Sequence record: MT028491.1
Direction: 5' to 3' (one strand)
Length of the DNA stretch: 64,000 bases
In this document: positions 1 through 64,000 of the stretch, one piece after another
How the letters are laid out: each line of letters opens with the position of its first letter
Position numbering within the stretch: position 1 is the stretch's first letter
Position numbers and translations under genes: made by a program
The notes under the pieces: generated by a model
What the model was told of the DNA's origin: nothing
Databases searched by the model: none
The model's input: only the letters and a program-made list of their open reading frames with translations

Positions 1-183
1 ACAGATATAGGAATTATGAATTTAATGTTCCTGTCTGCAATAGGAAACTTGATAATAACCCTAGCAAACCTTGAACCTATATCGGTTACAGTTCCCATCT
101 TGTGCTTTTCAAGAATAGTTTTAGCTTCTTTAACAAATTTGTTGCTATAGTTAAGTAACACCATAATATTTCACCCGATAAAG

Positions 184-651
184 TCATTTGACCAGCTTCC
201 TATGATTATCGACCATCTTTTGAAAAACATACGAAACAACATCAAATAGTTCATCACTACCTTTATTGTAAATTGCTCTTGTAATCCCATCAACGCTAAA
301 CATCACATAGCGCTTACAACATACAATAACATGTTGTTTACTATTTAAATAATAATGAAAAGAATACATATCCCCTTCTTCAACCTTCAAATAGTCTTTT
401 GAAGTTGCGGCGCTATAATGAAATAGGTAATAATAGGGATATTTAATATAGCCAGATACTATTTTGGAAGATTTGTCCGGTTCATTAAAAAGGAAGTCTG
501 GAATCCAGAATGTGAATCCTATATCTTTTCCACCCTTCCAACCAATATACTTATAATTGTGGTTAAGGGTATATCCATTGGATATAAAAAATGTCATACC
601 AAGACCCTTGATCTTATTCATTTCAAAAACAATGTCTGCAAGATTCACCAT
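184..651 (-). CDS. hypothetical early protein, C-terminal-His paralog family
   Basis: 155 aa ORF with upstream promoter; ends VFQKMVDNHRK (family motif). Confidence 0.75.
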   Translation of the reverse strand: MVNLADIVFEMNKIKGLGMTFFISNGYTLNHNYKYIGWKGGKDIGFTFWIPDFLFNEPDKSSKIVSGYIKYPYYYLFHYSAATSKDYLKVEEGDMYSFHYYLNSKQHVIVCCKRYVMFSVDGITRAIYNKGSDELFDVVSYVFQKMVDNHRKLVK

Positions 652-687
652 ACAAAAAGCCCTTCGGATACCTGATAATTTTTACAT

Positions 688-716
688 CAGATAACCCAAG
701 GGCTTAACAAAGTCAA
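688..716 (-). promoter_or_regulatory. sigma70-like early promoter
   Basis: TTGACT-N17-TATCTG upstream of the 155 aa ORF. Confidence 0.6.
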
Positions 717-724
717 TTACTATT

Positions 725-1177
725 TCAGTGTTGAAGTTTTTTATGCTCAAGAACTATCCAGTTGAATAGGGTTTCACAAAACTCATATTGCTTTTCTCCC
801 CTAATATAAAACTTCTGATAACACTCTATATGATCGATAGTGATAGAAGCAAAATTCAAGACTGGATATAGGTTAAGAGTTACGGTTGCTCCATCCACGA
901 TTTGTGTGAGGGATCGGAACCCGTTAACATTGATCGTCATTCGGGCTAAGCGGTCGCCAGATTTGGGATCATACCAAGTCAACGACACTTCATCCTTATA
1001 AAACGAATCTTTTTCGTTCATATTGATTTTTGCTGTTGACGTATCGAAAATATTCCGAAGCAATTTGAAAGGAACAGTTTTATGATGTGAATTCTTGTCG
1101 AAATCTGTTTCAAACAGAAATGTTTCGTTATCGATTGTTCTGGTTGGCAGAACCTTCCTCACTGGTATAAACGTCAT
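725..1177 (-). CDS. hypothetical early protein, C-terminal-His paralog family
   Basis: 150 aa; ends LFNWIVLEHKK. Confidence 0.75.
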   Translation of the reverse strand: MTFIPVRKVLPTRTIDNETFLFETDFDKNSHHKTVPFKLLRNIFDTSTAKINMNEKDSFYKDEVSLTWYDPKSGDRLARMTINVNGFRSLTQIVDGATVTLNLYPVLNFASITIDHIECYQKFYIRGEKQYEFCETLFNWIVLEHKKLQH

Positions 1178-1218
1178 AGGGATTCCCTTTTTTCAAGACA
1201 AAGTTATCCTGATAACGT

Positions 1219-2115
1219 TTATACCTGATTTTCAGTTCCCTTACAAATTTTCTGATAGGCAACTCTATGGCAATCTAGAATTAAATCCTTGATAACACCA
1301 ATCACTTCACCCTCAATTTTTTTGGTATCTTCGGCGTGTAATTGAACTCTACCATCATTATAAACTGTCATTATACCACCATACAAGCTATCATATATGC
1401 TTGAAAATGGCCTGCAATAATCTTGCATTATGTAAACGCAATCTGATTTAAAATCAAAAAATATGTTTTTCAATTCTAGAAAATCAGATGAAAACTCCAT
1501 TAATTGACAATCATCATCTTGGACATAAATTGAACCATCAGTTGTAACGAACAAGGGATTGGCTTCACCAACGTCAATCAAAGCATTTATTTCATTGGTG
1601 TTAGCCATATCAATAGTACCAATGACGGAATTAATATATGTCCACATTGTAAAGTGTATATCACATAAATTCATTCCATCTAAAGATTGCATATCAAGTT
1701 TACGTGGATACATCATGTAATACAAATCTTTTGACACATAAGATGCATTAATTAATGTATGAAATACTTCATTGTCTTTTTCTTTACATTGAATTATTAA
1801 ATCAAATTTAGACAATAATACTTTATATACATATTCTTTCACATTATCAGTATTATTTTTGTCAGTACAATATCCATAGAGTAAAAAATTATACATTGCA
1901 ACGTTAGGAGAACCCAATCTTGTTCGTACTGAAAAAGAATTCGGAACGCTACTTGGAAGACCAATTGAATAATAAAAATGTTCTGTTTTCAAATTCAATT
2001 CGCTATGATTCTCATGAAAAGTCATGCCACTGCGATTAAGATATGGCCAGTGAATATTTCTCTGGTTCTTTGATACATTTCGACTAGCCACAAAACTTTC
2101 ATGTACCTTGTTCAC
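1219..2115 (-). CDS. hypothetical early protein, C-terminal-His paralog family (long form)
   Basis: 298 aa; TVYNDG ... IKDLILDCHR. Confidence 0.75.
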   Translation of the reverse strand: MNKVHESFVASRNVSKNQRNIHWPYLNRSGMTFHENHSELNLKTEHFYYSIGLPSSVPNSFSVRTRLGSPNVAMYNFLLYGYCTDKNNTDNVKEYVYKVLLSKFDLIIQCKEKDNEVFHTLINASYVSKDLYYMMYPRKLDMQSLDGMNLCDIHFTMWTYINSVIGTIDMANTNEINALIDVGEANPLFVTTDGSIYVQDDDCQLMEFSSDFLELKNIFFDFKSDCVYIMQDYCRPFSSIYDSLYGGIMTVYNDGRVQLHAEDTKKIEGEVIGVIKDLILDCHRVAYQKICKGTENQV

Positions 2116-2771
2116 TTAAACAGCCTTTCAAAATCCTTGACGACAACCTTGAAAACTTCGTCATGTGACAGAGCCGCATATTGTTGTTTTGGACCACCTT
2201 CCAAAATATATTCGATATCACAAAATGAATGACTGATCGATTCAAGGTGATCACTGAAATCGGCCCCAAATACCCCACGGCAATATTCTACTGCTATCTT
2301 ATTGGCCTCATATTCCCATGGAAGTGTCATATATTCGTGAGACGCCAATATTGATGTTTTGGTGTTATAATATTTGCCATCCCAACAACAAACCGAATAG
2401 CTGATATTGTTAAGTCTCTTTTCATGGTACTGTTTAAAGTGTGCAATCTCATGCGCAATCATATAAATGATCGCCTCTTCTCTATGCTTGAAACCGCCTT
2501 TGAACAATCCATACAATACATGATAGAAATTGCTGACAATATTAAGACGATAGACATTATTGTCTTTATCGTACTGGATTGCCGAACCATTAAGAGAATC
2601 TTTGAATTTTCGGTTATAGGTGTGAGTGAAGAGAATCGTAATGTCTTCCTCACCTAGACCAGCCATGTCTACAATCTGGTTGCAGTGATTAATGACTTGT
2701 GATTCAGAAAGGCCGCTATTTTCAAAAAACTTTCTGCATTTAAATGACATATTATAATAAAACAAATTCAA
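2112..2771 (-). CDS. putative zinc metallopeptidase (SprT/ImmA-like)
   Basis: AHEIAHFKQ HExxH motif with downstream LPWEYEAN third-ligand motif. Confidence 0.7.
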   Translation of the reverse strand: MNLFYYNMSFKCRKFFENSGLSESQVINHCNQIVDMAGLGEEDITILFTHTYNRKFKDSLNGSAIQYDKDNNVYRLNIVSNFYHVLYGLFKGGFKHREEAIIYMIAHEIAHFKQYHEKRLNNISYSVCCWDGKYYNTKTSILASHEYMTLPWEYEANKIAVEYCRGVFGADFSDHLESISHSFCDIEYILEGGPKQQYAALSHDEVFKVVVKDFERLFK

Positions 2772-3244
2772 CCCCTCTTAAAGTATTCTAAATGATACTG
2801 CCAAATCTGATCAAGAATTCTTTTTAATAACTCATTCATATGATTGGTGACTACAATAACGTCATCTGATAGAAAGATATGCTTATCTTTTTCATCCCAA
2901 CCAATAAGAACTTCCCTGTCTCTTGTACCATGCCGTTCGTAATAACACATACCAACTTCATTAATTATTAAATTATATTTCCAATTACTCGAATTTCTAA
3001 ACCATTCAAAACTAATTGTTGGGTATTGACTATACTCATAGTCATGAGATTTGGCATTAGAAATATCGAAAATTTCGAACGGAAGGCATATACTTCTACT
3101 ATAGACGTTCCCATTATCATAATCACTTAGGTTATCATCTGCAATGGCAATTATGACATATCCATCATATAGACTAACAGTCATATGATCTTCATTTTTG
3201 TATTTTTCATAAAAATGAGATACGTTCTTTGGAAAGTCTGCCAC
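2768..3244 (-). CDS. hypothetical early protein, C-terminal-His paralog family
   Basis: 158 aa; ends ILDQIWQYHLE; overlaps the next gene by 4 nt. Confidence 0.75.
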   Translation of the reverse strand: MADFPKNVSHFYEKYKNEDHMTVSLYDGYVIIAIADDNLSDYDNGNVYSRSICLPFEIFDISNAKSHDYEYSQYPTISFEWFRNSSNWKYNLIINEVGMCYYERHGTRDREVLIGWDEKDKHIFLSDDVIVVTNHMNELLKRILDQIWQYHLEYFKRG

Positions 3245-3282
3245 ACTACACCCTAAAATAAAAGACTATGTTCAAGTCAACT

Positions 3283-3311
3283 TTATAGCTAACCTAAACA
3301 TAGTCTGTCAA
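3283..3311 (-). promoter_or_regulatory. sigma70-like early promoter
   Basis: TTGACA-N17-CTATAA, matching the alphaproteobacterial housekeeping consensus. Confidence 0.7.
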
Positions 3312-3317
3312 GTAATT

Positions 3318-3584
3318 TTAACCTAATCTCATACCTTCTGTACCGAAGGCATCGTTTGCTTCAAGATCGGAAAGTTCTTCCAAAAACGGAATAAAATCAT
3401 CGAAAATGAAGCGCCCGGTTTCCTTTGATTCCTCAAGCAATTCATTGAAGTTCTCACGAAGTTCCGAATAGTATTCGTCTTCGTCGGCCAGCCTATCCAC
3501 ATATTTCTTAACTTTATCTAGAATAGCTTCAAGACGTTCTGTCTTTAGATCATCAAAAATTTCAATAAAATCGTATAAATTCAT
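3318..3584 (-). CDS. hypothetical acidic protein
   Basis: 88 aa ORF co-oriented with its neighbours. Confidence 0.65.
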   Translation of the reverse strand: MNLYDFIEIFDDLKTERLEAILDKVKKYVDRLADEDEYYSELRENFNELLEESKETGRFIFDDFIPFLEELSDLEANDAFGTEGMRLG

Positions 3585-3596
3585 TTAAATATATTA

Positions 3597-3764
3597 TCAC
3601 TTTCTCAATTCATGCTTGATATCTTCAAGTTCATCAAGCATGTTCTCATAATCTTTTTTAATAAAATCAATAGTCTTATAAAAACCGTCATTGTTAATCT
3701 TGATCACTATTGACGCGATGATTAACCACACGACACAGGCAAAAAACATGCCTAAGAAAAACAT
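3597..3764 (-). CDS. small membrane protein
   Basis: Manually translated 55 aa, MFFLGMFFACVVWLIIASIVI...; TAATG coupling to the upstream ORF. Confidence 0.55.
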   Translation of the reverse strand: MFFLGMFFACVVWLIIASIVIKINNDGFYKTIDFIKKDYENMLDELEDIKHELRK

Positions 3765-3910
3765 TAATTGCACTTAGTACCTTTCATTCTTTGATTGCTA
3801 ATAAAACTCCATGTTGCCAATATGAAAACAGCGATAAGCTGATACACAGGTTGTGGCGAGCAAAATGCCACAAACCATAATAGAACATAAAAATCTAATT
3901 CTTGATCCAC
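3764..3910 (-). CDS. small hydrophobic protein
   Basis: Manually translated 48 aa, GTG start, hydrophobic core, fills the gap between ORFs. Confidence 0.45.
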   Translation of the reverse strand: MDQELDFYVLLWFVAFCSPQPVYQLIAVFILATWSFISNQRMKGTKCN

Positions 3911-3911
3911 T

Positions 3912-4769
3912 CTATAACCCTAACAAAGCATCGTCCAAATCTGTTAGCATTTTGTGACTTTGATATATGGTTTCACCCAAACGCTGTTTGAATTGATTAG
4001 AATAATATTCGCCCAAACCGTACATAAGGAAAGTTCCGTTCATCGTAATTCCCATATGTTGCAACTTGACAAACAGTTTTGATTGTTTTTCGGTATGAAA
4101 AACACGATGATGTTTTGGGGATAGTTTAATTTGTTTGGGCGAATATTTAATCCTGAAATTTTTCGGATTAAATGCATCAACAGACATAGAAAACATTTCA
4201 CCAAGAAAGAAATATTTGATAGTTCCTTCCGGGTGTCTCATGTATTGTATGCCACTCCCATCACTCAAATTACTATGTGGCCAATGAGGTTTGTCGATGT
4301 GCCATGAAAACGCCAGCAATAATTGATACATAGTGATCAGATCACAATGCACTCTATTATAGAGAGTCCCCATATCTTCAAGATCAAAGCCATTATTAGT
4401 CTTATCCCAACTGGTCACATCATTAACTATTACATTACCATTGCCAGTTTGATTGCTGGTATATGCAAGTAAGATATTGCTTGGATTAAATGGTAAACTG
4501 GCCTTATGCTGTTCTATGTAAAACCCATCTGCATTGATATAGATGGAAACATCACTACGACTGGTTGATATCTTAACAAACATCAATTCTTCAATGACTT
4601 CAAATGTTGAATTATTGTCAATGAAAAAATCAACTGTCTCTAAAAGAAACCATATCTTGCTGGTATCTGACATGTCTATAGTAGCATTCACACGCCGCAA
4701 TATACCCTTACCATGCTTCAACAGCCAATGGGTTTCGGCAAAATAATGAGCGCTTTCCATATGAGACAT
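3912..4769 (-). CDS. hypothetical early protein, C-terminal-His paralog family (possibly tandem domains)
   Basis: 285 aa; IYINADG and ITMNG hairpin motifs; LGETIYQSHK. Confidence 0.75.
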   Translation of the reverse strand: MSHMESAHYFAETHWLLKHGKGILRRVNATIDMSDTSKIWFLLETVDFFIDNNSTFEVIEELMFVKISTSRSDVSIYINADGFYIEQHKASLPFNPSNILLAYTSNQTGNGNVIVNDVTSWDKTNNGFDLEDMGTLYNRVHCDLITMYQLLLAFSWHIDKPHWPHSNLSDGSGIQYMRHPEGTIKYFFLGEMFSMSVDAFNPKNFRIKYSPKQIKLSPKHHRVFHTEKQSKLFVKLQHMGITMNGTFLMYGLGEYYSNQFKQRLGETIYQSHKMLTDLDDALLGL

Positions 4770-4831
4770 TTCAGAATTCCTATGTTTACAATTTCAATTG
4801 ACACATTCCTAACATCAAAATTAGGATTGTG

Positions 4832-5050
4832 TCAACTCAAAATCTTAAATGAAACAAAGCCAAACAACACAACCCATCCGGCTATCAACAGCCAAGAAAA
4901 TACAGCCGCATCGTCGCTTTCGGCGGTTTGCCACATGTACAACAAACCAGCACCAACCAACATCAAACAAAACAGAATCGCTAATTGAATCATCATGTTA
5001 TATAATGCCACTCCATAATCTCTATAATTGATGTAGAACCGAACACACAA
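4832..5050 (-). CDS. small two-helix membrane protein
   Basis: Two hydrophobic segments; true start may be the internal MMIQ. Confidence 0.55.
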   Translation of the reverse strand: MCVRFYINYRDYGVALYNMMIQLAILFCLMLVGAGLLYMWQTAESDDAAVFSWLLIAGWVVLFGFVSFKILS

Positions 5051-5235
5051 TAAAGCCTATCCATAGCTTGTTCTTCCTGTAGGGTTCTCTCACCACGAAC
5101 AACATCAATCTCTTTGAAATGACATTTTCCGTTTACACTGACCATCAAGGCCACTTTTCTATGCGAAATAGGTTGCATATGTGTTCCTCTTGCTATCTGT
5201 AACATTGTGTAATAATGTGTTACAAACAGCCGCAA
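4993..5235 (-). CDS. hypothetical protein
   Basis: ORF in a minus-strand run; likely start at MQPISHRK. Confidence 0.45.
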   Translation of the reverse strand: MRLFVTHYYTMLQIARGTHMQPISHRKVALMVSVNGKCHFKEIDVVRGERTLQEEQAMDRLYCVFGSTSIIEIMEWHYIT

Positions 5236-5314
5236 ATCAACAATTTGATTAAAATTTTATTGACTTATGCACAGAAAAATAGCCAAGCCTTAAAATCGAC
5301 TTGACTATTTATTT

Positions 5315-5509
5315 TTACGAATTTGGAACAGAAAAACTATCACTCGATTCAGTGATTTCTTCACCATCAAGAATCAGTTTGACCTTGACAGTATGCCAAA
5401 CACTATCACCACCACTCCAATGATCCGTTTCCAGATTAACTTGCACTTCAAGGGTTTCCTTTAGGAATTCCTTCAAAGCCTTCTTTAGAGCTTCATCCAC
5501 TGACAACAC
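5315..5509 (-). CDS. hypothetical protein
   Basis: 64 aa ORF overlapping the upstream gene. Confidence 0.6.
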   Translation of the reverse strand: MLSVDEALKKALKEFLKETLEVQVNLETDHWSGGDSVWHTVKVKLILDGEEITESSDSFSVPNS

Positions 5510-5771
5510 TCCTATATTCTTTGACAGACGCCTTGAGCTTCAACCAGATTGGTTCAAAGCTTTCATGGCGGAAACCTTCCATTTCCAGACAATCACGAAT
5601 GTATTTGAGACTACGTTCCTTATTCAAAAGAATGTCTGGAAAATCACAACATGTATTAATCATGTAATGAGCTTTCCATGACTTGATATAACCACACCCT
5701 TGGGTGCTATTACAAAACTCTTGAAACTCATTAACAATGTGAGAAATAGTGCGTTCTTCGACAGTAGCCAT
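5493..5771 (-). CDS. hypothetical protein
   Basis: 92 aa with RBS (AGAGGG) and promoter upstream. Confidence 0.65.
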   Translation of the reverse strand: MATVEERTISHIVNEFQEFCNSTQGCGYIKSWKAHYMINTCCDFPDILLNKERSLKYIRDCLEMEGFRHESFEPIWLKLKASVKEYRSVVSG

Positions 5772-5805
5772 TGTTCAACCCTCTTTAGGTTAATATTATG
5801 GCTAC

Positions 5806-5834
5806 TATCTAACCTAACATGATACTTATGTCAA
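5806..5834 (-). promoter_or_regulatory. sigma70-like early promoter
   Basis: CTTGACA-N17-TAGATA. Confidence 0.6.
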
Positions 5835-5995
5835 GATTTTTTTAGGATAACATCAACATTATTATAACCGGCATCAAATTGAACTTTTTGATCACCACCA
5901 TATTTAATAATAGCTCTTTCTACAATCTCGGCAAGTTCCGACAAAGTACCTTCAAAATCCCCCAATCCTTCAACATATTCCAATTCTTCATACAT
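5831..5995 (-). CDS. hypothetical protein
   Basis: Manually translated 54 aa, MYEELEYVEGLGDFEG...; TAATG coupling. Confidence 0.55.
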   Translation of the reverse strand: MYEELEYVEGLGDFEGTLSELAEIVERAIIKYGGDQKVQFDAGYNNVDVILKKS

Positions 5996-6366
5996 TAATT
6001 ACCAGCCTGTTCCTGAAATTCTTTTAGAGTCGTTTCAGCCATATAACTATCCGTTCCATCATACCAATATGCACAGTATGGAACGGCTTTTGAGAAATCG
6101 ACCGCAAATTTATCTGATAGTTTCAAGAATTCCTTCTTGAAACATTCGATGTCTTTAAGGGACATAAACACCATACAACCGTATGCATGTTCACGACTTC
6201 CCCAATCTGAATAGATCAAGGTTCCTTCATAATTCATGTGAAGGTCTGTATTGTCATAAAGATATTCAGAAGCATCTTCCAAATCATCGCCACTAATTGG
6301 CTTCAAAAGAGGGGCCATAAATCCATAGCTTAGAACATTATCACTCATTACCAAGAATCTCCCCAA
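5995..6366 (-). CDS. hypothetical protein
   Basis: 123 aa ORF in an operon-like run. Confidence 0.65.
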   Translation of the reverse strand: MGRFLVMSDNVLSYGFMAPLLKPISGDDLEDASEYLYDNTDLHMNYEGTLIYSDWGSREHAYGCMVFMSLKDIECFKKEFLKLSDKFAVDFSKAVPYCAYWYDGTDSYMAETTLKEFQEQAGN

Positions 6367-6680
6367 GAATCATCATTTTTATAACGCGGCATATCAAACT
6401 GCATGTCCTCTTCAAGAAACAAAGGAATATCAAAACGGCTAATATGATAAATGCCGAAGCTATCCTTAGTAACATCAAATTCAATATGCTCATAGCTGGT
6501 AGTATTTCCATTTTCATTTGTCAAAATGGAAACTTCTACTTTCTCATGATTGGCTGATATTTCGAACTTTTTCTTATTACGTTCACAATGCTTGGTAATT
6601 TCCTCTAAGAACTTAGAAACCAGCATAAAATCATTATAATACATTAGTATCCTCTTATATACAACTATTAGTTTAAACAT
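6348..6680 (-). CDS. hypothetical protein
   Basis: 110 aa ORF downstream of a promoter at 6676-6705. Confidence 0.6.
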   Translation of the reverse strand: MFKLIVVYKRILMYYNDFMLVSKFLEEITKHCERNKKKFEISANHEKVEVSILTNENGNTTSYEHIEFDVTKDSFGIYHISRFDIPLFLEEDMQFDMPRYKNDDSWGDSW

Positions 6681-6687
6681 AACATAT

Positions 6688-6695
6688 AATAAATA
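6688..6695 (+). promoter_or_regulatory. T4-type late promoter variant
   Basis: AATAAATA 55 nt upstream of a structural gene; overlaps a divergent early promoter. Confidence 0.5.
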
Positions 6696-6749
6696 CAGTT
6701 GTCAACTCAAAACTAAACATATCTTAAAAAATTAAGGACGGATAAGAAT

Positions 6750-7328
6750 ATGGCTATCAAAGAGATTTTGACGGATGTAGAGCTTGTTGGTAAGGGCTTG
6801 CCAGCACGTGAAAATATCCAGCGTATTAATGAAAACTTCCAAGAATTGTCCGGTGGCGGTGGAGAAACAACCCCCGTTGATTGGAACGATATCGAAAACA
6901 AGCCTGCATTTGGTACAGCGGCAACAACCAATTCAACCGCTTATGCTACAGCCGCACAAGGCACAAAAGCTGATACTGCCGTACAGCCTGCCGCATTGGA
7001 TGCTAAATTGGATAAGCCATCTGGTGGAACGAATGCTCAACTCATTCGTGGTGACGGTTCTACTGTTGCAGCTTCCACTTATGCAACCGCTGCAAATTTG
7101 ACATCTGGTCTAGCTGCAAAGCTTGACAAACCAGCCGGTGGAACATCAGCACAATTGATTCGTGGTGATGGTACAACAGTTGCTTCGAATACCTTTGCTA
7201 CATCAACACAAGGAACAAAGGCTGATAATGCGGTTCCAAAGACTGTAATTACGGCCCTTGATGCTGGTGAAACTGACCTAGCTACAATCGTCGCAAAGAT
7301 CAATGAAATCATTGCAGCACTCGACTAA
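6750..7328 (+). CDS. virion fibre/decoration protein
   Basis: N-terminal RINENFQEL anchor-type motif; two LDKPxGGT..LIRGDG..ATxxQGTKAD repeats shared with tail fibres; C-terminal VAKINEIIAAL coiled coil. Confidence 0.65.
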   Translation: MAIKEILTDVELVGKGLPARENIQRINENFQELSGGGGETTPVDWNDIENKPAFGTAATTNSTAYATAAQGTKADTAVQPAALDAKLDKPSGGTNAQLIRGDGSTVAASTYATAANLTSGLAAKLDKPAGGTSAQLIRGDGTTVASNTFATSTQGTKADNAVPKTVITALDAGETDLATIVAKINEIIAALD

Positions 7329-7332
7329 GATT

Positions 7333-7356
7333 AAAGGGGCTTTTAGGCCCCTTTTT
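7333..7356. terminator. bidirectional intrinsic terminator
   Basis: AAA-GGGGC-TTTTAG-GCCCC-TTTTT between convergent genes. Confidence 0.8.
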
Positions 7357-7927
7357 CTTTTAACTTATTTCTCAATCCTCTTACACGAAGTTCATTCCAT
7401 TCGTTTTCTTTTCTGAGACGACTATTTTCCGCAATAATAAATTCAAACTTCTTATAAACAGCGCCGCCATTCTGAAATGCTTTTGATTCGGCTTCCTGTG
7501 CGCGCCTGTTAAGATCACGATTAGTTTCTTTAAGGCTTGCGACTTCCTTTTTCAACTTCTCTATTTCATCTTTCAAGGCATCTTGTAAAACGTCTGAAAC
7601 AATGCGCTCTGCAATTATTTCCTTCTCATGTTCTTCTTTATAAACAAGAGCCTTGTAAGTGTTTCTGTACTGTTCTGTTCCGCCCGGAGTCGCCCAAATC
7701 GTTCCAAAACCAGATGATTCAAGACCATCGATTTCGGAAGGTCTTACCCACGCAATGGCTTCCAAATTCGAAATCTTTTCAATAATAGCGACATCTTCTT
7801 TATCAGATTCATCACGAATATTGACAGCCCAAATAGGGATATGATCACCTTTAAGCGACCTAAACCGATTTCCATCAGGATCATTCTTATGGGCATATGT
7901 GATGTATTCTTCAACCATTATTTTCAA
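7343..7927 (-). CDS. hypothetical protein with coiled-coil C-terminus
   Basis: 194 aa ORF. Confidence 0.7.
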   Translation of the reverse strand: MKIMVEEYITYAHKNDPDGNRFRSLKGDHIPIWAVNIRDESDKEDVAIIEKISNLEAIAWVRPSEIDGLESSGFGTIWATPGGTEQYRNTYKALVYKEEHEKEIIAERIVSDVLQDALKDEIEKLKKEVASLKETNRDLNRRAQEAESKAFQNGGAVYKKFEFIIAENSRLRKENEWNELRVRGLRNKLKEKGA

Positions 7928-8123
7928 CCTTTTTGTAGAGAGTCGTAACCCGGAAGATAAAACCAGAAATACCCGATTTCTTTTTTGTCCATGGTTTGTG
8001 AACTAGAAAATCATGAACCACTGTTCCGGTTTCCTCATGGATTTCTTCAACAAAATATCCAAAGATTTGAAACTCTGGTGAATCATCTGGCATTTCCAAA
8101 ATAGCCGTAAGAGCATCGACCAT
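7911..8123 (-). CDS. hypothetical protein
   Basis: 70 aa ORF coupled to its neighbours. Confidence 0.55.
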   Translation of the reverse strand: MVDALTAILEMPDDSPEFQIFGYFVEEIHEETGTVVHDFLVHKPWTKKKSGISGFIFRVTTLYKKVENNG

Positions 8124-8125
8124 AA

Positions 8126-8482
8126 CTAAATCCTTTTCTTATTAGGATCATAATCAGTCCCAATCTTAATCGGCCCAACTTCGATACCACAATCATAAAA
8201 ATATTTGCGCCATTTTTGCATGATTTCTTTGTAATGATGGTGATCATATGAGTTTGGCCAGATAATAAATCCACAAACCTCATAATCACCAGAACCCCGA
8301 TATTTGAAACGACCATATAAATCGTTCATGTCATCCCAAAATTCTTCGAAGTCCTCATCTTCAATCAAATCTTCGAAAAGTTCCAATCCATCCTTAGATA
8401 ATTTCAAAAATTCAAAGCCACCATAGGTAGCCTTGGATGCATCGATATTTTCACTGAATGTGACGATAAATCTATACATCAC
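8126..8482 (-). CDS. hypothetical protein
   Basis: 118 aa ORF. Confidence 0.65.
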   Translation of the reverse strand: MMYRFIVTFSENIDASKATYGGFEFLKLSKDGLELFEDLIEDEDFEEFWDDMNDLYGRFKYRGSGDYEVCGFIIWPNSYDHHHYKEIMQKWRKYFYDCGIEVGPIKIGTDYDPNKKRI

Positions 8483-8739
8483 TCAACCTCTTCTGGTAGT
8501 TCGGAACGATTGACATAGAAACCATCAGCATCTTCTTTAATAGAAATCATTTTGAATTCCTTGTTATTGAAGAATGCAATGAACGTTTTCTCTTTATCCA
8601 CAATGATTTCTCTGATCCCGCAATGCATGATCAGATTTTCAAGCGCCAAAGAAAGCTTGATGTGTTTCTTAATGTCCATGACGATATTCTCCATAGATTG
8701 ATTTTTCTCACTCTTAGCACGTTCTTTATAAATAGTCAA
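8479..8739 (-). CDS. hypothetical protein
   Basis: 86 aa ORF; true start uncertain. Confidence 0.55.
   Translation of the reverse strand: MTIYKERAKSEKNQSMENIVMDIKKHIKLSLALENLIMHCGIREIIVDKEKTFIAFFNNKEFKMISIKEDADGFYVNRSELPEEVE
8727..8734 (+). promoter_or_regulatory. T4-type late promoter
   Basis: Perfect TATAAATA, plus GATAAATA at 8751, upstream of the tail fibre gene. Confidence 0.7.
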
Positions 8740-8800
8740 ATTCGTTTTTCGATAAATACCATTAGGTATTAACTAATTAAAATATAAGGATTTTACCCAT

Positions 8801-10684
8801 ATGGCAGACATGATTCGTATTAATGAATTGCCTGTATCCAATAATCCACAAAGAGACGACTTGATTCCTATCGATGGTGTTGACGGTACTAAGGCCGCTC
8901 AATTGGTTGACGTGGTTAAAGCCGGTACTGATCTAGCCACAGATATTGAAGCTGTTGCCGGAACTAACACAACCAAAACAATGACTCCTTTCACAACCAA
9001 GGCGGCTATCGACGCTAAGGTTGATGGTCACTTTGCGCCTTCTACAACCACAATCACAGTTGGATTTGGTATGCTTGGTGGCGGTTCGATTGCTAACAAC
9101 GTTTTTATCAATTTCTCTCAACAGACAATTGACAGTCTAGCAAAGGCCGATACTGCCGCACAAGCTGCCGATGTTTCGGCGGCTATTGCTCCATTGGCAT
9201 CGAAAAACTATGTTGATTCTGTAGCCTCTTCAAAGGTTGATAAGCCTGCCGATGGTAGTTCATCGAACCTTATTCAAGGTGATGGAAATACAAAACCCAT
9301 TGCCGATTTTGTTTTGAAATCAGAAGGTGATTTGGTCAAGAAAACCGGCGATACAATGTCTGGCGAGTTGTCAAGTACAACATCTAATAATTGGCGAATT
9401 CAACACCCATCGTCTAACACATCCATGTTTCATCGTTATGATGGTACTAATTACTACCTAATGTGTTCTGATACCATTGATGGAACTTTTAACACATTAA
9501 GACCTATTACAGTAAATTACACAACTGGTAAAACCACTATTGGAAACTCACTTCAAGTTAACAATGGTGTTACGGTTGCTTCTGGTGGTGTAAATGTAAC
9601 TAATGGTGATGTTAGAGGTAAAATTATTCACGATGATGGTGGTGGATATCTAAATATCGGCTCTTATGGTTCCGAATACGGTTCTGGTTATAGTCGTATG
9701 TGGTGGAACCAGACTGCTAAAGAATTGTCTATTTGGGATGGTTCCAATGGTAATAATGCTACTATAAAGGCATATAGATTTTCTGCTTCCAATGCTGTTT
9801 ATGCTGGTAGTGCATATATGGCAACCGATGGTAATATTGCCGGTTCCGCTTGGACTGGTGGGAGTCTATATTCACATCTTGGTTCAACCGCTATGCGAGC
9901 TTATCCAAGACGTTCCGATGGTGGTGCAATGAACTTCTATTGGTCTGGCCAAAGTGGACAACCTACATGGCTTTGGGGTGGAACCGATGGAACTAATATG
10001 TACGTCTATAATCCATCTAACTTTTCTGTTAACTATGCGGCTTCTGCTGGTAATGCCAATTCTGTAGGTGGATGGACACAACCAACTATTTCAAACCAGA
10101 TTGAAAGCCGTGCGGCTGCATATGCAGATGATAGAATTGCTAGAGCGGTTCTAAAGGGACAAGGCGATCAACGTATTGGTTATGGTGCCGGTGCTGGTAC
10201 TGGTCAAGTTGGTATGTATATTGATATCAATAGTAACGGATACCCCCTTATCTTTACAGATCGTGGAACTGGTAGAGGTTCTATTCAAATAAACTCTAAT
10301 AGTACAGTATATAATACAAGTTCTGATCATCGTCTTAAAGAAAACGTTCGTCAAATTGTTAATTATTCTATTGATATAAGCAATCTACCAGAAGCATTAG
10401 AAAGAATATTCAAGTATCGTTGGGTTGAATTCGACTGGATCGGAACAGATGTCAAGAAATATCGTGGTATTATTGCCCACGAAGTTCAAGATGTTATTCC
10501 ATTTGCTGTTGATGGTGAAAAAGACGCTGTTAATGAAGACGGAACACCGAAACACCAGATGGTTGATTACTCTAAAATGGTTCCAGATGTTGGTGCGGCT
10601 GTACAAGAATTAACACTTCTAGTTCTCAAGCAAGCCGAAGAAATTAATGAACTTAAAAAGAAAATTGAACTTCTAGGAAATTAA
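8801..10684 (+). CDS. tail fibre with C-terminal intramolecular chaperone (Peptidase S74-like)
   Basis: Gly/Ser/Thr-rich body; FYWSGQSGQPTWLWGG fibre motif; SSDHRLKENV...GIIAHEV...VDYSKMVP...AVQEL chaperone signature. Confidence 0.85.
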   Translation: MADMIRINELPVSNNPQRDDLIPIDGVDGTKAAQLVDVVKAGTDLATDIEAVAGTNTTKTMTPFTTKAAIDAKVDGHFAPSTTTITVGFGMLGGGSIANNVFINFSQQTIDSLAKADTAAQAADVSAAIAPLASKNYVDSVASSKVDKPADGSSSNLIQGDGNTKPIADFVLKSEGDLVKKTGDTMSGELSSTTSNNWRIQHPSSNTSMFHRYDGTNYYLMCSDTIDGTFNTLRPITVNYTTGKTTIGNSLQVNNGVTVASGGVNVTNGDVRGKIIHDDGGGYLNIGSYGSEYGSGYSRMWWNQTAKELSIWDGSNGNNATIKAYRFSASNAVYAGSAYMATDGNIAGSAWTGGSLYSHLGSTAMRAYPRRSDGGAMNFYWSGQSGQPTWLWGGTDGTNMYVYNPSNFSVNYAASAGNANSVGGWTQPTISNQIESRAAAYADDRIARAVLKGQGDQRIGYGAGAGTGQVGMYIDINSNGYPLIFTDRGTGRGSIQINSNSTVYNTSSDHRLKENVRQIVNYSIDISNLPEALERIFKYRWVEFDWIGTDVKKYRGIIAHEVQDVIPFAVDGEKDAVNEDGTPKHQMVDYSKMVPDVGAAVQELTLLVLKQAEEINELKKKIELLGN

Positions 10685-10687
10685 TTA

Positions 10688-12331
10688 ATGACTACAATTC
10701 GAATTACTGAATTGGATAGGAATACTAGCCCTTCCAAAACAGATTTGCTTGCTACCGACAATACAACAACTGGAACAAGAGCATCTACTATTGAAGAAGC
10801 TGTTAATTCAGTTGTCAAGAAAGCCAATAATGAAGAGGCTGTAACCGGTACAGACAATACCAAATTCATGACTCCAGAAAGCACTAAGACCGCAATTGAT
10901 GGTCTTAGTGTTCCTAAAACTCGCACTATTAGCACCACTTCTGATTTAACAGGTGGTGGAGCGCTTACAGGTAATTTAACAATTGGACTTTCATCTGGTG
11001 TAATTGCAAATTTAGCCAAAGCAAATACATCAGTTCAACCAGAACAACTTGAATTAAAACTTGACAAACCGTCTGGTGGTACAAATGGAGATTTGATTCG
11101 CGGTGATGGTTCTCTTGTTGCGGCGAATACCTTTGCAACAAACACTCAAGGTGCTTTAGCTGATACTGCCGTTCAACCGTCTCAATTAACTGCATATGCA
11201 CTCAAATCAGAAAATGATTTGAAGCTGGATAAACCAGTTGATGGAACAGCTAACAACATCATCAAAGGTGATGGTACAATTGTAGAATTAAGCACTTTGG
11301 CAACTTCTGACCAAGGAACGAAAGCCGATAATGCTGTATTATTTACCGGTCAAAATCTTACTGAAACACAAAAATCACAAGCAAGAAACAACATTGGTAC
11401 AGACTATCTAAACCCATATAGAAACAAATTATTGAATGGGGGATTTAGTGTCGCACAAAGAGGAAATGGACCATTTACACAAAATGAATACACACTAGAT
11501 CGATGGTACTTATTTAATGGTTCTGGTTCTGTAAATGAAATAAAAAGAATTAACACTACAACCAACGATTATAGCAGTGGAGTTCTTCCAAGATCAACAC
11601 AATATAACGTTGAATGGAAGAGAAGTGCTTCTGGAACAGAAACAAGTTGGTTTGGCCAGCGTATTGAAGGTGTACATCATCTAACTGGTCGAAAAATTAC
11701 TTTAACATTTTATGCCAAAGCTTTACAGCCAGTTAAACTTTTCCCATACGTCCACCAATCTTTCGATAATGTTGAAGCTGATCCTCTATACACACCATTT
11801 CCAGATGTTAACATAACAACAGAATGGCAAAAATTTACTTATACAATAGATTTACCGCTATCATTAAACATTGATACAATTGGTTATAATAGTTATGCTA
11901 ATATTTTTTTCAACTGGTATAATACAGAACCAAATACAACTATAACTATATCAAGAATATCCGTAGTTGAAGGTGATGCAACTTTAGAAAGTGATCCATT
12001 TTCACCAAGGCACATTCAACAAGAATTAGCTCTTTGTCAAAGATATTATCAAAATTCTATTGTTAGATTTAAAGTTGGACAAACCCAAGTAGGACAGACA
12101 TTTTACATAACTAGTCAATCCCTTCCAGTTGAAATGAGAATAATTCCAACAATCACTTCCAATAATCAAAGTGTGTTTACTCAAAATAATACGGACACTA
12201 TAACAACATCATCAAATTTAATTGTGGCAATCACCGCGACCACAAAAACATTAAGAATTAACGGACAATACAACGGCGCGGGAAATACATCTGGATTTTC
12301 TTGTGATGTATTTGCTATGGCCGAATTATAA
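10688..12331 (+). CDS. tail fibre / receptor-binding protein with C-terminal carbohydrate-binding-like module
   Basis: LDKPxGGT..IRGDG repeats; KADNAVLFTGQNLTETQKSQARNNIG; RNKLLNGGFSVAQRG...EGD...ELALCQRYY...PVEMRIIPT. Confidence 0.85.
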   Translation: MTTIRITELDRNTSPSKTDLLATDNTTTGTRASTIEEAVNSVVKKANNEEAVTGTDNTKFMTPESTKTAIDGLSVPKTRTISTTSDLTGGGALTGNLTIGLSSGVIANLAKANTSVQPEQLELKLDKPSGGTNGDLIRGDGSLVAANTFATNTQGALADTAVQPSQLTAYALKSENDLKLDKPVDGTANNIIKGDGTIVELSTLATSDQGTKADNAVLFTGQNLTETQKSQARNNIGTDYLNPYRNKLLNGGFSVAQRGNGPFTQNEYTLDRWYLFNGSGSVNEIKRINTTTNDYSSGVLPRSTQYNVEWKRSASGTETSWFGQRIEGVHHLTGRKITLTFYAKALQPVKLFPYVHQSFDNVEADPLYTPFPDVNITTEWQKFTYTIDLPLSLNIDTIGYNSYANIFFNWYNTEPNTTITISRISVVEGDATLESDPFSPRHIQQELALCQRYYQNSIVRFKVGQTQVGQTFYITSQSLPVEMRIIPTITSNNQSVFTQNNTDTITTSSNLIVAITATTKTLRINGQYNGAGNTSGFSCDVFAMAEL

Positions 12332-12335
12332 AACT

Positions 12336-12363
12336 AAAAAAGGGAGTCGAAAGACTCCCTTTT
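12336..12363. terminator. bidirectional intrinsic terminator
   Basis: AAAAA-GGGAGTC-GAAA-GACTCCC-TTTT. Confidence 0.85.
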
Positions 12364-12419
12364 CTTATGTAGACTTTTATTCTAGTCATTCACAGAGAAT
12401 TTTACGGATTATGATTAAC

Positions 12420-12523
12420 ACGCAAGGGCATTCGTTTCCTTGCATAACGTTGGTACATTCCGCTTCTCTGATTGGTATGCTCTGGTAATGACTCGAAACC
12501 AGCCGGAAACACGTACCAACGTT
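12420..12523 (-). ncRNA. candidate structured RNA / processing element
   Basis: Perfect 11-bp stem 12446-12456/12513-12523 enclosing nested stems, followed by an 8-bp hairpin that needs a U-G pair on the minus strand. Confidence 0.4.
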
Positions 12524-12724
12524 TTATTTCGTAATTTTATCTTTTGCCGCATTTTTAGCGGCATTTGCAGTTGGATAATTCACTGTACTGACAAAATTAT
12601 CGTTAAGGTCTTTCAACCGCCACGTATTATTTGCCATAGCCACAGCTATCATTACCAACTTATCATCAGCAAAGATTTGTGCATAATCTTTGTATTTCTT
12701 CATCGTGATTTTCATTTTGATCAC
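12524..12724 (-). CDS. hypothetical basic protein
   Basis: 66 aa ORF downstream of a promoter. Confidence 0.6.
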   Translation of the reverse strand: MIKMKITMKKYKDYAQIFADDKLVMIAVAMANNTWRLKDLNDNFVSTVNYPTANAAKNAAKDKITK

Positions 12725-12749
12725 CTAATTGATTTCTTTCGATGATCTT

Positions 12750-12778
12750 AACTTAAAGAATACGATTTAGATTGTCAA
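12750..12778 (-). promoter_or_regulatory. sigma70-like early promoter
   Basis: TTGACA-N17-TAAGTT. Confidence 0.65.
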
Positions 12779-13029
12779 TCACTTTCTTTTAGTTTTTTGA
12801 CAATTTCATATGTAACAGTCTTTTTGACCAGATAGGGAATTGTTCCAGTATCCAAATCACCTTCGATGATAGAATTGGCTTTTGCTAAAGCATCTTCTTC
12901 ATCTTCGGCAATAATCATATAAAGATATTGCTTGGTTTCTTTATTATTTGCTGGTTCGAAGTCCAAGAGATTATAGTAGGTTTCTCTTTCACCAAGTTCT
13001 TTTACATGTTCCTCAATTGTTTTGCTCAT
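12775..13029 (-). CDS. hypothetical protein
   Basis: 84 aa ORF. Confidence 0.6.
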   Translation of the reverse strand: MSKTIEEHVKELGERETYYNLLDFEPANNKETKQYLYMIIAEDEEDALAKANSIIEGDLDTGTIPYLVKKTVTYEIVKKLKESD

Positions 13030-13258
13030 TGTCTACCTCGATTCCTTTTCTCTTTAGCCAATCCCTACCCTTGTGAGTTGCTATCATGATTGATGATTTG
13101 GATCGATGTCCACCCCTATTTTGACGGGTTTTCAAAAGATATCCTTGCCTTTGAAGTCTTCGAACCAATCCCCTATCAGAAGGTGGAAAACCTCTATAAT
13201 CGACAAGCAATCCAAGAGTCGCGGCGCGCTTTAAAATAGCTTCCTTGGTAACGAACAT
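13013..13258 (-). CDS. small basic, possibly winged-helix DNA-binding protein
   Basis: VRRLQRQGYL...IATHKGRDWL resembles a wHTH wing. Confidence 0.5.
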   Translation of the reverse strand: MFVTKEAILKRAATLGLLVDYRGFPPSDRGLVRRLQRQGYLLKTRQNRGGHRSKSSIMIATHKGRDWLKRKGIEVDNEQNN

Positions 13259-13530
13259 TATTTCTTTTTCCTTGGTATCAATTCATTACCATGAAATACG
13301 TTCTGAGACACGTTGAATTCCACTGCCAAGGTTTTGGTAAATTTGGAAGTCCAAAAGTGAATCGGTCCCGCCCATAGCTGAAAGGCAAATTTGTCATGAT
13401 TGGCAAAAGGGATATCCTTAGCCGTTCGATAATCGAATTTTGCCCAACGAAACGGGATAAAATGCAAACTGAAATAATATCCCAAAACCGTTACAGATAG
13501 CGACAAATCAATGTTCTTAATCTTTTTCAT
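13258..13530 (-). CDS. hypothetical protein
   Basis: 90 aa ORF coupled to its neighbours. Confidence 0.6.
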   Translation of the reverse strand: MKKIKNIDLSLSVTVLGYYFSLHFIPFRWAKFDYRTAKDIPFANHDKFAFQLWAGPIHFWTSKFTKTLAVEFNVSQNVFHGNELIPRKKK

Positions 13531-13739
13531 TTCGTGAATACAACCGAAACAGAAGTAACAATGATCTTAGCGGCATGATAAGGCCAGATCAGAAGTTCCG
13601 TAATATGAAGTTCCTTGGCAACAACCATGTCACCATTCTGATCTTTCTTCATATCAGGTATAACAGATACCATTGCATAAAGAACCATGCCAAGAACATA
13701 GAGAATAAGAATAATTGCAATCAAAATAAACGTAAACAT
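13527..13739 (-). CDS. small membrane protein
   Basis: N-terminal TM helix and LLIWP motif. Confidence 0.6.
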   Translation of the reverse strand: MFTFILIAIILILYVLGMVLYAMVSVIPDMKKDQNGDMVVAKELHITELLIWPYHAAKIIVTSVSVVFTK

Positions 13740-14420
13740 TTAGCACCACCATTGAGCTATCATAGGACGAAGTTCATTAATCGCGGCATCATCCAATAAC
13801 CGCATTTTAGTAAGATACCATCGGATTTCATAAGGAACGGCAGGAACCCAAGTATCATCGTTTTTTAGATGAACAAAATGGTCCCACTCCCTAGGTGTTC
13901 CGTCCTTATTCATGATGGAATTAGTGTAAGGATAATGACCATAATCAACATATATTACAAAATCTCTTGGATCAGGATCGGCATTTTTACTACCACCATA
14001 ACGCCAGCGCTCAAAAGCATATGCAATATCATCATCGTATGAATGCCATTTGTTGGCATAATATGCGCCCGGATAAAATATGATGTCAGTATCTTCATCA
14101 CCAATATTGACAAAGCTTACCAACTCATACCCGTTTGCTCTATCCTTTTGATCGACTTCAAGAGCGTCTTTGCCGAAACTAGTAAACACTTTTGAAAGAA
14201 GTACCGGTTCTCCAACAAATGGCATGGCTGGATTAGTTTCCATATAATGACCAAAAGAACCCTTAAGGTCTTCTCTAGGAATAATCATATCTTCATATTT
14301 AAGATCGGCAAACCTACTCCAAAGGTCGTCACCTTCATCATCAAACTTTTCCAAGCAAAGAGAATTGAATTTTTCAATCGGCATTCCCCAACCGATACCA
14401 CGATGTAATCTAATACCCAT
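13740..14420 (-). CDS. hypothetical phage protein
   Basis: 226 aa ORF, MGIRLHRGIGWG start. Confidence 0.75.
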   Translation of the reverse strand: MGIRLHRGIGWGMPIEKFNSLCLEKFDDEGDDLWSRFADLKYEDMIIPREDLKGSFGHYMETNPAMPFVGEPVLLSKVFTSFGKDALEVDQKDRANGYELVSFVNIGDEDTDIIFYPGAYYANKWHSYDDDIAYAFERWRYGGSKNADPDPRDFVIYVDYGHYPYTNSIMNKDGTPREWDHFVHLKNDDTWVPAVPYEIRWYLTKMRLLDDAAINELRPMIAQWWC

Positions 14421-14422
14421 TA

Positions 14423-14626
14423 TTAAACCTTCTTTTTAAACGTGTTTTTAGTAAACATTCCCATGATTATCATTATGGTGTAAATGGGCCATAGAACTAT
14501 CATGGTAACTTTAAATGAATATGGAATTCGAACGTCTTTAATTTCATCCGATACCAACATCAGGACGAACAGAAACATTCCGGGTAAATAACAAAACACA
14601 AACAGACAAAAGAAAAATGTCGCCAT
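14423..14626 (-). CDS. small membrane protein
   Basis: Two TM segments, IVLWP motif. Confidence 0.6.
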   Translation of the reverse strand: MATFFFCLFVFCYLPGMFLFVLMLVSDEIKDVRIPYSFKVTMIVLWPIYTIMIIMGMFTKNTFKKKV

Positions 14627-14628
14627 GA

Positions 14629-14793
14629 TTATTTCATCCGGCGCAAAATCTCTTTACCAGTCTTTTGGTAAAGTTTCTTCCAATCTTCCATTTCCTTTTT
14701 AGTGAATGCTTCATTCATCCACCAAAAAGCATTTTCATGTTCTCTTAATAGGCGATCATTATCCCATTTCTTATCAAATTTAGGTACTGGCAT
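14629..14793 (-). CDS. hypothetical protein
   Basis: Manually translated 54 aa, MPVPKFDKKWDNDRLLREH...; AAGG RBS. Confidence 0.55.
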   Translation of the reverse strand: MPVPKFDKKWDNDRLLREHENAFWWMNEAFTKKEMEDWKKLYQKTGKEILRRMK

Positions 14794-14799
14794 CAAACC

Positions 14800-15012
14800 T
14801 TAACAATGAACCTTTCTCACCAGTTTACCGTCTGTATAAGCTTCAACTTCGGTAACTGTTTCATTAGGAAAGGCTGTATGAAATTCCTTTCCAGCTTCGT
14901 TAATAAATGTCGTTATGAATTCTCTTTCTGGTATATAATCAAACCAGTCATTCGAAATAGTAGTAGCGAACGACTTTCCATTCACCTTAATTTCGATATG
15001 CTTAATATCCAT
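14800..15012 (-). CDS. hypothetical protein
   Basis: 70 aa ORF with RBS. Confidence 0.6.
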   Translation of the reverse strand: MDIKHIEIKVNGKSFATTISNDWFDYIPEREFITTFINEAGKEFHTAFPNETVTEVEAYTDGKLVRKVHC

Positions 15013-15027
15013 AACGCAACCCCTTTG

Positions 15028-15255
15028 TTAATGAACTTTAGTCTTAACTTTACTCGATTCGACTAAAGAACGCAAAGTTATTTCCGCATTCTTTATGTCG
15101 GTCTTAGCCTTGTGCAACTCTTCCAAAGCGTTTTCAAAATTCGATTCACGCATGATGCCGCGAACGTTTTTTATACGGATTTCAGCCCGTTCTAGGAATC
15201 TTGCAATTGGCATGTCACTTACCCCATCCATAATAAAAGTAAGTGCATATAACAC
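15028..15255 (-). CDS. hypothetical helical protein
   Basis: 75 aa ORF. Confidence 0.55.
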   Translation of the reverse strand: MLYALTFIMDGVSDMPIARFLERAEIRIKNVRGIMRESNFENALEELHKAKTDIKNAEITLRSLVESSKVKTKVH

Positions 15256-15260
15256 GAAAG

Positions 15261-15647
15261 TTAAATGAATGTCAATGGACCAGCAAAAACGAATAAACCG
15301 ACATATGGACTAAGCACAATAGAATAAAAAAATTTACACAATACATGCCCAAGCTGATCTTGATTGAACGTTATGTACTTGTCACATTTTGCATTATCCA
15401 ATAGCCAATGACAAGACAATTCCATCATACCAAATCCCAATGCAAGAACATGGTTTCCGGTTGCAATAGCGACAATGATAGCCACAAATCCAGCATGAAT
15501 AAAACAATGAGCAAACATTGCATGTTTCCAAGGAATAATCTCTTTTTCCTTGTGAGGATTTTTCTCTGTTGCCAAAATACCCTGTAACGGATAATCAGCC
15601 AAGAAATGAGCAAAAACGAACAGCAAGAAAATCTCAACCATAATCAA
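15261..15647 (-). CDS. DUF3307-like membrane protein
   Basis: AHFLADYPLQ...HCFIH...HWLLD conserved His pattern with TM helices. Confidence 0.7.
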   Translation of the reverse strand: MIMVEIFLLFVFAHFLADYPLQGILATEKNPHKEKEIIPWKHAMFAHCFIHAGFVAIIVAIATGNHVLALGFGMMELSCHWLLDNAKCDKYITFNQDQLGHVLCKFFYSIVLSPYVGLFVFAGPLTFI

Positions 15648-16132
15648 CCCTCTAATGTTTCTGTGTGAATTTTTCTAATAGCTTGAAAAAATCCATTGGC
15701 TTCTTTTAAAATCCATGTTGAGGTTTCATCAAACGTCTTCATATCCGTTACCTGTATTGTCCCGTCCTTATCATGACCATGCCAATTGATATCGATTCTA
15801 TTGTTAAATGAAACCGCACGTTGATTCCTAACAATATGTCGATATGACATTATACCGTCTTTATAAACAGATAAATCAACATATATGTCAGCATCAAACC
15901 ATTCCAGTTGAACAATATGTTCTGACTTAACCCCTATTCTCAAATTTTGAGCATTCAAAAAGGCATATGGGATAGTAATGTATGGGATATACTCAAAACC
16001 TTGATAAAAAAGTCCTCTTGGTGATAAGACAAATTTATCAGTATTGCTTATAATATCTCCCCATGGATCAAGACCGGTATGATACGCAAACGTCATACCG
16101 AACCTTCTTAACTGGTCTTTAGAAAACGTCAT
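15644..16132 (-). CDS. hypothetical early protein, C-terminal-His paralog family
   Basis: 162 aa; LSVYKDG ... FFQAIRKIH. Confidence 0.7.
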   Translation of the reverse strand: MTFSKDQLRRFGMTFAYHTGLDPWGDIISNTDKFVLSPRGLFYQGFEYIPYITIPYAFLNAQNLRIGVKSEHIVQLEWFDADIYVDLSVYKDGIMSYRHIVRNQRAVSFNNRIDINWHGHDKDGTIQVTDMKTFDETSTWILKEANGFFQAIRKIHTETLEG

Positions 16133-16668
16133 TCTGGATAATCAGTCAGTGCTTTCCAAGGGGTATCATCACCACCTTCAATGACGCTTTCGAGATAATC
16201 AGCAATGTGATGTGGACGAATATTTGTATGATCGTTCCATTCCGCAAGGCTACATAGATTTTCTGTGTCTGCATTACGCGGATTGAATACCTTCTTCATA
16301 GCCTTTATGAATTTATCAGCCATGATACCATCATCACCACGATAATCGCCATTTGGGTATAGATGATTAAACATACCGTCACCAGAATGCATACCCAATT
16401 TGATACGGGCTTCTTCTGGCATCTGATATTCTTCTTTTTTAGCACCAAACACCAAAATTTTATAACCACTGTCATTTTTAATAGGCATTGGCAGATTCAA
16501 TGTCACACCTTCAATGCCAAGAAAATGTGTCATATGACCAAGACAACAACGCGCATTACTAGCATCAGCCAAATGACCTTGTGCCTTACGCAAACCCTTT
16601 GTCCGAAGACCTTCAATGACCAGATTGCGATTTGCCAGAATTTCCGAACGCTTCATAATTAACCTCAC
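16129..16668 (-). CDS. hypothetical phage protein
   Basis: 179 aa; CCLG...WND...IADYLE pattern seen in phage accessory proteins. Confidence 0.7.
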   Translation of the reverse strand: MRLIMKRSEILANRNLVIEGLRTKGLRKAQGHLADASNARCCLGHMTHFLGIEGVTLNLPMPIKNDSGYKILVFGAKKEEYQMPEEARIKLGMHSGDGMFNHLYPNGDYRGDDGIMADKFIKAMKKVFNPRNADTENLCSLAEWNDHTNIRPHHIADYLESVIEGGDDTPWKALTDYPE

Positions 16669-16988
16669 AATTTTTGATGTGTTGTAACCAGTGTTTTCCT
16701 ATCCTTATCATATGCGATAGGAATTACAATATCTTGATCATCACTGATTATATAATGAATTGAAATACGATTGGTTTGTTTATAACAATCGCCACGATGA
16801 CGAAACGTCTTTAGAACACCATTGACCATTAGCTTAACAATACCAGATTGATTTCTAACTACCATGAGAAGATCATTATAGGTGATCTTATTGATGGTAA
16901 TGCCAAATCTTTCGGCAAGACGATTCTTAAAATGTTGACGCTGGCAAAGTGTCTTAGTCGGTCTTTTCCTCTTCATGTTGATATTCAA
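16665..16988 (-). CDS. hypothetical basic protein
   Basis: 107 aa; HFKNRLAERFGI. Confidence 0.65.
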   Translation of the reverse strand: MNINMKRKRPTKTLCQRQHFKNRLAERFGITINKITYNDLLMVVRNQSGIVKLMVNGVLKTFRHRGDCYKQTNRISIHYIISDDQDIVIPIAYDKDRKTLVTTHQKL

Positions 16989-17187
16989 CTTTCTTACGGC
17001 TCAAGTGCGCGGGTGCGCGCCTGTTCCACCAGTTAATAGCAAGTTCCAATGTATCCATATCTGGTGTCATTACATGACCAGACTCACACCTAATGTTCCA
17101 ACCATATGGACGCCAGCTTTCGCCACCGCGTCCAACAATTGGGTTATCACCACACATTGGGCAAGTTCTGATCTTGTAAGTCTTCAT
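16954..17187 (-). CDS. Lar-family restriction-alleviation-like protein
   Basis: CPMCG...IRCESGH...LAINWWNRRA matches the Lar family pattern (CPFCG...C...AIxxWNRR). Confidence 0.6.
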   Translation of the reverse strand: MKTYKIRTCPMCGDNPIVGRGGESWRPYGWNIRCESGHVMTPDMDTLELAINWWNRRAPAHLSRKKVEYQHEEEKTD

Positions 17188-17675
17188 TTCAGCACCATTC
17201 TGAAACCTTTGTTGACTTCTACAAAGACAATATAACAGGCTTCGAATCTAGAACCCCATTGTCCAAACGGAAAGCTTCTTACTTGATCACCATCATGATC
17301 CAAAACCTTCAATTCGTTTTTGATCTTTTCGGCTTCTTTGTAAGGCAATTTCCTCAAGACATCATCATAATCAATAAGATATCCAAATTTTCTTTGAATG
17401 ATCTTACCAGCTTCAATAGCCTTGTCTTTATCACTGTATAGATCGATAACCATAAAATTATCACTATCATCAGTGTTTACAGAATCGTAATTCCTATAAG
17501 TACAATAGACAAGATATCCTTCGGTCAAAGTGGCATCGGAAGGAATAAATGTTTCGACGTAAACATTATCGTCTTTGGGTTGCCCTGTGTGAACCATCAT
17601 CCGATCATAGTCAAAATACATCCACTTTGTTTCATCATTCGTCCATTCGCGACTCATTAAATTCTCCATAAACAA
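17184..17675 (-). CDS. hypothetical protein
   Basis: 163 aa ORF; start likely MENL. Confidence 0.7.
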   Translation of the reverse strand: MFMENLMSREWTNDETKWMYFDYDRMMVHTGQPKDDNVYVETFIPSDATLTEGYLVYCTYRNYDSVNTDDSDNFMVIDLYSDKDKAIEAGKIIQRKFGYLIDYDDVLRKLPYKEAEKIKNELKVLDHDGDQVRSFPFGQWGSRFEACYIVFVEVNKGFRMVLK

Positions 17676-17723
17676 AAACCGATATTAGGTTTTATATTAT
17701 CCTAATATCGGTTTTAATGTCAA
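17675..17723 (-). promoter_or_regulatory. early promoter embedded in a perfect 15-bp inverted repeat
   Basis: TTGACA at 17718-17723; arms 17675-17689 and 17701-17715 with the -10 element in the loop. Confidence 0.6.
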
Positions 17724-17736
17724 TCAAAAGATATCT

Positions 17737-18009
17737 TTAGATACCAATTTCATCACTGCCAAGCATTGCTTCACCTTCGGAAGTCAGTTCAAGTAGTCGC
17801 GGAGATTTGCGGCCCGGAGTCGTAAACAAGTGCGAAATTTCATTCTTTTCCTGTACGGAAATCATGATGTCGTCACAAGCAAAAGCGCCGATTGCAAAAT
17901 GCGTATGAGGGGTAACGAATTCAGGAACCCAACGACCGCGTGACACTTCCTTTTCCTTGATGAACTTGAGGAAATTTACCTGAGTAGCGGTAAGAGTCTG
18001 CTTCTGCAT
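17737..18009 (-). CDS. hypothetical protein, possible winged helix
   Basis: LTATQVNFL...LELTSEGEAML. Confidence 0.6.
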   Translation of the reverse strand: MQKQTLTATQVNFLKFIKEKEVSRGRWVPEFVTPHTHFAIGAFACDDIMISVQEKNEISHLFTTPGRKSPRLLELTSEGEAMLGSDEIGI

Positions 18010-18072
18010 TATATGTTCTCCTATGTTATTTCTGTCTAAATTTTAGTTTATTTTTATTAAAATTTTAACTAA

Positions 18073-18594
18073 CTACCAACGGTAGTTTACGCCTACCGTG
18101 ATTCGATGATCCTTTTCCGAATCATTTCCACCATCAAATGGTTTCACAAACCTATATCTGGTGTCAAGTTCCAAACGTTCCGTAACATTAAACTTGATAC
18201 CGCCACCAACATTCCAAACCGCATAATCAGAATGGTTGTCATTCCATTTATATCCAACGCCAGCAAGCACATAAGGCTTGATACCGTTCAATGGATAACC
18301 AGCAATAAAATTTGTGGATAACAGGTGTGAATTGTTGACTGTATATTCATAAGCCAATTCACCGGCAAAACGTTCATCAAAATTGTAACCAACCAGTGCA
18401 CCAACATTAGCGTTGGTATCACCATAATTGGTTACGCCTGAAAAGACGCCTGTATAAACACCTGTGTAGGGAGTGATGATTTGTTCTGTAACAATATCAA
18501 TGGTTTGAAGTTGAATTGCATCAGCGGCATGAGCCGCCATGTTGATTGAGAGTGAAAGAATACCCGCAACCAACAAAGATCGTCCTAGTTTCAT
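18073..18594 (-). CDS. Omp25/Omp31/RopB-like outer-membrane beta-barrel protein
   Basis: Signal peptide ending AHA-ADAIQ; alternating beta-strands (GALVGYNF, KPYVLAGVGY, VGGGIKF, LDTRYRF); C-terminal aromatic VGVNYRW. Confidence 0.85.
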   Translation of the reverse strand: MKLGRSLLVAGILSLSINMAAHAADAIQLQTIDIVTEQIITPYTGVYTGVFSGVTNYGDTNANVGALVGYNFDERFAGELAYEYTVNNSHLLSTNFIAGYPLNGIKPYVLAGVGYKWNDNHSDYAVWNVGGGIKFNVTERLELDTRYRFVKPFDGGNDSEKDHRITVGVNYRW

Positions 18595-18627
18595 GTATGC
18601 TCCATTTTGTTAGTTTTTGTATTTTCA

Positions 18628-18656
18628 TACATATCCGCGACCAATCACCATGTCAA
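18628..18656 (-). promoter_or_regulatory. sigma70-like promoter of the omp gene
   Basis: TTGACA-N17-TATGTA. Confidence 0.65.
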
Positions 18657-18737
18657 TCGGGATATTTAATTTTTTATCAATTTAGTGCCAGTGTCCAAAA
18701 AACTATAAAATCATAAATACATCAGAAGGACAAACTG

Positions 18738-19337
18738 ATGTATTATACAATTTATAAAACCACTTGCCTAATAAATTCCAAAATTTACATAGGCGCTCAT
18801 AAAACAAACGATTTGGAAGACGGTTATTTAGGTTCTGGTAAATGGTTAAAACGAGCAATATTAAAATATGGCCTTGAGAATTTCACTAAAGAAATACTAT
18901 TCATTTTTGACAATGAACAAGAAATGTATGCAAAGGAAGCCGAATTAGTCAATGAATATTTTGTAAAAGAAACAACTAATTACAACATTCGTATAGGTGG
19001 TTTTGGTGGTTGGGATCATGTAGATTGGAAAGGTTTTAAATGGGATGATGAACGTAGAAAATCCCATAGTAAAATTAAATCAATTCATCAGATAGGAAAC
19101 GGTAATTCTTTTTATGGTAAAACCCATACAGACGAAGCTAAAGCTAAAATTGGTGCTGCAAGCAAAGAACGTGCCAAAGGCATCTACGATCAACGTATGA
19201 AAGACGGTAATCACCCCAATGCACAGGCAACATGTCCACACTGTCAAAAAATTGGACAACGAAGAGCAATGTTGCGCTGGCATTTTGATAATTGTAAATC
19301 TATTCCTTTACCAAATCAATGTACGAGTGACAGTTGA
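18738..19337 (+). mobile_element. free-standing Seg-like GIY-YIG homing endonuclease
   Basis: IYKTTCLINSKIYIG...YLGSG; NUMOD3-like FYGKTHTDEAKAKI; CATAAATA late-type promoter at 18712. Confidence 0.85.
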
Positions 19338-19914
19338 GGCAAACATATCTAGTTCCATCAATCACTTGATCGAAATCCATGTGCCAATGGCCAAACACAT
19401 GTAACTTAGGTTGATGAATTTGTTTCATAACCTCTAATGCTTGTCTGGTTCTAGAAGGATCGGGATATTTCGTTCGTCCTAATTGAGCAAGCATGATATC
19501 TGCAATGCTTTCTGGACACTCATGCGTGACCATGACATTAGGCTTTTCCTTTTCGTATAGATTGATGAAATATTCTAAATCAGAGACAGAACATTCCTCA
19601 TCATACCACCAGTCAAGACCCGGCGTTCTCCATGCCTTATCAATGGATGTTGCTCCACCAATAAACATTATTCCGTCTTCAATTGTACCGTCTGGAATCC
19701 AGTTGGCTTGTGCCTTACACAATTCTGGATCATCATGGTTGCCTCGAATAAATCGATGATTTTTTGAATCTTTCAATGTGATGATAGGATTGGATCGAAA
19801 ACCAATTCCATAGTCTCCTACTTGAACAGTAGGATATGGAGAAGCTTTTACATTTTCCATATACAAATCAAATTCAGCATGTATGTCTCCGATTAATCTA
19901 ATCCCATCAGACAT
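19300..19914 (-). CDS. calcineurin-like metallophosphoesterase
   Basis: GDIH, GDYG, GNHD, THECP, GHWH motifs. Confidence 0.85.
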   Translation of the reverse strand: MSDGIRLIGDIHAEFDLYMENVKASPYPTVQVGDYGIGFRSNPIITLKDSKNHRFIRGNHDDPELCKAQANWIPDGTIEDGIMFIGGATSIDKAWRTPGLDWWYDEECSVSDLEYFINLYEKEKPNVMVTHECPESIADIMLAQLGRTKYPDPSRTRQALEVMKQIHQPKLHVFGHWHMDFDQVIDGTRYVCLNCHSYIDLVKE

Positions 19915-19979
19915 ATAAAAATTTCCTCACTTACAAATTATAACTACAGTTAGACCGACTAATAATCGGTTTTAAAAAT

Positions 19980-20142
19980 TATAAAAGATTCTAAAGGATT
20001 AAGCAAGCGAAGCTTGCACATCCGAAGGATGTTAATTGAACACCTTTCAGGTGTGTATCTTACGATACATTCTTTTCTTGAATCTTTTATAGGGGGTTTT
20101 AAACCAGACTCTAAAGGGTTTTATTGAATATCCTTCGGATAT
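19980..20142. repeat. nested inverted-repeat / mini-hairpin array (origin candidate)
   Basis: 12-bp outer IR enclosing four 6-bp hairpins with GAA/GTAA loops, plus a fifth at 20128-20142. Confidence 0.75.
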
Positions 20143-20284
20143 GATGTTTATCAAATCCTTGAATTTAAGGCAAGTAACAAATTGTTACAATGTAAAACCT
20201 CAACATAATCAATATGTTAGGAATTACATAAAGCTTGACAGATATTTTAACTCGAATCAAATAAGTTTTATTCATAAGGCTATA

Positions 20285-20461
20285 ATGCGTAAGAAATACA
20301 AATTTTCCTGCCCTTGTCAAGACAAGGAAGTGACCATCACTTGGACAACAGATGATGAAGACGAAACGGTGGATTTTTGCCCGTTCTGTTCTGCAAATAT
20401 TTTAGATGAAGATGTGCCTCTTGAAGAGGATGAAGATGTGAGTTTTTACGATAATGACTAA
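20285..20461 (+). CDS. zinc-ribbon protein with acidic tail
   Basis: CPC...CPFC and a D/E-rich C-terminus; ATG at 20285 is more plausible than 20141. Confidence 0.6.
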   Translation: MRKKYKFSCPCQDKEVTITWTTDDEDETVDFCPFCSANILDEDVPLEEDEDVSFYDND

Positions 20462-20927
20462 AAAAAATCTGAATTTAAGTCCTTGGATTTATAATGGTAA
20501 AGAAGTAACCGATGAAGATGTTGATGGATATGCAGGATTTATCTATCTCATTGAAGATACCGAAACAGGTATGAAATATATTGGTCGAAAGTATTTTACA
20601 TCTATTAGAAAACAAAAGAAATCTACTTCTACAAGACGCAAGAGACAAGAATCAGATTGGAAGAGTTATTATTCCTCTTCTTTAGAACTTAAAGAAATTA
20701 TCGAAACTTGTGAAAATCCAGAACGTTTCAAACGTAGCATTCTTGTCCTTTGTAAGACAGAAGGCGACACAAACTATATGGAAACTAAACTCTTGTTTCA
20801 TTTTAATGTGTTAGAAGACGACAATTATTTAAATGGAAACATACTAGGCAAATATATGAAAAAACCTGTTGCCATTATGGATGCAAGAGAATATTCTAAT
20901 GAGTATGAAAACTTACTATTAGGCTAA
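20454..20927 (+). CDS. GIY-YIG-family nuclease conserved in T4-like phages
   Basis: GFIYLI...KYIGRK...DWKSYYSSS. Confidence 0.8.
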   Translation: MTKKNLNLSPWIYNGKEVTDEDVDGYAGFIYLIEDTETGMKYIGRKYFTSIRKQKKSTSTRRKRQESDWKSYYSSSLELKEIIETCENPERFKRSILVLCKTEGDTNYMETKLLFHFNVLEDDNYLNGNILGKYMKKPVAIMDAREYSNEYENLLLG

Positions 20928-20938
20928 CTAAAACATTA

Positions 20939-20968
20939 AGGGTGCGGTTGACAAATCGCGCCTTTTTT
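20939..20968 (+). terminator. intrinsic terminator overlapping a sigma70-like -35 box
   Basis: GGTGCGGTT-GACA-AATCGCGCC-TTTTTT; TTGACA-N17-TACCTT. Confidence 0.65.
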
Positions 20969-20975
20969 GTTACCT

Positions 20976-20983
20976 TATAAATA
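20976..20983 (+). promoter_or_regulatory. T4-type late promoter
   Basis: Perfect TATAAATA. Confidence 0.7.
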
Positions 20984-21021
20984 AGCGTGTATCTCATTTT
21001 GCAGAAAGGGAATCAGAATAA

Positions 21022-21759
21022 ATGAAAATCGTATATGACAACTTGGTAAACAAAGGCGAAGATGGATCGGTAATCGAAACTGGAACTGATATTTCCGACT
21101 CTGACCTTTTGGTTTTCAAGTCTGATTACGGCAATCTTTCGATTGTGAAAAAAGAAGAATATACGGTTGACAAGACCAAGATTCTATTTTCCAACAAATT
21201 GCATATCTACACGCGAATTGTCGTTATTGCATCAGAACGCAAGCACTCAATCGTCAATCTTGATGTTGCAGATTTCCGCCGTCGCTATTCGAATCTGACC
21301 AATCGTTTCATGTCTTCAAAGATTGGCGATATGGATGATGATTTGCAAGGCAATATGTTGACTTCTTATGTCTGGAACATTTTTGCCGACGACATTGACC
21401 TTGAAAATACCTATACAAATATCACTGTAAATTTGACTCCTTCTCAATCTGGCGATCTAGAAATCTCTATTATTGAAGGGCTATCACACCCAAGGAAAAA
21501 GTTTGCAACTGTCAAAGTTCCTATTTTGAATAGTGAAGTTGGCCACGCCATTACCAAGACAGTTACACTACCGGCTTTGAAAGGTATCGTTCCAGCGTCT
21601 AAAGATGTTTTGTTTAGAACTGAAATAATCTTCAATGGCGAACTGCATGGTAAAGCTATTCATTTTGGTGAACCAGAAGATGTGCCTCTATTCAAACACT
21701 TCGCTAGTTTTGAGATTTTGAATCGACGTATTATGTTATCTTCTCCATATAAGGGGTAA
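21022..21759 (+). CDS. putative virion/adhesin protein, divergent fibre-module paralog
   Basis: 245 aa beta-rich ORF after a late promoter; weak resemblance to fibre Ig-like and CBM-like modules. Confidence 0.6.
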   Translation: MKIVYDNLVNKGEDGSVIETGTDISDSDLLVFKSDYGNLSIVKKEEYTVDKTKILFSNKLHIYTRIVVIASERKHSIVNLDVADFRRRYSNLTNRFMSSKIGDMDDDLQGNMLTSYVWNIFADDIDLENTYTNITVNLTPSQSGDLEISIIEGLSHPRKKFATVKVPILNSEVGHAITKTVTLPALKGIVPASKDVLFRTEIIFNGELHGKAIHFGEPEDVPLFKHFASFEILNRRIMLSSPYKG

Positions 21760-21762
21760 ATC

Positions 21763-22152
21763 ATGGATGAACTAGTTCATTACATCTTGCGTTATGGCGG
21801 TCGTTGCCGTGATTGTGCTGATATGGATGGAGTCTGTGATAGAGGGACTCCCTGTGATTATATTGTACATAAATCGACAATTGAATGGTCCCTAAAAGCA
21901 ATGGAATATGGCTTTAAACATAAGTTTGTTGAAAACCCGTTTCTTCCTTCTGAAAAAGAAGTTTGGGTAGCTTATGGTGATGATCATGATGTTGACGCCA
22001 TGGAACAATGGTTGATTGGCGTTTATTCTACCGAAGAAGAAGCAAAACAAGCTGGTAAAGATGACCAAGATCGGTATGTCAAAGAACGCGGTAAGCTTCA
22101 TAAGCATAGACATACAGTGACCATCACAAAAACAATTCTTAAACTAGGCTAG
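21763..22152 (+). CDS. hypothetical Cys-rich protein
   Basis: YGGRCRDCADMDGVC..GTPCD N-terminal Cys cluster. Confidence 0.65.
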   Translation: MDELVHYILRYGGRCRDCADMDGVCDRGTPCDYIVHKSTIEWSLKAMEYGFKHKFVENPFLPSEKEVWVAYGDDHDVDAMEQWLIGVYSTEEEAKQAGKDDQDRYVKERGKLHKHRHTVTITKTILKLG

Positions 22153-22154
22153 AA

Positions 22155-23036
22155 ATGATTATAAATGCTGGCCTTTCACAAGGCGCAAAAGCCGGTTGTG
22201 TGAATAATGCAACCGGTGAATTCTGTACCAACTGGTATCTGACATCGGACGGTATGGGAGAAATTAGTTTTACAAAAAATCATGTCATCGGGTTTAAAGA
22301 TTATAATCCCGGTGGCAAACTCTATTTTGAGACAATTATTGAATTGTCAAGAGAATATATTAAAGGCGAACGTTATGTTTTTAGCTTTGATGCTAGTACC
22401 GTTGATTACCCGAAAGCTAAAATCAAGGCGAGATTGACAGACGATTTTGGAAATGTTTCATGGGGTGAATTCACGTTACGTGAAACAACAAATCAATTCT
22501 CAATGGTTGTGGTTCCAGATAAAAGAACAGATTACAGACTTAGAATTGTTCTTCATGATAAATCTGTTGATGTTGTCAATGCCCAATGTAAATCTTTTCA
22601 ATTCGGCAATTTCAGAATGAATAGAGGCATTGAACCAGATATCAAAATCATCACAAATTCAGATGATGTTCAAACTGTCAAGCGAGTATTTAGAGAATAT
22701 GACGAATTGGTGATTGACATCTGTAAGACCGGAAATGATCGTTTTACAGCTACAGCGACTTGGAATGATCCTATGCGACTTGTTCCAAAGGTATCTTTTA
22801 CCGGCTTGAAAATGAAACTGTTTCACAAGGATTACACATTCACTACTGATATTATGGTAGATACCCGTTGTGTTCTAAATTCTCATATATCTCCGAATGG
22901 AATTACTGTTAAGTGTTTCTTTGAAGATGTTTATTCGGGTAGTCTGTCACAGTTTTTTAGTCGTATTGAAACAGGTGAATGGTTTAAAGGAATTGTTGAG
23001 GATCATGTTATATTTGATAGTAGGATTATCCCATGA
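22155..23036 (+). CDS. stand-alone carbohydrate-binding-like module, divergent RBP paralog
   Basis: YVFSFDA, FGNFRMNRG, DPMRLVPKV align by eye with the fibre C-terminal module. Confidence 0.6.
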   Translation: MIINAGLSQGAKAGCVNNATGEFCTNWYLTSDGMGEISFTKNHVIGFKDYNPGGKLYFETIIELSREYIKGERYVFSFDASTVDYPKAKIKARLTDDFGNVSWGEFTLRETTNQFSMVVVPDKRTDYRLRIVLHDKSVDVVNAQCKSFQFGNFRMNRGIEPDIKIITNSDDVQTVKRVFREYDELVIDICKTGNDRFTATATWNDPMRLVPKVSFTGLKMKLFHKDYTFTTDIMVDTRCVLNSHISPNGITVKCFFEDVYSGSLSQFFSRIETGEWFKGIVEDHVIFDSRIIP

Positions 23037-23827
23037 ATGTAATTCATAATTCTTATTTGTTGGATTTTATGGACAATCCATTTATTGATGCTCATCATGA
23101 ACTTATCAGTAATTGGAAATGGATAAATTTTGCTTCTGGTTGGTATGGCTTTAACATTAGGAGAAGTCATAATGGAGGTATTACCCTTATGCAAAGGGGT
23201 GGTATTAGACAAAATTTCTTTGAAAACCAAAAACATCAGTTTTCAACTGTTTTCTTTGAAATGCGAGTAAAGAAGCTTGACAACCAATCGTTTCCTTCTC
23301 CCAATATTGGAATCACAATCCACACAACGAATGATTCGGTATTTTTTCCAGCCCTGAACACACATATGCATTATGTCAATTATAGTCCACATGATCGTGA
23401 ATGGCTTCTTAAGGGAGAAATGGATATAAACGACTCAATCGATCATATTACCATCACCAACAATGATAGTATAGAAATTGATGTTAATAAAATTCGTTTT
23501 TCCCCGATCCCGTTTCATGAACATGTAATGGCAGACTATGGATATCTCACAGGAAACAATTGTCGTGACCATATCGAATATATTGACGTTCAACCTCATA
23601 CTGGAATATCCACCAATATTCATGAAGTTGAATTCGAAGTTCCATTGTTAACCTGTCCAACTTTTAATGTAATGAATGTGCAAAAAGAAAATAAAGGGGT
23701 TTTGGGTATTAAAAATGTTAACTTTGGTGCCTTGAATGACAAGGCTGTATTAACATACTCAACTTCTAATATTGAAAAGAAGTCAACATTCATTGTATAT
23801 TTTAGTATTGAACCATTAGAAATTTAA
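23033..23827 (+). CDS. stand-alone carbohydrate-binding-like module, divergent RBP paralog
   Basis: FFEMRVK, FEVPLLTCPTF align by eye with the fibre module. Confidence 0.55.
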   Translation: MNVIHNSYLLDFMDNPFIDAHHELISNWKWINFASGWYGFNIRRSHNGGITLMQRGGIRQNFFENQKHQFSTVFFEMRVKKLDNQSFPSPNIGITIHTTNDSVFFPALNTHMHYVNYSPHDREWLLKGEMDINDSIDHITITNNDSIEIDVNKIRFSPIPFHEHVMADYGYLTGNNCRDHIEYIDVQPHTGISTNIHEVEFEVPLLTCPTFNVMNVQKENKGVLGIKNVNFGALNDKAVLTYSTSNIEKKSTFIVYFSIEPLEI

Positions 23828-23828
23828 T

Positions 23829-24683
23829 ATGAAACCAAATAATAGAGACAACATTCTACTTAATGGAAGATTTCGTTTCCAAAGAATAGCTCAAATTCCA
23901 AAAAGCCCTACAGTATTCTATGAAGGAATATTGTGTGAAAAATGGAAAGTGTTCTCTGAAAACGGAAAACCATTGCTTATACACTCTGATACAATTAATG
24001 AAGAAACATTTGTTACTTTCATTTCAAATTCGGATGAAGAAAATGAATTTGGTCTATACCAACGACATGAAGGTGCGGGTAGAATAATCGATCAAATGGT
24101 TGCCGGTATTGATGTTGGTTCTTCTCATAGCGGTTCTATGGATGTTGAGCTAACTAGAAAATATAACGGAATCACTGAGACGTTTACACAAACGATCACA
24201 ATTCCAAGAGAAGTCAAGAGGGTATTTGCTCACTTTGACATTCCAGAACATCAGTATGATGCAACCATGGAATTCAATTCTAAATACTTCGAATTTCGAA
24301 TTCGTTTCAAGACGTGTGAAAACAATGCAAAAATCAGCGTCGGTAATATCAGTCTGGAATATGGATCACATGAAGAATTATTCATTGATCATTGTAGAAT
24401 CATGGAAGAACAAAGAATAGCTTATTATCAACAAGCTGTATCCTTGTTTGTAACCGGTATTCAACCAGTAGTGAAAATTCCAAAGAGAATGAACGACAAT
24501 GTAAAAACCGTAACATTGAAAAATGATACTGGTTATTTTTACGATTCCCCTGTCTTGATCAATTCTATCTATGTTGACGATAGAAATAATCTAATAATCG
24601 ATGCTAACAAGTATCAATATGGTGAATTTAAACATCAGAAAACACCAGATGATTACTTAGTCATCATTGATGGAGACTTATAA
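23829..24683 (+). CDS. stand-alone carbohydrate-binding-like module, RBP paralog
   Basis: NILLNGRFRFQR ~ NKIINGDFGIWQR; ISVGNISLEYG ~ IDIARVSLVEG; EQRIAYYQ ~ LCQRYYQ. Confidence 0.7.
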   Translation: MKPNNRDNILLNGRFRFQRIAQIPKSPTVFYEGILCEKWKVFSENGKPLLIHSDTINEETFVTFISNSDEENEFGLYQRHEGAGRIIDQMVAGIDVGSSHSGSMDVELTRKYNGITETFTQTITIPREVKRVFAHFDIPEHQYDATMEFNSKYFEFRIRFKTCENNAKISVGNISLEYGSHEELFIDHCRIMEEQRIAYYQQAVSLFVTGIQPVVKIPKRMNDNVKTVTLKNDTGYFYDSPVLINSIYVDDRNNLIIDANKYQYGEFKHQKTPDDYLVIIDGDL

Positions 24684-24686
24684 ATA
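24679..24686 (+). promoter_or_regulatory. T4-type late promoter
   Basis: Perfect TATAAATA upstream of the tailspike gene. Confidence 0.7.
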
Positions 24687-24716
24687 AGATCAGACACACC
24701 CATAATTTAAGGATTA

Positions 24717-27302
24717 ATGATGGTCGATCTTATTAAAATTAATGATCTAGAAATTGCTTCTACTGTTGAAGGCACGGACTATGTTCTTGTCGTTCAAAAC
24801 GGTATTACCCGCGTTGCGCGCTCGCAAGATTTACCATTCTTGGTAGGTCCAAAAGGTGACAAAGGTGATACTGGTGCGGCTCTTTCGGTCAAAGGAAGCC
24901 TAAATGATCCCTCGGAATTGCCAACAACTGGCCAGCCGGGGGATGCTTATTTTATTGCCGGAAACATTTGGGTTTGGATTGAAGACACAAGCGAATTCCA
25001 AAACCTAGGGCAAGTCAAGGGTGAAAAGGGAGACAAAGGCGACACTGGTGAAACCGGCGAACCTGTTAGAATCCTTGGTACTCTTAATAACACTTCGGAA
25101 CTTCCTGCAACCGGCGATCTAGGTAATGCCTATATCATCGGAACGGATTTGTATTTCTGGAATGACATTGCCGAACAATGGCAAAATGTCGGTCGAATCA
25201 AGGGGGAAACGGGCGAAAAAGGTGATAAGGGTGATATCGGTCAACCTTTGATTATCTCTGGTGTTCTTGAAAGTGAAGCTGATCTTCCTATTGATGCTGT
25301 TGAAGGCGAAGCTTGGATGGTAGTTGATAATCTATATCAATTCTCCAATGGGGCTTGGCATAATCTTGGTGTCATGCGTGGACCGGCTGGCGAAGGTATT
25401 CCGGCTGGTGGTAAAACCAATCAATTTGCGGTTAAGACTTCCGACGAGGATTTTATCTTCGGTTGGACATATTTGCATAATATTCCTACAGTTAGAACAA
25501 TTGCCGAAGCAACATTGGCAATATTTGATGATGCTATTACAAACGTTGTCTTATATGGTCGCGATGTTGTTGGCGATACATATGAACAAATGTATTTTGC
25601 AGTTGTCTTAACAGAACCAACACACAATTTCAAATTCACTAGTGCCGATGGAAAATTTTGGGAACTAAAAAATAAAGCCGTAACTCTTGAAATGGCTGGT
25701 GGTTCCGGCGATGGAACAACTATCAACAATGTGGCGCTCGCATCGGCAATTGTATTTACTTCTAATATCAATCTTGTGCCAACAAAAACTTACAAATTTG
25801 ATCAAGGTATTGTCCTTCAAAAACCCATAAATTTGAATGGAAATTATGCCACATTAGACCTTTCTACAATTTCCGGTGTTGGTATATCGATTGATGATCA
25901 AATTATTGTTAATGCCACTTTGACGCAAGATGCTTTGGTTGGCACAAATTCTGCTACATTTGATGCTATTCCATCTACATGGGTAATTGGTTCCGTAGTT
26001 AAATTTTATTCCAATACGTTAATTGAAGGTACACCCACTCCATATACTGAATATAATGTTATTAGTTATATTTCTGGAAATATAGTAACTTTTAATAAAA
26101 ATTTTAAATATACTTATACGGTTTCCAGTTCTGGAAAGGCATATTTTGTAGATTTTTTGAACGACTGTTCTATTAAAGATGTTACTTTTATTGGGAAAAT
26201 TGGTTCTTTTTCTTGTCTTAAAATACAGAGAATGAGGAACCTTCTTTTCGAAAATATTAAATTCAAAAATTGTTCAATGGTTGGTAGTCTTTCTAACTCT
26301 ATAAACACCACAATGAAAAATATATTATTTGATAATTGTTATAATGGTATTACGAACACTTCGGTTGAAGAATTTTATGTAGAAAATTTGAAATGCATTA
26401 ATACATCTAGAGCTTTATCGTTTGGTTCTACAAGTGATGGTATGTCTAATGGAATTGTGATTAAGAACATTTCTGGTGTTGGTGCATCGTCTTCATTGAT
26501 TATAACTTCTGAATCTGTTGAAGATATCACTATCGACGGTGCCTATTCTAATAGAACTGCAACATCGGTGGGTGATTTTCAATTCGCCAATCCAAATATT
26601 GTTAATATAAGTAATGTTGTTACTCGCGGGGGTGGCAATATTGGTTGTATTCAAATAGATTTATTCAGCAATTCAAATCCTTATATTTCCATTACAAACG
26701 TTCGAACAGATAATATGTTTTCTGTGTCTGTTCCTGTTGGTCCAAGTATTTCTGTTAAAGGTATTAAGAAATTATCGATTAAAGATGTCAATGCCCCTGT
26801 TTCTGTAAAAAGATCGTCTGGAAATACTCTTAGACATTCCAATATTGAAATTGAAGACGTTGTACCATCAGTTAATACATATACAAATGCGGTAACTGTT
26901 GTTAAAGCTGATAATGTTATTATTAAAAATGTAATTGCAAAAACAGTTGGAAGCACAATTAGTATAGATGATTGTAATGGTTTTATTATCACAAATAACA
27001 TTACTGATTCTGATAGTACATACTCATTTGGTGCATCTATCTTGAATTCAAATACTGGTGTTATCACTGGAAATATTTTCAAGCAAAATCAGGATTATCG
27101 AACTGTATATGCAAACACTTCGTCAAACAATACTAACATCTTGTTATCTTATGACAATTATCTAGGAGCAAATACAAAGACTCCAGATCAAGTGTTTGTT
27201 GCAAAAGCCAATACAGGTAACGTTATCACACGAAACGTTACTGTTTCAACAACCGATCCTACAGGTGGTGTTGATGGAGATATTTGGTTTAAGGTGACGT
27301 AA
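24717..27302 (+). CDS. tailspike/depolymerase with collagen-like repeats and a predicted right-handed beta-helix
   Basis: GPKGDKGDTG collagen triplets alternating with LPxxGxxGDAY..W repeats; Asn/Ile-rich beta-helix-like body; C-terminal TTDPTGGVDGDIWFK. Confidence 0.8.
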   Translation: MMVDLIKINDLEIASTVEGTDYVLVVQNGITRVARSQDLPFLVGPKGDKGDTGAALSVKGSLNDPSELPTTGQPGDAYFIAGNIWVWIEDTSEFQNLGQVKGEKGDKGDTGETGEPVRILGTLNNTSELPATGDLGNAYIIGTDLYFWNDIAEQWQNVGRIKGETGEKGDKGDIGQPLIISGVLESEADLPIDAVEGEAWMVVDNLYQFSNGAWHNLGVMRGPAGEGIPAGGKTNQFAVKTSDEDFIFGWTYLHNIPTVRTIAEATLAIFDDAITNVVLYGRDVVGDTYEQMYFAVVLTEPTHNFKFTSADGKFWELKNKAVTLEMAGGSGDGTTINNVALASAIVFTSNINLVPTKTYKFDQGIVLQKPINLNGNYATLDLSTISGVGISIDDQIIVNATLTQDALVGTNSATFDAIPSTWVIGSVVKFYSNTLIEGTPTPYTEYNVISYISGNIVTFNKNFKYTYTVSSSGKAYFVDFLNDCSIKDVTFIGKIGSFSCLKIQRMRNLLFENIKFKNCSMVGSLSNSINTTMKNILFDNCYNGITNTSVEEFYVENLKCINTSRALSFGSTSDGMSNGIVIKNISGVGASSSLIITSESVEDITIDGAYSNRTATSVGDFQFANPNIVNISNVVTRGGGNIGCIQIDLFSNSNPYISITNVRTDNMFSVSVPVGPSISVKGIKKLSIKDVNAPVSVKRSSGNTLRHSNIEIEDVVPSVNTYTNAVTVVKADNVIIKNVIAKTVGSTISIDDCNGFIITNNITDSDSTYSFGASILNSNTGVITGNIFKQNQDYRTVYANTSSNNTNILLSYDNYLGANTKTPDQVFVAKANTGNVITRNVTVSTTDPTGGVDGDIWFKVT

Positions 27303-27910
27303 TGGCTAATATTTCATATGGTGGTGGTTTTGAAACAAGTTCTGATGGTTTCATCGTGATTAGTATGTTTGGTGGAACCGCTACCAGTTTGACAACTGGT
27401 AGTGCTTATGCGAGAACGGGTTCAAATGGTGGAATAGCATCACCAGATGATGGTGATCAATATATCATTCGACCATTGCCGGATATGCAAGGTCGAATAT
27501 TCACAATGTCAATTTATTTTCGCAATACGTCTAGAAGCTTTTCAACTGGTGAAACAATCTTAGAGTTTGCTAATGTTAGTGTCTACCCAATTATTGGTCA
27601 AGATTGGCGTGGTGAAATTGTTAGAGTTGGTTCAACATCAGTGAATGTAGTTAATGAGGCTGATAAAAATTGGTATAATTTGACACTGGTATGTGATGCA
27701 ACAAATGTACCAAATCCGGCAATAATATTGTCTTCTGCTTTACGTGACTATTATATAGATGATTGGACTGTTTTTTCGGAAGGAAAGACTTCCACATTTG
27801 TTAATGTTTCAGGAGTTTGGAAATCAGCCGACAAATACATTAAACAAAATGGTGTTTGGAAAGAGGCTGAAACCCAAATAAGACATAACGGAACTTGGAA
27901 AGAGGTTTAA
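27302..27910 (+). CDS. tail-associated protein
   Basis: Beta-rich; C-terminal VNVSGVWK..YIKQNGVWK repeats typical of fibre partners. Confidence 0.7.
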   Translation: MANISYGGGFETSSDGFIVISMFGGTATSLTTGSAYARTGSNGGIASPDDGDQYIIRPLPDMQGRIFTMSIYFRNTSRSFSTGETILEFANVSVYPIIGQDWRGEIVRVGSTSVNVVNEADKNWYNLTLVCDATNVPNPAIILSSALRDYYIDDWTVFSEGKTSTFVNVSGVWKSADKYIKQNGVWKEAETQIRHNGTWKEV

Positions 27911-27934
27911 AGGCGGGTTAATTCCCGCCTTTTC
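27909..27934 (+). terminator. intrinsic terminator
   Basis: AGGCGGG-TTAATT-CCCGCCT-TTT; AATAAATA late-promoter variant follows at 27941. Confidence 0.8.
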
Positions 27935-27988
27935 TTTTTGAATAAATACCATTGTAGGAATCTATTTTATTCTTTTTAAGGAACCACA

Positions 27989-29170
27989 ATGGTTGATCTA
28001 ATTAAAATTACCGATCTACCTCACTATAGCGGCAATGTAGATAATGTTGCGCGTGTTATTGTTGAGATAAACGGAACAACATATACAATCGATGCTGGCC
28101 AATTGCCTTTTATTCAGGGTGTTCCCGGTCCTAAAGGTGATGTTGGTTCATCGATCAAAATCTTAGGACGTTATAACGATGTATCAGAGCTACCGACTTT
28201 AGGTGCCGAAGGTGATGCATTCGTTATTGGAATTGACCTTTACGTATGGATTCAGAATGAAGCTGCATGGGTAAACGTTGGCCAGTTTAAGGGTGATAAA
28301 GGCGATAAAGGCGATAAGGGTGATACCGGTTTTGGTCTTGCTTCTGGTGGTGAAACTGGTTGGCTGATTAAGAAAGCTTCCAATACCGATTTTGATACGG
28401 TTTGGGTGCCGGATAATACGATTAAGAACAATGTTGCGTCTCAAACCATTACGGGCGCTATCACTGTTTCTGATACGCTTACGATTGGCAATGGGGCTAC
28501 TATAACCGGCGGATTAAATCTAACCGGTCCATTCTCATTCAACGGTATATCAATCACCAATACGTCATTTGGCGCTCTTACAATCCATGCCAATGGTGAT
28601 ATTTCGACAGGAAACACAACTCTTTCCGCTGAATTGATTAGAATTGATGGAAAGACGTTGCCAGCCGGTGGAAACACTGGACACGCTCTTGTCAAGACAT
28701 CTACCCAAAATGACTATCAAGCAGAATTTAGACAGCTTGTCGTTGCTGATGTTGCCAATCTTGAATTTCGTCTATCGACTATTGAAAGTGTTGGCTTGGC
28801 AAATGTTGCCGTTCCTGCAACTCCTAACACAATCGTTAAGAGAACTGCCGATGGATCGGTAAACGCCAATACACTCACATTAGGAGCGAAGGTTACAAAT
28901 TACGTTCCTACAGGCGCAACAAACGCCAAATATTGGGAAAACTCATATACAGCTACACAAGCAATCTGGACGGCTAGAGCCGATCTTGAAGGACAAGGAA
29001 CGAATTGGTTGGAAGTAACTAGAACTGGTTATGCAATTCAGTCAATTAAATTTACTCTTCCTAATTCAAATAATGTCACCATAAATAATAATATGGTCTA
29101 TCATACTGGTAATTTTAATCCAGATGACATTATTTCACAAGCACTAGCCTTATCGATTGCACTAGGATAA
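27989..29170 (+). CDS. tail fibre / adaptor protein
   Basis: N-terminus MVDLIKITDL paralogous to the 861 aa tailspike; collagen repeat; ends QALALSIALG. Confidence 0.8.
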   Translation: MVDLIKITDLPHYSGNVDNVARVIVEINGTTYTIDAGQLPFIQGVPGPKGDVGSSIKILGRYNDVSELPTLGAEGDAFVIGIDLYVWIQNEAAWVNVGQFKGDKGDKGDKGDTGFGLASGGETGWLIKKASNTDFDTVWVPDNTIKNNVASQTITGAITVSDTLTIGNGATITGGLNLTGPFSFNGISITNTSFGALTIHANGDISTGNTTLSAELIRIDGKTLPAGGNTGHALVKTSTQNDYQAEFRQLVVADVANLEFRLSTIESVGLANVAVPATPNTIVKRTADGSVNANTLTLGAKVTNYVPTGATNAKYWENSYTATQAIWTARADLEGQGTNWLEVTRTGYAIQSIKFTLPNSNNVTINNNMVYHTGNFNPDDIISQALALSIALG

Positions 29171-29174
29171 TATA

Positions 29175-29513
29175 ATGGCAACAAATACTTTTAAAAGATA
29201 CTTTGCTAAGAATGTCGGTACTACTCAAACTAATGTTGGTACTGCCATTCCTACAGGTACACAAGCGACTATTATTGGTTTGTCAGTCTGCAATGTTGCT
29301 GATGCTCAAGTTCAAGTTGATATTGGCGTTAAGATTACAGATGGAACAGTTTACTATATTGTAAAAAACGCTCCACTTCTTATTGGTTCAACATTAGTTG
29401 CAGTTGGTGGCGATCAAAAGATTGTCTTACAAGCTGGTGATCAAATTGTGGTTAAGTCAACCAATGATCTTTCTCTTGATGTTATTGTATCAGTTTTGGA
29501 AATTGCAGGATAA
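29175..29513 (+). CDS. tail-fibre-associated small structural protein
   Basis: MATNTFKR...KIVLQAGDQI..KS pattern found beside myovirus fibre genes. Confidence 0.7.
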   Translation: MATNTFKRYFAKNVGTTQTNVGTAIPTGTQATIIGLSVCNVADAQVQVDIGVKITDGTVYYIVKNAPLLIGSTLVAVGGDQKIVLQAGDQIVVKSTNDLSLDVIVSVLEIAG

Positions 29514-29516
29514 TTT

Positions 29517-31508
29517 ATGGCATATCTAGGTAATACCCCATTTCGCTATGACAATATAGCGTATCTTTTTTCGGGTAGAACCGGTTCAACTCTTACAGGA
29601 CTTGATATTAACGGTAAGCGACTTACTGTTTACGCTAAAAATACTCAAGTCTTTTTGAATGGTGTTCTACAAGTTGAAGGTGTGAATTATTCGGTTCCAA
29701 CTTCATCGCAAATTGCTTTCATCGATTATTCATTGGTTGCAAGTGACTATGTTTCGATCATTTGCAGTAATATCGATAATACAAACAGAATTTCGACTGA
29801 TCTAGCCGGTAAGACATATGTGTTTACCGGGATTTCTGGTGCGACCATTTCAGGTACAGATTCAAACGGTCGTCTTCTAACCGGCATAAACGGCACTGTA
29901 GACGTTTTCTTGAACGGTGTGATGCTTGTTGAAGGTGTTGACTTCCAAACAACGTCACCTACCGAAATTGGCCTTTTGGCTGGTGTTCTGGAACCTACTG
30001 ATCATGTGATTGTTAGAACGTTTGCTTATCAGTCTCGATTCGCATTGGCTAAGGACACCAAAGCCGAAGAAAATTTGATCGTTTCTTCAACGACAAGCAA
30101 TGTTCGTCCAACCATCACATTCAACGATAATGGTTTGTCAAGCAAGTTTTATGCCAACGGAAATCAATTGATTGCAAATACGTCAATTGCAGCAACCGAT
30201 TTCGTTTATGATGGTAAGAGTCTTATTGGAACCTTGGATAAGGTTGCACGTGTTGATATTGCTCAAGCATTCTCTAACACAGAACAAACACAAATTAGGG
30301 CAAATATTGGAGCATTTCCAAGAGCCGGTGGAACAATCAATGGTTCTATTTCTGTTGATGGTGGAATTTATACAGCGGGAACAATTGAAGTTGGGTATAA
30401 TAGAACTTCGGATGGACCGGGTGTTCTAGACCTTCATGCTGTAGCTAATACAGATTACGATGCTCGAATTATTCGAAATTCCGGTGTTAATGGATCATGG
30501 GAATTCATCAATACTGGTAACGGAAACACAATATTTCGTTCTACAGGAACCAGCCTTTACACATTTGATAATGCCATTTTTTCAAACTCAACCATCCAAG
30601 CCACATCTTCATTTAGAGTAGCTTCTGATTCAAACAGACATCTTTGGTTCCAAAAAGTTGATGGGACTGTAGGCGGTCTTCTTTATAATGACTCTACTAG
30701 TGGCGTTATGCAATTACGTGCATATAATGCCGCCGGTACTTCATACCAAACTTTGACGTTGGATACCAATGGTAATGTTACGGCTCAAGGTAATCTATAT
30801 GCTGGTAGTGGCACTGTACAGGCTGGTTCTACAGCCGGTACATATTGTCATTTAAGATTTGATGGAAGTCTTTCTAAAAATGGTGGTACTGCATATCAAA
30901 TTCTCACTACCGGTGATTTAACTCTGGATGGTGTTAGAACATTTGGATTTAATAATGCTGTTTCAAGCGGACAACCTTATTTCAAACATAATAATGGTAC
31001 TATTGTTTATCTTTCATATATAGGAACAAACAATTACGCATATACAAATCTAGGAATTCAGTGTGAAACTGGTGGTAGAATTCGTATGACTACCGGTAAT
31101 CAAATTAACTTTCATTGGAATTCTGGTTTTTATTACAATATTGATGGTAATGCATACGTTCTTATCAATTCATCAGCATCAGATAAAAATCTAAAAGAGA
31201 ATATTCAGCCACTAACAAATGCAACTGAAACAGTTAAAAAACTGAATCCAGTTACATATAATTTTAAAGATAATCTTCCAATTGCAAATCCAAAGGGAAA
31301 TCTTGCTGGTTTTATTGCGCAAGAACTTCAAGAGGTTATGCCTAATCTTGTTGCAACGAGCAATCTTCCAAATGATGATTTGAACAAAGAACCAGAAACG
31401 TTCCTTCGTTATGAAGACGGTGCGGATAAACAACTTATTGCATTGCTTGTTGGTGCTGTAAAGGAATTGTCTGCAAGGGTAGAAGAATTAGAGAAAAAGA
31501 ATGGTTAA
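29517..31508 (+). CDS. tail fibre with C-terminal intramolecular chaperone (Peptidase S74-like)
   Basis: MAYLGNTP start; two FLNGV..EGVxY Ig-like repeats; SDKNLKENI..LNPVTYN..GFIAQEL..LVGAVKEL. Confidence 0.85.
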   Translation: MAYLGNTPFRYDNIAYLFSGRTGSTLTGLDINGKRLTVYAKNTQVFLNGVLQVEGVNYSVPTSSQIAFIDYSLVASDYVSIICSNIDNTNRISTDLAGKTYVFTGISGATISGTDSNGRLLTGINGTVDVFLNGVMLVEGVDFQTTSPTEIGLLAGVLEPTDHVIVRTFAYQSRFALAKDTKAEENLIVSSTTSNVRPTITFNDNGLSSKFYANGNQLIANTSIAATDFVYDGKSLIGTLDKVARVDIAQAFSNTEQTQIRANIGAFPRAGGTINGSISVDGGIYTAGTIEVGYNRTSDGPGVLDLHAVANTDYDARIIRNSGVNGSWEFINTGNGNTIFRSTGTSLYTFDNAIFSNSTIQATSSFRVASDSNRHLWFQKVDGTVGGLLYNDSTSGVMQLRAYNAAGTSYQTLTLDTNGNVTAQGNLYAGSGTVQAGSTAGTYCHLRFDGSLSKNGGTAYQILTTGDLTLDGVRTFGFNNAVSSGQPYFKHNNGTIVYLSYIGTNNYAYTNLGIQCETGGRIRMTTGNQINFHWNSGFYYNIDGNAYVLINSSASDKNLKENIQPLTNATETVKKLNPVTYNFKDNLPIANPKGNLAGFIAQELQEVMPNLVATSNLPNDDLNKEPETFLRYEDGADKQLIALLVGAVKELSARVEELEKKNG

Positions 31509-32469
31509 TAAAAATTTATTAAATGCTACATTTCAAAATAATCCTTCTATACTAAGTGGTTACAGAAACAAGATTATCAATGGTGATTTCGGTATTTGGC
31601 AAAGAGGAACTACGTTTTCTTCATCTGGATATACGGCTGATAGATGGGGCTTGTCTCTAAATGGTAGCCCTGTTTCCACTGCTTCTGTAAGCCGTCAAGC
31701 GTTTCCAATGGGTGACGCTTCGATACCGGGAAATACAGAAAGTTATTGGAGACTAAACATAACCAGTGGTGGCGATGCTACCTATGGCTTTGTTGGTGCT
31801 TATCACCTAATTGAGAATGTAAGAAATCTAGCTAATACCAAAGTAACCCTAACATTCTATGCTAGAGCCGATGTTGCGGGAAAGAAAGTTGGAATTGGTA
31901 ATCCACAGAGCTTTGGTTCTACTGGTGATCCAAGAGTTGATAGACATATCGGAATAGCAACTCTTGATACTTCGTGGAAGAAATTTCAATTTGTCTGGAC
32001 CGTTAATTCTATTACTGGAAAAACTCGCGGCGGTGGAAATGATTGGGTTGGTATTGAATACTATTTTTCTGCCGGAACCAATTATGATGCTAGATCGGGT
32101 GGAATTGGTATTCAAACAGGTATTATTGATATTGCTCGCGTTTCTCTTGTAGAAGGTGATGCTTCTAATGAATTTGATCCATTTTCACCAAGGCATTATC
32201 AACAAGAATTAGCACTTTGTCAGAGATATTGCTGTGTTGTTAAAACCGGTATTCAAATTTCAGCATCTGGATTTGGTCTTTCATATTTCTATTTTCCAGT
32301 ACAAATGCGAGCAACACCAACTTATACCACATTAAATACCGGTTATATAAATAATGCCACTTCACAAACAGTTGGTGATATTACAGTTACAGGTGGATAT
32401 ATTCAAATTCAAGCAACAGCCGCTAATGGTTATATAACAGGTTGGTATGGCTTGTTTACAGCCGATTAA
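31501..32469 (+). CDS. receptor-binding protein, carbohydrate-binding-like module
   Basis: YRNKIINGDFGIWQRG...EGD...ELALCQRY...FPVQMRATPT. Confidence 0.8.
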   Translation: MVNKNLLNATFQNNPSILSGYRNKIINGDFGIWQRGTTFSSSGYTADRWGLSLNGSPVSTASVSRQAFPMGDASIPGNTESYWRLNITSGGDATYGFVGAYHLIENVRNLANTKVTLTFYARADVAGKKVGIGNPQSFGSTGDPRVDRHIGIATLDTSWKKFQFVWTVNSITGKTRGGGNDWVGIEYYFSAGTNYDARSGGIGIQTGIIDIARVSLVEGDASNEFDPFSPRHYQQELALCQRYCCVVKTGIQISASGFGLSYFYFPVQMRATPTYTTLNTGYINNATSQTVGDITVTGGYIQIQATAANGYITGWYGLFTAD

Positions 32470-32487
32470 TTTTAAAAGGAATTTCAA

Positions 32488-33042
32488 ATGAGCAAATGGG
32501 TATTTCCATTTATTAAGTTTTTCTTCTTTGCAATTTTTCTATTTGCAATGAAGTTGCTATCTATTGTTCTTTCTCCATTCCTTTCGGCATGGTCAGTTAT
32601 TGCAAAGATCAATGTTTTACCAGCACCATTTAGTTGGTTCCATACCAATGATGACACTCTAGATGGTGGACAAAATCAATTAGGCTGGCCAAAGGTAACT
32701 GGTTTCAAGTTGTTCCTACAGCGCATGAAATGGATTTGTCGTAATCCAGCTTATGGTTTTGCAGCCTATGTTGTTGGTTTCAAGACCGAAGGACATGAGG
32801 TTGTATATTCTCGAATAAAAAATCCAGATGGTTCCCAAAACTTTGATTGGCGAGCTAAGGGAATGTCTTATTTCGCTATCATGAAAGATGCTAAGGGGAA
32901 GCATTATTTTGTATATAGACGTGTATGGAAAGATGATGGAAAGAAGAATACAGCCACTTGGATAGGTTGGAACTACGTTCCTTATGATGGTGTTTACCAT
33001 CACATGAAGATCAATCCTATCAAATTCAGTACAAGGGATTGA
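32488..33042 (+). CDS. tail-fibre-associated membrane protein
   Basis: N-terminal TM; WFHTNDDTLDG...WICRNPAYGF motif common next to phage fibre genes. Confidence 0.65.
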   Translation: MSKWVFPFIKFFFFAIFLFAMKLLSIVLSPFLSAWSVIAKINVLPAPFSWFHTNDDTLDGGQNQLGWPKVTGFKLFLQRMKWICRNPAYGFAAYVVGFKTEGHEVVYSRIKNPDGSQNFDWRAKGMSYFAIMKDAKGKHYFVYRRVWKDDGKKNTATWIGWNYVPYDGVYHHMKINPIKFSTRD

Positions 33043-34112
33043 TCATGACTAAAGCATTTCAGATCGGGAAAGTCATTACAGGACTTTCCACCGGTCAATA
33101 TAATAATAGTTTGAGTGGTTTCAGAAACAAAATCATCAATCCAGATTTTGAAATTACACAAAGAGGGGGATCGTTCCCATTCGCGATCAACACAGGTGCT
33201 GGTTCTTATACTTTGGATCGCTGGCGATATGCTGGTTCAAATACATTTGGAAACGCTGTGACTATAAGTCAACTGGCAATGCCATCTGGATATAATGGAA
33301 TTCCCGGTTATGTTAGATATTATGCAAGGCTTAATAGAACAACAACTGGTACAGGTCTTACAGCACTTCAACAAAGAATCGAAGGTGTAAGAACATTGGC
33401 TGGAAAGCGTTCTACATTAACATTTTGGGTTCGTGGTACAAATGATAAGATTATTAAGACGCAAATACAACAAGTTTTCGGAACTGGAACTCCTACACCA
33501 TCACCAGTTGTTGAAGTTGTTTCAGCCGGAATTAGCGCAACATTGACTTCAACATTTACACGATATGATGTTGTATTTGATATGCCTTCCATTGATTCGG
33601 CTTCTGTTTATGGTGCTGATGATCGTGTAGAAGTATCATTTATTCTTTATGAGAATCAGGGAAATGCCCAATTTGATATCGCTCACGTTTCATTGGTTGA
33701 AGGTGATGCTAGGAATGATCCTGATCCTTGTGCACCACGCGATTTAGGAACCGAATTAGACCTTTGTAAGAGATACTATCAAAGAATTGATGTAGATGGT
33801 TCTGTTTGGCTATTAGGTCAAACATCTATTGCAACGTCTACTAGAGCATATGTTCTATTGGATTTTGAAAAAGAATTCAGAGTACGACCAAGTGTTGCTT
33901 ATATAGGTGGAAGTGCATCTTATTTTGATGGTGTTAGTTGGCAATATACAACAACACAAGTAGTGGCAATACAAGGCCCTATGCGAGTCCAGTTTTCAGT
34001 AACCGTTCCAGCTATTCAACCACCGGGTAATGCTGGTGCTACATGTTGGCTAATTAATTTCAATAAAATTGGTGGCGGGGTTGGATATATCGAAGGCCAT
34101 GCCGAATTATAA
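33039..34112 (+). CDS. receptor-binding protein, carbohydrate-binding-like module
   Basis: FRNKIINPDFEITQRG...EGD...ELDLCKRYYQ. Confidence 0.8.
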   Translation: MIMTKAFQIGKVITGLSTGQYNNSLSGFRNKIINPDFEITQRGGSFPFAINTGAGSYTLDRWRYAGSNTFGNAVTISQLAMPSGYNGIPGYVRYYARLNRTTTGTGLTALQQRIEGVRTLAGKRSTLTFWVRGTNDKIIKTQIQQVFGTGTPTPSPVVEVVSAGISATLTSTFTRYDVVFDMPSIDSASVYGADDRVEVSFILYENQGNAQFDIAHVSLVEGDARNDPDPCAPRDLGTELDLCKRYYQRIDVDGSVWLLGQTSIATSTRAYVLLDFEKEFRVRPSVAYIGGSASYFDGVSWQYTTTQVVAIQGPMRVQFSVTVPAIQPPGNAGATCWLINFNKIGGGVGYIEGHAEL

Positions 34113-34124
34113 TGAGAATATGAC

Positions 34125-34637
34125 ATGACACAACCATTAATAATCTATCAATACGCAAACCCGGAACATTCTGTCATCAAGGATAGCAGGGGTAATTTTA
34201 TCCCTGTAAACCCTGACAGTAGACAGTATCAGGAATTCCTCAAGAACCATGACTTGAGCGAAGTTCGCGTTTATACGGCCCCTAAAGTCGATTTGAACGC
34301 ATATCTAGCGGCTGTTCGATATAAGTTTGAAACGGGTGGCATCTATATCAACGGAATGTTTGTTGCAACCGACGACCGTTCCAAGACGATGATAATTGGC
34401 GCTCGCGCTATGGCAGATACCAATAAAGACTATGTTCTGAAATGGAAACTAGGCAACGGTAATTTCATCAACTTGGATGCTGGAACCATCATTTACATTT
34501 CAAACACGGTTCTCCAACATGTTCAAAAATGTTTCGATATCGAAGGTGATATTTCTGATTTGATTGCCAAAAAAGAAATCAGAACGGTTGAACAGATTGA
34601 CCAACTATTTAAAGAGAAATTAGAAAAAGGGGCTTAA
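34125..34637 (+). CDS. tail fibre assembly chaperone (DUF4376-like)
   Basis: FIPVNPDSRQYQEFL; RYKFETGGI..TDDRS..WK..NGNFINL...VQKCF. Confidence 0.75.
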   Translation: MTQPLIIYQYANPEHSVIKDSRGNFIPVNPDSRQYQEFLKNHDLSEVRVYTAPKVDLNAYLAAVRYKFETGGIYINGMFVATDDRSKTMIIGARAMADTNKDYVLKWKLGNGNFINLDAGTIIYISNTVLQHVQKCFDIEGDISDLIAKKEIRTVEQIDQLFKEKLEKGA

Positions 34638-34649
34638 TAGCCCCTTTTT
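34625..34649. terminator. bidirectional intrinsic terminator
   Basis: AAAA-GGGGCT-TAAT-AGCCCC-TTTTT at a convergent junction. Confidence 0.85.
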
Positions 34650-35151
34650 ATTTGCCCAAAAAAATCATTCTATGGCACGTTATTATCGAATGAATTATGC
34701 ATTCAACCATTGCATATTCTTTGGTATTATTTTTAAAAGTATTTTCATAAACTTGTGAAAAATCAACAAGATTATGATTTTCGTTATAGTATCCACCTTC
34801 AAAAAAGAATATTTGACAATAATCCTTATAAAGAACCATTGTCCATCGACCCATTTCTTCTAAACAAACATCACCATCTTCATAGACTCCTAAGATGAAT
34901 TCTCTTTGCCCTACTCGCCATGTAATTTGAATACAATGATTATATTCTACAATAGAATGTAGATTTTCTTTCAGATTAAATAAACAGTCGTAAATGGAGA
35001 AAACACGACCATTTTCCTTGTATTCAATATATGTAGAATTATTAATATTTTTCCTTTTTTGTAGAACGCATACATTTCTCAAATCTTGCATCACGCATTC
35101 TTGAAGAACGCCTATGAATAACTTCTGATCATCATGCATGGACATAACCAT
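34648..35151 (-). CDS. hypothetical early protein, C-terminal-His paralog family
   Basis: 167 aa; LGVYEDG ... IIHSIITCHR. Confidence 0.75.
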   Translation of the reverse strand: MVMSMHDDQKLFIGVLQECVMQDLRNVCVLQKRKNINNSTYIEYKENGRVFSIYDCLFNLKENLHSIVEYNHCIQITWRVGQREFILGVYEDGDVCLEEMGRWTMVLYKDYCQIFFFEGGYYNENHNLVDFSQVYENTFKNNTKEYAMVECIIHSIITCHRMIFLGK

Positions 35152-35712
35152 ACCTCATATCATACAAATCATGATGACAAGCTATCAGTGATTTCATAAT
35201 CAATTCTGCCACAATGGGAATGTCTTCATTGAATTCTTTTAGACGTTCTAGGCTATGGCCCCAAAATAGAAGTTTATGAGCTTCATATCTGAATCCATTT
35301 GAATATGCCACCAGTCATCATTGAATTCTATAAGGCGTTGATGAATCGATAATTGAGGCGGAACTTGAATACCACTATCATAAAGATTTGACGAATCCCA
35401 AGTAAAAACACGTTTATGAGAAAACCGTTCTTTAACACAAACACATTTGTCAAAGATGTTGAAATATTCCCTTTCAACATACAAAGTAGGAAGACGATCA
35501 TTTAGACTTACAGCGACATTTCTTGTTTCTTTGCTGATCGAGTTTGGAACTTCTACAAATATATCAGAACATTGTTGAATAAGGTTCTCTATAAGAAAAC
35601 CTATGTGTTTATTGACAATTTTTGTAACATCTTTTTCCACTTTATAAAGTCCCGTATGATTTGTTAAGAGCGTATTTTTCATAAAGTCTATGTGATTTGA
35701 CAATGTTATCAA
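35132..35712 (-). pseudogene. frameshifted member of the C-terminal-His paralog family
   Basis: The 154 aa ORF (35248-35712) lacks the motif, but the -1 frame from ~35314 reads LVAYSNGF...LIMKSLIACHHDLY and stops at 35132. Confidence 0.6.
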
Positions 35713-36175
35713 CTATTGTTTCAATCATGTCAACATCATATTGCGACGATTGACTAACATGTTTTGAAGAATTGTATAAAGAACCACCATGTCTGTTGAT
35801 TAAATTAAATTTCTTCTCACCATCTTCATTAATAAATTTTACACCCCAACCATATTGATAAATGCAAAAAGAAAAGCTGTTTGGCCCTACGCAAACCATA
35901 TTGCCATTTTTTACTTTTGGATATGTTATTTTCCAAAGTGTTTTACCATCGGCACCGGGAGGATCAATTTGGATACCATCCAATGCTAGAAAATCATATG
36001 AGAATGTCAATTTTTCAGAACCTAATATTTTAGCCAGATCGGGACTACACCCATCAACCGCAATGATTTTACGCCAAGGTTCTTCAATCCAGCACTCATA
36101 ACCTAGAGAATGCAAGTCTTGTTGAAGTTTTTCAAATCTCGCCTGTTTAAACCCACTAACAAAACTATCGCTCAA
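35642..36175 (-). CDS. hypothetical early protein, C-terminal-His paralog family
   Basis: 177 aa; IVDNIVKSHR. Confidence 0.75.
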   Translation of the reverse strand: MSDSFVSGFKQARFEKLQQDLHSLGYECWIEEPWRKIIAVDGCSPDLAKILGSEKLTFSYDFLALDGIQIDPPGADGKTLWKITYPKVKNGNMVCVGPNSFSFCIYQYGWGVKFINEDGEKKFNLINRHGGSLYNSSKHVSQSSQYDVDMIETIVDNIVKSHRLYEKYALNKSYGTL

Positions 36176-36665
36176 GATATGTGTTCCTATGTTGATTCAC
36201 CATGACATTCACAAATGCATTTAAACCACAAGCAAGAGCCATGTTGTCTTTATTGTGTTCTTGTAAGTAAATAACATTATCGGCATTTTCTATTGAAAAT
36301 TGTTTTTTCACATGATCCCAATTCAATATATGTGTACCACTGATAGAAAACCTAAATATTCCTTCTTTTGGTAATACAGAAAAACCAACTGTCGTTGGCC
36401 AATTACTATGCGTTGGCCAATAAAAACGAATTCCAATATCATCCAATGAATATGTTCCACTGATACTAGAAATATCAAAATAACTATCGAACATGGTTAT
36501 ACAGTCTAAATTAATGATTTTTTTCAGATTTTGAGATACATTTTTAAGATGAATTTGCGTACCGTGCTCATCTTTAGTTGTCGATAAATCACACAATGGA
36601 TGAAGGTATTTAATAAATTTCGCTGTACATTCCGCTTTTTCAAATTTTGTCAATGGTTTTATCAA
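36165..36665 (-). CDS. hypothetical early protein, C-terminal-His paralog family
   Basis: 166 aa; FVNVMVNQHR. Confidence 0.75.
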   Translation of the reverse strand: MIKPLTKFEKAECTAKFIKYLHPLCDLSTTKDEHGTQIHLKNVSQNLKKIINLDCITMFDSYFDISSISGTYSLDDIGIRFYWPTHSNWPTTVGFSVLPKEGIFRFSISGTHILNWDHVKKQFSIENADNVIYLQEHNKDNMALACGLNAFVNVMVNQHRNTYLER

Positions 36666-37176
36666 TGAAACACCCCACTTCTTTTCCTTTTAAAGATTGT
36701 TCTCTGTGAGCATCTACAACCGTTTCAAATAGCAATCTTACGGCTTTATAAACTTTGGAATTACAGGTACATCTAGATTCAGCTTCATCAGAATTTTGTC
36801 TTCTAACAGACATGAAATAGCTAGTCATATAGATTTTGAGAAATTTAGAATCTCCTGAAACCTGATATGTGATGATTTCTCTGTCATTGAAACCAATCCT
36901 AAATTTTAGGCCACCCTTTTCATAGGTTATTACGTAATTATCTATAGTGTTTCCAACGACCGTATAATTGTATTCTTTGAAACAAGTGATTTGATCAAGA
37001 TTTAACAAATTGAGGCAAAAAGAAAGACGTTCTATCTGTGGAGTATCAAATTTTATGCGTAAAATCATCCCCTTATTTAGAAACTGATATCCCATATCTT
37101 CAATAGGATTTATGATGTTATTTTGAACATCATAATCGATTGCGTCAATAACCCTTTTAGATAAAGAAATGGTCAT
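36640..37176 (-). CDS. hypothetical early protein, C-terminal-His paralog family
   Basis: 178 aa; LFETVVDAHR. Confidence 0.75.
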   Translation of the reverse strand: MTISLSKRVIDAIDYDVQNNIINPIEDMGYQFLNKGMILRIKFDTPQIERLSFCLNLLNLDQITCFKEYNYTVVGNTIDNYVITYEKGGLKFRIGFNDREIITYQVSGDSKFLKIYMTSYFMSVRRQNSDEAESRCTCNSKVYKAVRLLFETVVDAHREQSLKGKEVGCFIDKTIDKI

Positions 37177-37993
37177 TTAAGCTAATTGCCTCTTCCGTTA
37201 CAGCCTTTACAAAATCTTTCATATTACAATCATAAAGTCCAGACGAATTGATTGAATTGAATTCAACAATCTTCGGCTTTCCTTCTGAAATGGCAATATC
37301 AATGGTGTAATTTTGATCAGCCGATGCAAACAGATGAATGTTGTCTTGAGCAAATTCCTTTGCCAGATCAAAATTCTCATACAAATTGACATGGTTTTCT
37401 TCATAGGAATATTCACCATATCCAACGATCTTTCCACCAACAACAAAGAACCTGTATTCTTGCTCAATAGGTTTTGGATCAGCGACCAAGAGCATGTCAG
37501 TAGGAAACAGACTATAGGTGTTTTCAACCACTACAGCATCGTCATAGCCCATATCCCATACAAAGCCTGTAAACGTCTTATAGTGAATGTTTGGCTTGAT
37601 AAAGAGCTTTCCACTAGTCTGGAATTTTTGCTTAATCATGCCCCATGTTTCAAAGCGAGCATCGGCATTCAAAAAGGTATTCAGCTTACCATATGACATA
37701 GCCATAGACGGTTTGAACAAATCAGAATGGAATTTGAAAATTACATGCTTTGGCGACAATTCACGTTCAACGTAATTACAGAATCGAATACCGCCATACG
37801 GGATCACAATGCGTTCATCGCCATCAGGAAGCTTAAGAGGCTCATTGTGAAAAGGATCAAATTTGGTTTCAATTACAGCTTCATTACCATAAATTGACCG
37901 TACAACATCAGGGAGATTTCCCCATTTTTTTCCAGCAAACGGTGTCATATCCATTAGCCAAACTACTTTATCACTAGACAATAAAAACTCCAT
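37157..37993 (-). CDS. ATP-grasp protein (R2K/DUF4343-like)
   Basis: LFIKP..K.F.G, EYRFFVVGGKIV, TIDIA...IVEFN..NSSGLY motifs. Confidence 0.8.
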   Translation of the reverse strand: MEFLLSSDKVVWLMDMTPFAGKKWGNLPDVVRSIYGNEAVIETKFDPFHNEPLKLPDGDERIVIPYGGIRFCNYVERELSPKHVIFKFHSDLFKPSMAMSYGKLNTFLNADARFETWGMIKQKFQTSGKLFIKPNIHYKTFTGFVWDMGYDDAVVVENTYSLFPTDMLLVADPKPIEQEYRFFVVGGKIVGYGEYSYEENHVNLYENFDLAKEFAQDNIHLFASADQNYTIDIAISEGKPKIVEFNSINSSGLYDCNMKDFVKAVTEEAISLNDHFFI

Positions 37994-38020
37994 TAAGGCA
38001 ACCAGTTAAATTAGGATTAA

Positions 38021-38049
38021 ACATTACATAAAAACATACAAAAAGTCAA
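38021..38049 (-). promoter_or_regulatory. sigma70-like early promoter
   Basis: TTGACT-N17-TAATGT immediately after a terminator. Confidence 0.65.
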
Positions 38050-38051
38050 AT

Positions 38052-38090
38052 AAAAATGCCCCTAAGAGGTTGGAATTCTTAGGGGCATTT
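38052..38090 (-). terminator. intrinsic terminator
   Basis: 14-bp stem AAATGCCCCTAAGA/TCTTAGGGGCATTT followed by a U-rich tract on the minus strand. Confidence 0.8.
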
Positions 38091-38131
38091 GAGCGGGTTT
38101 CTAGTGTCTATTTTGAAGAGGCGACATCCCG

Positions 38132-38689
38132 CTATCGGTCATTAGTTTTTCCAACTAATTTTAAATCAATAAGCTGTTTATGACAGAACTTAATTGCAGT
38201 GAACAGATCACAAATAGAATGGTTCATAGGATCACGTTTGTCAATAACATTCACGATATTAGTACCATCTTTTGTAGAATATTTTGTCAATTCTACCGTG
38301 TCAACATTATTGATTTTGGTAAATGAATGTTTTTTTACATAACCACCTTCACTTGCATAAAATATTAATGTGAAATGATCATCACAAATAGTCATAGAAT
38401 GAAAAAGAAATCTATTATTCAATCTATCCAGAACGTTTTCATCGTCTGTGTATGTACCAGACTTTCTCTGTAAGAGAATTTTTCGCGGTTGATTAGGTTC
38501 ATTTGTTACTTTGAAATGGAGAAAATCCAAATCAATTGATTCTGATGAAACGAAATAAATCGAATCTTCTCTTACAAAGGATACTATGCCACTAGCATAT
38601 ATAAATGCAATTATTTCAGAATGGAGATTATCCTTCCAAATCCCCAAACTGTTGATGCAAACTTCAAAACTGGAAATAATATCGGACAA
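38132..38689 (-). CDS. hypothetical early protein, C-terminal-His paralog family
   Basis: 185 aa; LFTAIKFCHK. Confidence 0.7.
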   Translation of the reverse strand: MSDIISSFEVCINSLGIWKDNLHSEIIAFIYASGIVSFVREDSIYFVSSESIDLDFLHFKVTNEPNQPRKILLQRKSGTYTDDENVLDRLNNRFLFHSMTICDDHFTLIFYASEGGYVKKHSFTKINNVDTVELTKYSTKDGTNIVNVIDKRDPMNHSICDLFTAIKFCHKQLIDLKLVGKTNDR

Positions 38690-38693
38690 ACGC

Positions 38694-39467
38694 TTATTCC
38701 TGAATTAGAGTTGGACGATTGATGTATGTCTTTTTGATACCCTTTTGAGTTTCATTATGAAACTTCACAGTAAACTTGAGACGGCATTCACCAAGAGGCA
38801 AATCGGCATTACCATTATGAAATAGAATATCATTGCCAATGCGCATTTGATATTTGAAATAATTGCTGTATTCGTCCTTTTTCTTGAACTCCACAACAAC
38901 ATTCATTTCATAACGACCGCCGATCACACCAAAATGATTTGACATCGAGTCACGATGAAAACGGTCAAAACGCTTTTGCTCACGTTCTGCGATAAGGCCG
39001 CGCTCATGAGCAATACCAGAAGCAACCGAACAAAGGGCAAAGAATGCAGGCTTTGCACTATCCTTGTCCATTTTTGACAAGGTATCTGTCAACCAAAGAA
39101 GATAACCATCGGTAAGATCAGCAATAGCCTGTCCCTTGTATTTGCCATAAGGAACAATGCCATTTTCAATAGCTTCAATTGCTACTGTGTCTTTTGCAGA
39201 AAGCTTGCCACGGCGCTTGATGATTTCATCGGTTTCCATACCGACATATTCAACAACATAATCTTCCGAACCAATACGATCATTCAAAGCCTTGGCATAT
39301 TCAATGGCCAATTCTTCGGCTTTTTCAGCATCGGTAGAAAGGTTCTTGATATAGGCTTCATTCGAATAAGAGAAATTGCCGGTATCGTGAATACGCATGG
39401 TGCGCAAAGTGAACATTGCGTTCTTGCGACCAGTGGAAACGAAAACCTGTAAGAAAACCTTTGCCAT
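38694..39467 (-). CDS. hypothetical protein with DUF3820-like motif and C-terminal OB-like region
   Basis: VPYGKYKGQAIADL..GYLLW; S.HFGVIG.R..V.V. Confidence 0.7.
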   Translation of the reverse strand: MAKVFLQVFVSTGRKNAMFTLRTMRIHDTGNFSYSNEAYIKNLSTDAEKAEELAIEYAKALNDRIGSEDYVVEYVGMETDEIIKRRGKLSAKDTVAIEAIENGIVPYGKYKGQAIADLTDGYLLWLTDTLSKMDKDSAKPAFFALCSVASGIAHERGLIAEREQKRFDRFHRDSMSNHFGVIGGRYEMNVVVEFKKKDEYSNYFKYQMRIGNDILFHNGNADLPLGECRLKFTVKFHNETQKGIKKTYINRPTLIQE

Positions 39468-39504
39468 TTCAGTAGAACCTTACGTTTGATTTCTATTTGA
39501 ATCG

Positions 39505-39533
39505 AACATAAACCTACTATCTGGATTAGTCAA
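39505..39533 (-). promoter_or_regulatory. sigma70-like early promoter
   Basis: CTTGACT-N17-TATGTT. Confidence 0.7.
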
Positions 39534-39640
39534 GCTACTAAATTATTTTTCTCACTTTCTTCTGCAATATTCTTTTTGAACCTTCGCAAAGAGATTAGGA
39601 ATAGCTGCCAGCCAATCTTACCATCTTTGTTCTTTTCAGC

Positions 39641-39874
39641 CTAATGCTTTTTGATATTCGTAAAGGCGCGATCCATCCACCATGAGTAAAAGAATTCAAG
39701 AAAGTCTCTCGAATCAAACTCATTTTTCTCTTTATTCGCATGATACACTGATCGTGCAAATCCCTTGTAAAGATCATCATAATCGCGTTTCAGGTACATA
39801 GGATGTCCTGTCCATCGATTGTAATTAAAAGCACCCAATGAGCGCTTTTTCTTGTTTCCAAAAATTTTCAACAT
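39641..39874 (-). CDS. hypothetical protein (in-frame TAG followed by a 36-codon open extension)
   Basis: 77 aa ORF with GAGG RBS. Confidence 0.55.
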   Translation of the reverse strand: MLKIFGNKKKRSLGAFNYNRWTGHPMYLKRDYDDLYKGFARSVYHANKEKNEFDSRDFLEFFYSWWMDRAFTNIKKH

Positions 39875-39881
39875 TTCGTCC

Positions 39882-40103
39882 TCAATCTGGATAATAAAAG
39901 GTTAACACCATTTCAATCGTTCCGGTAACTGGTGCCTTTACTTCAACAAGATCATCAAACTCGAATGAAAGGTTTTCTTCTTCCAACCAACCATGTTCAT
40001 GGTTCTGGCGAATTTCTTCCATCTGTTCTTCTGAAACTTCATAGATACCAACATTAGTACCATTGCAGCCTTCATAAATCGTATTAGCAACAACATATTT
40101 CAT
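39882..40103 (-). CDS. hypothetical acidic protein
   Basis: 73 aa with GGAG RBS. Confidence 0.65.
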   Translation of the reverse strand: MKYVVANTIYEGCNGTNVGIYEVSEEQMEEIRQNHEHGWLEEENLSFEFDDLVEVKAPVTGTIEMVLTFYYPD

Positions 40104-40112
40104 ATCGACTCC

Positions 40113-40427
40113 TTACGTATTGAAGATAATGCCCGGAACATTAGAGCCTTCGAACTGTTTCATTATTTCTTCGTTCTTATAGGCCCAAGTCATTACCGGT
40201 TCATTCTTGTTCCGATTCCACATATTTCCATCAAGAATCATCCAAGACGAATACATGTCGGTTTCTTTTGGTTTGATAAAAATATGAATTTTGTTGCGAA
40301 CCTTCTTTACCAAGGCACGATTTGTGTTTCCTTGGTAAACCAAATCTACCAAAAGGGTTTCCTTGGATTTACCAATAAACTCCCTAAGAGCGGTTTCCGC
40401 GTCTTTGGTTGCAGTGTTTACATTCAT
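40113..40427 (-). CDS. hypothetical protein
   Basis: 104 aa ORF, ATGA coupling. Confidence 0.65.
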   Translation of the reverse strand: MNVNTATKDAETALREFIGKSKETLLVDLVYQGNTNRALVKKVRNKIHIFIKPKETDMYSSWMILDGNMWNRNKNEPVMTWAYKNEEIMKQFEGSNVPGIIFNT

Positions 40428-40606
40428 GCTGGTTGCGCCCCTTCATAGATTACAGAACCAATACAAAAGAAATTGGTTGCTCCATTTTCAAACTGAATAT
40501 CGACATATTTTTCGCCAATATTCGTGACAACGAAACGGATAAATCCACGACCATTCCAATCATAGGTGTATCTTTTACCAATCTGGAATTTGTTCATGGT
40601 TTCCAT
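40424..40606 (-). CDS. hypothetical SH3/KOW-like small protein
   Basis: FQIGKRY...VVTNIGEKYVDIQF. Confidence 0.55.
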   Translation of the reverse strand: METMNKFQIGKRYTYDWNGRGFIRFVVTNIGEKYVDIQFENGATNFFCIGSVIYEGAQPA

Positions 40607-40782
40607 TCCTTCAAAGTGTTATTACTCTTAGCCGTCTAATTCATATTCTTCAATACGAAATGATCGTTGATCATGTTTGTCAAATTTGGCTATCATTTCT
40701 TCGGCCTTCTCACGGCTTGAGAAAGCAGCCGAAAATTCATCTTCGGCATGAAAGTTACTGAACCAAACGATGAAAATGATCA

Positions 40783-40992
40783 TCAAACAATTCCTTTATC
40801 ATCCATCACAACCAAGTGACATTTATGCCCCATTTTATTAAGAACTTTCATCCCCCAATTGGCAATATTCAAATCGCCATAAGACAACGAAAGAGTGGTG
40901 AAATACGGTTCCATACAACGGCGTGGATCGCCATGATGCGGCTGTAAACTTGGCACAATTGCATAACACGCAACACTAGACATCTTATTCAC
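40783..40992 (-). CDS. hypothetical protein
   Basis: 69 aa ORF. Confidence 0.5.
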   Translation of the reverse strand: MNKMSSVACYAIVPSLQPHHGDPRRCMEPYFTTLSLSYGDLNIANWGMKVLNKMGHKCHLVVMDDKGIV

Positions 40993-41188
40993 CTTTCACC
41001 CAACAATCGTTGTAAGAATCTTCTAGGCTATTGCCTTCTACCCAAAATTGGGCGCTCTTTTCATCGGTTCCAAATTCCCAAAAGAGCTTGTTACCAACAT
41101 AACCATTCGTATTTCCCCAAACGTTGCGCTTGATACGGCGCTTGCCCTTTGGAGTTTCCGGGTAGTTGATTTCAATCTTGAATTTCAT
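40985..41188 (-). CDS. hypothetical protein
   Basis: 67 aa ORF downstream of a promoter/terminator cassette. Confidence 0.6.
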   Translation of the reverse strand: MKFKIEINYPETPKGKRRIKRNVWGNTNGYVGNKLFWEFGTDEKSAQFWVEGNSLEDSYNDCWVKGE

Positions 41189-41226
41189 AACCGTAAACCT
41201 TAGCTGGTTTGTTTCTGTTGTCCTAA

Positions 41227-41292
41227 GTTTTATATTAAACTAAACCCTAAGTCAACACCTAAAAACAAAAAAAAGAGGCACGTAAGGCCCCA
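41227..41292 (-). promoter_or_regulatory. terminator plus early promoter cassette (PeSL-like)
   Basis: GGGGC-CTTACGT-GCCTC-T7 hairpin, then TTGACT; about 28 nt nearly identical to 52154-52181. Confidence 0.6.
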
Positions 41293-41301
41293 ATTTCTGT
41301 T

Positions 41302-41505
41302 TTAATATGTCCTGATAAACAAAGTAGGTTCAATTCGGCATTCTGAAACAACCGATTCTGTATAATCTTCGATATCACGATCACCTTGAATAAAATATTC
41401 ATTGAATACCTTATCTCGATTTTCTGTTGATGTGATTATCGTTTCTGTCTGAGATTGGAAATTACAATCATCGATACCCCTAACTTGTCTAATTACGATA
41501 TTCAA
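41302..41505 (-). CDS. hypothetical protein
   Basis: 67 aa ORF bracketed by cassettes; TTG start. Confidence 0.5.
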   Translation of the reverse strand: MNIVIRQVRGIDDCNFQSQTETIITSTENRDKVFNEYFIQGDRDIEDYTESVVSECRIEPTLFIRTY

Positions 41506-41561
41506 TATAGATCACACCCTAATCGTTATGTCAAACAAAAAAAGAGGCCGAAGCCTCTTTT
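41505..41561 (-). promoter_or_regulatory. nrdF terminator plus early promoter cassette
   Basis: GAGGC-TTCG-GCCTC-T7 then TTGACA...CTATAT; hairpin identical to the one at 52174-52194. Confidence 0.65.
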
Positions 41562-41563
41562 AA

Positions 41564-42532
<969 letters not shown>

Positions 42533-42548
42533 TCAAATAAATGTATGA

Positions 42549-42570
42549 AAGAGGGGATTTCTCCCCTCTT
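42549..42570 (-). terminator. hairpin/terminator between nrdE and nrdF
   Basis: AAGAGGGGA-GAAA-TCCCCTCTT stem. Confidence 0.65.
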
Positions 42571-42575
42571 AAAAA

Positions 42576-44693
42576 TTACAATTGGCACGACACACATTCG
42601 GTGTTTTCAGTACCCTTAACGGCTTCCTGCTTCACGCGCATGTAATAGGTTGTCTTGATTCCACTCTTCCATGCATAGATTTGAGCCTTGTTAATGTCTC
42701 TGGTTGTTGCCGTATCCTTAAAGAACACAGTAAGAGACAAGCCTTGATCCACATGTTGTGTAGCCGCTGCATAGATATCAATAAGCTTTTCATGACCGAT
42801 TTCGAAAGCATCCTTATACAGATGCGTGTTTTCGTTTGTCATGTAAGGGGCCGGATAATAAACGCGACCAATCTTACCTTCCTTGCGAGCTTCAATCTTA
42901 GCCGTAATCGGGTGAATAGAAGCTGTAGAATTATTGATATAAGAGATTGAACCCGTTGGCGGAATTGCCTGTAGGTATGCGTTATACATACCATATTTTT
43001 GAACATGTTCCTTTAGAATAGCCCAATCATATTGATTAGGAATAACGATACCATATTTTTCAAAAATATCAACTACTTTTTGTGTTTCCGGTTTCCATTC
43101 TTGATCAATATATTTCTCAAAATATTCACCGGTTGCATATTTGGAATTTTTGAAACCATAGAAGGTTTCGCCACGTTCCTTAGCAATTTCCATAGACGTT
43201 TTGATCGCGTGATAAGCTACCGTATAGAAATAGATGTTGGTGAAATCAATAGATTCCTTATCTCCATATTCCAAACCTTCCTTACCAAAGAAACCATGTA
43301 GATTCATTTGACCAAGACCGATTGAGTGAGACTTTTTATTGCCTTCTGCAACCGATGGAACACTTACGATATCCGATGCATCAGAAACGGCAGTAAGGGC
43401 GCGTACAGCGATTTCAACAGTCTTTCCTAGGTTCTTTCCTTCCATCGCCTTAGCAATGTTCAATGAGCCTAGATTACAAGAAATATCGCGTCCGGTATGA
43501 TCATATGAACCGTCATCCTTGTAAGTGGAAGCTGTAGAAACCTGTAGGATTTCAGAGCAAAGGTTAGACATACTAATACGACCATCAATAGGATTTGCCG
43601 CATTAACAGTGTCTTCAAACATCAGATATGGATAGCCCGATTCTGTCTGGACTTCTGCAATAACCTTGAAAAATTCTCTTGTGTCAATCTTTTTCTTGGT
43701 AATTTCTGGATTATCAACAAGTTCCTGATACATTTCTGTAATTGAAATGTCTGTCATATCCTTACCATAAACACGCTTGATATCATAAGGCGAGAACAAG
43801 AACATGTCTTCACCGCGCTTAGCCAATTCAAACGTAATGTCTGGAATGACAATACCTAGTGAAAGGGTCTTGATTCTGATCTTTTCATCGGCATTTTCTC
43901 GCTTGGTATCAAGAACCTTCATGATATCCGGGTGATGTGCGTGAATGTAAACAGCACCAGCACCTTGACGTTGCCCAAGCTGATTAGCATAGGAAAACGA
44001 GTCTTCCAAAATCTTCATCACCGGAATAACACCAGAAGATGCATTCTTGATTTTCTTAATAGGTGCACCAGATTCGCGAAGATTGGTAAGGCTGATACCA
44101 ACACCACCACCACGCTTAGAAAGCTGTAGAGCGGCGTTAATGGTATGAGAAATCGATTCCATATTGTCTTCTGTTCTAATCAAGAAACATGAGACAAGTT
44201 CACCACAATTTTTACGACCAGCATTTAGAAAAGTTGGGGTAGCAGGCTGATAACGACCTGTAATCATTTCATCTACCAAGTCGTTTGCTCGCTCCATATT
44301 TCCTTCTGCAAGAGCAAGTGCAACAACTACAACACGGTCTTCATAGCGCTCTAAATATCGCTTACCGTCTGTTGTCTTGAGCGCGTAGCTCGAATAGAAC
44401 TTCATCGCACCCATATAAGTAGGGAAACGGAATTTGTAAGCATAAGCTTTCTTGTATAGTTCCTTTACTTCATCCCAATTATAACGAAGAAATACAGCAT
44501 CATCGTAAAAATCGTTTTTAATAAGGTGATCAATCTTCTCTTCTAGATCGTGAAAGAACACCGTATTAGTATTCACATGTTCAATAAAGTAAGCCTTAAC
44601 AGCTTCCTTGTCCTTTTCAAATTGAATCTTGCCGTTTTCATCAACAATATTCAACATCGCATTGAGCGCATAAAAATCGTTATTAATAGACAT
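42576..44693 (-). CDS. nrdE: class Ib ribonucleotide reductase alpha subunit
   Basis: [38 protein letters not shown]-terminal CVSC. Confidence 0.95.
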
Positions 44694-45057
44694 TAATTAT
44701 TTTTTCCCTAACATACAAAACATCATCATCGTTCCCAAAAAGTTCTACTTTACCTAAAATGGGAACATTACATTTATTAGCTATGACAGTTGAACCTATA
44801 GCAAACATTCGTCCAAACGATCTATTACCAAATCCAACTACACCCAACATCTTTGATCTATTATCGACATTATTTAAAAATTTGATGATTTGTGGTGGAA
44901 CGGGATGATTTCCGCAACCATCCGCGTATGTTGGTGAAAAAAGGACAAACGGTTCATCAACCGTTGCCCCTAGTTCGATTCTTTTCAGTGGAATATCCAG
45001 TTTGTTTGCAAATCTAAGTGTATTTCCTGTCTTTGATGAAAAATAACAGATTAGCAT
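44683..45057 (-). CDS. nrdI: flavodoxin-like NrdI
   Basis: [28 protein letters not shown]; start reassigned to the ATG at 45057. Confidence 0.92.
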
Positions 45058-45058
45058 G

Positions 45059-45289
45059 TTAGGAAATAATAGCTTGAATGTCTGTAAATCCGCCAACATA
45101 AACATTGTCAACAAGGATGATCGGAAATGTCTTTGCTCCTATTGCGCGTTCTTGAAGGATTAAATCTTGCTCTTCCTGAGATAGAGCGAAAAAATCGATA
45201 TAATCATATTCAATCTGTTTGATATTCAATAGCGCCTTTGCCTTATCGCAAAATGGGCAATTCTGTTTTCCGAAAATTTCGACGTTCAT
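45059..45289 (-). CDS. glutaredoxin (NrdH/NrdC-like)
   Basis: CPFC active site, TFPII..D..YVGGF. Confidence 0.9.
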   Translation of the reverse strand: MNVEIFGKQNCPFCDKAKALLNIKQIEYDYIDFFALSQEEQDLILQERAIGAKTFPIILVDNVYVGGFTDIQAIIS

Positions 45290-45336
45290 TTTTATTACCT
45301 TTTATAAAATACTAATTTCTTCATCATAAACGTGAT

Positions 45337-45358
45337 AAGAGGGACCGAAGCCCCTCTT
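45337..45358 (-). terminator. intrinsic terminator after thyX
   Basis: AAGAGGGG-C-UUCG-G-UCCCUCUU on the minus strand. Confidence 0.7.
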
Positions 45359-45387
45359 AAAAATTATTCAATGTTGTCAGATATTTA

Positions 45388-46245
45388 TCAGAATGAGCGC
45401 TCAACAAGAGCATCATAAGCGACTGGAAATAGAGGCTTAATGATGTCTGCGACCTTTTGCGCAACCATCTGACTTTCTTTCTGTGCATCGTTTGCAAGAC
45501 GCAATTTAAGCATATCTGCAAACGCTCCTAGTGTACCACTCCAATACCATTCTGTCATTAGACCTAGTGGAAGTAGGTTTCGGGCTTGTTCCTCACATAG
45601 ACCGTTCTTAAGCGCGTTCTGATAGTCATCGAAAGCCTTCTCTGCATTATCCAAGAAAATGGCAGTGAGATTATCATGAGCTTCGCCAGTCAATGCAGCA
45701 CCGGAACCCTGTTTCTTATCAACAGCCTTTGAACGAAATTCATTTGGAATATAGACATCACCGCGCTTGAATTCAATATATCGTCCTGAAATCTCATTCC
45801 ATGGCATGAAGCGATGTTTTACTAGTTGGCGAGCGGTTGAGATTGGTGCTTTAACATGTACTGTGATAAAAGTGTGATTGAATGGAGATTTATGTTCACC
45901 TAGATCGCGGAATTTCCATAGAAGTTCTTCGAGTCGCTCATCATCCTTAAACATTCCAGAATCGGAATTAACAGCACTACCAGCACTTGCAACAGAACTA
46001 ACAAATTCTTCATAGTCCTTTGACTGCATACCTCTTGCAAGGAATTGGATAAGGCGCTTATCAGCATCCTTTAGATATCTACCACTTTCACATGTACATT
46101 CTTCACAATTGTCTTTTGCATCTGGACAACAATCACATAGATCGTATAACCATTCACTCTTTTTACCAAAAGATACACGCGCCGCATTAGCAATCATCAA
46201 ATCATCGCCACAGTGTTGAACATATTCAACTTCAATCTTATTCAT
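45388..46245 (-). CDS. thyX: FAD-dependent thymidylate synthase
   Basis: ANAARVSF, EHKSPF, ARQLVKHR...NEISGRY, ARNLLP, AQKE. Confidence 0.93.
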   Translation of the reverse strand: MNKIEVEYVQHCGDDLMIANAARVSFGKKSEWLYDLCDCCPDAKDNCEECTCESGRYLKDADKRLIQFLARGMQSKDYEEFVSSVASAGSAVNSDSGMFKDDERLEELLWKFRDLGEHKSPFNHTFITVHVKAPISTARQLVKHRFMPWNEISGRYIEFKRGDVYIPNEFRSKAVDKKQGSGAALTGEAHDNLTAIFLDNAEKAFDDYQNALKNGLCEEQARNLLPLGLMTEWYWSGTLGAFADMLKLRLANDAQKESQMVAQKVADIIKPLFPVAYDALVERSF

Positions 46246-46255
46246 TAAAACTCCA

Positions 46256-47287
46256 TTAAAAAATCAATTTTCGCCATTCGGCAAATTTAAGCTTTGCGGC
46301 CAAACCTTCATAGGTGTTAGTATTTATGATACTGTCTATGTCAGAATAGCCACTTTTTACTATATCGTTCACGTCTTTTGCTAATATATCAGACGGCCAT
46401 ATAACTACTCTAAAACCATTATCAATAGCATCTTCCATCGCATTTAAGACTTCTTTATGCCTTGGCTGGTTGTCGTAAATAAGGACTAGCTTTTCCTTTG
46501 GAAAATAATCTGCCAATCCTTTAAGGTTTAGATTTGATGATGCAACTGCATTGTTGATAAACAAACTATCAAATGCACCTTCACATACACGAATATCTTT
46601 ATTGATATCCACGGCTTGAAGATTATAAAGAAGCGGCGTTGTATCATCCATCTTCATATTGATGTATCGCAACTTGGCATCTGGCATAATCGATCTTGTA
46701 ATTAATCCGACAAGTTTCTTGCTGCGATCCAAGACAGGCAACGCCAGACGAGGTTCTTTCATGAATTTATATTCATCAGAATCATACAATGGAAAGGCTG
46801 GTTTAAGATGGTTCAAATCTTCCGTAAAATATATCTCACGATATCGATTCTTAGGAACCAAACGACCTTCTAGATAGCTAATCGCATTATGATTATCGTC
46901 AAGCTGGATAACTGGTTGTAAGTGTTCTCTAACAACCTTGATCGGATTCTTTTTGATCGGCTTGATTTCGACAGGCTTTTCCTCAACAGCTTCACAGGAC
47001 ATAATGCCCCTTTCTTCCATAAATAAAGCCGCTTTGTACTCTCTATAGAGTGAAGGGTTTACATTATAGATGAAGCTGGATAGCGTCATACCGGCATTGC
47101 AGTTGTGGCATTTATAAAACCAGTCACCACTTCGGCTATAGAGATAGCCACGCGCCTTACGCCTATCAGTTTTGGAATCTCCACATAAAGGACATCTGAA
47201 ATTAAACGTCCTATTCTTGGATTTGAAATATTGAAGGTCTAAACCAACTCTCATAATGAATTCAGAGTCGATTAGATATTTAGACAT
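46256..47287 (-). CDS. T4 gp61-like DNA primase
   Basis: FRCPLCGDS...FYKCHNC zinc finger; VCEGAFDSLF and YDNQPR TOPRIM motifs. Confidence 0.93.
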   Translation of the reverse strand: MSKYLIDSEFIMRVGLDLQYFKSKNRTFNFRCPLCGDSKTDRRKARGYLYSRSGDWFYKCHNCNAGMTLSSFIYNVNPSLYREYKAALFMEERGIMSCEAVEEKPVEIKPIKKNPIKVVREHLQPVIQLDDNHNAISYLEGRLVPKNRYREIYFTEDLNHLKPAFPLYDSDEYKFMKEPRLALPVLDRSKKLVGLITRSIMPDAKLRYINMKMDDTTPLLYNLQAVDINKDIRVCEGAFDSLFINNAVASSNLNLKGLADYFPKEKLVLIYDNQPRHKEVLNAMEDAIDNGFRVVIWPSDILAKDVNDIVKSGYSDIDSIINTNTYEGLAAKLKFAEWRKLIF

Positions 47288-47336
47288 TAATTAAAATTTA
47301 TGCACTCCATAACGTATAAAATAAAAAGATGACGCT

Positions 47337-47366
47337 ATCATATCATAACGCCATCCTTAAAGTCAA
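47337..47366 (-). promoter_or_regulatory. sigma70-like promoter of the primase-thyX operon
   Basis: CTTGACT-N18-TATGAT. Confidence 0.6.
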
Positions 47367-47638
47367 GACTCATCAATGAGTTTATCAATCTTTCTTTCAT
47401 AACGAATTGTCATGAACAACCACCAAACCATAGGCAAAATGATTGGTAAAGAAACAACAAAAAATCCATGAGTTGGATTAAATCCACTCCAAAGGAAAAA
47501 AGTCTTTGTCCAACTGACAGTGAAAGAACTCATCATTAGGGCAAAGATGACACAAGCCAATGTAATATACCCCGAATTTTGTTGCTTTTCGTGAAGCCTT
47601 TTTAATGCTTTTTTCTTTTCTTCATATGTCATATGCAA
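47363..47638 (-). CDS. membrane protein
   Basis: Two TM helices. Confidence 0.65.
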   Translation of the reverse strand: MHMTYEEKKKALKRLHEKQQNSGYITLACVIFALMMSSFTVSWTKTFFLWSGFNPTHGFFVVSLPIILPMVWWLFMTIRYERKIDKLIDES

Positions 47639-47650
47639 AATCCTTTCATG

Positions 47651-47721
47651 AGTTGCAGGCGAGGTTATTAGCCCCGCCCAACTACGTCAATGGCTTAAGG
47701 AAATCAGAATCTCCTACCATT
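47651..47721 (-). ncRNA. candidate structured leader with a 12-codon mini-ORF
   Basis: Two adjacent hairpins with G-U pairs favouring the minus strand; ATG 47720 to TAG 47682 behind a GGTGAGG RBS. Confidence 0.3.
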
Positions 47722-47737
47722 GTGCCTCACCTTACCT

Positions 47738-48100
47738 TTACTTGCTGATACACTCTACTTTTAGAATATTGCGATACATTGAAAGGAATGGAACGCGATA
47801 TCCATTGACAGTCATGCGACAAATATCACCAGCATTGATTCGACCATACAAATCAGAACTGTTAAATTTCGCATGAAAGATCGTATCGGTATTTTCAAAG
47901 ACTTCATCCTTGGTAAATACCAAATATTTACTATCTTCTTTGGTAACGATTCGTTCTTTACCAGTGATTTCGATATTGGCCAAATTTTGCATCGAACCAT
48001 ATGAAATTCTGTATGGAACATAAACGATTGCCGACAAAGTAGCGATAAAAATAGCAATCATCAGGAATACAAAGATAGTGTCTTTACCACGTTTAGTCAT
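47738..48100 (-). CDS. membrane-anchored OB-fold-like phage protein
   Basis: N-terminal TM; KYLVFT.DEVFEN.D...KFNSSD...GYRVPFLS.YRNI. Confidence 0.7.
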   Translation of the reverse strand: MTKRGKDTIFVFLMIAIFIATLSAIVYVPYRISYGSMQNLANIEITGKERIVTKEDSKYLVFTKDEVFENTDTIFHAKFNSSDLYGRINAGDICRMTVNGYRVPFLSMYRNILKVECISK

Positions 48101-48516
48101 CGGCGCTGTTCCCCTGTTTCTGTTTTCTTAGTAATCATATCCTTCAATTCACCTTGAATGATGGTTGTTAGATCACCAAAAATTTCCTGTACCTTTGGAT
48201 TGGTAACAACCACTTCGGCACTTTCTGATGCTGCGATCATGAAAAATGTCTGGCGAGAAGGAATCAATGTTGCAATGATAATAGCAATTAGACAGACAAA
48301 GAAACCAAAAGATGCAACCTTGTTGAATTTCTTTTTGGCAGACTCTACACGTTCAATGTAAGCTTCGCCTTTATAATTGTCATAGGCCCATGCAAAAGAT
48401 GTGATTATCCAAGTCAATATTGAAAAAATCAAAAATACTGTACCGACAGCACCAAAAAATCTACCAAGATTTGGAATCACATCTGCCAGATAGATAAACC
48501 AAGAAAGATTATTCAT
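48097..48516 (-). CDS. phage membrane protein
   Basis: MNNLSWFIYLAD start; TM helices; IPSRQT. Confidence 0.7.
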   Translation of the reverse strand: MNNLSWFIYLADVIPNLGRFFGAVGTVFLIFSILTWIITSFAWAYDNYKGEAYIERVESAKKKFNKVASFGFFVCLIAIIIATLIPSRQTFFMIAASESAEVVVTNPKVQEIFGDLTTIIQGELKDMITKKTETGEQRR

Positions 48517-49421
48517 TATTCATCGTCTCCATTTTCATAATCATCTTCTTTTTGACGAGCTTTAGCAATGGCTAGGACGCCCTCATAAAAAGGAATCAAA
48601 GCCTGTGCGCCGCCATGTTGTGGACCGTGAACATATGGAGAAAGAACCTTGCGCAATTCCATTGAAGCATAAAGAACAATCTTAGTTCTTACAAAATGTT
48701 CATTGGAAAAAATTGAAGCCCAATCAGCATCTATATTTGGGAAATTTTCCACAAATACATCTTGTAATTCTCTGGAATATCCATTCCATGGCTCACTGTC
48801 ATGCCCCATACGCAATCCATTAAATGCAAGGTATCCAAACATTTCCATTGTTTTGATATCATCATCGGATTCGTCTGGTTCACTAAGTTCCTTGGCTTTA
48901 TCCAGATACTTAGTTTGCGAATCCTTGGCAATTTGAATGCGTTCTTCAATGAAGTGTTCAATCTGTCCTTTGATGGTATCTGGACTGTTATAAACAAATT
49001 CTGGTCTTAGGCCACCAAGGATATCAAACACCTTCTTATGGATGAAAATTCGATGTCCCTTAAGCATCCAATGCCCACGATCTTTATCATGAACCCAACC
49101 AGCCGTTTTTGATCTTACATGGAAAACGGCCTTTGAATCATAGGTTTCTTCATCAATTTGACGATCATCAAACTGACAAATATTATCACCCTTTTTAAAG
49201 CCATATGGTTCATAATCTTCTAGAAGATCAACACCACCATAATCATCATATTCACCAAAGAAAAATGGCGTGTTTAGACGAAACGGGAAATAGAATGAAT
49301 CTTCATATGTAAACGATGCATATGCGACGAGACATTCATCACCATGACGAATTTCCATTCCGCTAATAGAACAAGATTCTGACCAGCAACCCATTACGAA
49401 TAACCTCCTAAAATTCCCCAA
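48516..49421 (-). CDS. hypothetical phage protein
   Basis: 301 aa; MGCWSESCSISG...GEYDDYG. Confidence 0.7.
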   Translation of the reverse strand: MGNFRRLFVMGCWSESCSISGMEIRHGDECLVAYASFTYEDSFYFPFRLNTPFFFGEYDDYGGVDLLEDYEPYGFKKGDNICQFDDRQIDEETYDSKAVFHVRSKTAGWVHDKDRGHWMLKGHRIFIHKKVFDILGGLRPEFVYNSPDTIKGQIEHFIEERIQIAKDSQTKYLDKAKELSEPDESDDDIKTMEMFGYLAFNGLRMGHDSEPWNGYSRELQDVFVENFPNIDADWASIFSNEHFVRTKIVLYASMELRKVLSPYVHGPQHGGAQALIPFYEGVLAIAKARQKEDDYENGDDE

Positions 49422-49616
49422 ACAATGGAGACGACCAAATAACCTAGAATGGCGTAAAGGATAAGAAATGATAGTTTTCGTTCTTTTTGAATAGATTTTT
49501 CGTTATCGTCCATTAAACCACACCGCTAAACAAACTTGATTGACTGACCAGTACCAATAACAGTGCCATAAGAAACAAGCCAATCATAAAAAGAATAGTA
49601 TCTTTTATGAAATGTT

Positions 49617-49895
49617 TCATGCAAGGAACTGATATGCGAGACTAACAACAAGCCAAACTACAACCAAACCAACGATTGCATATTGGAATGCATCCTGAGT
49701 CGATTCAGAAGGGGGTTGTGTAAAGAAAGGATGTGTACGAATGTTGCGCTGATACTTATTATATTCCTTGATCAGATTTTGTTCGTGTTCATCATCCGTT
49801 TCAGGATCAATTTTAGATATATCGATTTGTGAAGGATGAACATAAGGATGTTCCGAAGCCTTCATCAATTTGTCAATGCGCTGAAATAGGTTCAT
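49617..49895 (-). CDS. hypothetical protein with C-terminal TM
   Basis: 92 aa ORF. Confidence 0.6.
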   Translation of the reverse strand: MNLFQRIDKLMKASEHPYVHPSQIDISKIDPETDDEHEQNLIKEYNKYQRNIRTHPFFTQPPSESTQDAFQYAIVGLVVVWLVVSLAYQFLA

Positions 49896-50006
49896 TTGGA
49901 TTAACCGAAAATCAGATTAACAAAAACACCAACGACAATAGCCGCTGCAAAAAGACCGGCAAGGACAATAGGTCCATAATTTCCATTAAAAGCCTTGCCA
50001 TCTGCA

Positions 50007-50780
50007 TTAATCTGTGGTTCGTCCTTCCATTTCGACATTAGTATTCCTTTCTGTAAAATCAACAGTAACAATTTCACATAGAGGCGAGACGCCTTTCCAT
50101 TGATCTATGTAAACTTTCGTGTCGATACCTATACCAGATTCAAAGTAGAGTCCAGTGCTATTTTGAAATTTAACCGCTTTTCCATCTTTTTGTCGTTCAT
50201 AACATTGTCTACCACTATAATTAAATCCTGCCGACATTTGAGGAACAATGAAAACTCCATAGTCGCCCATATGTGAAGCTATATCAATAACATGATATTC
50301 AAATTCAGCACCAGAATAAGTTGGAGCATCAGCCGAACGTCGAATCTTCCCAAAAGGTGGATTGCTGATTACATAATCAAAATGCCCCAAATTCATTGAC
50401 ATAACGTCAAAAACATCAGCATTGATCCATGTAGCTTCCGGCACAAGTTTTTTACCAACCTCATAATAAGCTGGATTTAACTCAACACATGTAATGTCAA
50501 GCTTATCCCTGTCATAATAATTACGACCTCTAACAGCATAGGAAAGAGCGCCAATACCAGCACAAAGATCAAGGATACGACCGGGACCGATTTCAAGAGC
50601 AAAATCAAAAGCCATGTCAAGAGGGGTAAAAAATGCCCCTGCTTGACCGTTCATATGATTCGCGCCTTCATGCCAATTGTTAAAAACAAACTCTTTATCG
50701 TCTTCTGTCAAAACATCTTTTTTGAGAATTTCAAGAGCCTGATTATGAGCCTTTGTTTGTAATTTCGTTAATTTCGCCAT
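50007..50780 (-). CDS. SAM-dependent amino-methyltransferase (probable DNA m6A/m4C)
   Basis: FFTP, ILDLCAGIG, VISNPPFG motifs. Confidence 0.8.
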   Translation of the reverse strand: MAKLTKLQTKAHNQALEILKKDVLTEDDKEFVFNNWHEGANHMNGQAGAFFTPLDMAFDFALEIGPGRILDLCAGIGALSYAVRGRNYYDRDKLDITCVELNPAYYEVGKKLVPEATWINADVFDVMSMNLGHFDYVISNPPFGKIRRSADAPTYSGAEFEYHVIDIASHMGDYGVFIVPQMSAGFNYSGRQCYERQKDGKAVKFQNSTGLYFESGIGIDTKVYIDQWKGVSPLCEIVTVDFTERNTNVEMEGRTTD

Positions 50781-51402
50781 AAATGAATACAGTATCCATA
50801 GCGGACTTTACAACTGGTGTATAACCCAAAGCCGCCAACCATTCCTTAGTTTCTGTGCTTGCTCTTTCTACAAAGATAACAGGCTTATATTTTTCAATTG
50901 TTTGATGTGCACCAGAAAGGGCTTTTCCTTCATATCCCTCAAGATCAAGCATGATCAAACCAACATTCGTAAATCCATAAGAATCGATCTTGGTTACAGG
51001 AATAGTTCCAGCCTTGTTTTCTTCAATCATATGCATACCAACATTTTGCATAGTCAGACGGCGCATGTTGCAAAGGCCATTTTCGGAGCCTAGAGCGGAT
51101 TGAAATTTGATGACATTATCGTTGTCTTTGTTATTCGCGACCAGACAAGTAAAATTCAACGGGTCTGGTTCAAATGTATAAACACGATTAAACAAACCGG
51201 AAAGAAGTCTAGGATACATTCCTAAATTTCCACCAGCTTGAATAACCGTGTCATAATTAGTTACATATTGCTGAATATTTTTGGAATGATGCTGTTCCCA
51301 ATCTACAACGGGTCCATCCCATGCACCAGTATCCGTATCAATCCAAAACCAACCAGTAATTCCCCCAACTTCTTTAAATTGATAGAAATTGATTTGACTC
51401 AT
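50743..51402 (-). CDS. FkbM-family methyltransferase
   Basis: IQAGGNLG, FEPDPLNF, IMLDLEGYE..ALSGA..TIEKYKPVIFVE. Confidence 0.85.
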   Translation of the reverse strand: MSQINFYQFKEVGGITGWFWIDTDTGAWDGPVVDWEQHHSKNIQQYVTNYDTVIQAGGNLGMYPRLLSGLFNRVYTFEPDPLNFTCLVANNKDNDNVIKFQSALGSENGLCNMRRLTMQNVGMHMIEENKAGTIPVTKIDSYGFTNVGLIMLDLEGYEGKALSGAHQTIEKYKPVIFVERASTETKEWLAALGYTPVVKSAMDTVFIYGEINEITNKGS

Positions 51403-51776
51403 ATTTTCTTTCGTTTTTCCCTCTTCTCATTCATTTCTTGATGAATAGTTTCATCATCCATGTTGAGATAATGTTTATTATAATGATAGGCTGGAATGAA
51501 ATCAGCTTCTTTAAACGCCTTTGTATATTCTTCCTTGAATTCCTCAAGGTCGATTGATAAGCGTTCTGAAACAAATTCATTAGCCTTTTCTTTCGAATAG
51601 CCCATATTTTCTAAATGTAGGGCAGCTTCAAATGCAAGCAATACAGCCATTTCATTCACTCCCTTCAAATTTTCCCATATTTTAGACAATTTGAAATTCA
51701 GTGTGTTTGAATTCCCAATTGTCTGGATTATAACCAAGAGCCGCTTTGATGACTTCCATTGCTTTTTCATGATCAT
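51399..51776 (-). CDS. hypothetical protein
   Basis: ORF; true start probably the internal MAVLLAFE. Confidence 0.5.
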   Translation of the reverse strand: MIMKKQWKSSKRLLVIIQTIGNSNTLNFKLSKIWENLKGVNEMAVLLAFEAALHLENMGYSKEKANEFVSERLSIDLEEFKEEYTKAFKEADFIPAYHYNKHYLNMDDETIHQEMNEKREKRKKI

Positions 51777-51921
51777 TTTTCAAATCCTTCGGAATGATCA
51801 TTTCAAAAGTTGTAATGCCATCTTTGGTCACTTTAGACGAAATACCAACACGTTCCAAGTAACGATATGCTTTGTGAGCATTGTTGTTTGGAACTGGCTT
51901 TGCAGAAATCAAAGTAGCCAT
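51682..51921 (-). CDS. hypothetical protein
   Basis: 79 aa with GAGG RBS. Confidence 0.65.
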   Translation of the reverse strand: MATLISAKPVPNNNAHKAYRYLERVGISSKVTKDGITTFEMIIPKDLKNDHEKAMEVIKAALGYNPDNWEFKHTEFQIV

Positions 51922-51923
51922 TT

Positions 51924-52097
51924 TTAACGATCCTCTATAGTGACATAAACGGTTTCTTCATTTGGTATGAAACCAACGTGTTTAACTTCCACCCATCTAT
52001 AATTAATATAGATGTGTTCTCCAACACGCGGAACGGCAGGAAGTGAGACAATCGATGTTGAAAATCTTCCTTCAACCTTAACCTTGATCATTTTCAT
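51924..52097 (-). CDS. hypothetical small beta protein
   Basis: Manually translated 57 aa, MKMIKVKVEGRF...LPAVPRVGEHI; GAGG RBS. Confidence 0.55.
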   Translation of the reverse strand: MKMIKVKVEGRFSTSIVSLPAVPRVGEHIYINYRWVEVKHVGFIPNEETVYVTIEDR

Positions 52098-52129
52098 AAC
52101 CTCATGTTGGAAATTCTTGTATCTAACAC

Positions 52130-52195
52130 CTTATGCCAGATAGTAAGGATTATGTCAACACCTAAAAATAAAAAAAGAGGCCGAAGCCTCTTTTT
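52130..52195 (-). promoter_or_regulatory. terminator plus early promoter cassette (PeSL-like)
   Basis: GAGGC-TTCG-GCCTC-T7 then TTGACA-N17-CATAAG. Confidence 0.65.
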
Positions 52196-52328
52196 AAAGA
52201 TTACGAGCGATATCTCTAATATCGTATCTGCTAATTCCAATGTCGCTTAGTTCACGATCAGTAAGACGTTCAAGTTCTTGAACAGTGCGACGGTATTTCT
52301 TGTATCTGCGAATTCTTTCCGAAAACAT
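52194..52328 (-). CDS. DUF1127 (YjiS-like) small arginine-rich protein
   Basis: Manually translated MFSERIRRYKKYRRTVQELERLTDRELSDIGISRYDIRDIARNL; AAGGA RBS; RTxxELxxLTDRELxDIGIxR signature. Confidence 0.9.
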   Translation of the reverse strand: MFSERIRRYKKYRRTVQELERLTDRELSDIGISRYDIRDIARNL

Positions 52329-52401
52329 ATTTATTCCTTTTTGCAAATGTTTTTCTTAAGTTATGCACTTATATTTATCCTAATTTTGCAAAAAAGGCAA
52401 C

Positions 52402-52425
52402 AAAAAAGGCCGGTTTTCACCGACC
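52402..52425 (-). terminator. intrinsic terminator of the late structural operon
   Basis: GGTCGGT-GAAA-ACCGGCC-TTTTTT. Confidence 0.8.
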
Positions 52426-52430
52426 ATCTT

Positions 52431-52445
52431 TGCATAGCTGATATG
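52431..52445. promoter_or_regulatory. putative LysR (LsrB/VtlR-type) binding box upstream of DUF1127
   Basis: TGCATAGCTGATATG: T-N11-A plus CAT-N7-ATG dyad, 31-45 nt upstream of a TTGCCT-N17-TAAATA promoter. Confidence 0.4.
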
Positions 52446-52449
52446 TGTT

Positions 52450-52803
52450 TTAACCAGTACCACCGGCTTTCATTGCTAATGCAATCAAACTGCCGAAAAC
52501 CGTAACTAGGATAAGACCGACGCCACCATAAACGATTTTTTGGATTGGTATAAAGGATTCTTTGGAAACGTAATTTTTTTCTACTTCGGCTTCATTAGCT
52601 TCGATACGATCATTTAAACGTTTTTCAAGTTCATTGATTCTAACGCTAAGTTTTGCTTCTGTGGTTTCTAATTTCTTGGCAAGAGCTTCGTTATTGGTTT
52701 TAATCTCATTTGCCAAACCGCCCAAAGTAGTCTGAATTGCTTGTGTTCGTTCGTCTAAACGCGCCAACAATAGCTGATTATTGTTGTTATCATTTTCGGA
52801 CAT
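52450..52803 (-). CDS. coiled-coil protein with C-terminal TM (possible holin-like or virion protein)
   Basis: LARLDERTQAI coiled coil and a single TM helix. Confidence 0.55.
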   Translation of the reverse strand: MSENDNNNNQLLLARLDERTQAIQTTLGGLANEIKTNNEALAKKLETTEAKLSVRINELEKRLNDRIEANEAEVEKNYVSKESFIPIQKIVYGGVGLILVTVFGSLIALAMKAGGTG

Positions 52804-53096
52804 CAGCCGCCCCCTTGTGGTTTTTTGAAGTAAACCATGCGCCCGGATTTAATACACCTTAGCACGATTGTTTCTTTAGGGTTGTCCTTGGCAAATCCTC
52901 GAATTTCATTAGAAAGGTTTTCATCAATGAAATATCTGGAATATCTATGCCTTGGATGTTTGACCAATTCAGGTCGCATAACAAGGTTGAAATCCACGTC
53001 AAAAACAGTGGCGTTAGCAAACTTTGAACGCTTATAACGAACACCATCATTTAATCCAGCGCTCGAATCAGTCGTTACAATATCTTCTTTGAGCAT
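52803..53096 (-). CDS. conserved T4-like hypothetical virion protein
   Basis: VFDVD...EIRGFAKDNPKETIVL...SGRMVYF pattern. Confidence 0.65.
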   Translation of the reverse strand: MLKEDIVTTDSSAGLNDGVRYKRSKFANATVFDVDFNLVMRPELVKHPRHRYSRYFIDENLSNEIRGFAKDNPKETIVLRCIKSGRMVYFKKPQGGG

Positions 53097-53103
53097 TTGC
53101 TAA

Positions 53104-53487
53104 TCACCCTTTTATTATTTTTCTTAGTTCTGATATGACTTTTTGATCTAAGTTGAAACCATCCGTTGGTATCACTTTATTATCATAGACGACTTCTTTG
53201 GGAAAAAAGTCTAGGAGTATAAGGAATGGAGATAAAACATCCTCATGACCATGTAATTCCATGTAGAGTATATTGGTCAATGCATGATGTTCAAAAACAT
53301 TATAGAGAATTCGAATATGGTTAAGTATAGAATTCGTCTGTAAAGTGCCATTGGATTTATAATGGCGCATTAGTCGCCTAATTTTACGCACACGCTTCAA
53401 ATCTTCAATAAATTCATCTGTAGAAATGCATATATGTGTGTAATGTTGGGCGGCATATATTTCAACATTAGATTTTGTTAGCATCAA
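53104..53487 (-). CDS. conserved T4-like hypothetical protein
   Basis: YAAQHY...EFIEDLKR...ILNHIRILYNVF pattern. Confidence 0.7.
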   Translation of the reverse strand: MMLTKSNVEIYAAQHYTHICISTDEFIEDLKRVRKIRRLMRHYKSNGTLQTNSILNHIRILYNVFEHHALTNILYMELHGHEDVLSPFLILLDFFPKEVVYDNKVIPTDGFNLDQKVISELRKIIKG

Positions 53488-53891
53488 AACGTTTCAAGCG
53501 CCACGCGCTTAATCTCCGTATTATTCACTTTAATATATAGATAATTTTCGTCAAAGAAAATACGACCGAAATCTAGCTGTGTATCAGCCGATTGCGCGGG
53601 TGTTAAAACATCAGTTAGAATTAGTTCTTCTGTTGATGTTTGTTTTGCTGTTACAGTATTTGCAGTTAGTGGAACGGTTGCATTGATAGATGCATTGTTA
53701 CCGGTTGTTACTACAAGGGATTCACCGATTGTAAGAGTGTCGGTTGTAATTGCTGGTAGTTGACCTACCAATTCCCCAATAGTGATATTTTTAGAGACTG
53801 GAATTTCGCTCTTCATATCGATTACTAGAAGTAGATCGTTAGCGGAAGGATTTACCAGTCTTTGAAGTTGCGATACCTTTTTATCAGACAT
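53484..53891 (-). CDS. virion structural protein
   Basis: MSDKKVSQL...DLLLVID..SKNIT; C-terminal GRIFFDENYLYI...KRVAL. Confidence 0.65.
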   Translation of the reverse strand: MSDKKVSQLQRLVNPSANDLLLVIDMKSEIPVSKNITIGELVGQLPAITTDTLTIGESLVVTTGNNASINATVPLTANTVTAKQTSTEELILTDVLTPAQSADTQLDFGRIFFDENYLYIKVNNTEIKRVALETF

Positions 53892-54072
53892 CTTGCTCTT
53901 CTTCCTTTTGCTTAGTCCTATTCAACATGATTTCGCGAGCTAGTTCACGATCTTTCGAAAATGAATCTGTAAGGACACCATACTTTTTAGATGGTTGATC
54001 CTTGCGCTCTAGGTTCACGTCTTTATTTATAGTGACTTTGCGCTCCATAATTTCCCTTGCGAGCTTATCCAT
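53884..54072 (-). CDS. hypothetical protein with internal LAREIM repeat
   Basis: 62 aa; DKLAREIM / RELAREIM. Confidence 0.55.
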   Translation of the reverse strand: MDKLAREIMERKVTINKDVNLERKDQPSKKYGVLTDSFSKDRELAREIMLNRTKQKEEEQDV

Positions 54073-54095
54073 AACAAATACCTTCCTTTAAAAAT

Positions 54096-54281
54096 TTATG
54101 GAGTTTCCGGGTCTGGTTCCGGTTCTACTGGTGGCGTAGTATCAAGATCAGAAATGCAAACTAGGACTTCATTGGTTCCGTTGTCGTGCTGGTAAACCCA
54201 ACCACGTTCGGTAGCAATGACCTTTTCTTTTTGATCTTCGGTAAGCCACTTTGGCTTGTCTGTCTTAGACCATAGTGCCAT
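54096..54281 (-). CDS. small virion protein
   Basis: MALWSK...ATERGWV...EVLVCI; start reassigned to the ATG at 54281 behind AAGGA and a late promoter. Confidence 0.6.
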   Translation of the reverse strand: MALWSKTDKPKWLTEDQKEKVIATERGWVYQHDNGTNEVLVCISDLDTTPPVEPEPDPETP

Positions 54282-54318
54282 TTGGAGTATTCCTTGTGTT
54301 AAAAAATGATTACAATAG

Positions 54319-54326
54319 TATTTATA
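54319..54326 (-). promoter_or_regulatory. T4-type late promoter
   Basis: Perfect TATAAATA on the minus strand. Confidence 0.7.
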
Positions 54327-54331
54327 AAAAC

Positions 54332-54353
54332 AAAGGGGGATTTCTCCCCCTTT
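54332..54353 (-). terminator. intrinsic terminator after the ART gene
   Basis: AAAGGGGGA-GAAA-TCCCCCTTT. Confidence 0.7.
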
Positions 54354-54366
54354 GTTAACTTTCGAA

Positions 54367-57300
54367 TTATATGCTTCTATTAATTCTTTTGTCTTTAAGA
54401 ACACTCTTTGAAACAAGTTTTACCTTGTAACACTTGTAAATTTCAATTTGTGAACGTCCATCATAAACAACAAGTTCTGGCGATCTGATATTATCGCCAC
54501 CGTAACCGGCGCGTCTTACTTGTGTTCTTTCGTCACTGATATATAGGTTAGATTCGAAAACATAACCGATAGTTCCAAATCTGCGACCGAAACCACTATC
54601 ACCGACATATTGCAGAGACTTTTCAAGAACTGGTGATAGATAGATACCGTTGCCGAGCATCTTACCAGTGACTTGAACGCCACCAATAGCTTGTGTAACG
54701 ACCTTAAAGCCAAATCGGAGAATCATATTCGCCGCCACCGATCCAGTGCCGTGGAAGAGTTGAGTTTCAACCTTGGCATTTGGATGATTATTCTTGAATT
54801 GAACCAATTCATCCGGTCTAATATGAACATCGTAAACATCTAGAACAACACAAGCGATGTCACCATGGCGACCATTGTATTTCTTTTCATACAAATCGTA
54901 TGAAATGGCGTCTAGATCATCTGTTGACAAATCAAGTTTCGTGACTTGAAGGTCTGGAACCCCAACAATATCGACCTTTTCAATTGCATCCTTGATACTG
55001 TTGAAAACACCCTTATTCTTGAATTCAGCCGCCGAAAATTTCACATCTGCATGTGTCTTAACGTCAAAATCGTTGAACTTCAAAATATCACTAAGACCTT
55101 TTGGAGTTAGCCTTAGATAAATAGGAAGAACCGATTTTGTATTGCTAAGCATGTCCATGACAGCTTTGTTAGTGACCATATCATCAGTGATTGATTCAAT
55201 GTGCTTAGGAGTGATTTTTTCATCACCAAAAACAAGCTTTAGATATTCATCAAACTGTTCCTTGCGGTCTTGTTCTGACAAATCGGAGTCGTTATAGATG
55301 TCATTGAAAAGTGTACCAAAACCCATGTTCTTAGCGACAGTAGGAGTAATTTTTACATTACTTTCCTTCATCTTTTCACGAATAATATTAGCATAAACCT
55401 TATACCAATTGCGATTATAACGAATAAGAGTTTCGGAAACTAGGTCTTTGGAATTCTTTCTGCGAGAAGTCACAATGTATTCAACATATGAACCAATTGC
55501 AGATTGAACATGAGCTACAGACAATACAGATTTGTAATTATCGATACCAGCATTGACAAATGCAGTAGGATCAAAACTACCACCACCATAACTAAGAAGA
55601 CTTCTCATCAAATTCATGATGGAAATATGGGCGATATATTCATCCCATTTCTTAGAAATGTTGATCATCTGTCCAAGCTTAGAGTACATAGAAAAGAAGT
55701 TCTGAGAACCAATTTGGGTAATTCTATTGTTACTATAAGAAGGACCAAACATTCCGGCAGTTTGGAAAAGTGGAGCAATGTTTCTTGAAAGAATTTTCAA
55801 TGTAAGTTCCGGGTTTACACTCAAAATATCCAATGAAATATCTTCATTTCCTGCAAAATTGTGATCAATCACCATTGCAGACAATGCGTTCATAATCTTT
55901 TTAACATCTGTAGGCACAGTGTCGCTGACATCCGTCATCATCTTAGCGATTCTGATTTGGATTTCGTGCGGCTTGTCGTTTAATGATAGAATCTTATCAA
56001 ACAAACTCTTAAGTTTTGTTTGATCAATCATAGTGGTTGCAAGCAATTCGGTAAAGATTTTAAAGAATCTATCATAATCGCTTGATCTTTGTGCCTTGAT
56101 AAGCAAATCAAGAGCATGAATGATTTTCTCATATAGAATGATATTGACATCGCTAAAAGATATATCACCACTATGAAGCATCTGAATAAATGAATTAGTT
56201 GTCGCATCATTCAAAGACATCATATTGACAAGCGTGAAATCACTCCATGCGGAACTGATCTTGGTTGTTCCAAAGAATGAAACAACATTAGTACCAGTCA
56301 ACATTTCATCCCAATAGCCATAAATTGGAACAGAATCGTTGTACGTATAACGTAACAAGGTCATCATTTTGTTCCAGTAATCAACGGAAGAAAATGGAGT
56401 TGTTTTGATCATTTGAGTTAGTTCTTGACGATGTTCATCAAGATAACGCTTGACAATCTGTTGAGACGTTACACTAGCACCATAACCAACAGCCAGAATA
56501 TCGAATTGCTGCATTTCAATGGCTTTAGCAACTACCGGTTCGACCAGAACATAAGGTAATTCACTAATCATATTGAAATTACTGAATCTCTTATGCGTTG
56601 AAAGATTTAGAGCAAAATCAATAGCGTCTTCAATAAATCTTTCCCAAGTTCCACCGTTGTCAATAACAAATTTCTTAAGAGATTTATCGTCAACAAGTTC
56701 ATCAATTTCAAAACCTTCTGGCGTTCCAATAATTTCATTGATACGTTCAATGTAATCACCAGTAGTCATATAATCGCTGGATTTAGTTTTGGTAGCAAAA
56801 CCAATGAATTCACCAACTCTGGTAACAAGTGTGATAAGAGCGGCACCACCAACTTTAACATCTGCCAGATTAACAGAAATTTTCATTTTGGCAAAGAAAC
56901 CACTTGACGCAAGAGCAAGGAATCGTTTTCCAATTTCCGAATCAACCGGATATTTTTTGAAAAGCTTTTCGGTATTGAGATTGTAAGTGTCTTTGACGAG
57001 ATTGGACAAAGCGTCTACAAAAGCCGTATCCTGATTCATCTTTTCCATAATATCAAAGAAATCTACAAAATCTTGTTGATGAATCTCTTCAACTTTATTG
57101 AAGATTTGCATAAGATTTGTGTTGAATTCCTTGAGAATACCAGCCTGTGACACCAAAATATCAGCATAATGATTGTAGACCAATTCAATAACATGAACAG
57201 CCTTATCAAGCTGATAATTGTCATAGCTTCTGCAATACATGTCGATCAAACGATGATAGTTCGTATAACGTGCATAACTCTTGGAAAATTTAGAAAGATC

Positions 57301-58875
57301 ACCTAGACGATTATATTCATAAGGCGAGAACCAAACAACACCACTTGCCATACCAGCCAAATAGGTATCAACAGCCTTCTTATATTCACCTTCGGTAAAC
57401 ATATATTCAGCGGTTGATGAAAGTGCATCGAAGACTTCCTTGACAGTTGGCGTAATACCATTTTCAAGCAATTCATCGAATCTTTCTTCCGACATCTTTT
57501 CACTTAGCTTATCGCTTTGTTGTGGCTTTGAATAGAGTTTATGTTGATACAAGCGTTCATACGTATTTTGTGACATATTAATGCCGACAGGTGAAATCTT
57601 AATTTCACCAAACCCAACTTTAGCATCCAAATCAATATCATAATTGATACGACCGTATGTGTGGATGAAACTTGCCACATCACGATAAGTTCTAATGATG
57701 TTTTTCTTGGCTGTTCTCTTGTCACCATAAATGGATGTATAATACTTATCCAAATCCTTGGCATAAACAGATGCAAGTAAGACATAAACGTTAAAACGAT
57801 CAGCATCATTGCTATAACTGTTAGGGTCTAGGAATTTGTCATTTGCAACAGACACCACAAAAGAAGCGTCTTCTACAATTTGTTTATAACGATCATCATC
57901 ATAGTTGACGATTGCCACCTTGTTTGTAACCGTCACATCAGCGGCGGTTTTCTTCGGACGACCGCGCTTTTTAACAACCACTTCACCGGCAGCATCTACC
58001 TTGATGGTTTCAGAAGGTTGAGCAACAATCGGCGCTGTTTGGGTAACAGTTGTGATATTTGCCTTTGGAGCTTCATCAACCGTAGGAGTGTTTACAATTG
58101 CCTTTGCAGTAGGTTCCGGTTCATCCTTTTTATCGTCCTGTACAACAGGCGCGCTTACGGGCGCGGGTGCTTGAACTACCGGCGTAGGTGTTGGAGTAAC
58201 GGCAACATTTGTTGCTGGAATCGGAATTCCCTTGTCAACTGGAATTTGAGCCGGTTGTGCAACTGGCGTTGCAGTTACAGGGACAGGATCGGGTTTTTTA
58301 TCAATGAGCGCATCGGTTGCAGCATCATCGTCCGAAAAATCGGCAGAGAATGCACCAGTCATACGCGCAATAAGCTGGAAAGCATCAGAATGCTTGTGTA
58401 GCTTTGCATATTGATAGAAAGGTTTGATCAATTCCGCAAGCTTAATCTTGCCATCAAGCCAATCCTTGATAACAGGTCTAATGCGAGGATCGGGCAACAT
58501 AGTAGCCCAAACAACTTTGTTGAAAAGTGCGCGAAGAATATCTTCGTTAATGTCAAGACTTGGCTTGGTCTTTAAAAGGAATAGAAGCTTTGTATATTCG
58601 TTAACGAATGAAAGTCTTAAATAACCCTTGTCAAATGCCATCTTCAATGAAACGGCCATATCATTATCATCATCGCTAATATTTGCGATTCTAGCACTTT
58701 TCAAATTCTTGAGCGCCTTAATGATTAGATAATGCTTAGGATATTCTTTCTTAAGAGCAAGAAAACCTAGATTGTTGATCCAGAACAAAGTTCTTACAAG
58801 ATTAGGATCGTTGATAATGGCTTCTTTTTCGCCATCATCTTTAAAAAGAGTTGTTTCTAATAGATTATCTTCCAT
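54367..58875 (-). CDS. large protein with C-terminal PARP-type (H-Y-E) ADP-ribosyltransferase domain
   Basis: LFHGT, VTGKMLGNGIYLS, EKSLQY, PELVVYD parallel PARP1 WHGS, VTGYMFGKGIYFA, SKSANY, EYIVYD; Pro/Ala linker; AT-hook KKRGRPKK. Confidence 0.85.
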   Translation of the reverse strand: MEDNLLETTLFKDDGEKEAIINDPNLVRTLFWINNLGFLALKKEYPKHYLIIKALKNLKSARIANISDDDNDMAVSLKMAFDKGYLRLSFVNEYTKLLFLLKTKPSLDINEDILRALFNKVVWATMLPDPRIRPVIKDWLDGKIKLAELIKPFYQYAKLHKHSDAFQLIARMTGAFSADFSDDDAATDALIDKKPDPVPVTATPVAQPAQIPVDKGIPIPATNVAVTPTPTPVVQAPAPVSAPVVQDDKKDEPEPTAKAIVNTPTVDEAPKANITTVTQTAPIVAQPSETIKVDAAGEVVVKKRGRPKKTAADVTVTNKVAIVNYDDDRYKQIVEDASFVVSVANDKFLDPNSYSNDADRFNVYVLLASVYAKDLDKYYTSIYGDKRTAKKNIIRTYRDVASFIHTYGRINYDIDLDAKVGFGEIKISPVGINMSQNTYERLYQHKLYSKPQQSDKLSEKMSEERFDELLENGITPTVKEVFDALSSTAEYMFTEGEYKKAVDTYLAGMASGVVWFSPYEYNRLGDLSKFSKSYARYTNYHRLIDMYCRSYDNYQLDKAVHVIELVYNHYADILVSQAGILKEFNTNLMQIFNKVEEIHQQDFVDFFDIMEKMNQDTAFVDALSNLVKDTYNLNTEKLFKKYPVDSEIGKRFLALASSGFFAKMKISVNLADVKVGGAALITLVTRVGEFIGFATKTKSSDYMTTGDYIERINEIIGTPEGFEIDELVDDKSLKKFVIDNGGTWERFIEDAIDFALNLSTHKRFSNFNMISELPYVLVEPVVAKAIEMQQFDILAVGYGASVTSQQIVKRYLDEHRQELTQMIKTTPFSSVDYWNKMMTLLRYTYNDSVPIYGYWDEMLTGTNVVSFFGTTKISSAWSDFTLVNMMSLNDATTNSFIQMLHSGDISFSDVNIILYEKIIHALDLLIKAQRSSDYDRFFKIFTELLATTMIDQTKLKSLFDKILSLNDKPHEIQIRIAKMMTDVSDTVPTDVKKIMNALSAMVIDHNFAGNEDISLDILSVNPELTLKILSRNIAPLFQTAGMFGPSYSNNRITQIGSQNFFSMYSKLGQMINISKKWDEYIAHISIMNLMRSLLSYGGGSFDPTAFVNAGIDNYKSVLSVAHVQSAIGSYVEYIVTSRRKNSKDLVSETLIRYNRNWYKVYANIIREKMKESNVKITPTVAKNMGFGTLFNDIYNDSDLSEQDRKEQFDEYLKLVFGDEKITPKHIESITDDMVTNKAVMDMLSNTKSVLPIYLRLTPKGLSDILKFNDFDVKTHADVKFSAAEFKNKGVFNSIKDAIEKVDIVGVPDLQVTKLDLSTDDLDAISYDLYEKKYNGRHGDIACVVLDVYDVHIRPDELVQFKNNHPNAKVETQLFHGTGSVAANMILRFGFKVVTQAIGGVQVTGKMLGNGIYLSPVLEKSLQYVGDSGFGRRFGTIGYVFESNLYISDERTQVRRAGYGGDNIRSPELVVYDGRSQIEIYKCYKVKLVSKSVLKDKRINRSI

Positions 58876-59233
58876 ATCCTAATTTCTCTAATGCACTATA
58901 CCATGTCTTTGTGACTTCTTTTAAATCCAATTGATCTTCATCTAGCAAATTATCATCCATTTCTAGGAGCAATCTTGCATTGAAAATTTCCATCGAATCA
59001 GGGATACGATAGATAGGTTGTGTGTCTTTTATCGTATCGATTGGAAATGTAAAGTTGACTTCTGTGTAGTAAAAATTTGATGTGTGAATGTTCTGCGAAG
59101 CGCCGTAGCGTTCCACAAATTCATCATATGTGATTACCCCGTCCACCACAGGAATATATTCATCCACAAACTGGAATGAGATATATTGTTCCTTCGGCGC
59201 GGAATCCACATAGTTTTTAAAGCCTAATGCCAT
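58865..59233 (-). CDS. hypothetical acidic protein
   Basis: 122 aa between the Acb1-like and ART genes, overlapping the ART start. Confidence 0.7.
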   Translation of the reverse strand: MALGFKNYVDSAPKEQYISFQFVDEYIPVVDGVITYDEFVERYGASQNIHTSNFYYTEVNFTFPIDTIKDTQPIYRIPDSMEIFNARLLLEMDDNLLDEDQLDLKEVTKTWYSALEKLGYGR

Positions 59234-59239
59234 CGCCCG

Positions 59240-59719
59240 TTAACCTTTTGCGTATTGTTCCACTCTATCGACAATTATATCAAAATCCGGTAGTTTCGTC
59301 GCGAGAAGAAATTCCTTGGACTGATTGTAATTGTACGACAAAGAGACGTGCGGGTTAAAAGTCGGATAGTCCGACTCCAATCCGAACACGTCTCCATAGT
59401 AGTTATATAAACTGGTAAGCCTGAAATTTCGTTCCAATTTTAATACAGGAACATCATTGCTATCCCCAAACAGAGCAAATTTTAAAGGACTAACCTTGAA
59501 TGGTTCGATATTATATTTGCGTGTTGAGAAGTTTTTGCTACCAACTTCACTATAAAAAACTGTAGTGTGGAACTTGAAATTCTTAGCTGATTGTGAAGTT
59601 CCAGAAAATGATTTCGTAAGATCGAAACCGTTCTGTTCACAATAATTTCTAAGCTTTTCATCAGTCTCTTCCGTAAACCTAATACATACGAAATTAGCTG
59701 TTCTTGTTCCCACTCTCAA
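59240..59719 (-). CDS. 2H phosphodiesterase, Acb1/gp57B-like (anti-CBASS)
   Basis: Two 2H motifs, HTTVFYS and PHVSLSYN, with VLKL and IIVDR resembling T4 gp57B. Confidence 0.8.
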   Translation of the reverse strand: MRVGTRTANFVCIRFTEETDEKLRNYCEQNGFDLTKSFSGTSQSAKNFKFHTTVFYSEVGSKNFSTRKYNIEPFKVSPLKFALFGDSNDVPVLKLERNFRLTSLYNYYGDVFGLESDYPTFNPHVSLSYNYNQSKEFLLATKLPDFDIIVDRVEQYAKG

Positions 59720-59993
59720 TTTTCCTTTTTGACTCTTCTAGATACTTCTTAATAGCATCTAGTGAAGCCCTACATGTTCTATTATTGTTATCTAACTCAA
59801 CTAACAATTTGGCAATCTGGCCATCTGTCAATGTCTTAAAATTCGGATAACGGCGCATAACAGGACAATTATACATTGCTTCGTCTGGAATGACAACTGT
59901 ATGAACTGTCCTAATAATTATTTGCGGCTTTGGCGTTAATGTACACGCCGAAACTGCAAAAAGCATCATAAGGCCAACTAATATTTTCTTCAT
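59694..59993 (-). CDS. outer-membrane spanin (o-spanin) lipoprotein
   Basis: Lipobox FAVSA-C; Pro/Cys pattern; directly follows the i-spanin. Confidence 0.75.
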   Translation of the reverse strand: MKKILVGLMMLFAVSACTLTPKPQIIIRTVHTVVIPDEAMYNCPVMRRYPNFKTLTDGQIAKLLVELDNNNRTCRASLDAIKKYLEESKRKIESGNKNS

Positions 59994-60355
59994 TTTTGAC
60001 CTACTCTTTCACTAAGAGCCTTAACTGTATTTTTCAATACATCAGAAGATTGGTTATCTTTATCAGGTGATTGATCAATCTGTTCATTAACCTTATCACC
60101 AAATTCCTGAATAACTAAAAGGTTATCCTGAAATGACTTAATGATTACCTTTTGATTTTCCAAAATCTCTTCATTAAGTTGACGGAATTTTTCTTTTTCT
60201 TCTAGCTCTTTTGTTAAAAGATCATTGTGTTGTTGTAGGGTAGCTTCCAATCTTACCTTATCATCATGAGCTTTCAATAAGAACCAACCGGTTACAATAA
60301 GACATAGAATGATAGCACCACCAGCTAACCATTTATTGGTAAGGATTTGCAGCAT
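59990..60355 (-). CDS. inner-membrane spanin (i-spanin)
   Basis: N-terminal TM followed by a long coiled coil. Confidence 0.7.
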   Translation of the reverse strand: MLQILTNKWLAGGAIILCLIVTGWFLLKAHDDKVRLEATLQQHNDLLTKELEEKEKFRQLNEEILENQKVIIKSFQDNLLVIQEFGDKVNEQIDQSPDKDNQSSDVLKNTVKALSERVGQK

Positions 60356-60936
60356 TATTCACCGCCCGATGCATACTCATCATCATTGCCAGAATACAGA
60401 TAATCATCCACATACTTACGGCATGGAACCGGTAGTGAAGCTTGATCAAGCTTTTTAACTGCTTCTTCACGTCCATAGAAACTAATATACGAATCGATTA
60501 CGCCGCGAATGAATTCTTGCATTTCATTGTCAAGAGGAAAATCACCGTCTTGAACAGCACCAGATTCAAACAAAGATGTTAGCTCTAGGTTGAGGAAAAT
60601 CGATTCATTTTGATTACGTTGTGCAAGACGTTCTCTATCGGCCTTACGAACCTTTGGCATAAGACGCTTGGCAAAACGATCAATTAGACCCTTTTTCTTG
60701 GCTACACGCTTATCAATTTCCATCTTCTGTGCTACAGATAGTTGGGAATATTTTAGACCGGCACGACCGGCAACAATACGACGAACCATTTTAACAGCCA
60801 TGCGACGAGCGCGCTTTTCAAGCTGTTCTGGTTGGGCAAGACGCTTTGCGAGGCGATTACGCGCAATCGACATCTTTTTACGATATTTACGAATGTTTCT
60901 AGCTCTTGCTAGTCTTTGACCATAATCTAATGGCAT
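60355..60936 (-). CDS. basic T4-like head/core protein
   Basis: QRLARARNIRK...LEKRARR...YSQLS..QK..IDKR...RLMPKVRKADRER Arg/Lys-rich pattern. Confidence 0.65.
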   Translation of the reverse strand: MPLDYGQRLARARNIRKYRKKMSIARNRLAKRLAQPEQLEKRARRMAVKMVRRIVAGRAGLKYSQLSVAQKMEIDKRVAKKKGLIDRFAKRLMPKVRKADRERLAQRNQNESIFLNLELTSLFESGAVQDGDFPLDNEMQEFIRGVIDSYISFYGREEAVKKLDQASLPVPCRKYVDDYLYSGNDDEYASGGE

Positions 60937-60984
60937 GGTTTAAAACCTCATTAAAAATGTTGAAATAAATGTTGCAACTAACCT

Positions 60985-60992
60985 TATTTATG
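60985..60992 (-). promoter_or_regulatory. T4-type late promoter variant
   Basis: CATAAATA upstream of the 60936 start. Confidence 0.55.
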
Positions 60993-61013
60993 GTTTTCAA
61001 TTGATAATGACTA

Positions 61014-61042
61014 TTGACAATGGATTTAGTGTAATTTAAATA
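61014..61042 (+). promoter_or_regulatory. sigma70-like promoter
   Basis: TTGACA-N17-TAAATA. Confidence 0.55.
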
Positions 61043-61074
61043 CGCTTCTACCATTAACAATAAAGGAGTCTATA

Positions 61075-61452
61075 GTGGATTTTATCATTCGAATTGTAGT
61101 GTCATTTATAATTGGCACGGTTTTGGGATTGATTGCGGCTGGATTTTCATATCTCTTAGGTGATCCACTTTGGCAGACAAAAGCGCTTGCATTCGGTATT
61201 TTGATTACAGTATTGCATTTGACTGGTGTTGCCTCATGGACCATCAAACGAGACAAAGCAACTTTGAAAGACGCGGCGATTTACGGCATTGATTTTGGTT
61301 TGATTTTTTTGGTCATGAATTTGACCGATCCAAAGAATGAAATACTGGTTTCGTTTTTTAACGCCATCGTCATGTATGCTATCTTTGTTTCTGGCCTTTA
61401 CCTATATCGAAAATACATTCGAAAAGCCGATAAGGTAAAACCATCTGAATAA
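61075..61452 (+). CDS. four-helix membrane protein
   Basis: Four hydrophobic segments; AAGGAG RBS with GTG start; own promoter and terminator. Confidence 0.7.
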   Translation: MDFIIRIVVSFIIGTVLGLIAAGFSYLLGDPLWQTKALAFGILITVLHLTGVASWTIKRDKATLKDAAIYGIDFGLIFLVMNLTDPKNEILVSFFNAIVMYAIFVSGLYLYRKYIRKADKVKPSE

Positions 61453-61453
61453 G

Positions 61454-61482
61454 AAAAAAGAGGGGAATTTCCCCTCTTTTTT
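61454..61482. terminator. bidirectional intrinsic terminator
   Basis: AAAAAAGAGGGGA-ATT-TCCCCTCTTTTTT. Confidence 0.85.
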
Positions 61483-63308
61483 TATATCTTCCAACTATCA
61501 CCAATCAATGTAATAAGCTGGCGTGAACCATTGTCATAAACAAGGCAATGTGTTTGAGTCCAACTTGAAATGCTGTTTGTATATTCAAGCTTGAGCTTGG
61601 TAGACGTTCCTACGCGGAAAACACCACGATAGATAGCGGCGGAATGGAAATGCCCAATTACAGCATTACCCCAAGCGGTTTCAATAGCATCTAAGCTACC
61701 CTTTGCCCCATTGGTTCCGATATCACCATGACTCCCCAATTCAACGCCGCCAATGACAAATGAACTTTGTCTGTCAAGATATTGGACACGACTTGCGCAA
61801 GATGGTTCACCATATGTGTTAATGGCATATTCCAGAATATCTTGGTCATCTTCAATACGCTTGCGCGCAAGATCAAAGGCAACATACTGATTTTCATAAT
61901 CAGCCATGAAACGACCATCATCAAGATATCGACTCAACCATTCATCATGATTTGACTTGACAATGATGATATCGCCAGTTTCCCCTAGCATATCTGCCAG
62001 CATATCCAAATCATCAGCGCATTGCGATAATTCGGCTTCAAGGCTACTCTTCTGTTTAATAGACCGTTTTGCCAGTTTCAACGGTTGATTCTTAATGTGA
62101 TGGTTAACACTCAAACCGTCAAAAAGATCGTGAACAACAATATTATCAATTTCAACGGTATTGACAACTTCATTGATCATATTAACAACTCGCGGATCGG
62201 TAGAACCGGAATGCCAATCACCCAAAACGAGTGTTGCATGTTCCTTTTCAGTTGTTCCGTCTGGACGATAACGAACACCCAAATCAATGAATGAACCGTC
62301 ATCATCAGCCTGAATTTGTCTGAAATGGAATAGCTGATTATTTTCAATTTCAACAACAATAGCACCAAGAACATGATCAAATTCAGCGATATATGATGTG
62401 CGCTTGCTCATATAAAGATCACTGGAATAATCACCAGTGGTGATAGCACCAGTTGTCATGAGTGCATTAGGAATACCAGAATACTTGTTTGGATGATATT
62501 CTAGGAACTGTTTAGGGCTTGCGCAAACTACAGAACCCTTTTCATGCAAGATACGCTTAAGGCCGGTTGTTGGCTTGATCTGTTTCGCAGACATTTGAAT
62601 TTTGGAAACGATCAAATTACCATTCAAAGCAACATCATTATGGATGAAGATTTCTTCACTTAGAATAGCATCAAATGCCCAATCTTCGATAATGTTGGAA
62701 CGGCTGGCCACATCAGCACAAGGAACGATCAGAAGCTTAGCTTCATTTGCATCACAATAATTTTTGATTGATTCATAAAACCCTTGGTGAATTGCTTTAG
62801 AATCAACTGCCGTGGTAATGACAAAGCGCTTATATTTCTGTAGCTCTTCGTCTAATTCTTCACTGGTTCTTTTAGTGAAAACAGTTGTTGATTTAGTGAC
62901 GATTGCATCAAGGACATCGGCATGATCTTCTCGCATATGATCATGCAAGTTGGTGATATTTCCAAAAGTCGATTTGATCTTGTGATCGGAGATTGACTCA
63001 AGGCGAAAATCAGCGTTAGTCGGATAACGCATTTTTTCAGAGACGATCTTGATATAGACATCAATAATTTCTTTCTTTGTGTCTTCTTTTTTATCTTCTA
63101 TGGGTGTGTTTGTCGCTTCTGATAGTAGTTCATGTAGCTTAGCTAGATTGCCAAAACTAGATCGAACGCGATCCCTAGAGAAACCAATTTCACGAATATC
63201 TTTAAAAGTTGGCAGTTTGCTATGTTTATTTACAAAGTCTTTACATGAGGTAAGGATATCGTTGGTAATACCTTCACGATACTTTACCCACTTCTCATCA
63301 ATTGCCAT
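61482..63308 (-). CDS. HTH-repeat plus calcineurin-like metallophosphoesterase fusion
   Basis: Two N-terminal repeats (LPTFKD..SFGN / YPTNAD..TFGN); GDWH, HDLFDG, SNHDEW, SHGD, GHFH motifs. Confidence 0.75.
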   Translation of the reverse strand: MAIDEKWVKYREGITNDILTSCKDFVNKHSKLPTFKDIREIGFSRDRVRSSFGNLAKLHELLSEATNTPIEDKKEDTKKEIIDVYIKIVSEKMRYPTNADFRLESISDHKIKSTFGNITNLHDHMREDHADVLDAIVTKSTTVFTKRTSEELDEELQKYKRFVITTAVDSKAIHQGFYESIKNYCDANEAKLLIVPCADVASRSNIIEDWAFDAILSEEIFIHNDVALNGNLIVSKIQMSAKQIKPTTGLKRILHEKGSVVCASPKQFLEYHPNKYSGIPNALMTTGAITTGDYSSDLYMSKRTSYIAEFDHVLGAIVVEIENNQLFHFRQIQADDDGSFIDLGVRYRPDGTTEKEHATLVLGDWHSGSTDPRVVNMINEVVNTVEIDNIVVHDLFDGLSVNHHIKNQPLKLAKRSIKQKSSLEAELSQCADDLDMLADMLGETGDIIIVKSNHDEWLSRYLDDGRFMADYENQYVAFDLARKRIEDDQDILEYAINTYGEPSCASRVQYLDRQSSFVIGGVELGSHGDIGTNGAKGSLDAIETAWGNAVIGHFHSAAIYRGVFRVGTSTKLKLEYTNSISSWTQTHCLVYDNGSRQLITLIGDSWKI

Positions 63309-63368
63309 TATATTTCAATAACTCCAAATTCATTTATATATTATCAGTATCAATTAAATATTTTGTCT

Positions 63369-63803
63369 TCATTGTGCCATGAGAATAAGCAAATCATCAT
63401 TAGTCAATTTGTCAATCAATCGTAGTGACATTGGAACTTGACGTATGTTAGCTTCTCTTTCCCAAGGAAGTTCTTTATAATCTTCAACTAAAGAGATATC
63501 TTTCTTAAAAGAGTATTGTTCTCCCTTGTAAGAAACTCCATTCTTTGTCTTGATTAAATCGCCACGTACCATCTGTTCAACATGAACAAGTTCATGACAA
63601 AACGCCACAAACTGTTCTTCCCAATTTAAATTATGACGGATGTTGATATGGTATGTGTCGTCTTCCTTGGTTAGAAAAGCATTCACTTCTTCCCTAAACG
63701 GAATCACATATCTGACATTAATTTTGGTATTATAGTCTATTGTAAGCTTATTGTCAAATATTAATATGTCAACCATTTTATTGGTTAAAATGCCATCAAT
63801 CAT
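63369..63803 (-). CDS. putative zinc metallopeptidase (SprT-like)
   Basis: CHELVHVEQ...LPWEREA. Confidence 0.7.
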   Translation of the reverse strand: MIDGILTNKMVDILIFDNKLTIDYNTKINVRYVIPFREEVNAFLTKEDDTYHINIRHNLNWEEQFVAFCHELVHVEQMVRGDLIKTKNGVSYKGEQYSFKKDISLVEDYKELPWEREANIRQVPMSLRLIDKLTNDDLLILMAQ

Positions 63804-63993
63804 CTAAGTATTTGTTCCGGTCTTCCTCATTATTAATGAAGAAGTTTGGGGTGAAGCCGATGAAGCCACACCCACCTTTAAGTTTTCGATATAGTTTGTG
63901 GATTTCTTCGTAAGTGGTTCCGCGTTGAATGATAGAACCTGTCTTCTCTTCCACGATTAAATATTCATTTTCTTCTTTTGTAAAAAGATACAT
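63796..63993 (-). CDS. conserved T4-like hypothetical protein
   Basis: YLIVEEKTG...GGCGFIGFTPNFF. Confidence 0.6.
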   Translation of the reverse strand: MYLFTKEENEYLIVEEKTGSIIQRGTTYEEIHKLYRKLKGGCGFIGFTPNFFINNEEDRNKYLDD

Positions 63994-64000
63994 ATAGCGC

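Follow-up and report, generated by a model that had tools for sequence, protein, structure and literature searches.

An undescribed multigene family with a conserved C-terminal His helix in the Ochrobactrum jumbo phage vB_OspM_OC

The DNA analysed here (the window, 64,000 nt) is the last 64 kb of the genome of Ochrobactrum phage vB_OspM_OC (GenBank accession number MT028491.1), a giant T4-like (jumbo) phage. The first-pass annotation claimed eleven intact ORFs in it that share a C-terminal helix ending in His. All eleven were found on the minus strand with the reported low coordinates and C-terminal strings, and they correspond to phiOC_p304, p305, p306, p308, p312, p338, p363, p365, p366, p367 and p369. 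GenBank labels them "hypothetical protein" throughout. All coordinates given below are for minus-strand features. At the left end, the window edge cuts the member phiOC_p303 (153 aa in full), leaving its N-terminal third at positions 1 to 164 and its His helix just outside. Two further members follow, p304 (184 to 651, 155 aa), in which the conserved His is residue 150 with an R after it, and p305 (725 to 1177, 150 aa). p306 (1219 to 2115, 298 aa) carries the helix in its C-terminal part only, its N-terminal half bears no relation to the family profile, and it is a probable member with support at the motif level only. p308 (2768 to 3244, 158 aa) is the member with the strongest support at the level of the protein body. 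p312 (3912 to 4769, 285 aa), with the helix at its C-terminus, is a probable member; the body-only profile placed it third among the non-training genes (E 0.08). The singleton member of the window, p338 (15644 to 16132), is 150 to 162 aa long depending on the start codon chosen.

The second cluster begins with p363 (34648 to 35151, 163 to 167 aa), which was the target of the confident structure model. The p364 region next to it (outer bounds 35132 to 35712) holds a family copy with one frameshift and no other defect seen. When its two pieces are read separately, one has a family-like body and the other the His helix; GenBank annotates a truncated ORF only. The proposed twelfth copy in a shifted frame is real. 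The members p365 (35642 to 36175, 177 aa), p366 (36165 to 36665, 162 to 166 aa), p367 (36640 to 37176, 178 aa) and p369 (38132 to 38689, 185 aa) complete the cluster, with p366 overlapping both neighbours in an operon-like fashion. The arrangement as two clusters plus a singleton holds inside the window, but the first cluster crosses the left edge, which cuts p303 and leaves p302 outside, and genome-wide four more groups are found elsewhere.

At least 12 copies had been claimed, and a whole-genome scan added 12 carriers to give about 24 genes, roughly 6% of the genes of vB_OspM_OC. The tally is 23 intact motif carriers and one broken copy, arranged in runs of adjacent genes. The p024-p027 group adjoins baseplate and capsid genes. 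The length is 150 to 189 aa in 19 of the 23 intact carriers, and three double-length carriers (p306, p312 and p225) have the same tail and differing N-terminal parts. With many paralogues in one genome and a statistically significant signature, this is a phage lineage-specific multigene family. A search for DNA repeats joining the family genes found none, which ruled out that the genes were duplicated recently or that they have a DNA element in common. The duplications behind the family were probably old and repeated, and the copies would since have diverged to 10 to 20% identity; a frameshifted copy such as p364 is expected under birth-and-death evolution.

The strict form of the motif was defined as two hydrophobics-x-x-[IMV]-x-x-x-H-[RK] within the last 35 aa. 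Comparison with shuffled ORFs had been named beforehand as one of the critical checks. In 98 non-overlapping window ORFs, the strict motif was found at 7 C-termini against 0.13 ± 0.35 expected from 500 shuffles, with no match in the protein interiors. The looser pattern of the first-pass annotation was found 12 times against 2.2 ± 1.4 expected in the same set; genome-wide it has a background of about 12 unrelated matches. The His is usually followed by R or K, as claimed (9 of 11 window members and 16 of 23 genome-wide). It is encoded by CAT in 15 genes and by CAC in 8, and in p026 and p367 it is the only histidine of the protein. The motif codons show a pairwise nucleotide identity of 0.46 and have diverged to the same extent as the remainder of the genes. 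Since these codons vary freely between copies, conservation acts on the protein and not on a DNA element, and selection at the protein level is shown. The upstream beta-hairpin motif that had also been described stood in part: a Gly lies 27 to 28 residues ahead of the His in p304, p306 and p312, but in eight others a similar turn lies 54 to 74 residues ahead, and several members do not have any.

Homology outside the C-terminal 40 residues has statistical support in few members only. Pairwise BLASTP among members gave nothing significant. With the helix removed, two leave-one-out runs over about 660 sequences placed 4 of 19 to 20 members at rank 4 or better, and no reversed-sequence control ranked that high. 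p308 ranked 1 in each run, p338 ranked 1 and 2, and the two ranks of p305 were 9 (of 682) and 90. The ranks were unstable across runs (p027 from 1 to 157, p097 from 1 to 356), about half of the members gave no body-level signal, and the reversed sequences also drifted upward, indicating a composition effect. In hhalign comparison of window with non-window members, the significant signal (local P 0.002) was confined to 41 C-terminal columns; the body-only comparison was at noise level (P 0.6 to 0.7, same as controls). In the body alignment, 9 columns are strongly hydrophobic, compared with 4.2 ± 1.5 in unrelated gene sets and 4.6 ± 2.1 (maximum 9) in shuffled bodies, a coherence only about 2 to 3 sd above controls. 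Support at the sequence level for the claim that all members share one fold was seen in a few members only, and not in the body profile-profile comparison. Neither an iterative HMM search of the genome from nine window members nor a 19-member profile detected a new significant member. The family profile did not detect p306, p225 or the N-terminal p364 piece; p312 gave a weak profile signal, and p247 was missed by profiles yet showed a leave-one-out signal.

AlphaFold2 (AF2) was run on p363 with a 19-paralogue alignment and gave a model with pLDDT 80.1 and pTM 0.73. The predicted order of elements is an N-terminal helix, three strands, a short helix, seven strands and a long C-terminal helix, with the approximately ten strands antiparallel. 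In this one confident model the fold would be a two-layer alpha/beta sandwich with N- and C-terminal amphipathic helices over one sheet face. The C-terminal helix is modelled as an integral, half-buried element that pairs with the N-terminal helix, and a similarly amphipathic N-terminal helix is present in most members. The helix had been proposed as a scaffold, in good agreement with the position of the His in its hydrophobic stripe (residues 149, 152, 153, 156, His160 and 164) and with strands in which hydrophobic and variable columns alternate, giving one conserved hydrophobic face and one variable face. A 155-aa BFVD entry, probably p304, superimposed on the p363 model with TM 0.53 to 0.57 (rmsd 4.2 Å). 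The BFVD model of p363 itself, built without the paralogue alignment, agreed poorly with the AF2 model (TM 0.39). An AF2 model of p338 (pLDDT 51, low confidence) has the same strand meander and C-terminal helix, and a fold search with it was uninformative. The fold may be common to all members.

Foldseek comparison of the p363 model with the PDB gave no significant fold match. The top TM values (0.30 to 0.32) were to p32/gC1qBP/MAM33, in which an N-terminal helix likewise precedes a series of consecutive antiparallel strands, a C-terminal helix follows them and the two helices lie on the same face of the sheet; this superposition is not significant (E 0.39 to 0.61, rmsd about 17 Å). In addition, p32 is uniformly very acidic whereas the family is not, and no Pfam MAM33 match was found. 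Human StAR (3p0l_C) ranked fourth in the PDB fold search, with E 0.15 and TM 0.20.

The claim of a lineage-specific expansion without a named family survived all searches for relatives. Pfam-A, PHROGs, NCBIfam and PADLOC gave no match above curated cut-offs or at a convincing E-value. The best matches were to Pfam IP_trans (p218 residues 103 to 164, 19.1 bits against a cut-off of 21.3, E 0.0011) and to phrog_28405 (E 0.002). No curated family was matched by more than one member; p218 is the only one of the 19 aligned members with such an IP_trans match, and IP_trans was not found in the other window copies or their neighbours. PADLOC and the other searches gave nothing linking the family to any defence system, and the PDB sequence search gave nothing. 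A profile search of 1.84 billion protein representatives returned the nine query proteins and three others: two tandem-repeat proteins and one of 3313 aa in which no stretch was matched. Word-seeded protein searches and tblastn against 50,697 phage records found self matches only, and ten sequence clusters looked up were all singletons. By synteny, no close relative of the neighbouring ATP-grasp gene was found in IMG/VR, and the UvsW route led to loci at 32% identity only, where family members are absent. The family is not described in the vB_OspM_OC genome paper.

All window copies are on the minus strand, as expected from the claimed early orientation, but capsid and tail genes elsewhere are also on this strand, so the strand alone gives no timing. 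The T4 late-promoter octamer and the sigma-70 hexamer pattern were taken from general knowledge and the promoter results are leads of that kind. The genes p368-p367-p366-p365-p364-p363 form a run that is co-oriented and overlapping; at its head, 28 nt upstream of p368, is a predicted sigma-70-like site (38021 to 38049), closely preceded by a terminator-like hairpin. A second predicted site at 39505 to 39533, 38 nt upstream of p370, heads p370-p369. The window has 17 sigma-70-like sites, 8 of them, with the two just named, within the 6.2% that is intergenic. Occurrences of the T4-type late-promoter octamer were confined to positions ahead of tail-fibre genes on the plus strand and to two distant sites on the minus strand; none was found before the family genes of the window. 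Early expression is plausible from these promoter-like sites. The members have pI values of 4.7 to 8.9, net charges of -14 to +4 and GRAVY values negative or near zero; the pI range and GRAVY values do not suggest membrane proteins. A DNA mimic, i.e., a uniformly acidic protein, was ruled out by the pI spread.

Several other explanations can be weighed against this evidence. That there is no real family, and that chance or the composition of AT-rich orphan genes produced the motif, would fit the insignificant BLASTP results, the genome-wide background of the looser pattern and the composition effects in the reversed controls. This is close to refuted by the excess of the strict motif at C-termini and its absence from interiors, by carriers that are adjacent genes of one size class, by the failure of reversed controls to reach the top ranks and by the rise in AF2 confidence with the paralogue alignment. 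It is unlikely, on a more generous estimate, that only the helix is shared, as a portable docking or targeting module (e.g., a handle for a common partner) placed on bodies not all related and spread by recombination among accessory-gene 3' ends. The negative body-only hhalign result, the 41-column limit of the significant signal, the missing body signal in about half of the members and the tails of p306, p312 and p225 on different N-terminal parts all point that way. Against it are the narrow size range, the half-buried, integral helix of the confident model and the body homology in a subset; the diverged motif codons and the lack of linking DNA repeats give no sign of a recent segment transfer.

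Small-molecule binding by a helix-grip (START/PITP-like) fold, with the His contacting the ligand and the proteins acting as carriers or sponges for host signalling molecules, appears quite improbable. In the model, a long C-terminal helix closes a large antiparallel sheet, and this arrangement, with the N-terminal helix and the short helix after the third strand, resembles START/PITP/Bet v 1-like (SRPBCC) domains as generally known; the rank of StAR, the sub-threshold p218 match and the buried side of the helix on which the His lies would fit as well. However, the family is shorter (150 to 190 aa), no SRPBCC clan profile scored above threshold and only p218 came near, the StAR similarity is too low for a helix-grip assignment, no second conserved polar residue lining a pocket was found in the family alignment, and a single ligand class hardly explains two dozen copies. 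Paralogous families of jumbo phages are often virion proteins, and the p024-p027 group adjoins structural genes, as might be expected if the family were packaged in the phage head and ejected along with the DNA, as are T4-type polymorphic internal proteins or phiKZ-like paralogous inner-body proteins. We consider this highly unlikely, as late-promoter octamers are missing before the window family genes and sigma-70-like sites head two of their runs. Furthermore, the initiator Met alone is invariant at the N-termini, and no common N-terminal capsid-targeting or cleavage peptide, a trait of T4 internal proteins, was found.

Our preferred reading, with a probability of roughly 0.45, is an undescribed multigene family private to vB_OspM_OC that encodes early, non-enzymatic binding proteins. 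The products would be small, soluble and cytoplasmic, and the host RNA polymerase probably transcribes the genes early. The two helices would hold the scaffold, and the conserved His in the buried helix stripe most likely has a structural or internal ligand-anchoring role and not a catalytic one. The copies most likely form a set of non-enzymatic binders, in which the loops and the exposed face of the sheet change fast and would be the parts that recognise different molecules of the host or of competitors. We infer the binding function; a role in host takeover or anti-defence is pure conjecture. A bolder proposal is doubtful: a new alpha/beta-sandwich fold in about two dozen copies may be a diversified arsenal in which each variable sheet face neutralises a different host defence or factor, or all copies may dock via the His helix on a single shared partner, to which they would bring different targets.

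T4-type phages have hyperplastic regions of small, fast-evolving, phage-specific genes between conserved modules and behind host-type promoters, some of which counter host defences. The present family resembles such orphan early genes and the internal proteins in size, rate of change, phage specificity and location between conserved modules behind putative host-type promoters, but its copy number is far higher, and it conserves the C-terminal helix with varying N-termini whereas T4 internal proteins have a common N-terminal targeting peptide. Another parallel is a lineage-specific expansion in the jumbo phage G of Bacillus, a zinc-ribbon family of roughly 35 copies (Iyer et al., 2021; PMC7824862). 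Both consist of many diverged copies of a small domain in one large genome, clustered among accessory genes, but the vB_OspM_OC domain is different and has no recognisable relatives. The same survey reads jumbo-phage expansions as adaptive in conflict or in regulation; vB_OspM_OC appears in it only as a group 2.1 member and the family is not described there (Iyer et al., 2021; PMC7824862).

If the preferred reading is true, one undescribed protein family makes up about 6% of a jumbo phage's gene content; about 15 billion public proteins yielded no relative of it, and solved structures gave no significant match. The single invariant, half-buried His provides a precise handle for structural work, and paralogue-only alignments can rescue the structure prediction of orphan phage genes. 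Viral families so expanded and diversified usually sit at the host-virus interface, and the copies described here are therefore a compact set of candidate host-binding or counter-defence proteins.

The sequence of the window coincides exactly with bases 163655-227654 of MT028491.1, the genome of Ochrobactrum phage vB_OspM_OC, a T4-like jumbo myovirus of sewage origin (227,654 bp) filed under Kyanoviridae. Eleven intact ORFs in it (phiOC_p304, 305, 306, 308, 312, 338, 363, 365, 366, 367 and 369) end in a helix holding one invariant His. All carry the GenBank label 'hypothetical protein'. The family goes undescribed both in the vB_OspM_OC genome paper (PMC7139368) and in PMC7824862, which surveyed 224 jumbo phages. 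The first-pass annotation had proposed at least 12 diverged members with this ending, and each C-terminal string quoted for the 11 ORFs was found at its window position. The twelfth copy, in the phiOC_p364 region (outer bounds 35132-35712), is real; it is interrupted by one apparent frameshift, and its pieces were read separately. The hairpin proposed upstream of the His held in part: three members have a Gly 27 to 28 residues before it, and eight others have a similar turn 54 to 74 residues before the His.

Chance, one of the lesser rival explanations of the ending, was assessed on 98 non-overlapping window ORFs with 500 shuffles. A strict pattern (two hydrophobics-x-x-[I/M/V]-x-x-x-His-[R/K]) confined to the last 35 residues matched seven C-termini, compared with 0.13 ± 0.35 in the shuffles, and matched no protein interior. 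The looser pattern first proposed matched 12, compared with 2.2 ± 1.4; it is also found in about 12 unrelated ORFs genome-wide, in line with the shuffle expectation. The residue after the conserved His is R in 11 proteins, K in five and another residue in seven. The His codon is CAT in 15 genes and CAC in eight, with free variation among the codons at the hydrophobic positions; what is selected is therefore the protein and not a DNA element. In 11 of 11 cases, counted over family genes in the window and elsewhere in the genome, the Arg after the His is encoded by AGA or AGG; a single transition separates these from the Lys codons found at the same position in five other members.

The remainder of the genome was scanned for carriers locus by locus. 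The scan added p024, p025, p026 and p027 (genome 21.4-23.6 kb), p097 (78 kb), p217, p218, p221 and p225 (135.7-139.5 kb), p247 (148.8 kb), and p302 and p303, which directly abut the window (p303 is truncated by its edge, with bases 1-164 inside). The original observation is confirmed and extended to 23 intact carriers and the broken copy. Of the 23 intact proteins, 19 are 150-189 aa long, and the His lies 2-21 residues from the C-terminal end. G+C content is lower in the family genes than in the genome (32.9% vs 38.1%). No DNA repeats linking them were found.

In the main rival explanation, these proteins would have only the helix in common, a docking handle carried by heterogeneous bodies (the body being the protein minus this helix). 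Pairwise BLASTP among members was silent. For leave-one-out profiles, the helix was cut from training and test sequences alike and about 660 sequences were ranked in two independent runs. Four of the 19 to 20 members (p308, p338, p026 and p247) ranked within the top 4 in both runs, a level reached by none of the reversed controls. The ranks of several members shifted greatly from run to run and reversed sequences drifted upward; composition therefore contributes to this signal. Comparison of window with non-window members by hhalign gave a local P of 0.002 across the last 41 columns, a stretch exceeding the 10-residue motif, and the body-only comparison was at noise level. The body alignment has nine strongly hydrophobic columns, compared with 4.2 ± 1.5 in unrelated gene sets and 4.6 ± 2.1 in shuffled bodies. 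Because this evidence for and against body homology is mixed, we group the 19 single-domain proteins into a single family at high, though incomplete, confidence and regard p306, p312, p225 and p247 as probable members. The 'putative GIY-YIG protein' phiOC_p351 (window 22155-23036, plus strand) also fits the loose C-terminal pattern and recurred as a weak match of body-only profiles in four leave-one-out runs (E 0.0013-0.12); these matches probably reflect composition.

For p338, AlphaFold2 run on 11 window sequences reached a pLDDT of 51, with confidence limited to the C-terminal helix and a meander of four strands. The p363 model built with 19 paralogues reached pLDDT 80.1 and pTM 0.73 and contains helix 7-27, ten strands, a short helix 55-58 and helix 144-165. 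It agrees poorly with the BFVD model of p363 made without that alignment (TM 0.39). A 155-aa BFVD entry, probably p304, superimposes on it with TM 0.53-0.57 and an rmsd of 4.2 Å. When the alignment columns were mapped on the model, conserved hydrophobic and variable positions alternated along the strands and the N-terminal and C-terminal helices were both amphipathic. On the C-terminal helix, the conserved His belongs to the hydrophobic stripe (residues 149, 152, 153, 156, His160 and 164). This column pattern suggests a two-layer sandwich in which one sheet face would be exposed and variable. The single fold proposed in the first-pass annotation is likely for the family, yet proven only for some of its members.

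Pfam, PHROGs, NCBIfam and PADLOC gave no match at or above the curated cut-offs and none with a convincing E-value, and family profiles against PDB sequences gave E 0.08 or worse. Foldseek against PDB gave zero matches at E ≤ 0.001; the top TM-scores were to p32/gC1qBP (0.30-0.32). A START-like ligand binder is a lesser rival: human StAR ranked fourth by Foldseek with a TM of 0.20, and the sole sequence hint came from p218, whose match to Pfam IP_trans scored 19.1 bits (cut-off 21.3). A profile of nine window members searched against 1.84 billion representatives recovered its own nine and three further proteins. Two of these are built of tandem repeats, and the remaining one, of 3313 aa, has no matched stretch. 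Word-seeded searches (with p363 and with the 19-paralogue alignment), a tblastn search of 50,697 phage records with p367 and look-ups of ten clusters all returned vB_OspM_OC alone. The lack of outside relatives in Pfam/PHROGs and in the large profile search supports the reading of an unnamed family that underwent a lineage-specific expansion. BFVD entry I1VX52, a 151-aa viral protein, aligned over its own full length with the model of p363 (TM 0.39-0.42, E 5.8e-3, probability 0.99); judged by fold, it may be the family's sole outside relative.

Family genes sit in co-oriented runs, overlapping or abutting their neighbors, and the conserved neighbors belong to phage-wide families. Inside cluster 2 (34648-38689), phiOC_p368 (37157-37993, minus strand), annotated 'putative D-alanine D-alanine ligase', is an R2K-clade ATP-grasp protein matching R2K_3 (E 4e-17), R2K_2 (E 5e-17) and phrog_7313. 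The neighbor p370 has a QSregVF_b domain. Inside cluster 1 (184-4769), phiOC_p307 (2112-2771, minus strand; 219 aa), possibly a metallopeptidase, has an HExxH motif and matches phrog_10499 (E 1.8e-9) and phrog_16532 (E 1.5e-8) but nothing in Pfam. The tail-fibre/'glycosylase' genes p320, p326, p359 and p361 have common repeated DNA modules of 70-140 nt with 66-75% identity (11943-12045, 32126-32228 and 33673-33775; also 6912-7255 and 11053-11337), which suggests shuffled receptor-binding segments.

The sigma-70-like pattern and T4-type late octamer were searched as generic promoter patterns, and the promoter results are therefore leads. The former occurs 17 times in the window, eight of them within the 6.2% that is intergenic; two sites head the runs p368-p363 and p370-p369, and -35-like boxes are also present in intergenic DNA before p304, p308 and p312. 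Late octamers at 8727, 20976, 24679 and 32346 (plus strand) lie 40-75 nt before tail-fibre genes p325, p349 and p354, and none precedes a family gene in the window. The octamer count (6 vs 6.6 by chance) shows no excess, so that placement and not number is suggestive. Judged from such sites, early expression of the family genes is plausible; that they encode packaged proteins is another lesser rival. A hairpin with a 20-bp stem between p309 and p308 (3263-3306, minus strand) contains a promoter-like TTGACA ... TATAAA pair, and a palindromic -35-like pair lies before p312 (4770-4831). Two terminator-like 29-nt GC-rich hairpins with a T-run (41533-41561 and 52166-52194) are 97% identical and 10.6 kb apart.

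The family proteins have pI values of 4.7-8.9 and negative or near-zero hydropathy (GRAVY), which does not suggest membrane proteins. The presence of a single invariant polar residue argues against a classical active site. The effector role suggested in the first-pass annotation is a candidate function. The copy number, deep divergence, private distribution, decaying copy, and combination of a conserved core with an exposed face that varies would fit a birth-and-death set of putative binding proteins at a conflict interface.

Follow-up and report, generated by a model that had tools for sequence, protein, structure and literature searches.

Has a virulent phage that carries a gene for a short arginine-rich protein also kept the operator through which the host's own genes of that family are activated, and would such an operator still act on the phage gene? 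The question is raised by phiOC_p398 of vB_OspM_OC (MT028491.1), a phage of 227,654 bp whose host is Ochrobactrum sp. POC9. vB_OspM_OC is a T4-like jumbo phage and has the Sinorhizobium phages phiM12, phiM7, phiM19 and phiN3 as its nearest relatives (PMC7139368). The stretch of DNA analysed, referred to below as the window, is the final 64 kb of the genome (64,000 nucleotides), and window positions are obtained by subtracting 163,654 from the positions in the record. Compared with MT028491.1, window positions 50000–55000 were 100% identical. An earlier note, made from the letters of the window alone, had proposed that the phage captured a DUF1127 gene together with a box for the host LysR-type regulator LsrB/VtlR. 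The gene concerned is the following:

52194–52328, minus strand: CDS phiOC_p398, with the ATG at 52328 and the stop codon at 52196–52194 (Pfam PF06568, phrog_26566, GenBank CDS)

The predicted product of phiOC_p398 (p398) has 44 residues and consists of the domain only, with 9 arginines and 2 lysines in the translation. Against the Pfam profile of DUF1127 (PF06568) it scores 56.1 bits (E = 3e-15) where the cut-off is 23.3, and the match runs over the whole domain, residues 4–38 of p398 corresponding to profile positions 3–37 of 37. The protein also matches phrog_26566 (PHROG 26566, unknown function) and aligns end to end with bacterial DUF1127 members of 46–48 residues, its N-terminus in register with their MF... 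starts. In a word-based protein search with the p398 product the query itself was the sole match. On the strength of the profile match and the alignments, p398 belongs, as a phage copy, to the short Arg-rich DUF1127 proteins known from the Rhizobiales, and it is the sole DUF1127 gene of vB_OspM_OC. The Pfam search thus bears out the 44-residue DUF1127 reading frame of the earlier note. The gene is not unannotated, as had been stated there, since GenBank already holds the CDS as a 'hypothetical protein'; the family assignment alone was missing. The identity of the protein is 54–56% to the paralogues of the host genus, 60–68% to proteins of Methylobacterium, Salinarimonas and Bosea and 49–57% to the other phage copies, and the GC content of the gene is 37.8%, compared with 37.7% for the phage genome.

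The signals around p398 were located as follows, all of them on the strand of the gene:

52172–52195, minus strand: intrinsic terminator of the p398 transcript, with a 10-bp stem, a TTCG loop and a T run
52335–52339, minus strand: Shine-Dalgarno sequence AAGGA, 6 nt before the ATG, read from the sequence
52372–52378, minus strand: probable late-promoter core ATAAATA, overlapping the −10 hexamer TAAATA (52377–52372)
52395–52400, minus strand: weak −35-like hexamer TTGCCT, 17 nt before TAAATA, read from the sequence
52402–52425, minus strand: intrinsic terminator of p399 (hairpin 52425–52408 plus T run), with a 7-bp stem and a loop
52432–52446, minus strand: VtlR/LsrB-type operator dyad ACAT-N7-ATGC, with an extended host match at 52442–52428, assigned by motif, host identity and matrix
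52450–52803, minus strand: upstream gene phiOC_p399, 117 residues, with a long coiled coil and a C-terminal hydrophobic segment

Both the ribosome-binding site and the terminator claimed for p398 were confirmed, the first as AAGGA at 6 nt from the ATG and the second as a 10-bp stem followed by a T run at 52195–52172. The 7-mers that are enriched upstream of genes in vB_OspM_OC include AAGGAAT and AAAGGAA. With a transcription start predicted near 52365, the position of the terminator predicts a monocistronic p398 mRNA of about 190 nt. The promoter is less clear-cut. The proposed pair TTGCCT-N17-TAAATA is present in the sequence, but it is weak, was not accepted by a sigma-70 consensus scan, and has a −10 that overlaps ATAAATA. 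A search of the window against Rfam gave no matches. The operator dyad is located between the stop codon of p399 and the p399 terminator, and this terminator in turn sits between the dyad and the core promoter of p398; the p399 protein itself has weak family matches throughout. In a near-identical relative from a 'fungus metagenome' run, position 52369 is changed (T>A on the plus strand), so that the TATAAG shortly after ATAAATA becomes TATATG. The sequence that follows the p399 terminator, CCTTTTTTGTTGCCTT (52380–52410), is nearly identical to one ahead of the gene at about 21020, where a terminator is followed by CCTTTTTTGTTACCTT and then ATAAATA (20950–20985), and this terminator–promoter junction may have been reused.

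The box that the earlier note gave for the regulator, GCAT-N3-TG-N3-T, was compared with the literature and is the published VtlR/LsrB motif (PMC7486931). An exact match lies at 52432–52444 on the plus strand, opposite to p398. The statements about the biology also hold: DUF1127 genes are direct targets of activation by VtlR in Brucella and Agrobacterium (PMC7486931), and DUF1127 proteins have been tied to RNA binding and to phosphate and carbon metabolism. LsrB/VtlR is described as present throughout the Rhizobiales, Brucella included. In S. meliloti the motif stands at −61 to −49 of the PabcR1 promoter, which loses activity by a factor of more than 22 when the motif is removed and is bound by LsrB in gel shifts (PMC8844928). 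The bare 7-base pattern occurs 11 times in the window, where 12.7 occurrences are expected, and 34 times in the genome. As these counts are at the level of chance, the pattern alone carries no weight, and the box was at first taken for a chance occurrence. That view was overturned by the comparison with host promoters.

Genomes of the host genus were reached via the published Brucella 15-mer, which was searched exactly in 401 genomes of the family. There were 11 matches, three of them at AbcR/ar14 sRNA genes and none of the 11 adjoining a DUF1127 gene; at the AbcR (Rfam ar15) genes the 15-mer begins at −63 and is oriented toward the sRNA. The main DUF1127 protein of one genome, G101, is 96% identical to a protein of Brucella anthropi (formerly Ochrobactrum), and B. 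anthropi and other former Ochrobactrum species are the closest named matches, by which the genus of G101 is the host genus. Genomes of this genus (3.1–5.9 Mb) hold about four DUF1127 genes each. In the 26 that were sampled, the main DUF1127 gene is preceded by a nearly invariant operator ending ...GCAGCTATGCAAA, and a second paralogue with the same operator was seen in two of the 26. The ATGC of the operator lies 34 nt before TATATC or TATATG, and the opposite strand reads GCAT-AGC-TG-NNN-T, i.e. the published motif. At host DUF1127 genes the published motif therefore points away from the gene, and the site is a dyad, GCAN-N7-ATGC. The operator is also found at the AbcR sRNA in the one genome of the host genus examined for it. 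When vtlR was sought beside the AbcR locus of one such genome, a phosphoesterase gene was found there instead. At the 76 closest bacterial loci analysed (Methylobacterium, Bosea, Salinarimonas and others), the box starts about 48–49 nt before a CTATAT-like −10. In many bacterial DUF1127 promoters the start of the leader directly after the −10 is conserved as well, as GCAGTGCACAAC in Bosea and GGTGCGTTGCAACAG in Methylobacterium, and this may be a second regulatory element.

Read in the orientation of the gene, the phage site is ACATATCAGCTATGCAAAG (52446–52428). A 13-mer within it, CAGCTATGCAAAG, is common to several promoters of the host genus, a 12-mer is common to all of them and a 14-mer to one paralogue, and the site has the same orientation relative to the gene as in the host-genus DUF1127 promoters. 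The dyad lies 104–118 nt upstream of the p398 ATG, and from the end of AGCTATGC to the ATG there are 103 nt, which is also the modal distance in the host (12 of 26 promoters). The 12-mer occurs exactly twice per genome in five genomes of the host genus, and all ten copies are just upstream of DUF1127 genes and on the same strand. About 0.009 occurrences of it are expected in the window, and its 10-mer core is unique in the 227-kb phage genome. A 24-nt matrix was built from 18 distinct host boxes and used to score about 455,000 phage positions. The phage site, at 15.5 bits, comes first in the window, where the next score is 5.0, and first in the whole genome, where the runners-up reach 10.9 and 8.5 bits; its lead is thus 10.5 bits in the window and 4.6 bits in the genome. 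It nevertheless scores below every host site (20–44 bits), and its left half-site is ACAT rather than GCAN. In the one near-identical relative that covers the site the box is unchanged; among the sequencing runs indexed, none from RNA contained the phage. The runner-up matches lie at record positions 79675–79698 and 76739–76762, inside p100 (glycosyltransferase) and p095; one of them reads GCATTGCAGCTATCG, and both are probably due to chance.

Two further points bear on how the site is to be read. At the AbcR sRNAs the motif reads toward the gene, whereas it points away from p398, and this had been raised as an objection. It was dropped because the motif also points away from the gene in the DUF1127 promoters of the host genus and because the site is a dyad. 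The sequence that follows the operator is of quite a different kind from the operator itself. A global alignment of the 103-nt stretch between operator and ATG with six host promoters gave z values of −0.5 to 1.2, i.e. no detectable homology, and a likeness seen by eye between TATAAG-TGCATAAC and the host −10 and leader was dropped on the same values. An intact 13-mer within surroundings that are diverged, phage-like in GC content and without alignment to the host points to selection on the operator. We regard it as very likely that the phage operator is real and of the host type, as the earlier note had suspected, given the 12–14 nt of host identity, the shared orientation and distance to the ATG and the top matrix score; that it binds VtlR would seem a good deal more probable than not. 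The claim that the gene was captured together with its wiring was, on the other hand, not demonstrated: the identity to the host paralogues (54–56%) is lower than that to Methylobacterium and Salinarimonas proteins (60–68%), the GC content is that of a phage gene and nothing beyond the box aligns. Because the leader has no similarity to the host and the protein is not closest to the host paralogues, a recent capture of gene and promoter from the present host is unsupported.

The phage site departs from the host arrangement in its distance from the promoter. Promoters of the host genus and of S. meliloti have 33–34 nt from dyad to −10, as do four further phage lineages, and p398 has 54 nt. At +34 after the phage dyad the sequence is CCTTTT, with no −10-like hexamer, and the first such hexamer is TAAATA at +54. 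The hairpin of the p399 terminator accounts for the 20 additional nt. Relative to the predicted start of transcription, the site is therefore not at the canonical position (−61 to −49, 33–34 nt before the −10); with a 54-nt gap it would extend over roughly −67 to −81, in place of about −47 to −61. Since 20 bp are near to two helical turns, the operator would remain on roughly the same side of the helix, which is a plausibility argument only. Activation of p398 from the shifted operator position is plausible.

The −10 hexamer is itself part of another signal. No other 7-mer is as strongly enriched upstream of genes in the window as ATAAATA, which precedes 10 genes with 1.6 expected. The genome has 58 copies, of which 32 are intergenic (non-coding DNA being 10% of the genome) and 35 have a start codon no more than 80 nt downstream, most often at 30–49 nt. 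Other copies in the window are:

6689, 8728, 8752, 18713, 20977, 24680 and 27942, plus strand: ATAAATA, 7-mer matches
54325 (preceding an operon) and 60991, minus strand: ATAAATA, 7-mer matches

The copy at p398 ends 43 nt before the ATG, inside the modal range, and a homologue of gp55 is encoded at record positions 18020–18439 (E = 4e-9). ATAAATA is likely to be the late-promoter core of vB_OspM_OC, and p398 has what marks a T4-type late gene, namely a core some 30–50 nt before the start in a genome with a gp55 sigma factor. Given the typical distance of this ATAAATA and the gp55 homologue, a late promoter is very probable for p398, its core falling on the same −10 at which VtlR would act. 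The arrangement is like that of the gp55-dependent late promoters of T4 type (TATAAATA), with ATAAATA placed before p398 as it is at about 35 other genes of the phage. It differs from them in that the p398 core is preceded by G and followed by T, C/A/G predominating there.

To see how far the pairing of dyad and gene extends among viruses, DUF1127 genes were located by tblastn. They were found in 43 phage records, which include the phiM12 group, Atu_ph07, Phosso, RHph_I1_18, roseophages and Methylophilales phages, and in 331 stretches of viral contigs. The 79 viral loci that could be analysed fall into 30 distinct upstream lineages, in which the dyad was sought within 160 nt upstream of the gene. 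GCAT-N7-ATGC with at most one mismatch is present in 8 of the 30 lineages, compared with 1.24 in shuffled sequences (maximum 5 in 500 shuffles), and perfect dyads are present in three (L173, L174 and L179), where 0.05 are expected. In L173, L174, L179 and L218 the dyad stands exactly 34 nt before TATATA or TAAATA. The first of these lineages (L173/L273) is a contig of 518,643 bp (IMGVR_UViG_3300017917_001342) with a 70-residue DUF1127 gene and the perfect dyad GCATATCAGCTATGC 34 nt before TATATA. It has a second box 33 nt further upstream and has a 15-mer in common with the vB_OspM_OC site. This 15-mer is found exactly in 116 stretches of IMG/VR, about the number expected by chance. In 80 of these 116 stretches, which hold 81 copies, a DUF1127 ORF follows one copy, that of the L173 contig. 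Taken together, the counts across lineages suggest that the pairing of dyad and DUF1127 gene before viral genes is not peculiar to one phage.

The phiM12/phiN3 group and the unrelated Sinorhizobium phage Phosso have an 11-mer in common before the gene. This 11-mer, CCAGCTATGTC, which contains AGCTATG, lies 34 nt before TAAATT upstream of DUF1127 (at 2402–2412 of the phiM12 locus, L002, and at about 482–492 of the Phosso locus, L142). Both Phosso and Mesorhizobium sp. SP-1A (L036) have AGCTATG-N9-CATAGCT. As the DUF1127 promoter of S. meliloti (L146) has a different core, the 11-mer was taken as a mere hint.

The reading that we favour, with a probability of roughly 0.55, is that the dyad upstream of p398 is an operator for host VtlR/LsrB that has been kept by selection, and that the expression of p398 is assisted by VtlR. 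Early in infection, host VtlR bound at 52446–52432 would help the host sigma-70 RNA polymerase to use the weak TTGCCT-N17-TAAATA promoter, giving a short monocistronic p398 mRNA that would end at 52195–52172. Expression of p398 would then follow the activity of VtlR in the host, which is tied to growth phase and redox state, and late transcription from ATAAATA directed by gp55 would probably add to it. By analogy with CcaF1 and with the Agrobacterium and Brucella proteins, the product might bind RNA or otherwise shift RNA processing and carbon and phosphate metabolism in favour of the phage.

Dual expression, early through VtlR and sigma-70 and late through gp55, would be the simplest way to combine these signals. 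Its main rival has p398 transcribed solely from ATAAATA by the gp55-bearing RNA polymerase, the dyad being either a leftover of the acquisition of the gene or a VtlR site without effect on p398. In favour of such a late-only arrangement, ATAAATA is the hallmark upstream motif of this phage, stands 43 nt before the ATG and has a gp55 homologue to serve it, while the dyad is 20 bp off the canonical position and is cut off from the promoter by a terminator. Were the dyad a neutral leftover, however, it should have eroded as the remainder of the 103-nt leader has, yet 13–14 nt are still identical to the host, and that the dyad recurs in further phage lineages is another argument for a function. 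We consider this rival unlikely. Less likely still is that VtlR is bound to some other end, with the site acting as a decoy that titrates VtlR from the DUF1127 and AbcR promoters of the host as the phage DNA multiplies, or as a roadblock or an insulator where the p399 unit ends. Such a role might fit a site that closely copies the operator, stands at a non-canonical distance from the promoter, is placed between the stop codon and the terminator of p399 and is the only one of its kind in the phage genome. A single site per genome would nevertheless make a weak sponge; moreover, the site is always linked to a DUF1127 gene and not to arbitrary positions, and other phage lineages keep the canonical 34-nt spacing before DUF1127, which fits activation.

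There is finally the explanation by chance, in which a short degenerate motif happens to occur in AT-rich intergenic DNA. The 7-base pattern, with 11 occurrences in the window for 12.7 expected and 34 in the genome, is just what it predicts. It does not account for a 12-mer with an expectation of 0.009 in the window, for a 10-base core that is unique in the genome or for a matrix score that leads by 4.6 bits in the genome and by 10.5 bits in the window, nor for a site in the right orientation and at the right distance upstream of the only DUF1127 gene. Of the 81 exact copies of the 15-mer (in 80 of 116 stretches), moreover, 80 have no DUF1127 ORF following them, the exception being on the 518-kb phage contig. 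With the evidence of 12-mer, matrix, orientation and distance combined, chance is excluded for practical purposes, and we give it next to no weight.

Having kept to VtlR-assisted expression as the preferred reading, we can set p398 beside systems that are better known. It resembles the DUF1127 proteins that are activated by VtlR/LsrB (BAB1_0914, BAB2_0512 and BAB2_0574 of B. abortus and Atu1667 of A. tumefaciens) in being a short (44–48 residues), Arg-rich, domain-only protein with a monocistronic gene. As in such genes of the Rhizobiales, its putative operator has the form GCAT-N3-TG-N3-T / GCAT-N7-ATGC, with 12–14 nt identical to Brucella/Ochrobactrum and 103 nt from the ATG. It differs from them in belonging to a virulent T4-like jumbo phage of 38% GC, in having 54–56% identity to the host paralogues, in the 54 rather than 34 nt, with a hairpin between, that separate operator and −10, in the overlap of its −10 with the late core, and in its degenerate left half-site. 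With the RNA-binding protein CcaF1 of Rhodobacter (Cereibacter) sphaeroides, p398 has the domain and the conserved arginines in common, and for this reason an RNA-directed activity is proposed for it. CcaF1, at about 71 residues, is longer, is co-transcribed with sRNAs and comes from a bacterium that is reported to be without LsrB.

A parallel for the regulation, rather than for the protein, is offered by cyanophages. In work by Zeng and Chisholm from 2012, the cyanophage auxiliary genes pstS and phoA are said to carry the 'pho boxes' of the host regulator PhoB. There too the phage copy of a host gene keeps the operator of a host regulator, joins the host regulon and responds to the physiology of the host. 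The regulator in the present case would be of the LysR type and not a two-component response regulator, the host belongs to another clade, and the product would be a 44-residue regulatory protein (putatively) instead of a transporter or an enzyme. That vB_OspM_OC keeps both the protein and the operator suggests that phages may read the physiological state of the host through a LysR-type regulator as cyanophages do through PhoB. A wider proposal, which we put forward tentatively and hold to be possible but somewhat doubtful, is that the LsrB/VtlR regulon extends into viruses by way of the DUF1127 genes that phages carry. The dyad would be retained by many unrelated phages of alphaproteobacteria, which would sense through LsrB the growth or redox state of the host and release a modulator of RNA metabolism accordingly. 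For vB_OspM_OC this would mean that the operator was shifted upstream by two helical turns, leaving space for a terminator, and that it still works there.

DUF1127 proteins and VtlR/LsrB are central to the host–microbe interactions of Brucella, Agrobacterium and Sinorhizobium, and their mechanism is poorly understood. That a virulent phage keeps the protein together with a near-exact copy of the operator is an independent argument that the two form a functional unit. The p398 promoter, with its operator shifted by 20 bp, would also be a compact natural variant for dissecting activation by VtlR.

A search of the literature found no description of a DUF1127 protein encoded by a phage. The neighbours of the phage genes are in several cases related to tRNA. 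In RHph_I1_18 the DUF1127 gene (L143, 550–687) lies between genes for a CCA-adding enzyme and a tRNA-His guanylyltransferase, in Phosso (L142, 577–726) it adjoins a tRNA-Lys gene, and in phiM12 (L002, 2486–2644) it is about 1.5 kb downstream of a tRNA cluster. These neighbourhoods are hints that fit an RNA-related role. Just upstream of the DUF1127 gene of phiM12, and likewise in phiN3 (L144), there is also an unannotated stretch (L002, 2290–2392) that resembles the T-arm and acceptor of a tRNA, GGTTCGAATCCC...CCA. ARAGORN called no tRNA in it, and judging from its sequence it may be a fragment of a tRNA or a structured RNA of another kind.

Follow-up and report, generated by a model that had tools for sequence, protein, structure and literature searches.

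A giant PARP-type ADP-ribosyltransferase of a jumbo Ochrobactrum phage as a possible Alt-like, head-packaged effector

The ADP-ribosyltransferases (ARTs) of phages have been surveyed by Iyer, Burroughs, Aravind and co-workers, and the PART/PARP enzymes stand among the most frequent viral ART families (PMC9503650), with members already noted in jumbo phages and other large-genome viruses, and phage ARTs are argued to be often packaged in the head and injected (PMC7824862, PMC9503650). Alt of phage T4 is a head-core protein that is ejected from the virion, and the gp21 protease of that phage cuts after L/I-x-E (PMC9026906). The protein described here, phiOC_p405, belongs to the same PART/PARP family; the passages of the surveys consulted here make no mention of the tripartite architecture, the L/I-x-E-N-S-L-Y N-terminus or the late promoters of its subfamily (PMC7824862, PMC9503650).

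The window, i.e. the whole stretch of 64,000 nucleotides that was analyzed, is the last 64 kb of the jumbo phage vB_OspM_OC of Ochrobactrum (MT028491.1). Within it phiOC_p405 is an intact open reading frame with an ATG start and no internal stop, matching positions 218021-222529 of the record at 100%, and all motifs quoted in the first-pass annotation of this 1502-aa protein lie where they had been placed (Table 1). The presence of a PARP-type ART in this gene is not new, because it is already annotated as a 'poly [ADP-ribose] polymerase 1 domain-like protein', and the family is known from the published surveys.

Table 1. Features of the phiOC_p405 locus, in window coordinates
Feature	Coordinates	Strand	Basis or remarks
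phiOC_p405 (QIG66047.1), giant predicted PARP-type ADP-ribosyltransferase	54367..58875	-	1502 aa, 169.8 kDa
Candidate leader MEDNLLE, residues 1-7	58855..58875	-	L-L-E at residues 5-7; candidate gp21-type cleavage after E7
Conserved all-alpha N-terminal domain, residues 8-178	58342..58854	-	pI 9.5; pLDDT 90-96 over residues 11-170; proposed head-core targeting module
Disordered linker, residues 179-325	57901..58341	-	pLDDT <50; V16% A15% P14% T12%
AT-hook-like KKRGRPKK, residues 302-309	57949..57972	-	RGRP core flanked by K/R
Fast-evolving all-alpha middle, residues 326-1249	55129..57900	-	All helices; pLDDT mostly 50-70
C-terminal module, residues 1250-1502: helices and predicted PARP-type ART core	54370..55128	-	Pfam, AlphaFold model, Foldseek, BFVD
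H1375 codon, His of H-Y-E	54751..54753	-	Invariant; aligned to PARP1 catalytic His
Y1412 codon, Tyr of H-Y-E	54640..54642	-	Invariant; aligned to Tyr of PARP1 G-x-G-I-Y-F motif
E1467 codon, proposed catalytic Glu in S-P-E	54475..54477	-	S1465 and E1467 invariant, P1466 >=90% conserved; opens predicted beta-strand
Upstream co-directional, tightly packed genes p410 (rIII-like), p409, p408, p407, p406	58865..60936	-	ORF coordinates and annotation
CATAAATA, late-promoter-like element	60985..60992	-	~55 nt upstream of p410, first operon gene
Intrinsic terminator-like hairpin	54332..54352	-	15 nt past stop codon; 7-bp G+C-rich stem and T run

By profile and model comparison the protein ends in an ART domain of the PARP (H-Y-E) clade. 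The whole protein reaches 31.7 bits with Pfam PF00644 and a 353-aa piece of it 34.2 bits, where the gathering cut-off is 26.7 bits; the same profile also matches 28 of 30 homologues, and the resemblance goes beyond chance. The AlphaFold model of residues 1150-1502 (pLDDT 86.5) shows the ART fold; its best 50 Foldseek matches in the PDB are all catalytic fragments of PARP1/2 (top E 3.9e-11), and in BFVD phage homologues come first, followed by PARPs of giant viruses and iridoviruses. The motifs LFHGT (residues 1373-1377), VTGKMLGNGIYLS (1402-1414), EKSLQY (1418-1423) and PELVVYD (1466-1472) carry the active-site residues, and the first-pass equation of these with PARP1 is borne out by the HMMER alignment for the LFHGT His, the GKMLG Met, the GIYLS Tyr and the Lys and second Tyr of EKSLQY, which fall residue for residue on their counterparts in PARP1/PARP2. 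The sequence alignment with PARP1 ends before the Glu, and E1467 is assigned as the probable catalytic Glu because it is invariant in 30 aligned homologues and sits at the start of the expected beta-strand in the model. H1375, Y1412, K1419 and Y1423 are likewise invariant in this set.

The relationship to PARP1/PARP2 (ARTD family, PF00644) is nonetheless distant: identity is about 13-16%, the sequence alignment spans just the first half of the domain, the zinc-finger, BRCT and WGR domains are lacking, and the N-terminal 1250 aa are unrelated. A helical segment ahead of the ART core recalls the helical regulatory domain of PARP1-3, a likeness that is only suggestive. Both the Lys and the Met of the PARP1 pattern are kept, as had been observed in the first reading of the sequence; only 44 aa separate the second Tyr from the Glu, where PARP1 has 81, which implies much shorter acceptor-side loops, and mono-ADP-ribosylation or short chains are expected to be likelier products than long polymers. 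Our search of the literature found no enzyme assay of any family member. Given its great size, its mainly helical make-up and its low conservation across ~900 aa, one could see in the protein a structural or scaffold-like component of head or tail with the PARP-like domain as a catalytically dead relic. We consider this extremely improbable: among homologues at 23-59% identity the five active-site residues (H, Y, K, Y, E) never vary and some 20 other positions of the module vary hardly or not at all, and the catalytic module is the best-conserved part of the whole protein.

The search for homologues of phiOC_p405 gave 312 representatives with a threshold of E<=1e-3 and 266 with E<=1e-10, i.e. 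a family of at least 266 representatives clustered at 50% identity, and homologues were found in 37 further phage records. These numbers, together with the high rank given to PART/PARP enzymes in PMC9503650, contradict the first-pass statement that H-Y-E PARP-like enzymes are rare in phages. The named carriers are all large phages, mostly T4-like, with hosts in Stenotrophomonas, Aeromonas, Pseudomonas, Ralstonia and Xanthomonas; those whose records were examined are T4-like. The carriers include Stenotrophomonas Menderavirus (Ps15 ORF165, Moby), Pseudomonas pf16 gp92, Aeromonas Aeh1 ORF131c/phiAS5/PX29, Xanthomonas X1/BUDD and Ralstonia RSP15. Several of these large homologues already carry the annotation ADP-ribosyltransferase or PARP catalytic domain protein. 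They share the C-terminal module with phiOC_p405 at 31-40% identity, and most also share its N-terminal domain and the L-x-E-N-S-L-Y start, whereas their middle regions are unrelated in sequence, many carry ~100 additional residues past the ART domain that phiOC_p405 lacks, and the homologues of Ps15, pf16 and Aeh1 occupy different genomic positions.

Nearly all family members are 900-1550 aa long with the catalytic domain near the C-terminus, and they follow a common plan in which the N-terminal domain and the catalytic end are conserved and the helical middle between them evolves fast. AlphaFold2 agrees with the layout described earlier for phiOC_p405, confidently predicting an all-alpha domain at residues 11-170, followed by a disordered linker rich in V, A, P and T and, beyond it, by helices only. 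Conservation is bimodal: in comparisons with the family representatives P0002 and P0003 both ends are 60-66% identical (60-62% for the N-terminal domain) as against 20-38% for the middle. An HMM of the N-terminal domain matches 137 of 148 full-length members, and the domain has no match in Pfam, the PDB or T4 Alt; it may be a module that targets the protein to the head core. The middle region is matched only by P0002 and P0003 among 1.84 billion representatives, and Foldseek retrieves for it only generic HEAT/ARM solenoids (TM 0.1-0.2).

The linker contains the AT-hook that had been singled out in the first-pass annotation. Its RGRP core with K/R flanks is indeed present, but it can hardly be a defining feature: it scores 12.9 bits with Pfam AT_hook, under the cut-off of 17.4, and a K/R-flanked RGRP at the same linker position occurs in only five members in all (P0002, P0052, P0103 and P0145 besides phiOC_p405). 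DNA ends can serve as substrates for PARP1-3 and other H-Y-E ARTs, and NADAR proteins, one of which this phage encodes, include members that reverse ADP-ribosylation of DNA bases. With the recurrence of the motif and a genome of 33-40% G+C, these facts would suit an enzyme that modifies the ends or bases of DNA or RNA instead of protein, the AT-hook anchoring it to AT-rich DNA. We regard such an activity as unlikely, given that the AT-hook is missing from >95% of the family and that the structural matches are to PARP1/2, not to DarT-like enzymes.

T4 Alt begins with MELITE and loses 6 residues; phiOC_p405 begins with MEDNLLE, so that both have L/I-x-E within the first 7 residues. Most members show a short variable leader followed by [L/I]-x-E-N-S-L-Y: [LI]xE lies inside the first 30 residues of 132 of the 148 full-length representatives, and the extended form [LI]xE-N-[ST]-[LFI]-[YFW] follows a variable leader in 117 of them, leader and motif together taking up 4-33 residues, against a background of 1.6% for [LI]xEN in the ORFs of vB_OspM_OC. 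Among the annotated products of the phage is a T4-like gp21 protease; the genome further encodes a gp22-like core protein that is acidic and contains 17 [LI]xE motifs, and a major capsid protein with LLE|GA at 59-61. The proposal of gp21-type processing near MEDNLLE thus gains genuine support, LLE fitting the L/I-x-E rule (PMC9026906), and the leader may be cleaved after E7 by the gp21-like protease. Against this, [LI]xE inside the first 12 residues is found in 11% of the vB_OspM_OC ORFs of at least 100 aa, and some members have a leader of just 4-5 residues with L-x-E counted in, below the length of the T4 capsid-targeting sequences. Common descent of the members also means that the motif they share cannot count as independent evidence, and it may perhaps be just the first conserved element of the N-terminal domain. 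We know of no gp21 requirement for the near-invariant Asn after the Glu.

Contextual information from the operon bears on when the protein is made. The gene is the last of a transcription unit closed by the terminator-like hairpin; p406 overlaps its start by 11 nt, and the syntenic relative L008 has the same gene order without p407 and an equivalent hairpin 3' of its homologue. Late expression, which had been proposed earlier, gains indirect support from the element CATAAATA upstream of the operon, kept as CATAAATAAGGTTA at the same place in L008: in vB_OspM_OC NATAAATA stands upstream of 10 of 14 structural genes and none of 10 replication genes, and similar motifs precede the homologues, namely GATAAATA and AATAAATA 33-34 nt upstream of those in Ps15 and L014, and CTAAATA upstream of those in pf16 and Aeh1. 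Early expression could also come from within the operon, where a sigma-70 promoter close to consensus (11/12) lies at 59896-59868 (-).

That internal promoter is consistent with an unpackaged enzyme acting in the very cell whose infection made it, on host defence or gene-expression proteins or on phage proteins, as T4 ModA/ModB and the anti-CRISPR ART AcrIF11 act inside the infected cell. Such a role also suits the location of phiOC_p405, which lies outside the head-gene cluster amid accessory and anti-defence-type genes with an Acb1-type anti-CBASS gene adjoining, the neighbourhood of another family member (Acb1, NADAR-DarT1 and NAMPT genes), and the variable middle region as the product of an arms race with host targets. 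It is a possible but less favoured reading: it is hard to see what the conserved leader with L/I-x-E and the dedicated N-terminal domain would do in an enzyme confined to the cytoplasm, late-promoter motifs precede the operon and stand directly before the genes of homologues, and a takeover or anti-defence enzyme that appears only late would come too late to be of use unless delivered to the next cell.

The Aeh1 homologue adjoins a confirmed ADP-ribosylglycohydrolase gene, and an ART-ARG pair of Aeromonas phages is described as toxin-antitoxin-like in PMC9503650. By analogy phiOC_p405 might be a toxin-like NAD+-consuming or superinfection-exclusion module held in check by a hydrolase, or a plain drain on NAD+ as suggested in the first-pass annotation. 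This seems to us very unlikely. No hydrolase gene was found beside phiOC_p405 or the homologues of Ps15, pf16, L008, L011, L012 and L013, PADLOC returned no match, toxins of toxin-antitoxin systems do not typically have a 1502-aa architecture and an N-terminus that looks processed, and a drain on NAD+ sits badly with a phage that invests in NAD+ salvage, carrying NadV, NatV, NadR and PnuC.

Taken with the above, we favor the view, at a probability of about one half, that phiOC_p405 is a late, head-packaged and injected effector built on a catalytically competent PARP-type domain, analogous and not homologous to T4 Alt; the NadV, NatV, NadR and PnuC genes of the phage and its NADAR protein also speak for it. 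Both come from T4-type phages with a gp21 protease and would share one life history, and each gene lies downstream of rIII or its counterpart, alt ~5 kb from rIII of T4 and on its strand, phiOC_p405 1.5 kb from its rIII-like gene. That vB_OspM_OC lacks an Alt homologue, tblastn of Alt against its whole genome yielding only noise (best E 1.8), is in favor of the view as well. The two proteins differ in clade (R-S-E as against H-Y-E), and hhalign gives no detectable homology between them (probability 0.1%). Alt is packaged and injected, whereas packaging of phiOC_p405 is deduced, no virion proteomics for vB_OspM_OC or any homologue-carrying phage having been found in the literature searched; its size of 170 kDa, more than twice that of Alt at 2.2 times the length, the lack of homology to Alt and its position outside the head genes count against an Alt-like route. 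On the favored reading phiOC_p405 would be transcribed late, at the end of an operon under the gp55-type late promoter of the phage, and its basic N-terminal domain would carry it into the prohead core, where the gp21-like protease would take off the short leader after L-L-E7. The remaining ~169-kDa, largely alpha-helical protein would stay in the head with the DNA and be ejected into the next host cell, where the C-terminal domain would consume NAD+ in ADP-ribosylating host macromolecules as soon as infection begins, with the fast-evolving middle region probably picking the target.

The window comprises the last 64 kb of the 227,654-bp genome (MT028491.1) of the Ochrobactrum phage vB_OspM_OC, a T4-like jumbo myovirus filed under Kyanoviridae, and window positions correspond to record positions minus 163,654. 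GenBank labels the product of phiOC_p405 (hereafter p405) as 'poly [ADP-ribose] polymerase 1 domain-like protein', with a note that places the domain at the C-terminus, and there is no discussion of the protein in the paper describing the phage. The assignment of a PARP domain to p405 is routine and already public in GenBank and UniProt; the present analysis adds a tripartite architecture that extends across the family, a conserved gp21-type motif at the N-terminus that is paralleled by T4 Alt, and evidence from late promoters.

The C-terminal PARP catalytic domain proposed in the first-pass annotation was recovered by both the HMM and the structural comparisons. Pfam PF00644 (gathering cut-off 26.7 bits) matches p405 with 31.7 bits over the whole protein and 34.2 bits over residues 1150-1502 (353 aa), and it likewise matches 28 of 30 homologues. 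In HMMER searches of PDB sequences the sole matches of p405 were PARP1, PARP2 and the tankyrases, with L-F-H-G-T aligned to the PARP His motif, V-T-G-K-M-L-G-N-G-I-Y-L-S to V-T-G-Y-M-F-G-K-G-I-Y-F-A, and E-K-S-L-Q-Y to S-K-S-A-N-Y. Every motif quoted in the earlier annotation lies where it had been placed, and the equivalences it drew to PARP1 hold for the His, the Met, the first Tyr, the Lys and the second Tyr, whereas the Glu was beyond the reach of every sequence alignment, all three HMMER searches ending upstream of E1467. In the NAD+ site the catalytic residues H1375 and Y1412 line up with their PARP1/2 counterparts, and the family alignment shows no variation at these two positions or at K1419, Y1423, S1465 and E1467. 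The fifth core strand of PARP/PART enzymes is expected to open with the catalytic Glu; E1467, which is invariant within an S-P-E motif, is the first residue of a predicted strand in the AlphaFold2 model, and by its invariance and strand-start position we propose it as the catalytic Glu. That model, computed for residues 1150-1502 with 30 homologues as input (mean pLDDT 86.5, pTM 0.79), shows an ART fold, and its 50 best Foldseek matches in the PDB are all catalytic fragments of PARP1 or PARP2 (top E 3.9e-11, probability 1.0), with an overall TM of ~0.4 because the sub-domains sit differently relative to each other. The best of these matches include the helical regulatory domain (HD), the alignments spanning ~350-410 columns with an rmsd of ~16 Å; eight confident helices precede the ART core in the model, and the PARP helical regulatory domain had no sequence match in p405 in the HMMER comparison with PDB sequences. 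Among viral predicted structures the matches were p405 itself and four phage homologues, followed by giant-virus PARPs and the iridovirus 100L protein.

The Lys and Met equivalents of the polymerase-type PARPs are present and conserved, and the H-Y-E triad, which is necessary but not sufficient for polymerase activity, is retained. Between the second Tyr and the Glu p405 has 44 aa, as against 81 aa in PARP1, so that the loops shaping the PARP1 acceptor site would largely be missing. Judged from these sequence features, p405 would be more likely to carry out mono-ADP-ribosylation, or to build short oligomers, than to synthesize long chains. The enzymes annotated in vB_OspM_OC that would remove ADP-ribose are confined to a macro-domain protein and a NADAR protein, with no PARG among the annotations; the former (p102) was considered as a partner of p405, but Pfam gave no confirmation of its macro domain at E<=1e-3. 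A true poly(ADP-ribose) polymerase carried inside the phage head, injected with the DNA and PARylating host or phage macromolecules within the first seconds of infection, strikes us as improbable; if true, PARylation would for the first time be seen to serve a phage as a weapon, and the enzyme would offer a living model for the proposed phage/toxin ancestry of eukaryotic PARPs. The phage also encodes NadV, NatV, NadR and PnuC besides the NADAR protein, and mere draining of NAD+, one of the options raised in the earlier annotation, is an unlikely use of p405 in a phage equipped to rebuild that cofactor. In Aeromonas phage Aeh1 an ADP-ribosylglycohydrolase, ORF132c, adjoins the p405 homologue, and the two genes probably constitute the 'ART-ARG pair' mentioned in one survey (PMC9503650). 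No such neighbor was found beside the other homologues examined.

By tblastn, homologues are present in 37 other phage records, namely those of Stenotrophomonas Menderavirus, Aeromonas phages Aeh1, PX29 and phiAS5 and their relatives, Pseudomonas phage pf16, Ralstonia phage RSP15, Xanthomonas phages X1 and BUDD, and one uncultured phage. The carrier records examined are T4-like phages or their relatives, several already with an ADP-ribosyltransferase annotation. Two surveys (PMC7824862, PMC9503650) rank PART/PARP among the most frequent viral ARTs and argue that phage ARTs are commonly packaged in the head; with this ranking, and with so many phage records, the former view that H-Y-E enzymes of this type are rare in phages is untenable. 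An exhaustive HMMER scan of 1.84 billion representatives returned 312 matches at E<=1e-3, 266 of them at E<=1e-10, nearly all being proteins of 900-1550 aa whose PARP-like module lies close to the C-terminus. The literature searched contained no enzymatic assay of any family member. One metagenomic phage contig (L013:1-9933) carries two paralogous giant PARP-like genes, of at least 1334 aa and 1310 aa, which lie 2.5 kb apart and are separated by small genes including Phage_DsbA, 'Sequestin' and an Rv2179c-like gene.

An AlphaFold2 model of residues 1-1200 of p405 delineates an all-alpha domain at residues 11-170 (pLDDT 90-96), a disordered linker rich in V, A, P and T at residues 179-325, and downstream of this a long all-alpha region of low model confidence. 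For this part of the protein Foldseek yielded nothing beyond generic alpha-solenoids (CRM1, cohesin SA2, importins) at TM 0.1-0.2, and these we discarded as non-specific. An HMM of the N-domain (residues 8-178) recognizes 137 of 148 full-length family members, while the middle region of p405 is matched in the same 1.84 billion representatives by just two homologues, P0002 and P0003. Identity with these two reaches 60-62% over the N-domain and 53-66% over the C-terminal module, and drops to 20-38% across the stretch between them. The family is thus recognizable by its two conserved ends, the N-domain and the PARP-type module, and by the hypervariable helical middle that separates them. The idea that the N-domain is a module common to other effectors gained no support: residues 1-180 match P0002 and P0003 alone in a word-indexed search, and the HMM found no second copy in the whole vB_OspM_OC genome. 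Polyvalent phage proteins unite a number of different effector or enzymatic domains in a single chain (PMC5512222), a class to which we do not assign p405, since a single enzymatic domain was recognized by Pfam, PHROGs, NCBIfam, PADLOC and Foldseek. PADLOC, NCBIfam and Rfam gave zero matches, and the sole PHROGs match was phrog_18612, a family of unknown function. The AT-hook of the first-pass annotation fared less well than its catalytic domain: KKRGRPKK at residues 302-309 of the linker does have the R-G-R-P core with basic flanks, but it scores 12.9 bits (E 0.11) against PF02178, below the cut-off of 17.4 bits, and a similar motif is kept in just five family members. The interpretation offered there is supported in part: it stands as to the PARP-type domain and lacks support as to rarity in phages and the AT-hook as a defining feature.

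A second conserved feature lies at the extreme N-terminus. An [LI]-x-E motif occurs inside the first 30 residues in 132 of 148 full-length representatives, and 117 of them have the extended form [LIV]-x-E-N-[ST]-[LFI]-[YFW] after a non-conserved leader, the leader and motif up to the Glu amounting to 4-33 residues. We know of no gp21 requirement for the near-invariant Asn after the Glu. p405 itself begins M-E-D-N-L-L-E followed by T-T-L-F, with L5-L6-E7 as the candidate site. The prohead protease gp21 of T4 cuts after L/I-x-E, and T4 Alt belongs to the head core, from which it is ejected after processing (PMC9026906). In the translated T4 record Alt starts with M-E-L-I-T-E followed by L-F, and an older GenBank record states the loss of six residues. 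The corresponding head genes of vB_OspM_OC are p032, an annotated T4-like gp21 protease with its own L-C-E at residues 4-6, p031, an annotated prohead core (gp22-like) protein that is acidic and has 17 [LI]xE motifs, and p030, the major capsid protein, with L-L-E at residues 59-61 followed by G-A. Of the long vB_OspM_OC ORFs, 11% carry [LI]xE within their first 12 residues, and as the family members are homologous the conservation of L/I-x-E may reflect the structure of the domain rather than cleavage. The N-terminus of p405 looks like that of a gp21 substrate; what is shown is the motif, and the cleavage is predicted. Publications on the phages vB_OspM_OC, pf16, Ps15 and X1 and on marine phages yielded no virion proteomics. 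At the other end of the protein there is no [LI]xE past residue 1400 in p405; T4 Alt undergoes processing at its C-terminus as well as at its N-terminus (PMC9026906). In the family alignment many members have ~100 extra, weakly conserved residues after the ART domain, which are absent from p405, P0002 and P0003.

The likeness of p405 to T4 Alt is restricted to this N-terminal cleavage-type motif. Comparison of the family alignment with Alt, an R-S-E enzyme of the Alt/VIP2 type, by hhalign (probability 0.1%, E 0.56) led us to reject homology, and no Alt homologue was found in the vB_OspM_OC genome (best tblastn E 1.8). In T4, rIII and alt share a strand, rIII being ~5 kb upstream, and the vB_OspM_OC operon that the PARP-like gene closes begins with an rIII-like gene (window 54367-60936). 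This arrangement may be a remnant of a common gene order or a coincidence. The homologues of Ps15, pf16 and Aeh1 are located elsewhere.

p405 is the last of six tightly packed genes, in the order p410 (rIII-like), p409, p408, p407, p406 and p405; its start overlaps the stop of p406 by 11 nt, and a terminator-like hairpin follows 15 nt past its own stop. Upstream of p410 stands CATAAATA, and a CATAAATAAGGTTA block is kept at the same place in L008, a syntenic metagenomic relative whose protein is 34% identical and whose unit is likewise closed by a hairpin. In positions 1-50000 of the record 10 of 14 structural genes have NATAAATA at a distance of 30-83 nt upstream (nine of them within 30-59 nt) and none of 10 replication genes has it, a distribution by which it behaves as a gp55-type late promoter of vB_OspM_OC. 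The homologues in Ps15 and the locus L014 are preceded at 33-34 nt by GATAAATA and AATAAATA, and CTAAATA is found upstream of those in pf16 and Aeh1. The exact sequence TATAAATA occurs six times in the whole window as against 6.6 expected, so that it is not enriched and its position relative to genes is the sole informative feature. No late-promoter code is described in the vB_OspM_OC paper. Such motifs at the start of the operon and ahead of homologues make late expression of p405 plausible. A near-consensus sigma-70-like promoter inside p408 could in addition allow early expression of p407 through p405 (see table).

Features of the p405 region and of the Aeh1 locus (L004); positions are those of the window unless a locus is named
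Feature	Position	Strand	Description
phiOC_p405 (QIG66047.1)	54367..58875	-	intact ORF, 1502 aa
phiOC_p401	53104-53487	-	DUF7207 (Pfam 118.5 bits); conserved in the syntenic loci L008, L009 and L011, a few genes beyond the giant ART
TATAAATA copy	54319-54326	-	right after the p405 terminator, ahead of p404
phiOC_p407	59240-59719	-	annotated RNA 2',3'-cyclic phosphodiesterase/LigT-like; Pfam Acb1 PF23474, 41.7 bits (cut-off 27)
phiOC_p408	59694-59993	-	hypothetical; barely reaches Pfam LysC (Rz1-like lysis protein), 27.8 vs 27 bits
sigma-70-like promoter	59868-59896	-	TTGTCA, 17 nt, TATAAT (11/12); inside p408, ~150 nt upstream of the Acb1-like gene
CATAAATA	60985-60992	-	~55 nt upstream of p410, at about 60985
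Aeh1 ORF132c	L004:1230-2111		ADP-ribosylglycohydrolase, PF03747 113.7 bits; directly upstream of the Aeh1 homologue

As p408, the second gene after the rIII-like p410, just reaches the LysC cut-off, the operon has lysis-type genes alongside the ART. Acb1 is an anti-CBASS 2H phosphodiesterase, and a linkage of the Acb1-like p407 to p405 as part of one system was considered and set aside, since the corresponding place in L008, the closest syntenic relative, lacks Acb1. Another Acb1 gene adjoins the homologue P0007 in L014.

On the combined evidence of the tripartite architecture, the gp21-type motif and the late promoters, the mechanism best supported for p405, at roughly even odds, is that of an Alt-like effector which is injected and has a PARP-type domain as its basis. 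The main rival explanation is that p405 modifies its targets inside the cell and is not packaged. If p405 is packaged and injected, T4-like phages devoid of Alt would have arrived at the same first-strike ADP-ribosylation by means of a catalytic domain that belongs to the other great ART clade and that eukaryotes use for PARP signaling. Such phages would then provide a tractable bacterial system in which to study a minimal PARP core and to test the phage/toxin origin of eukaryotic PARPs, and the hypervariable middle of 900 aa would be a candidate record of target switching in the arms race between phage and host.
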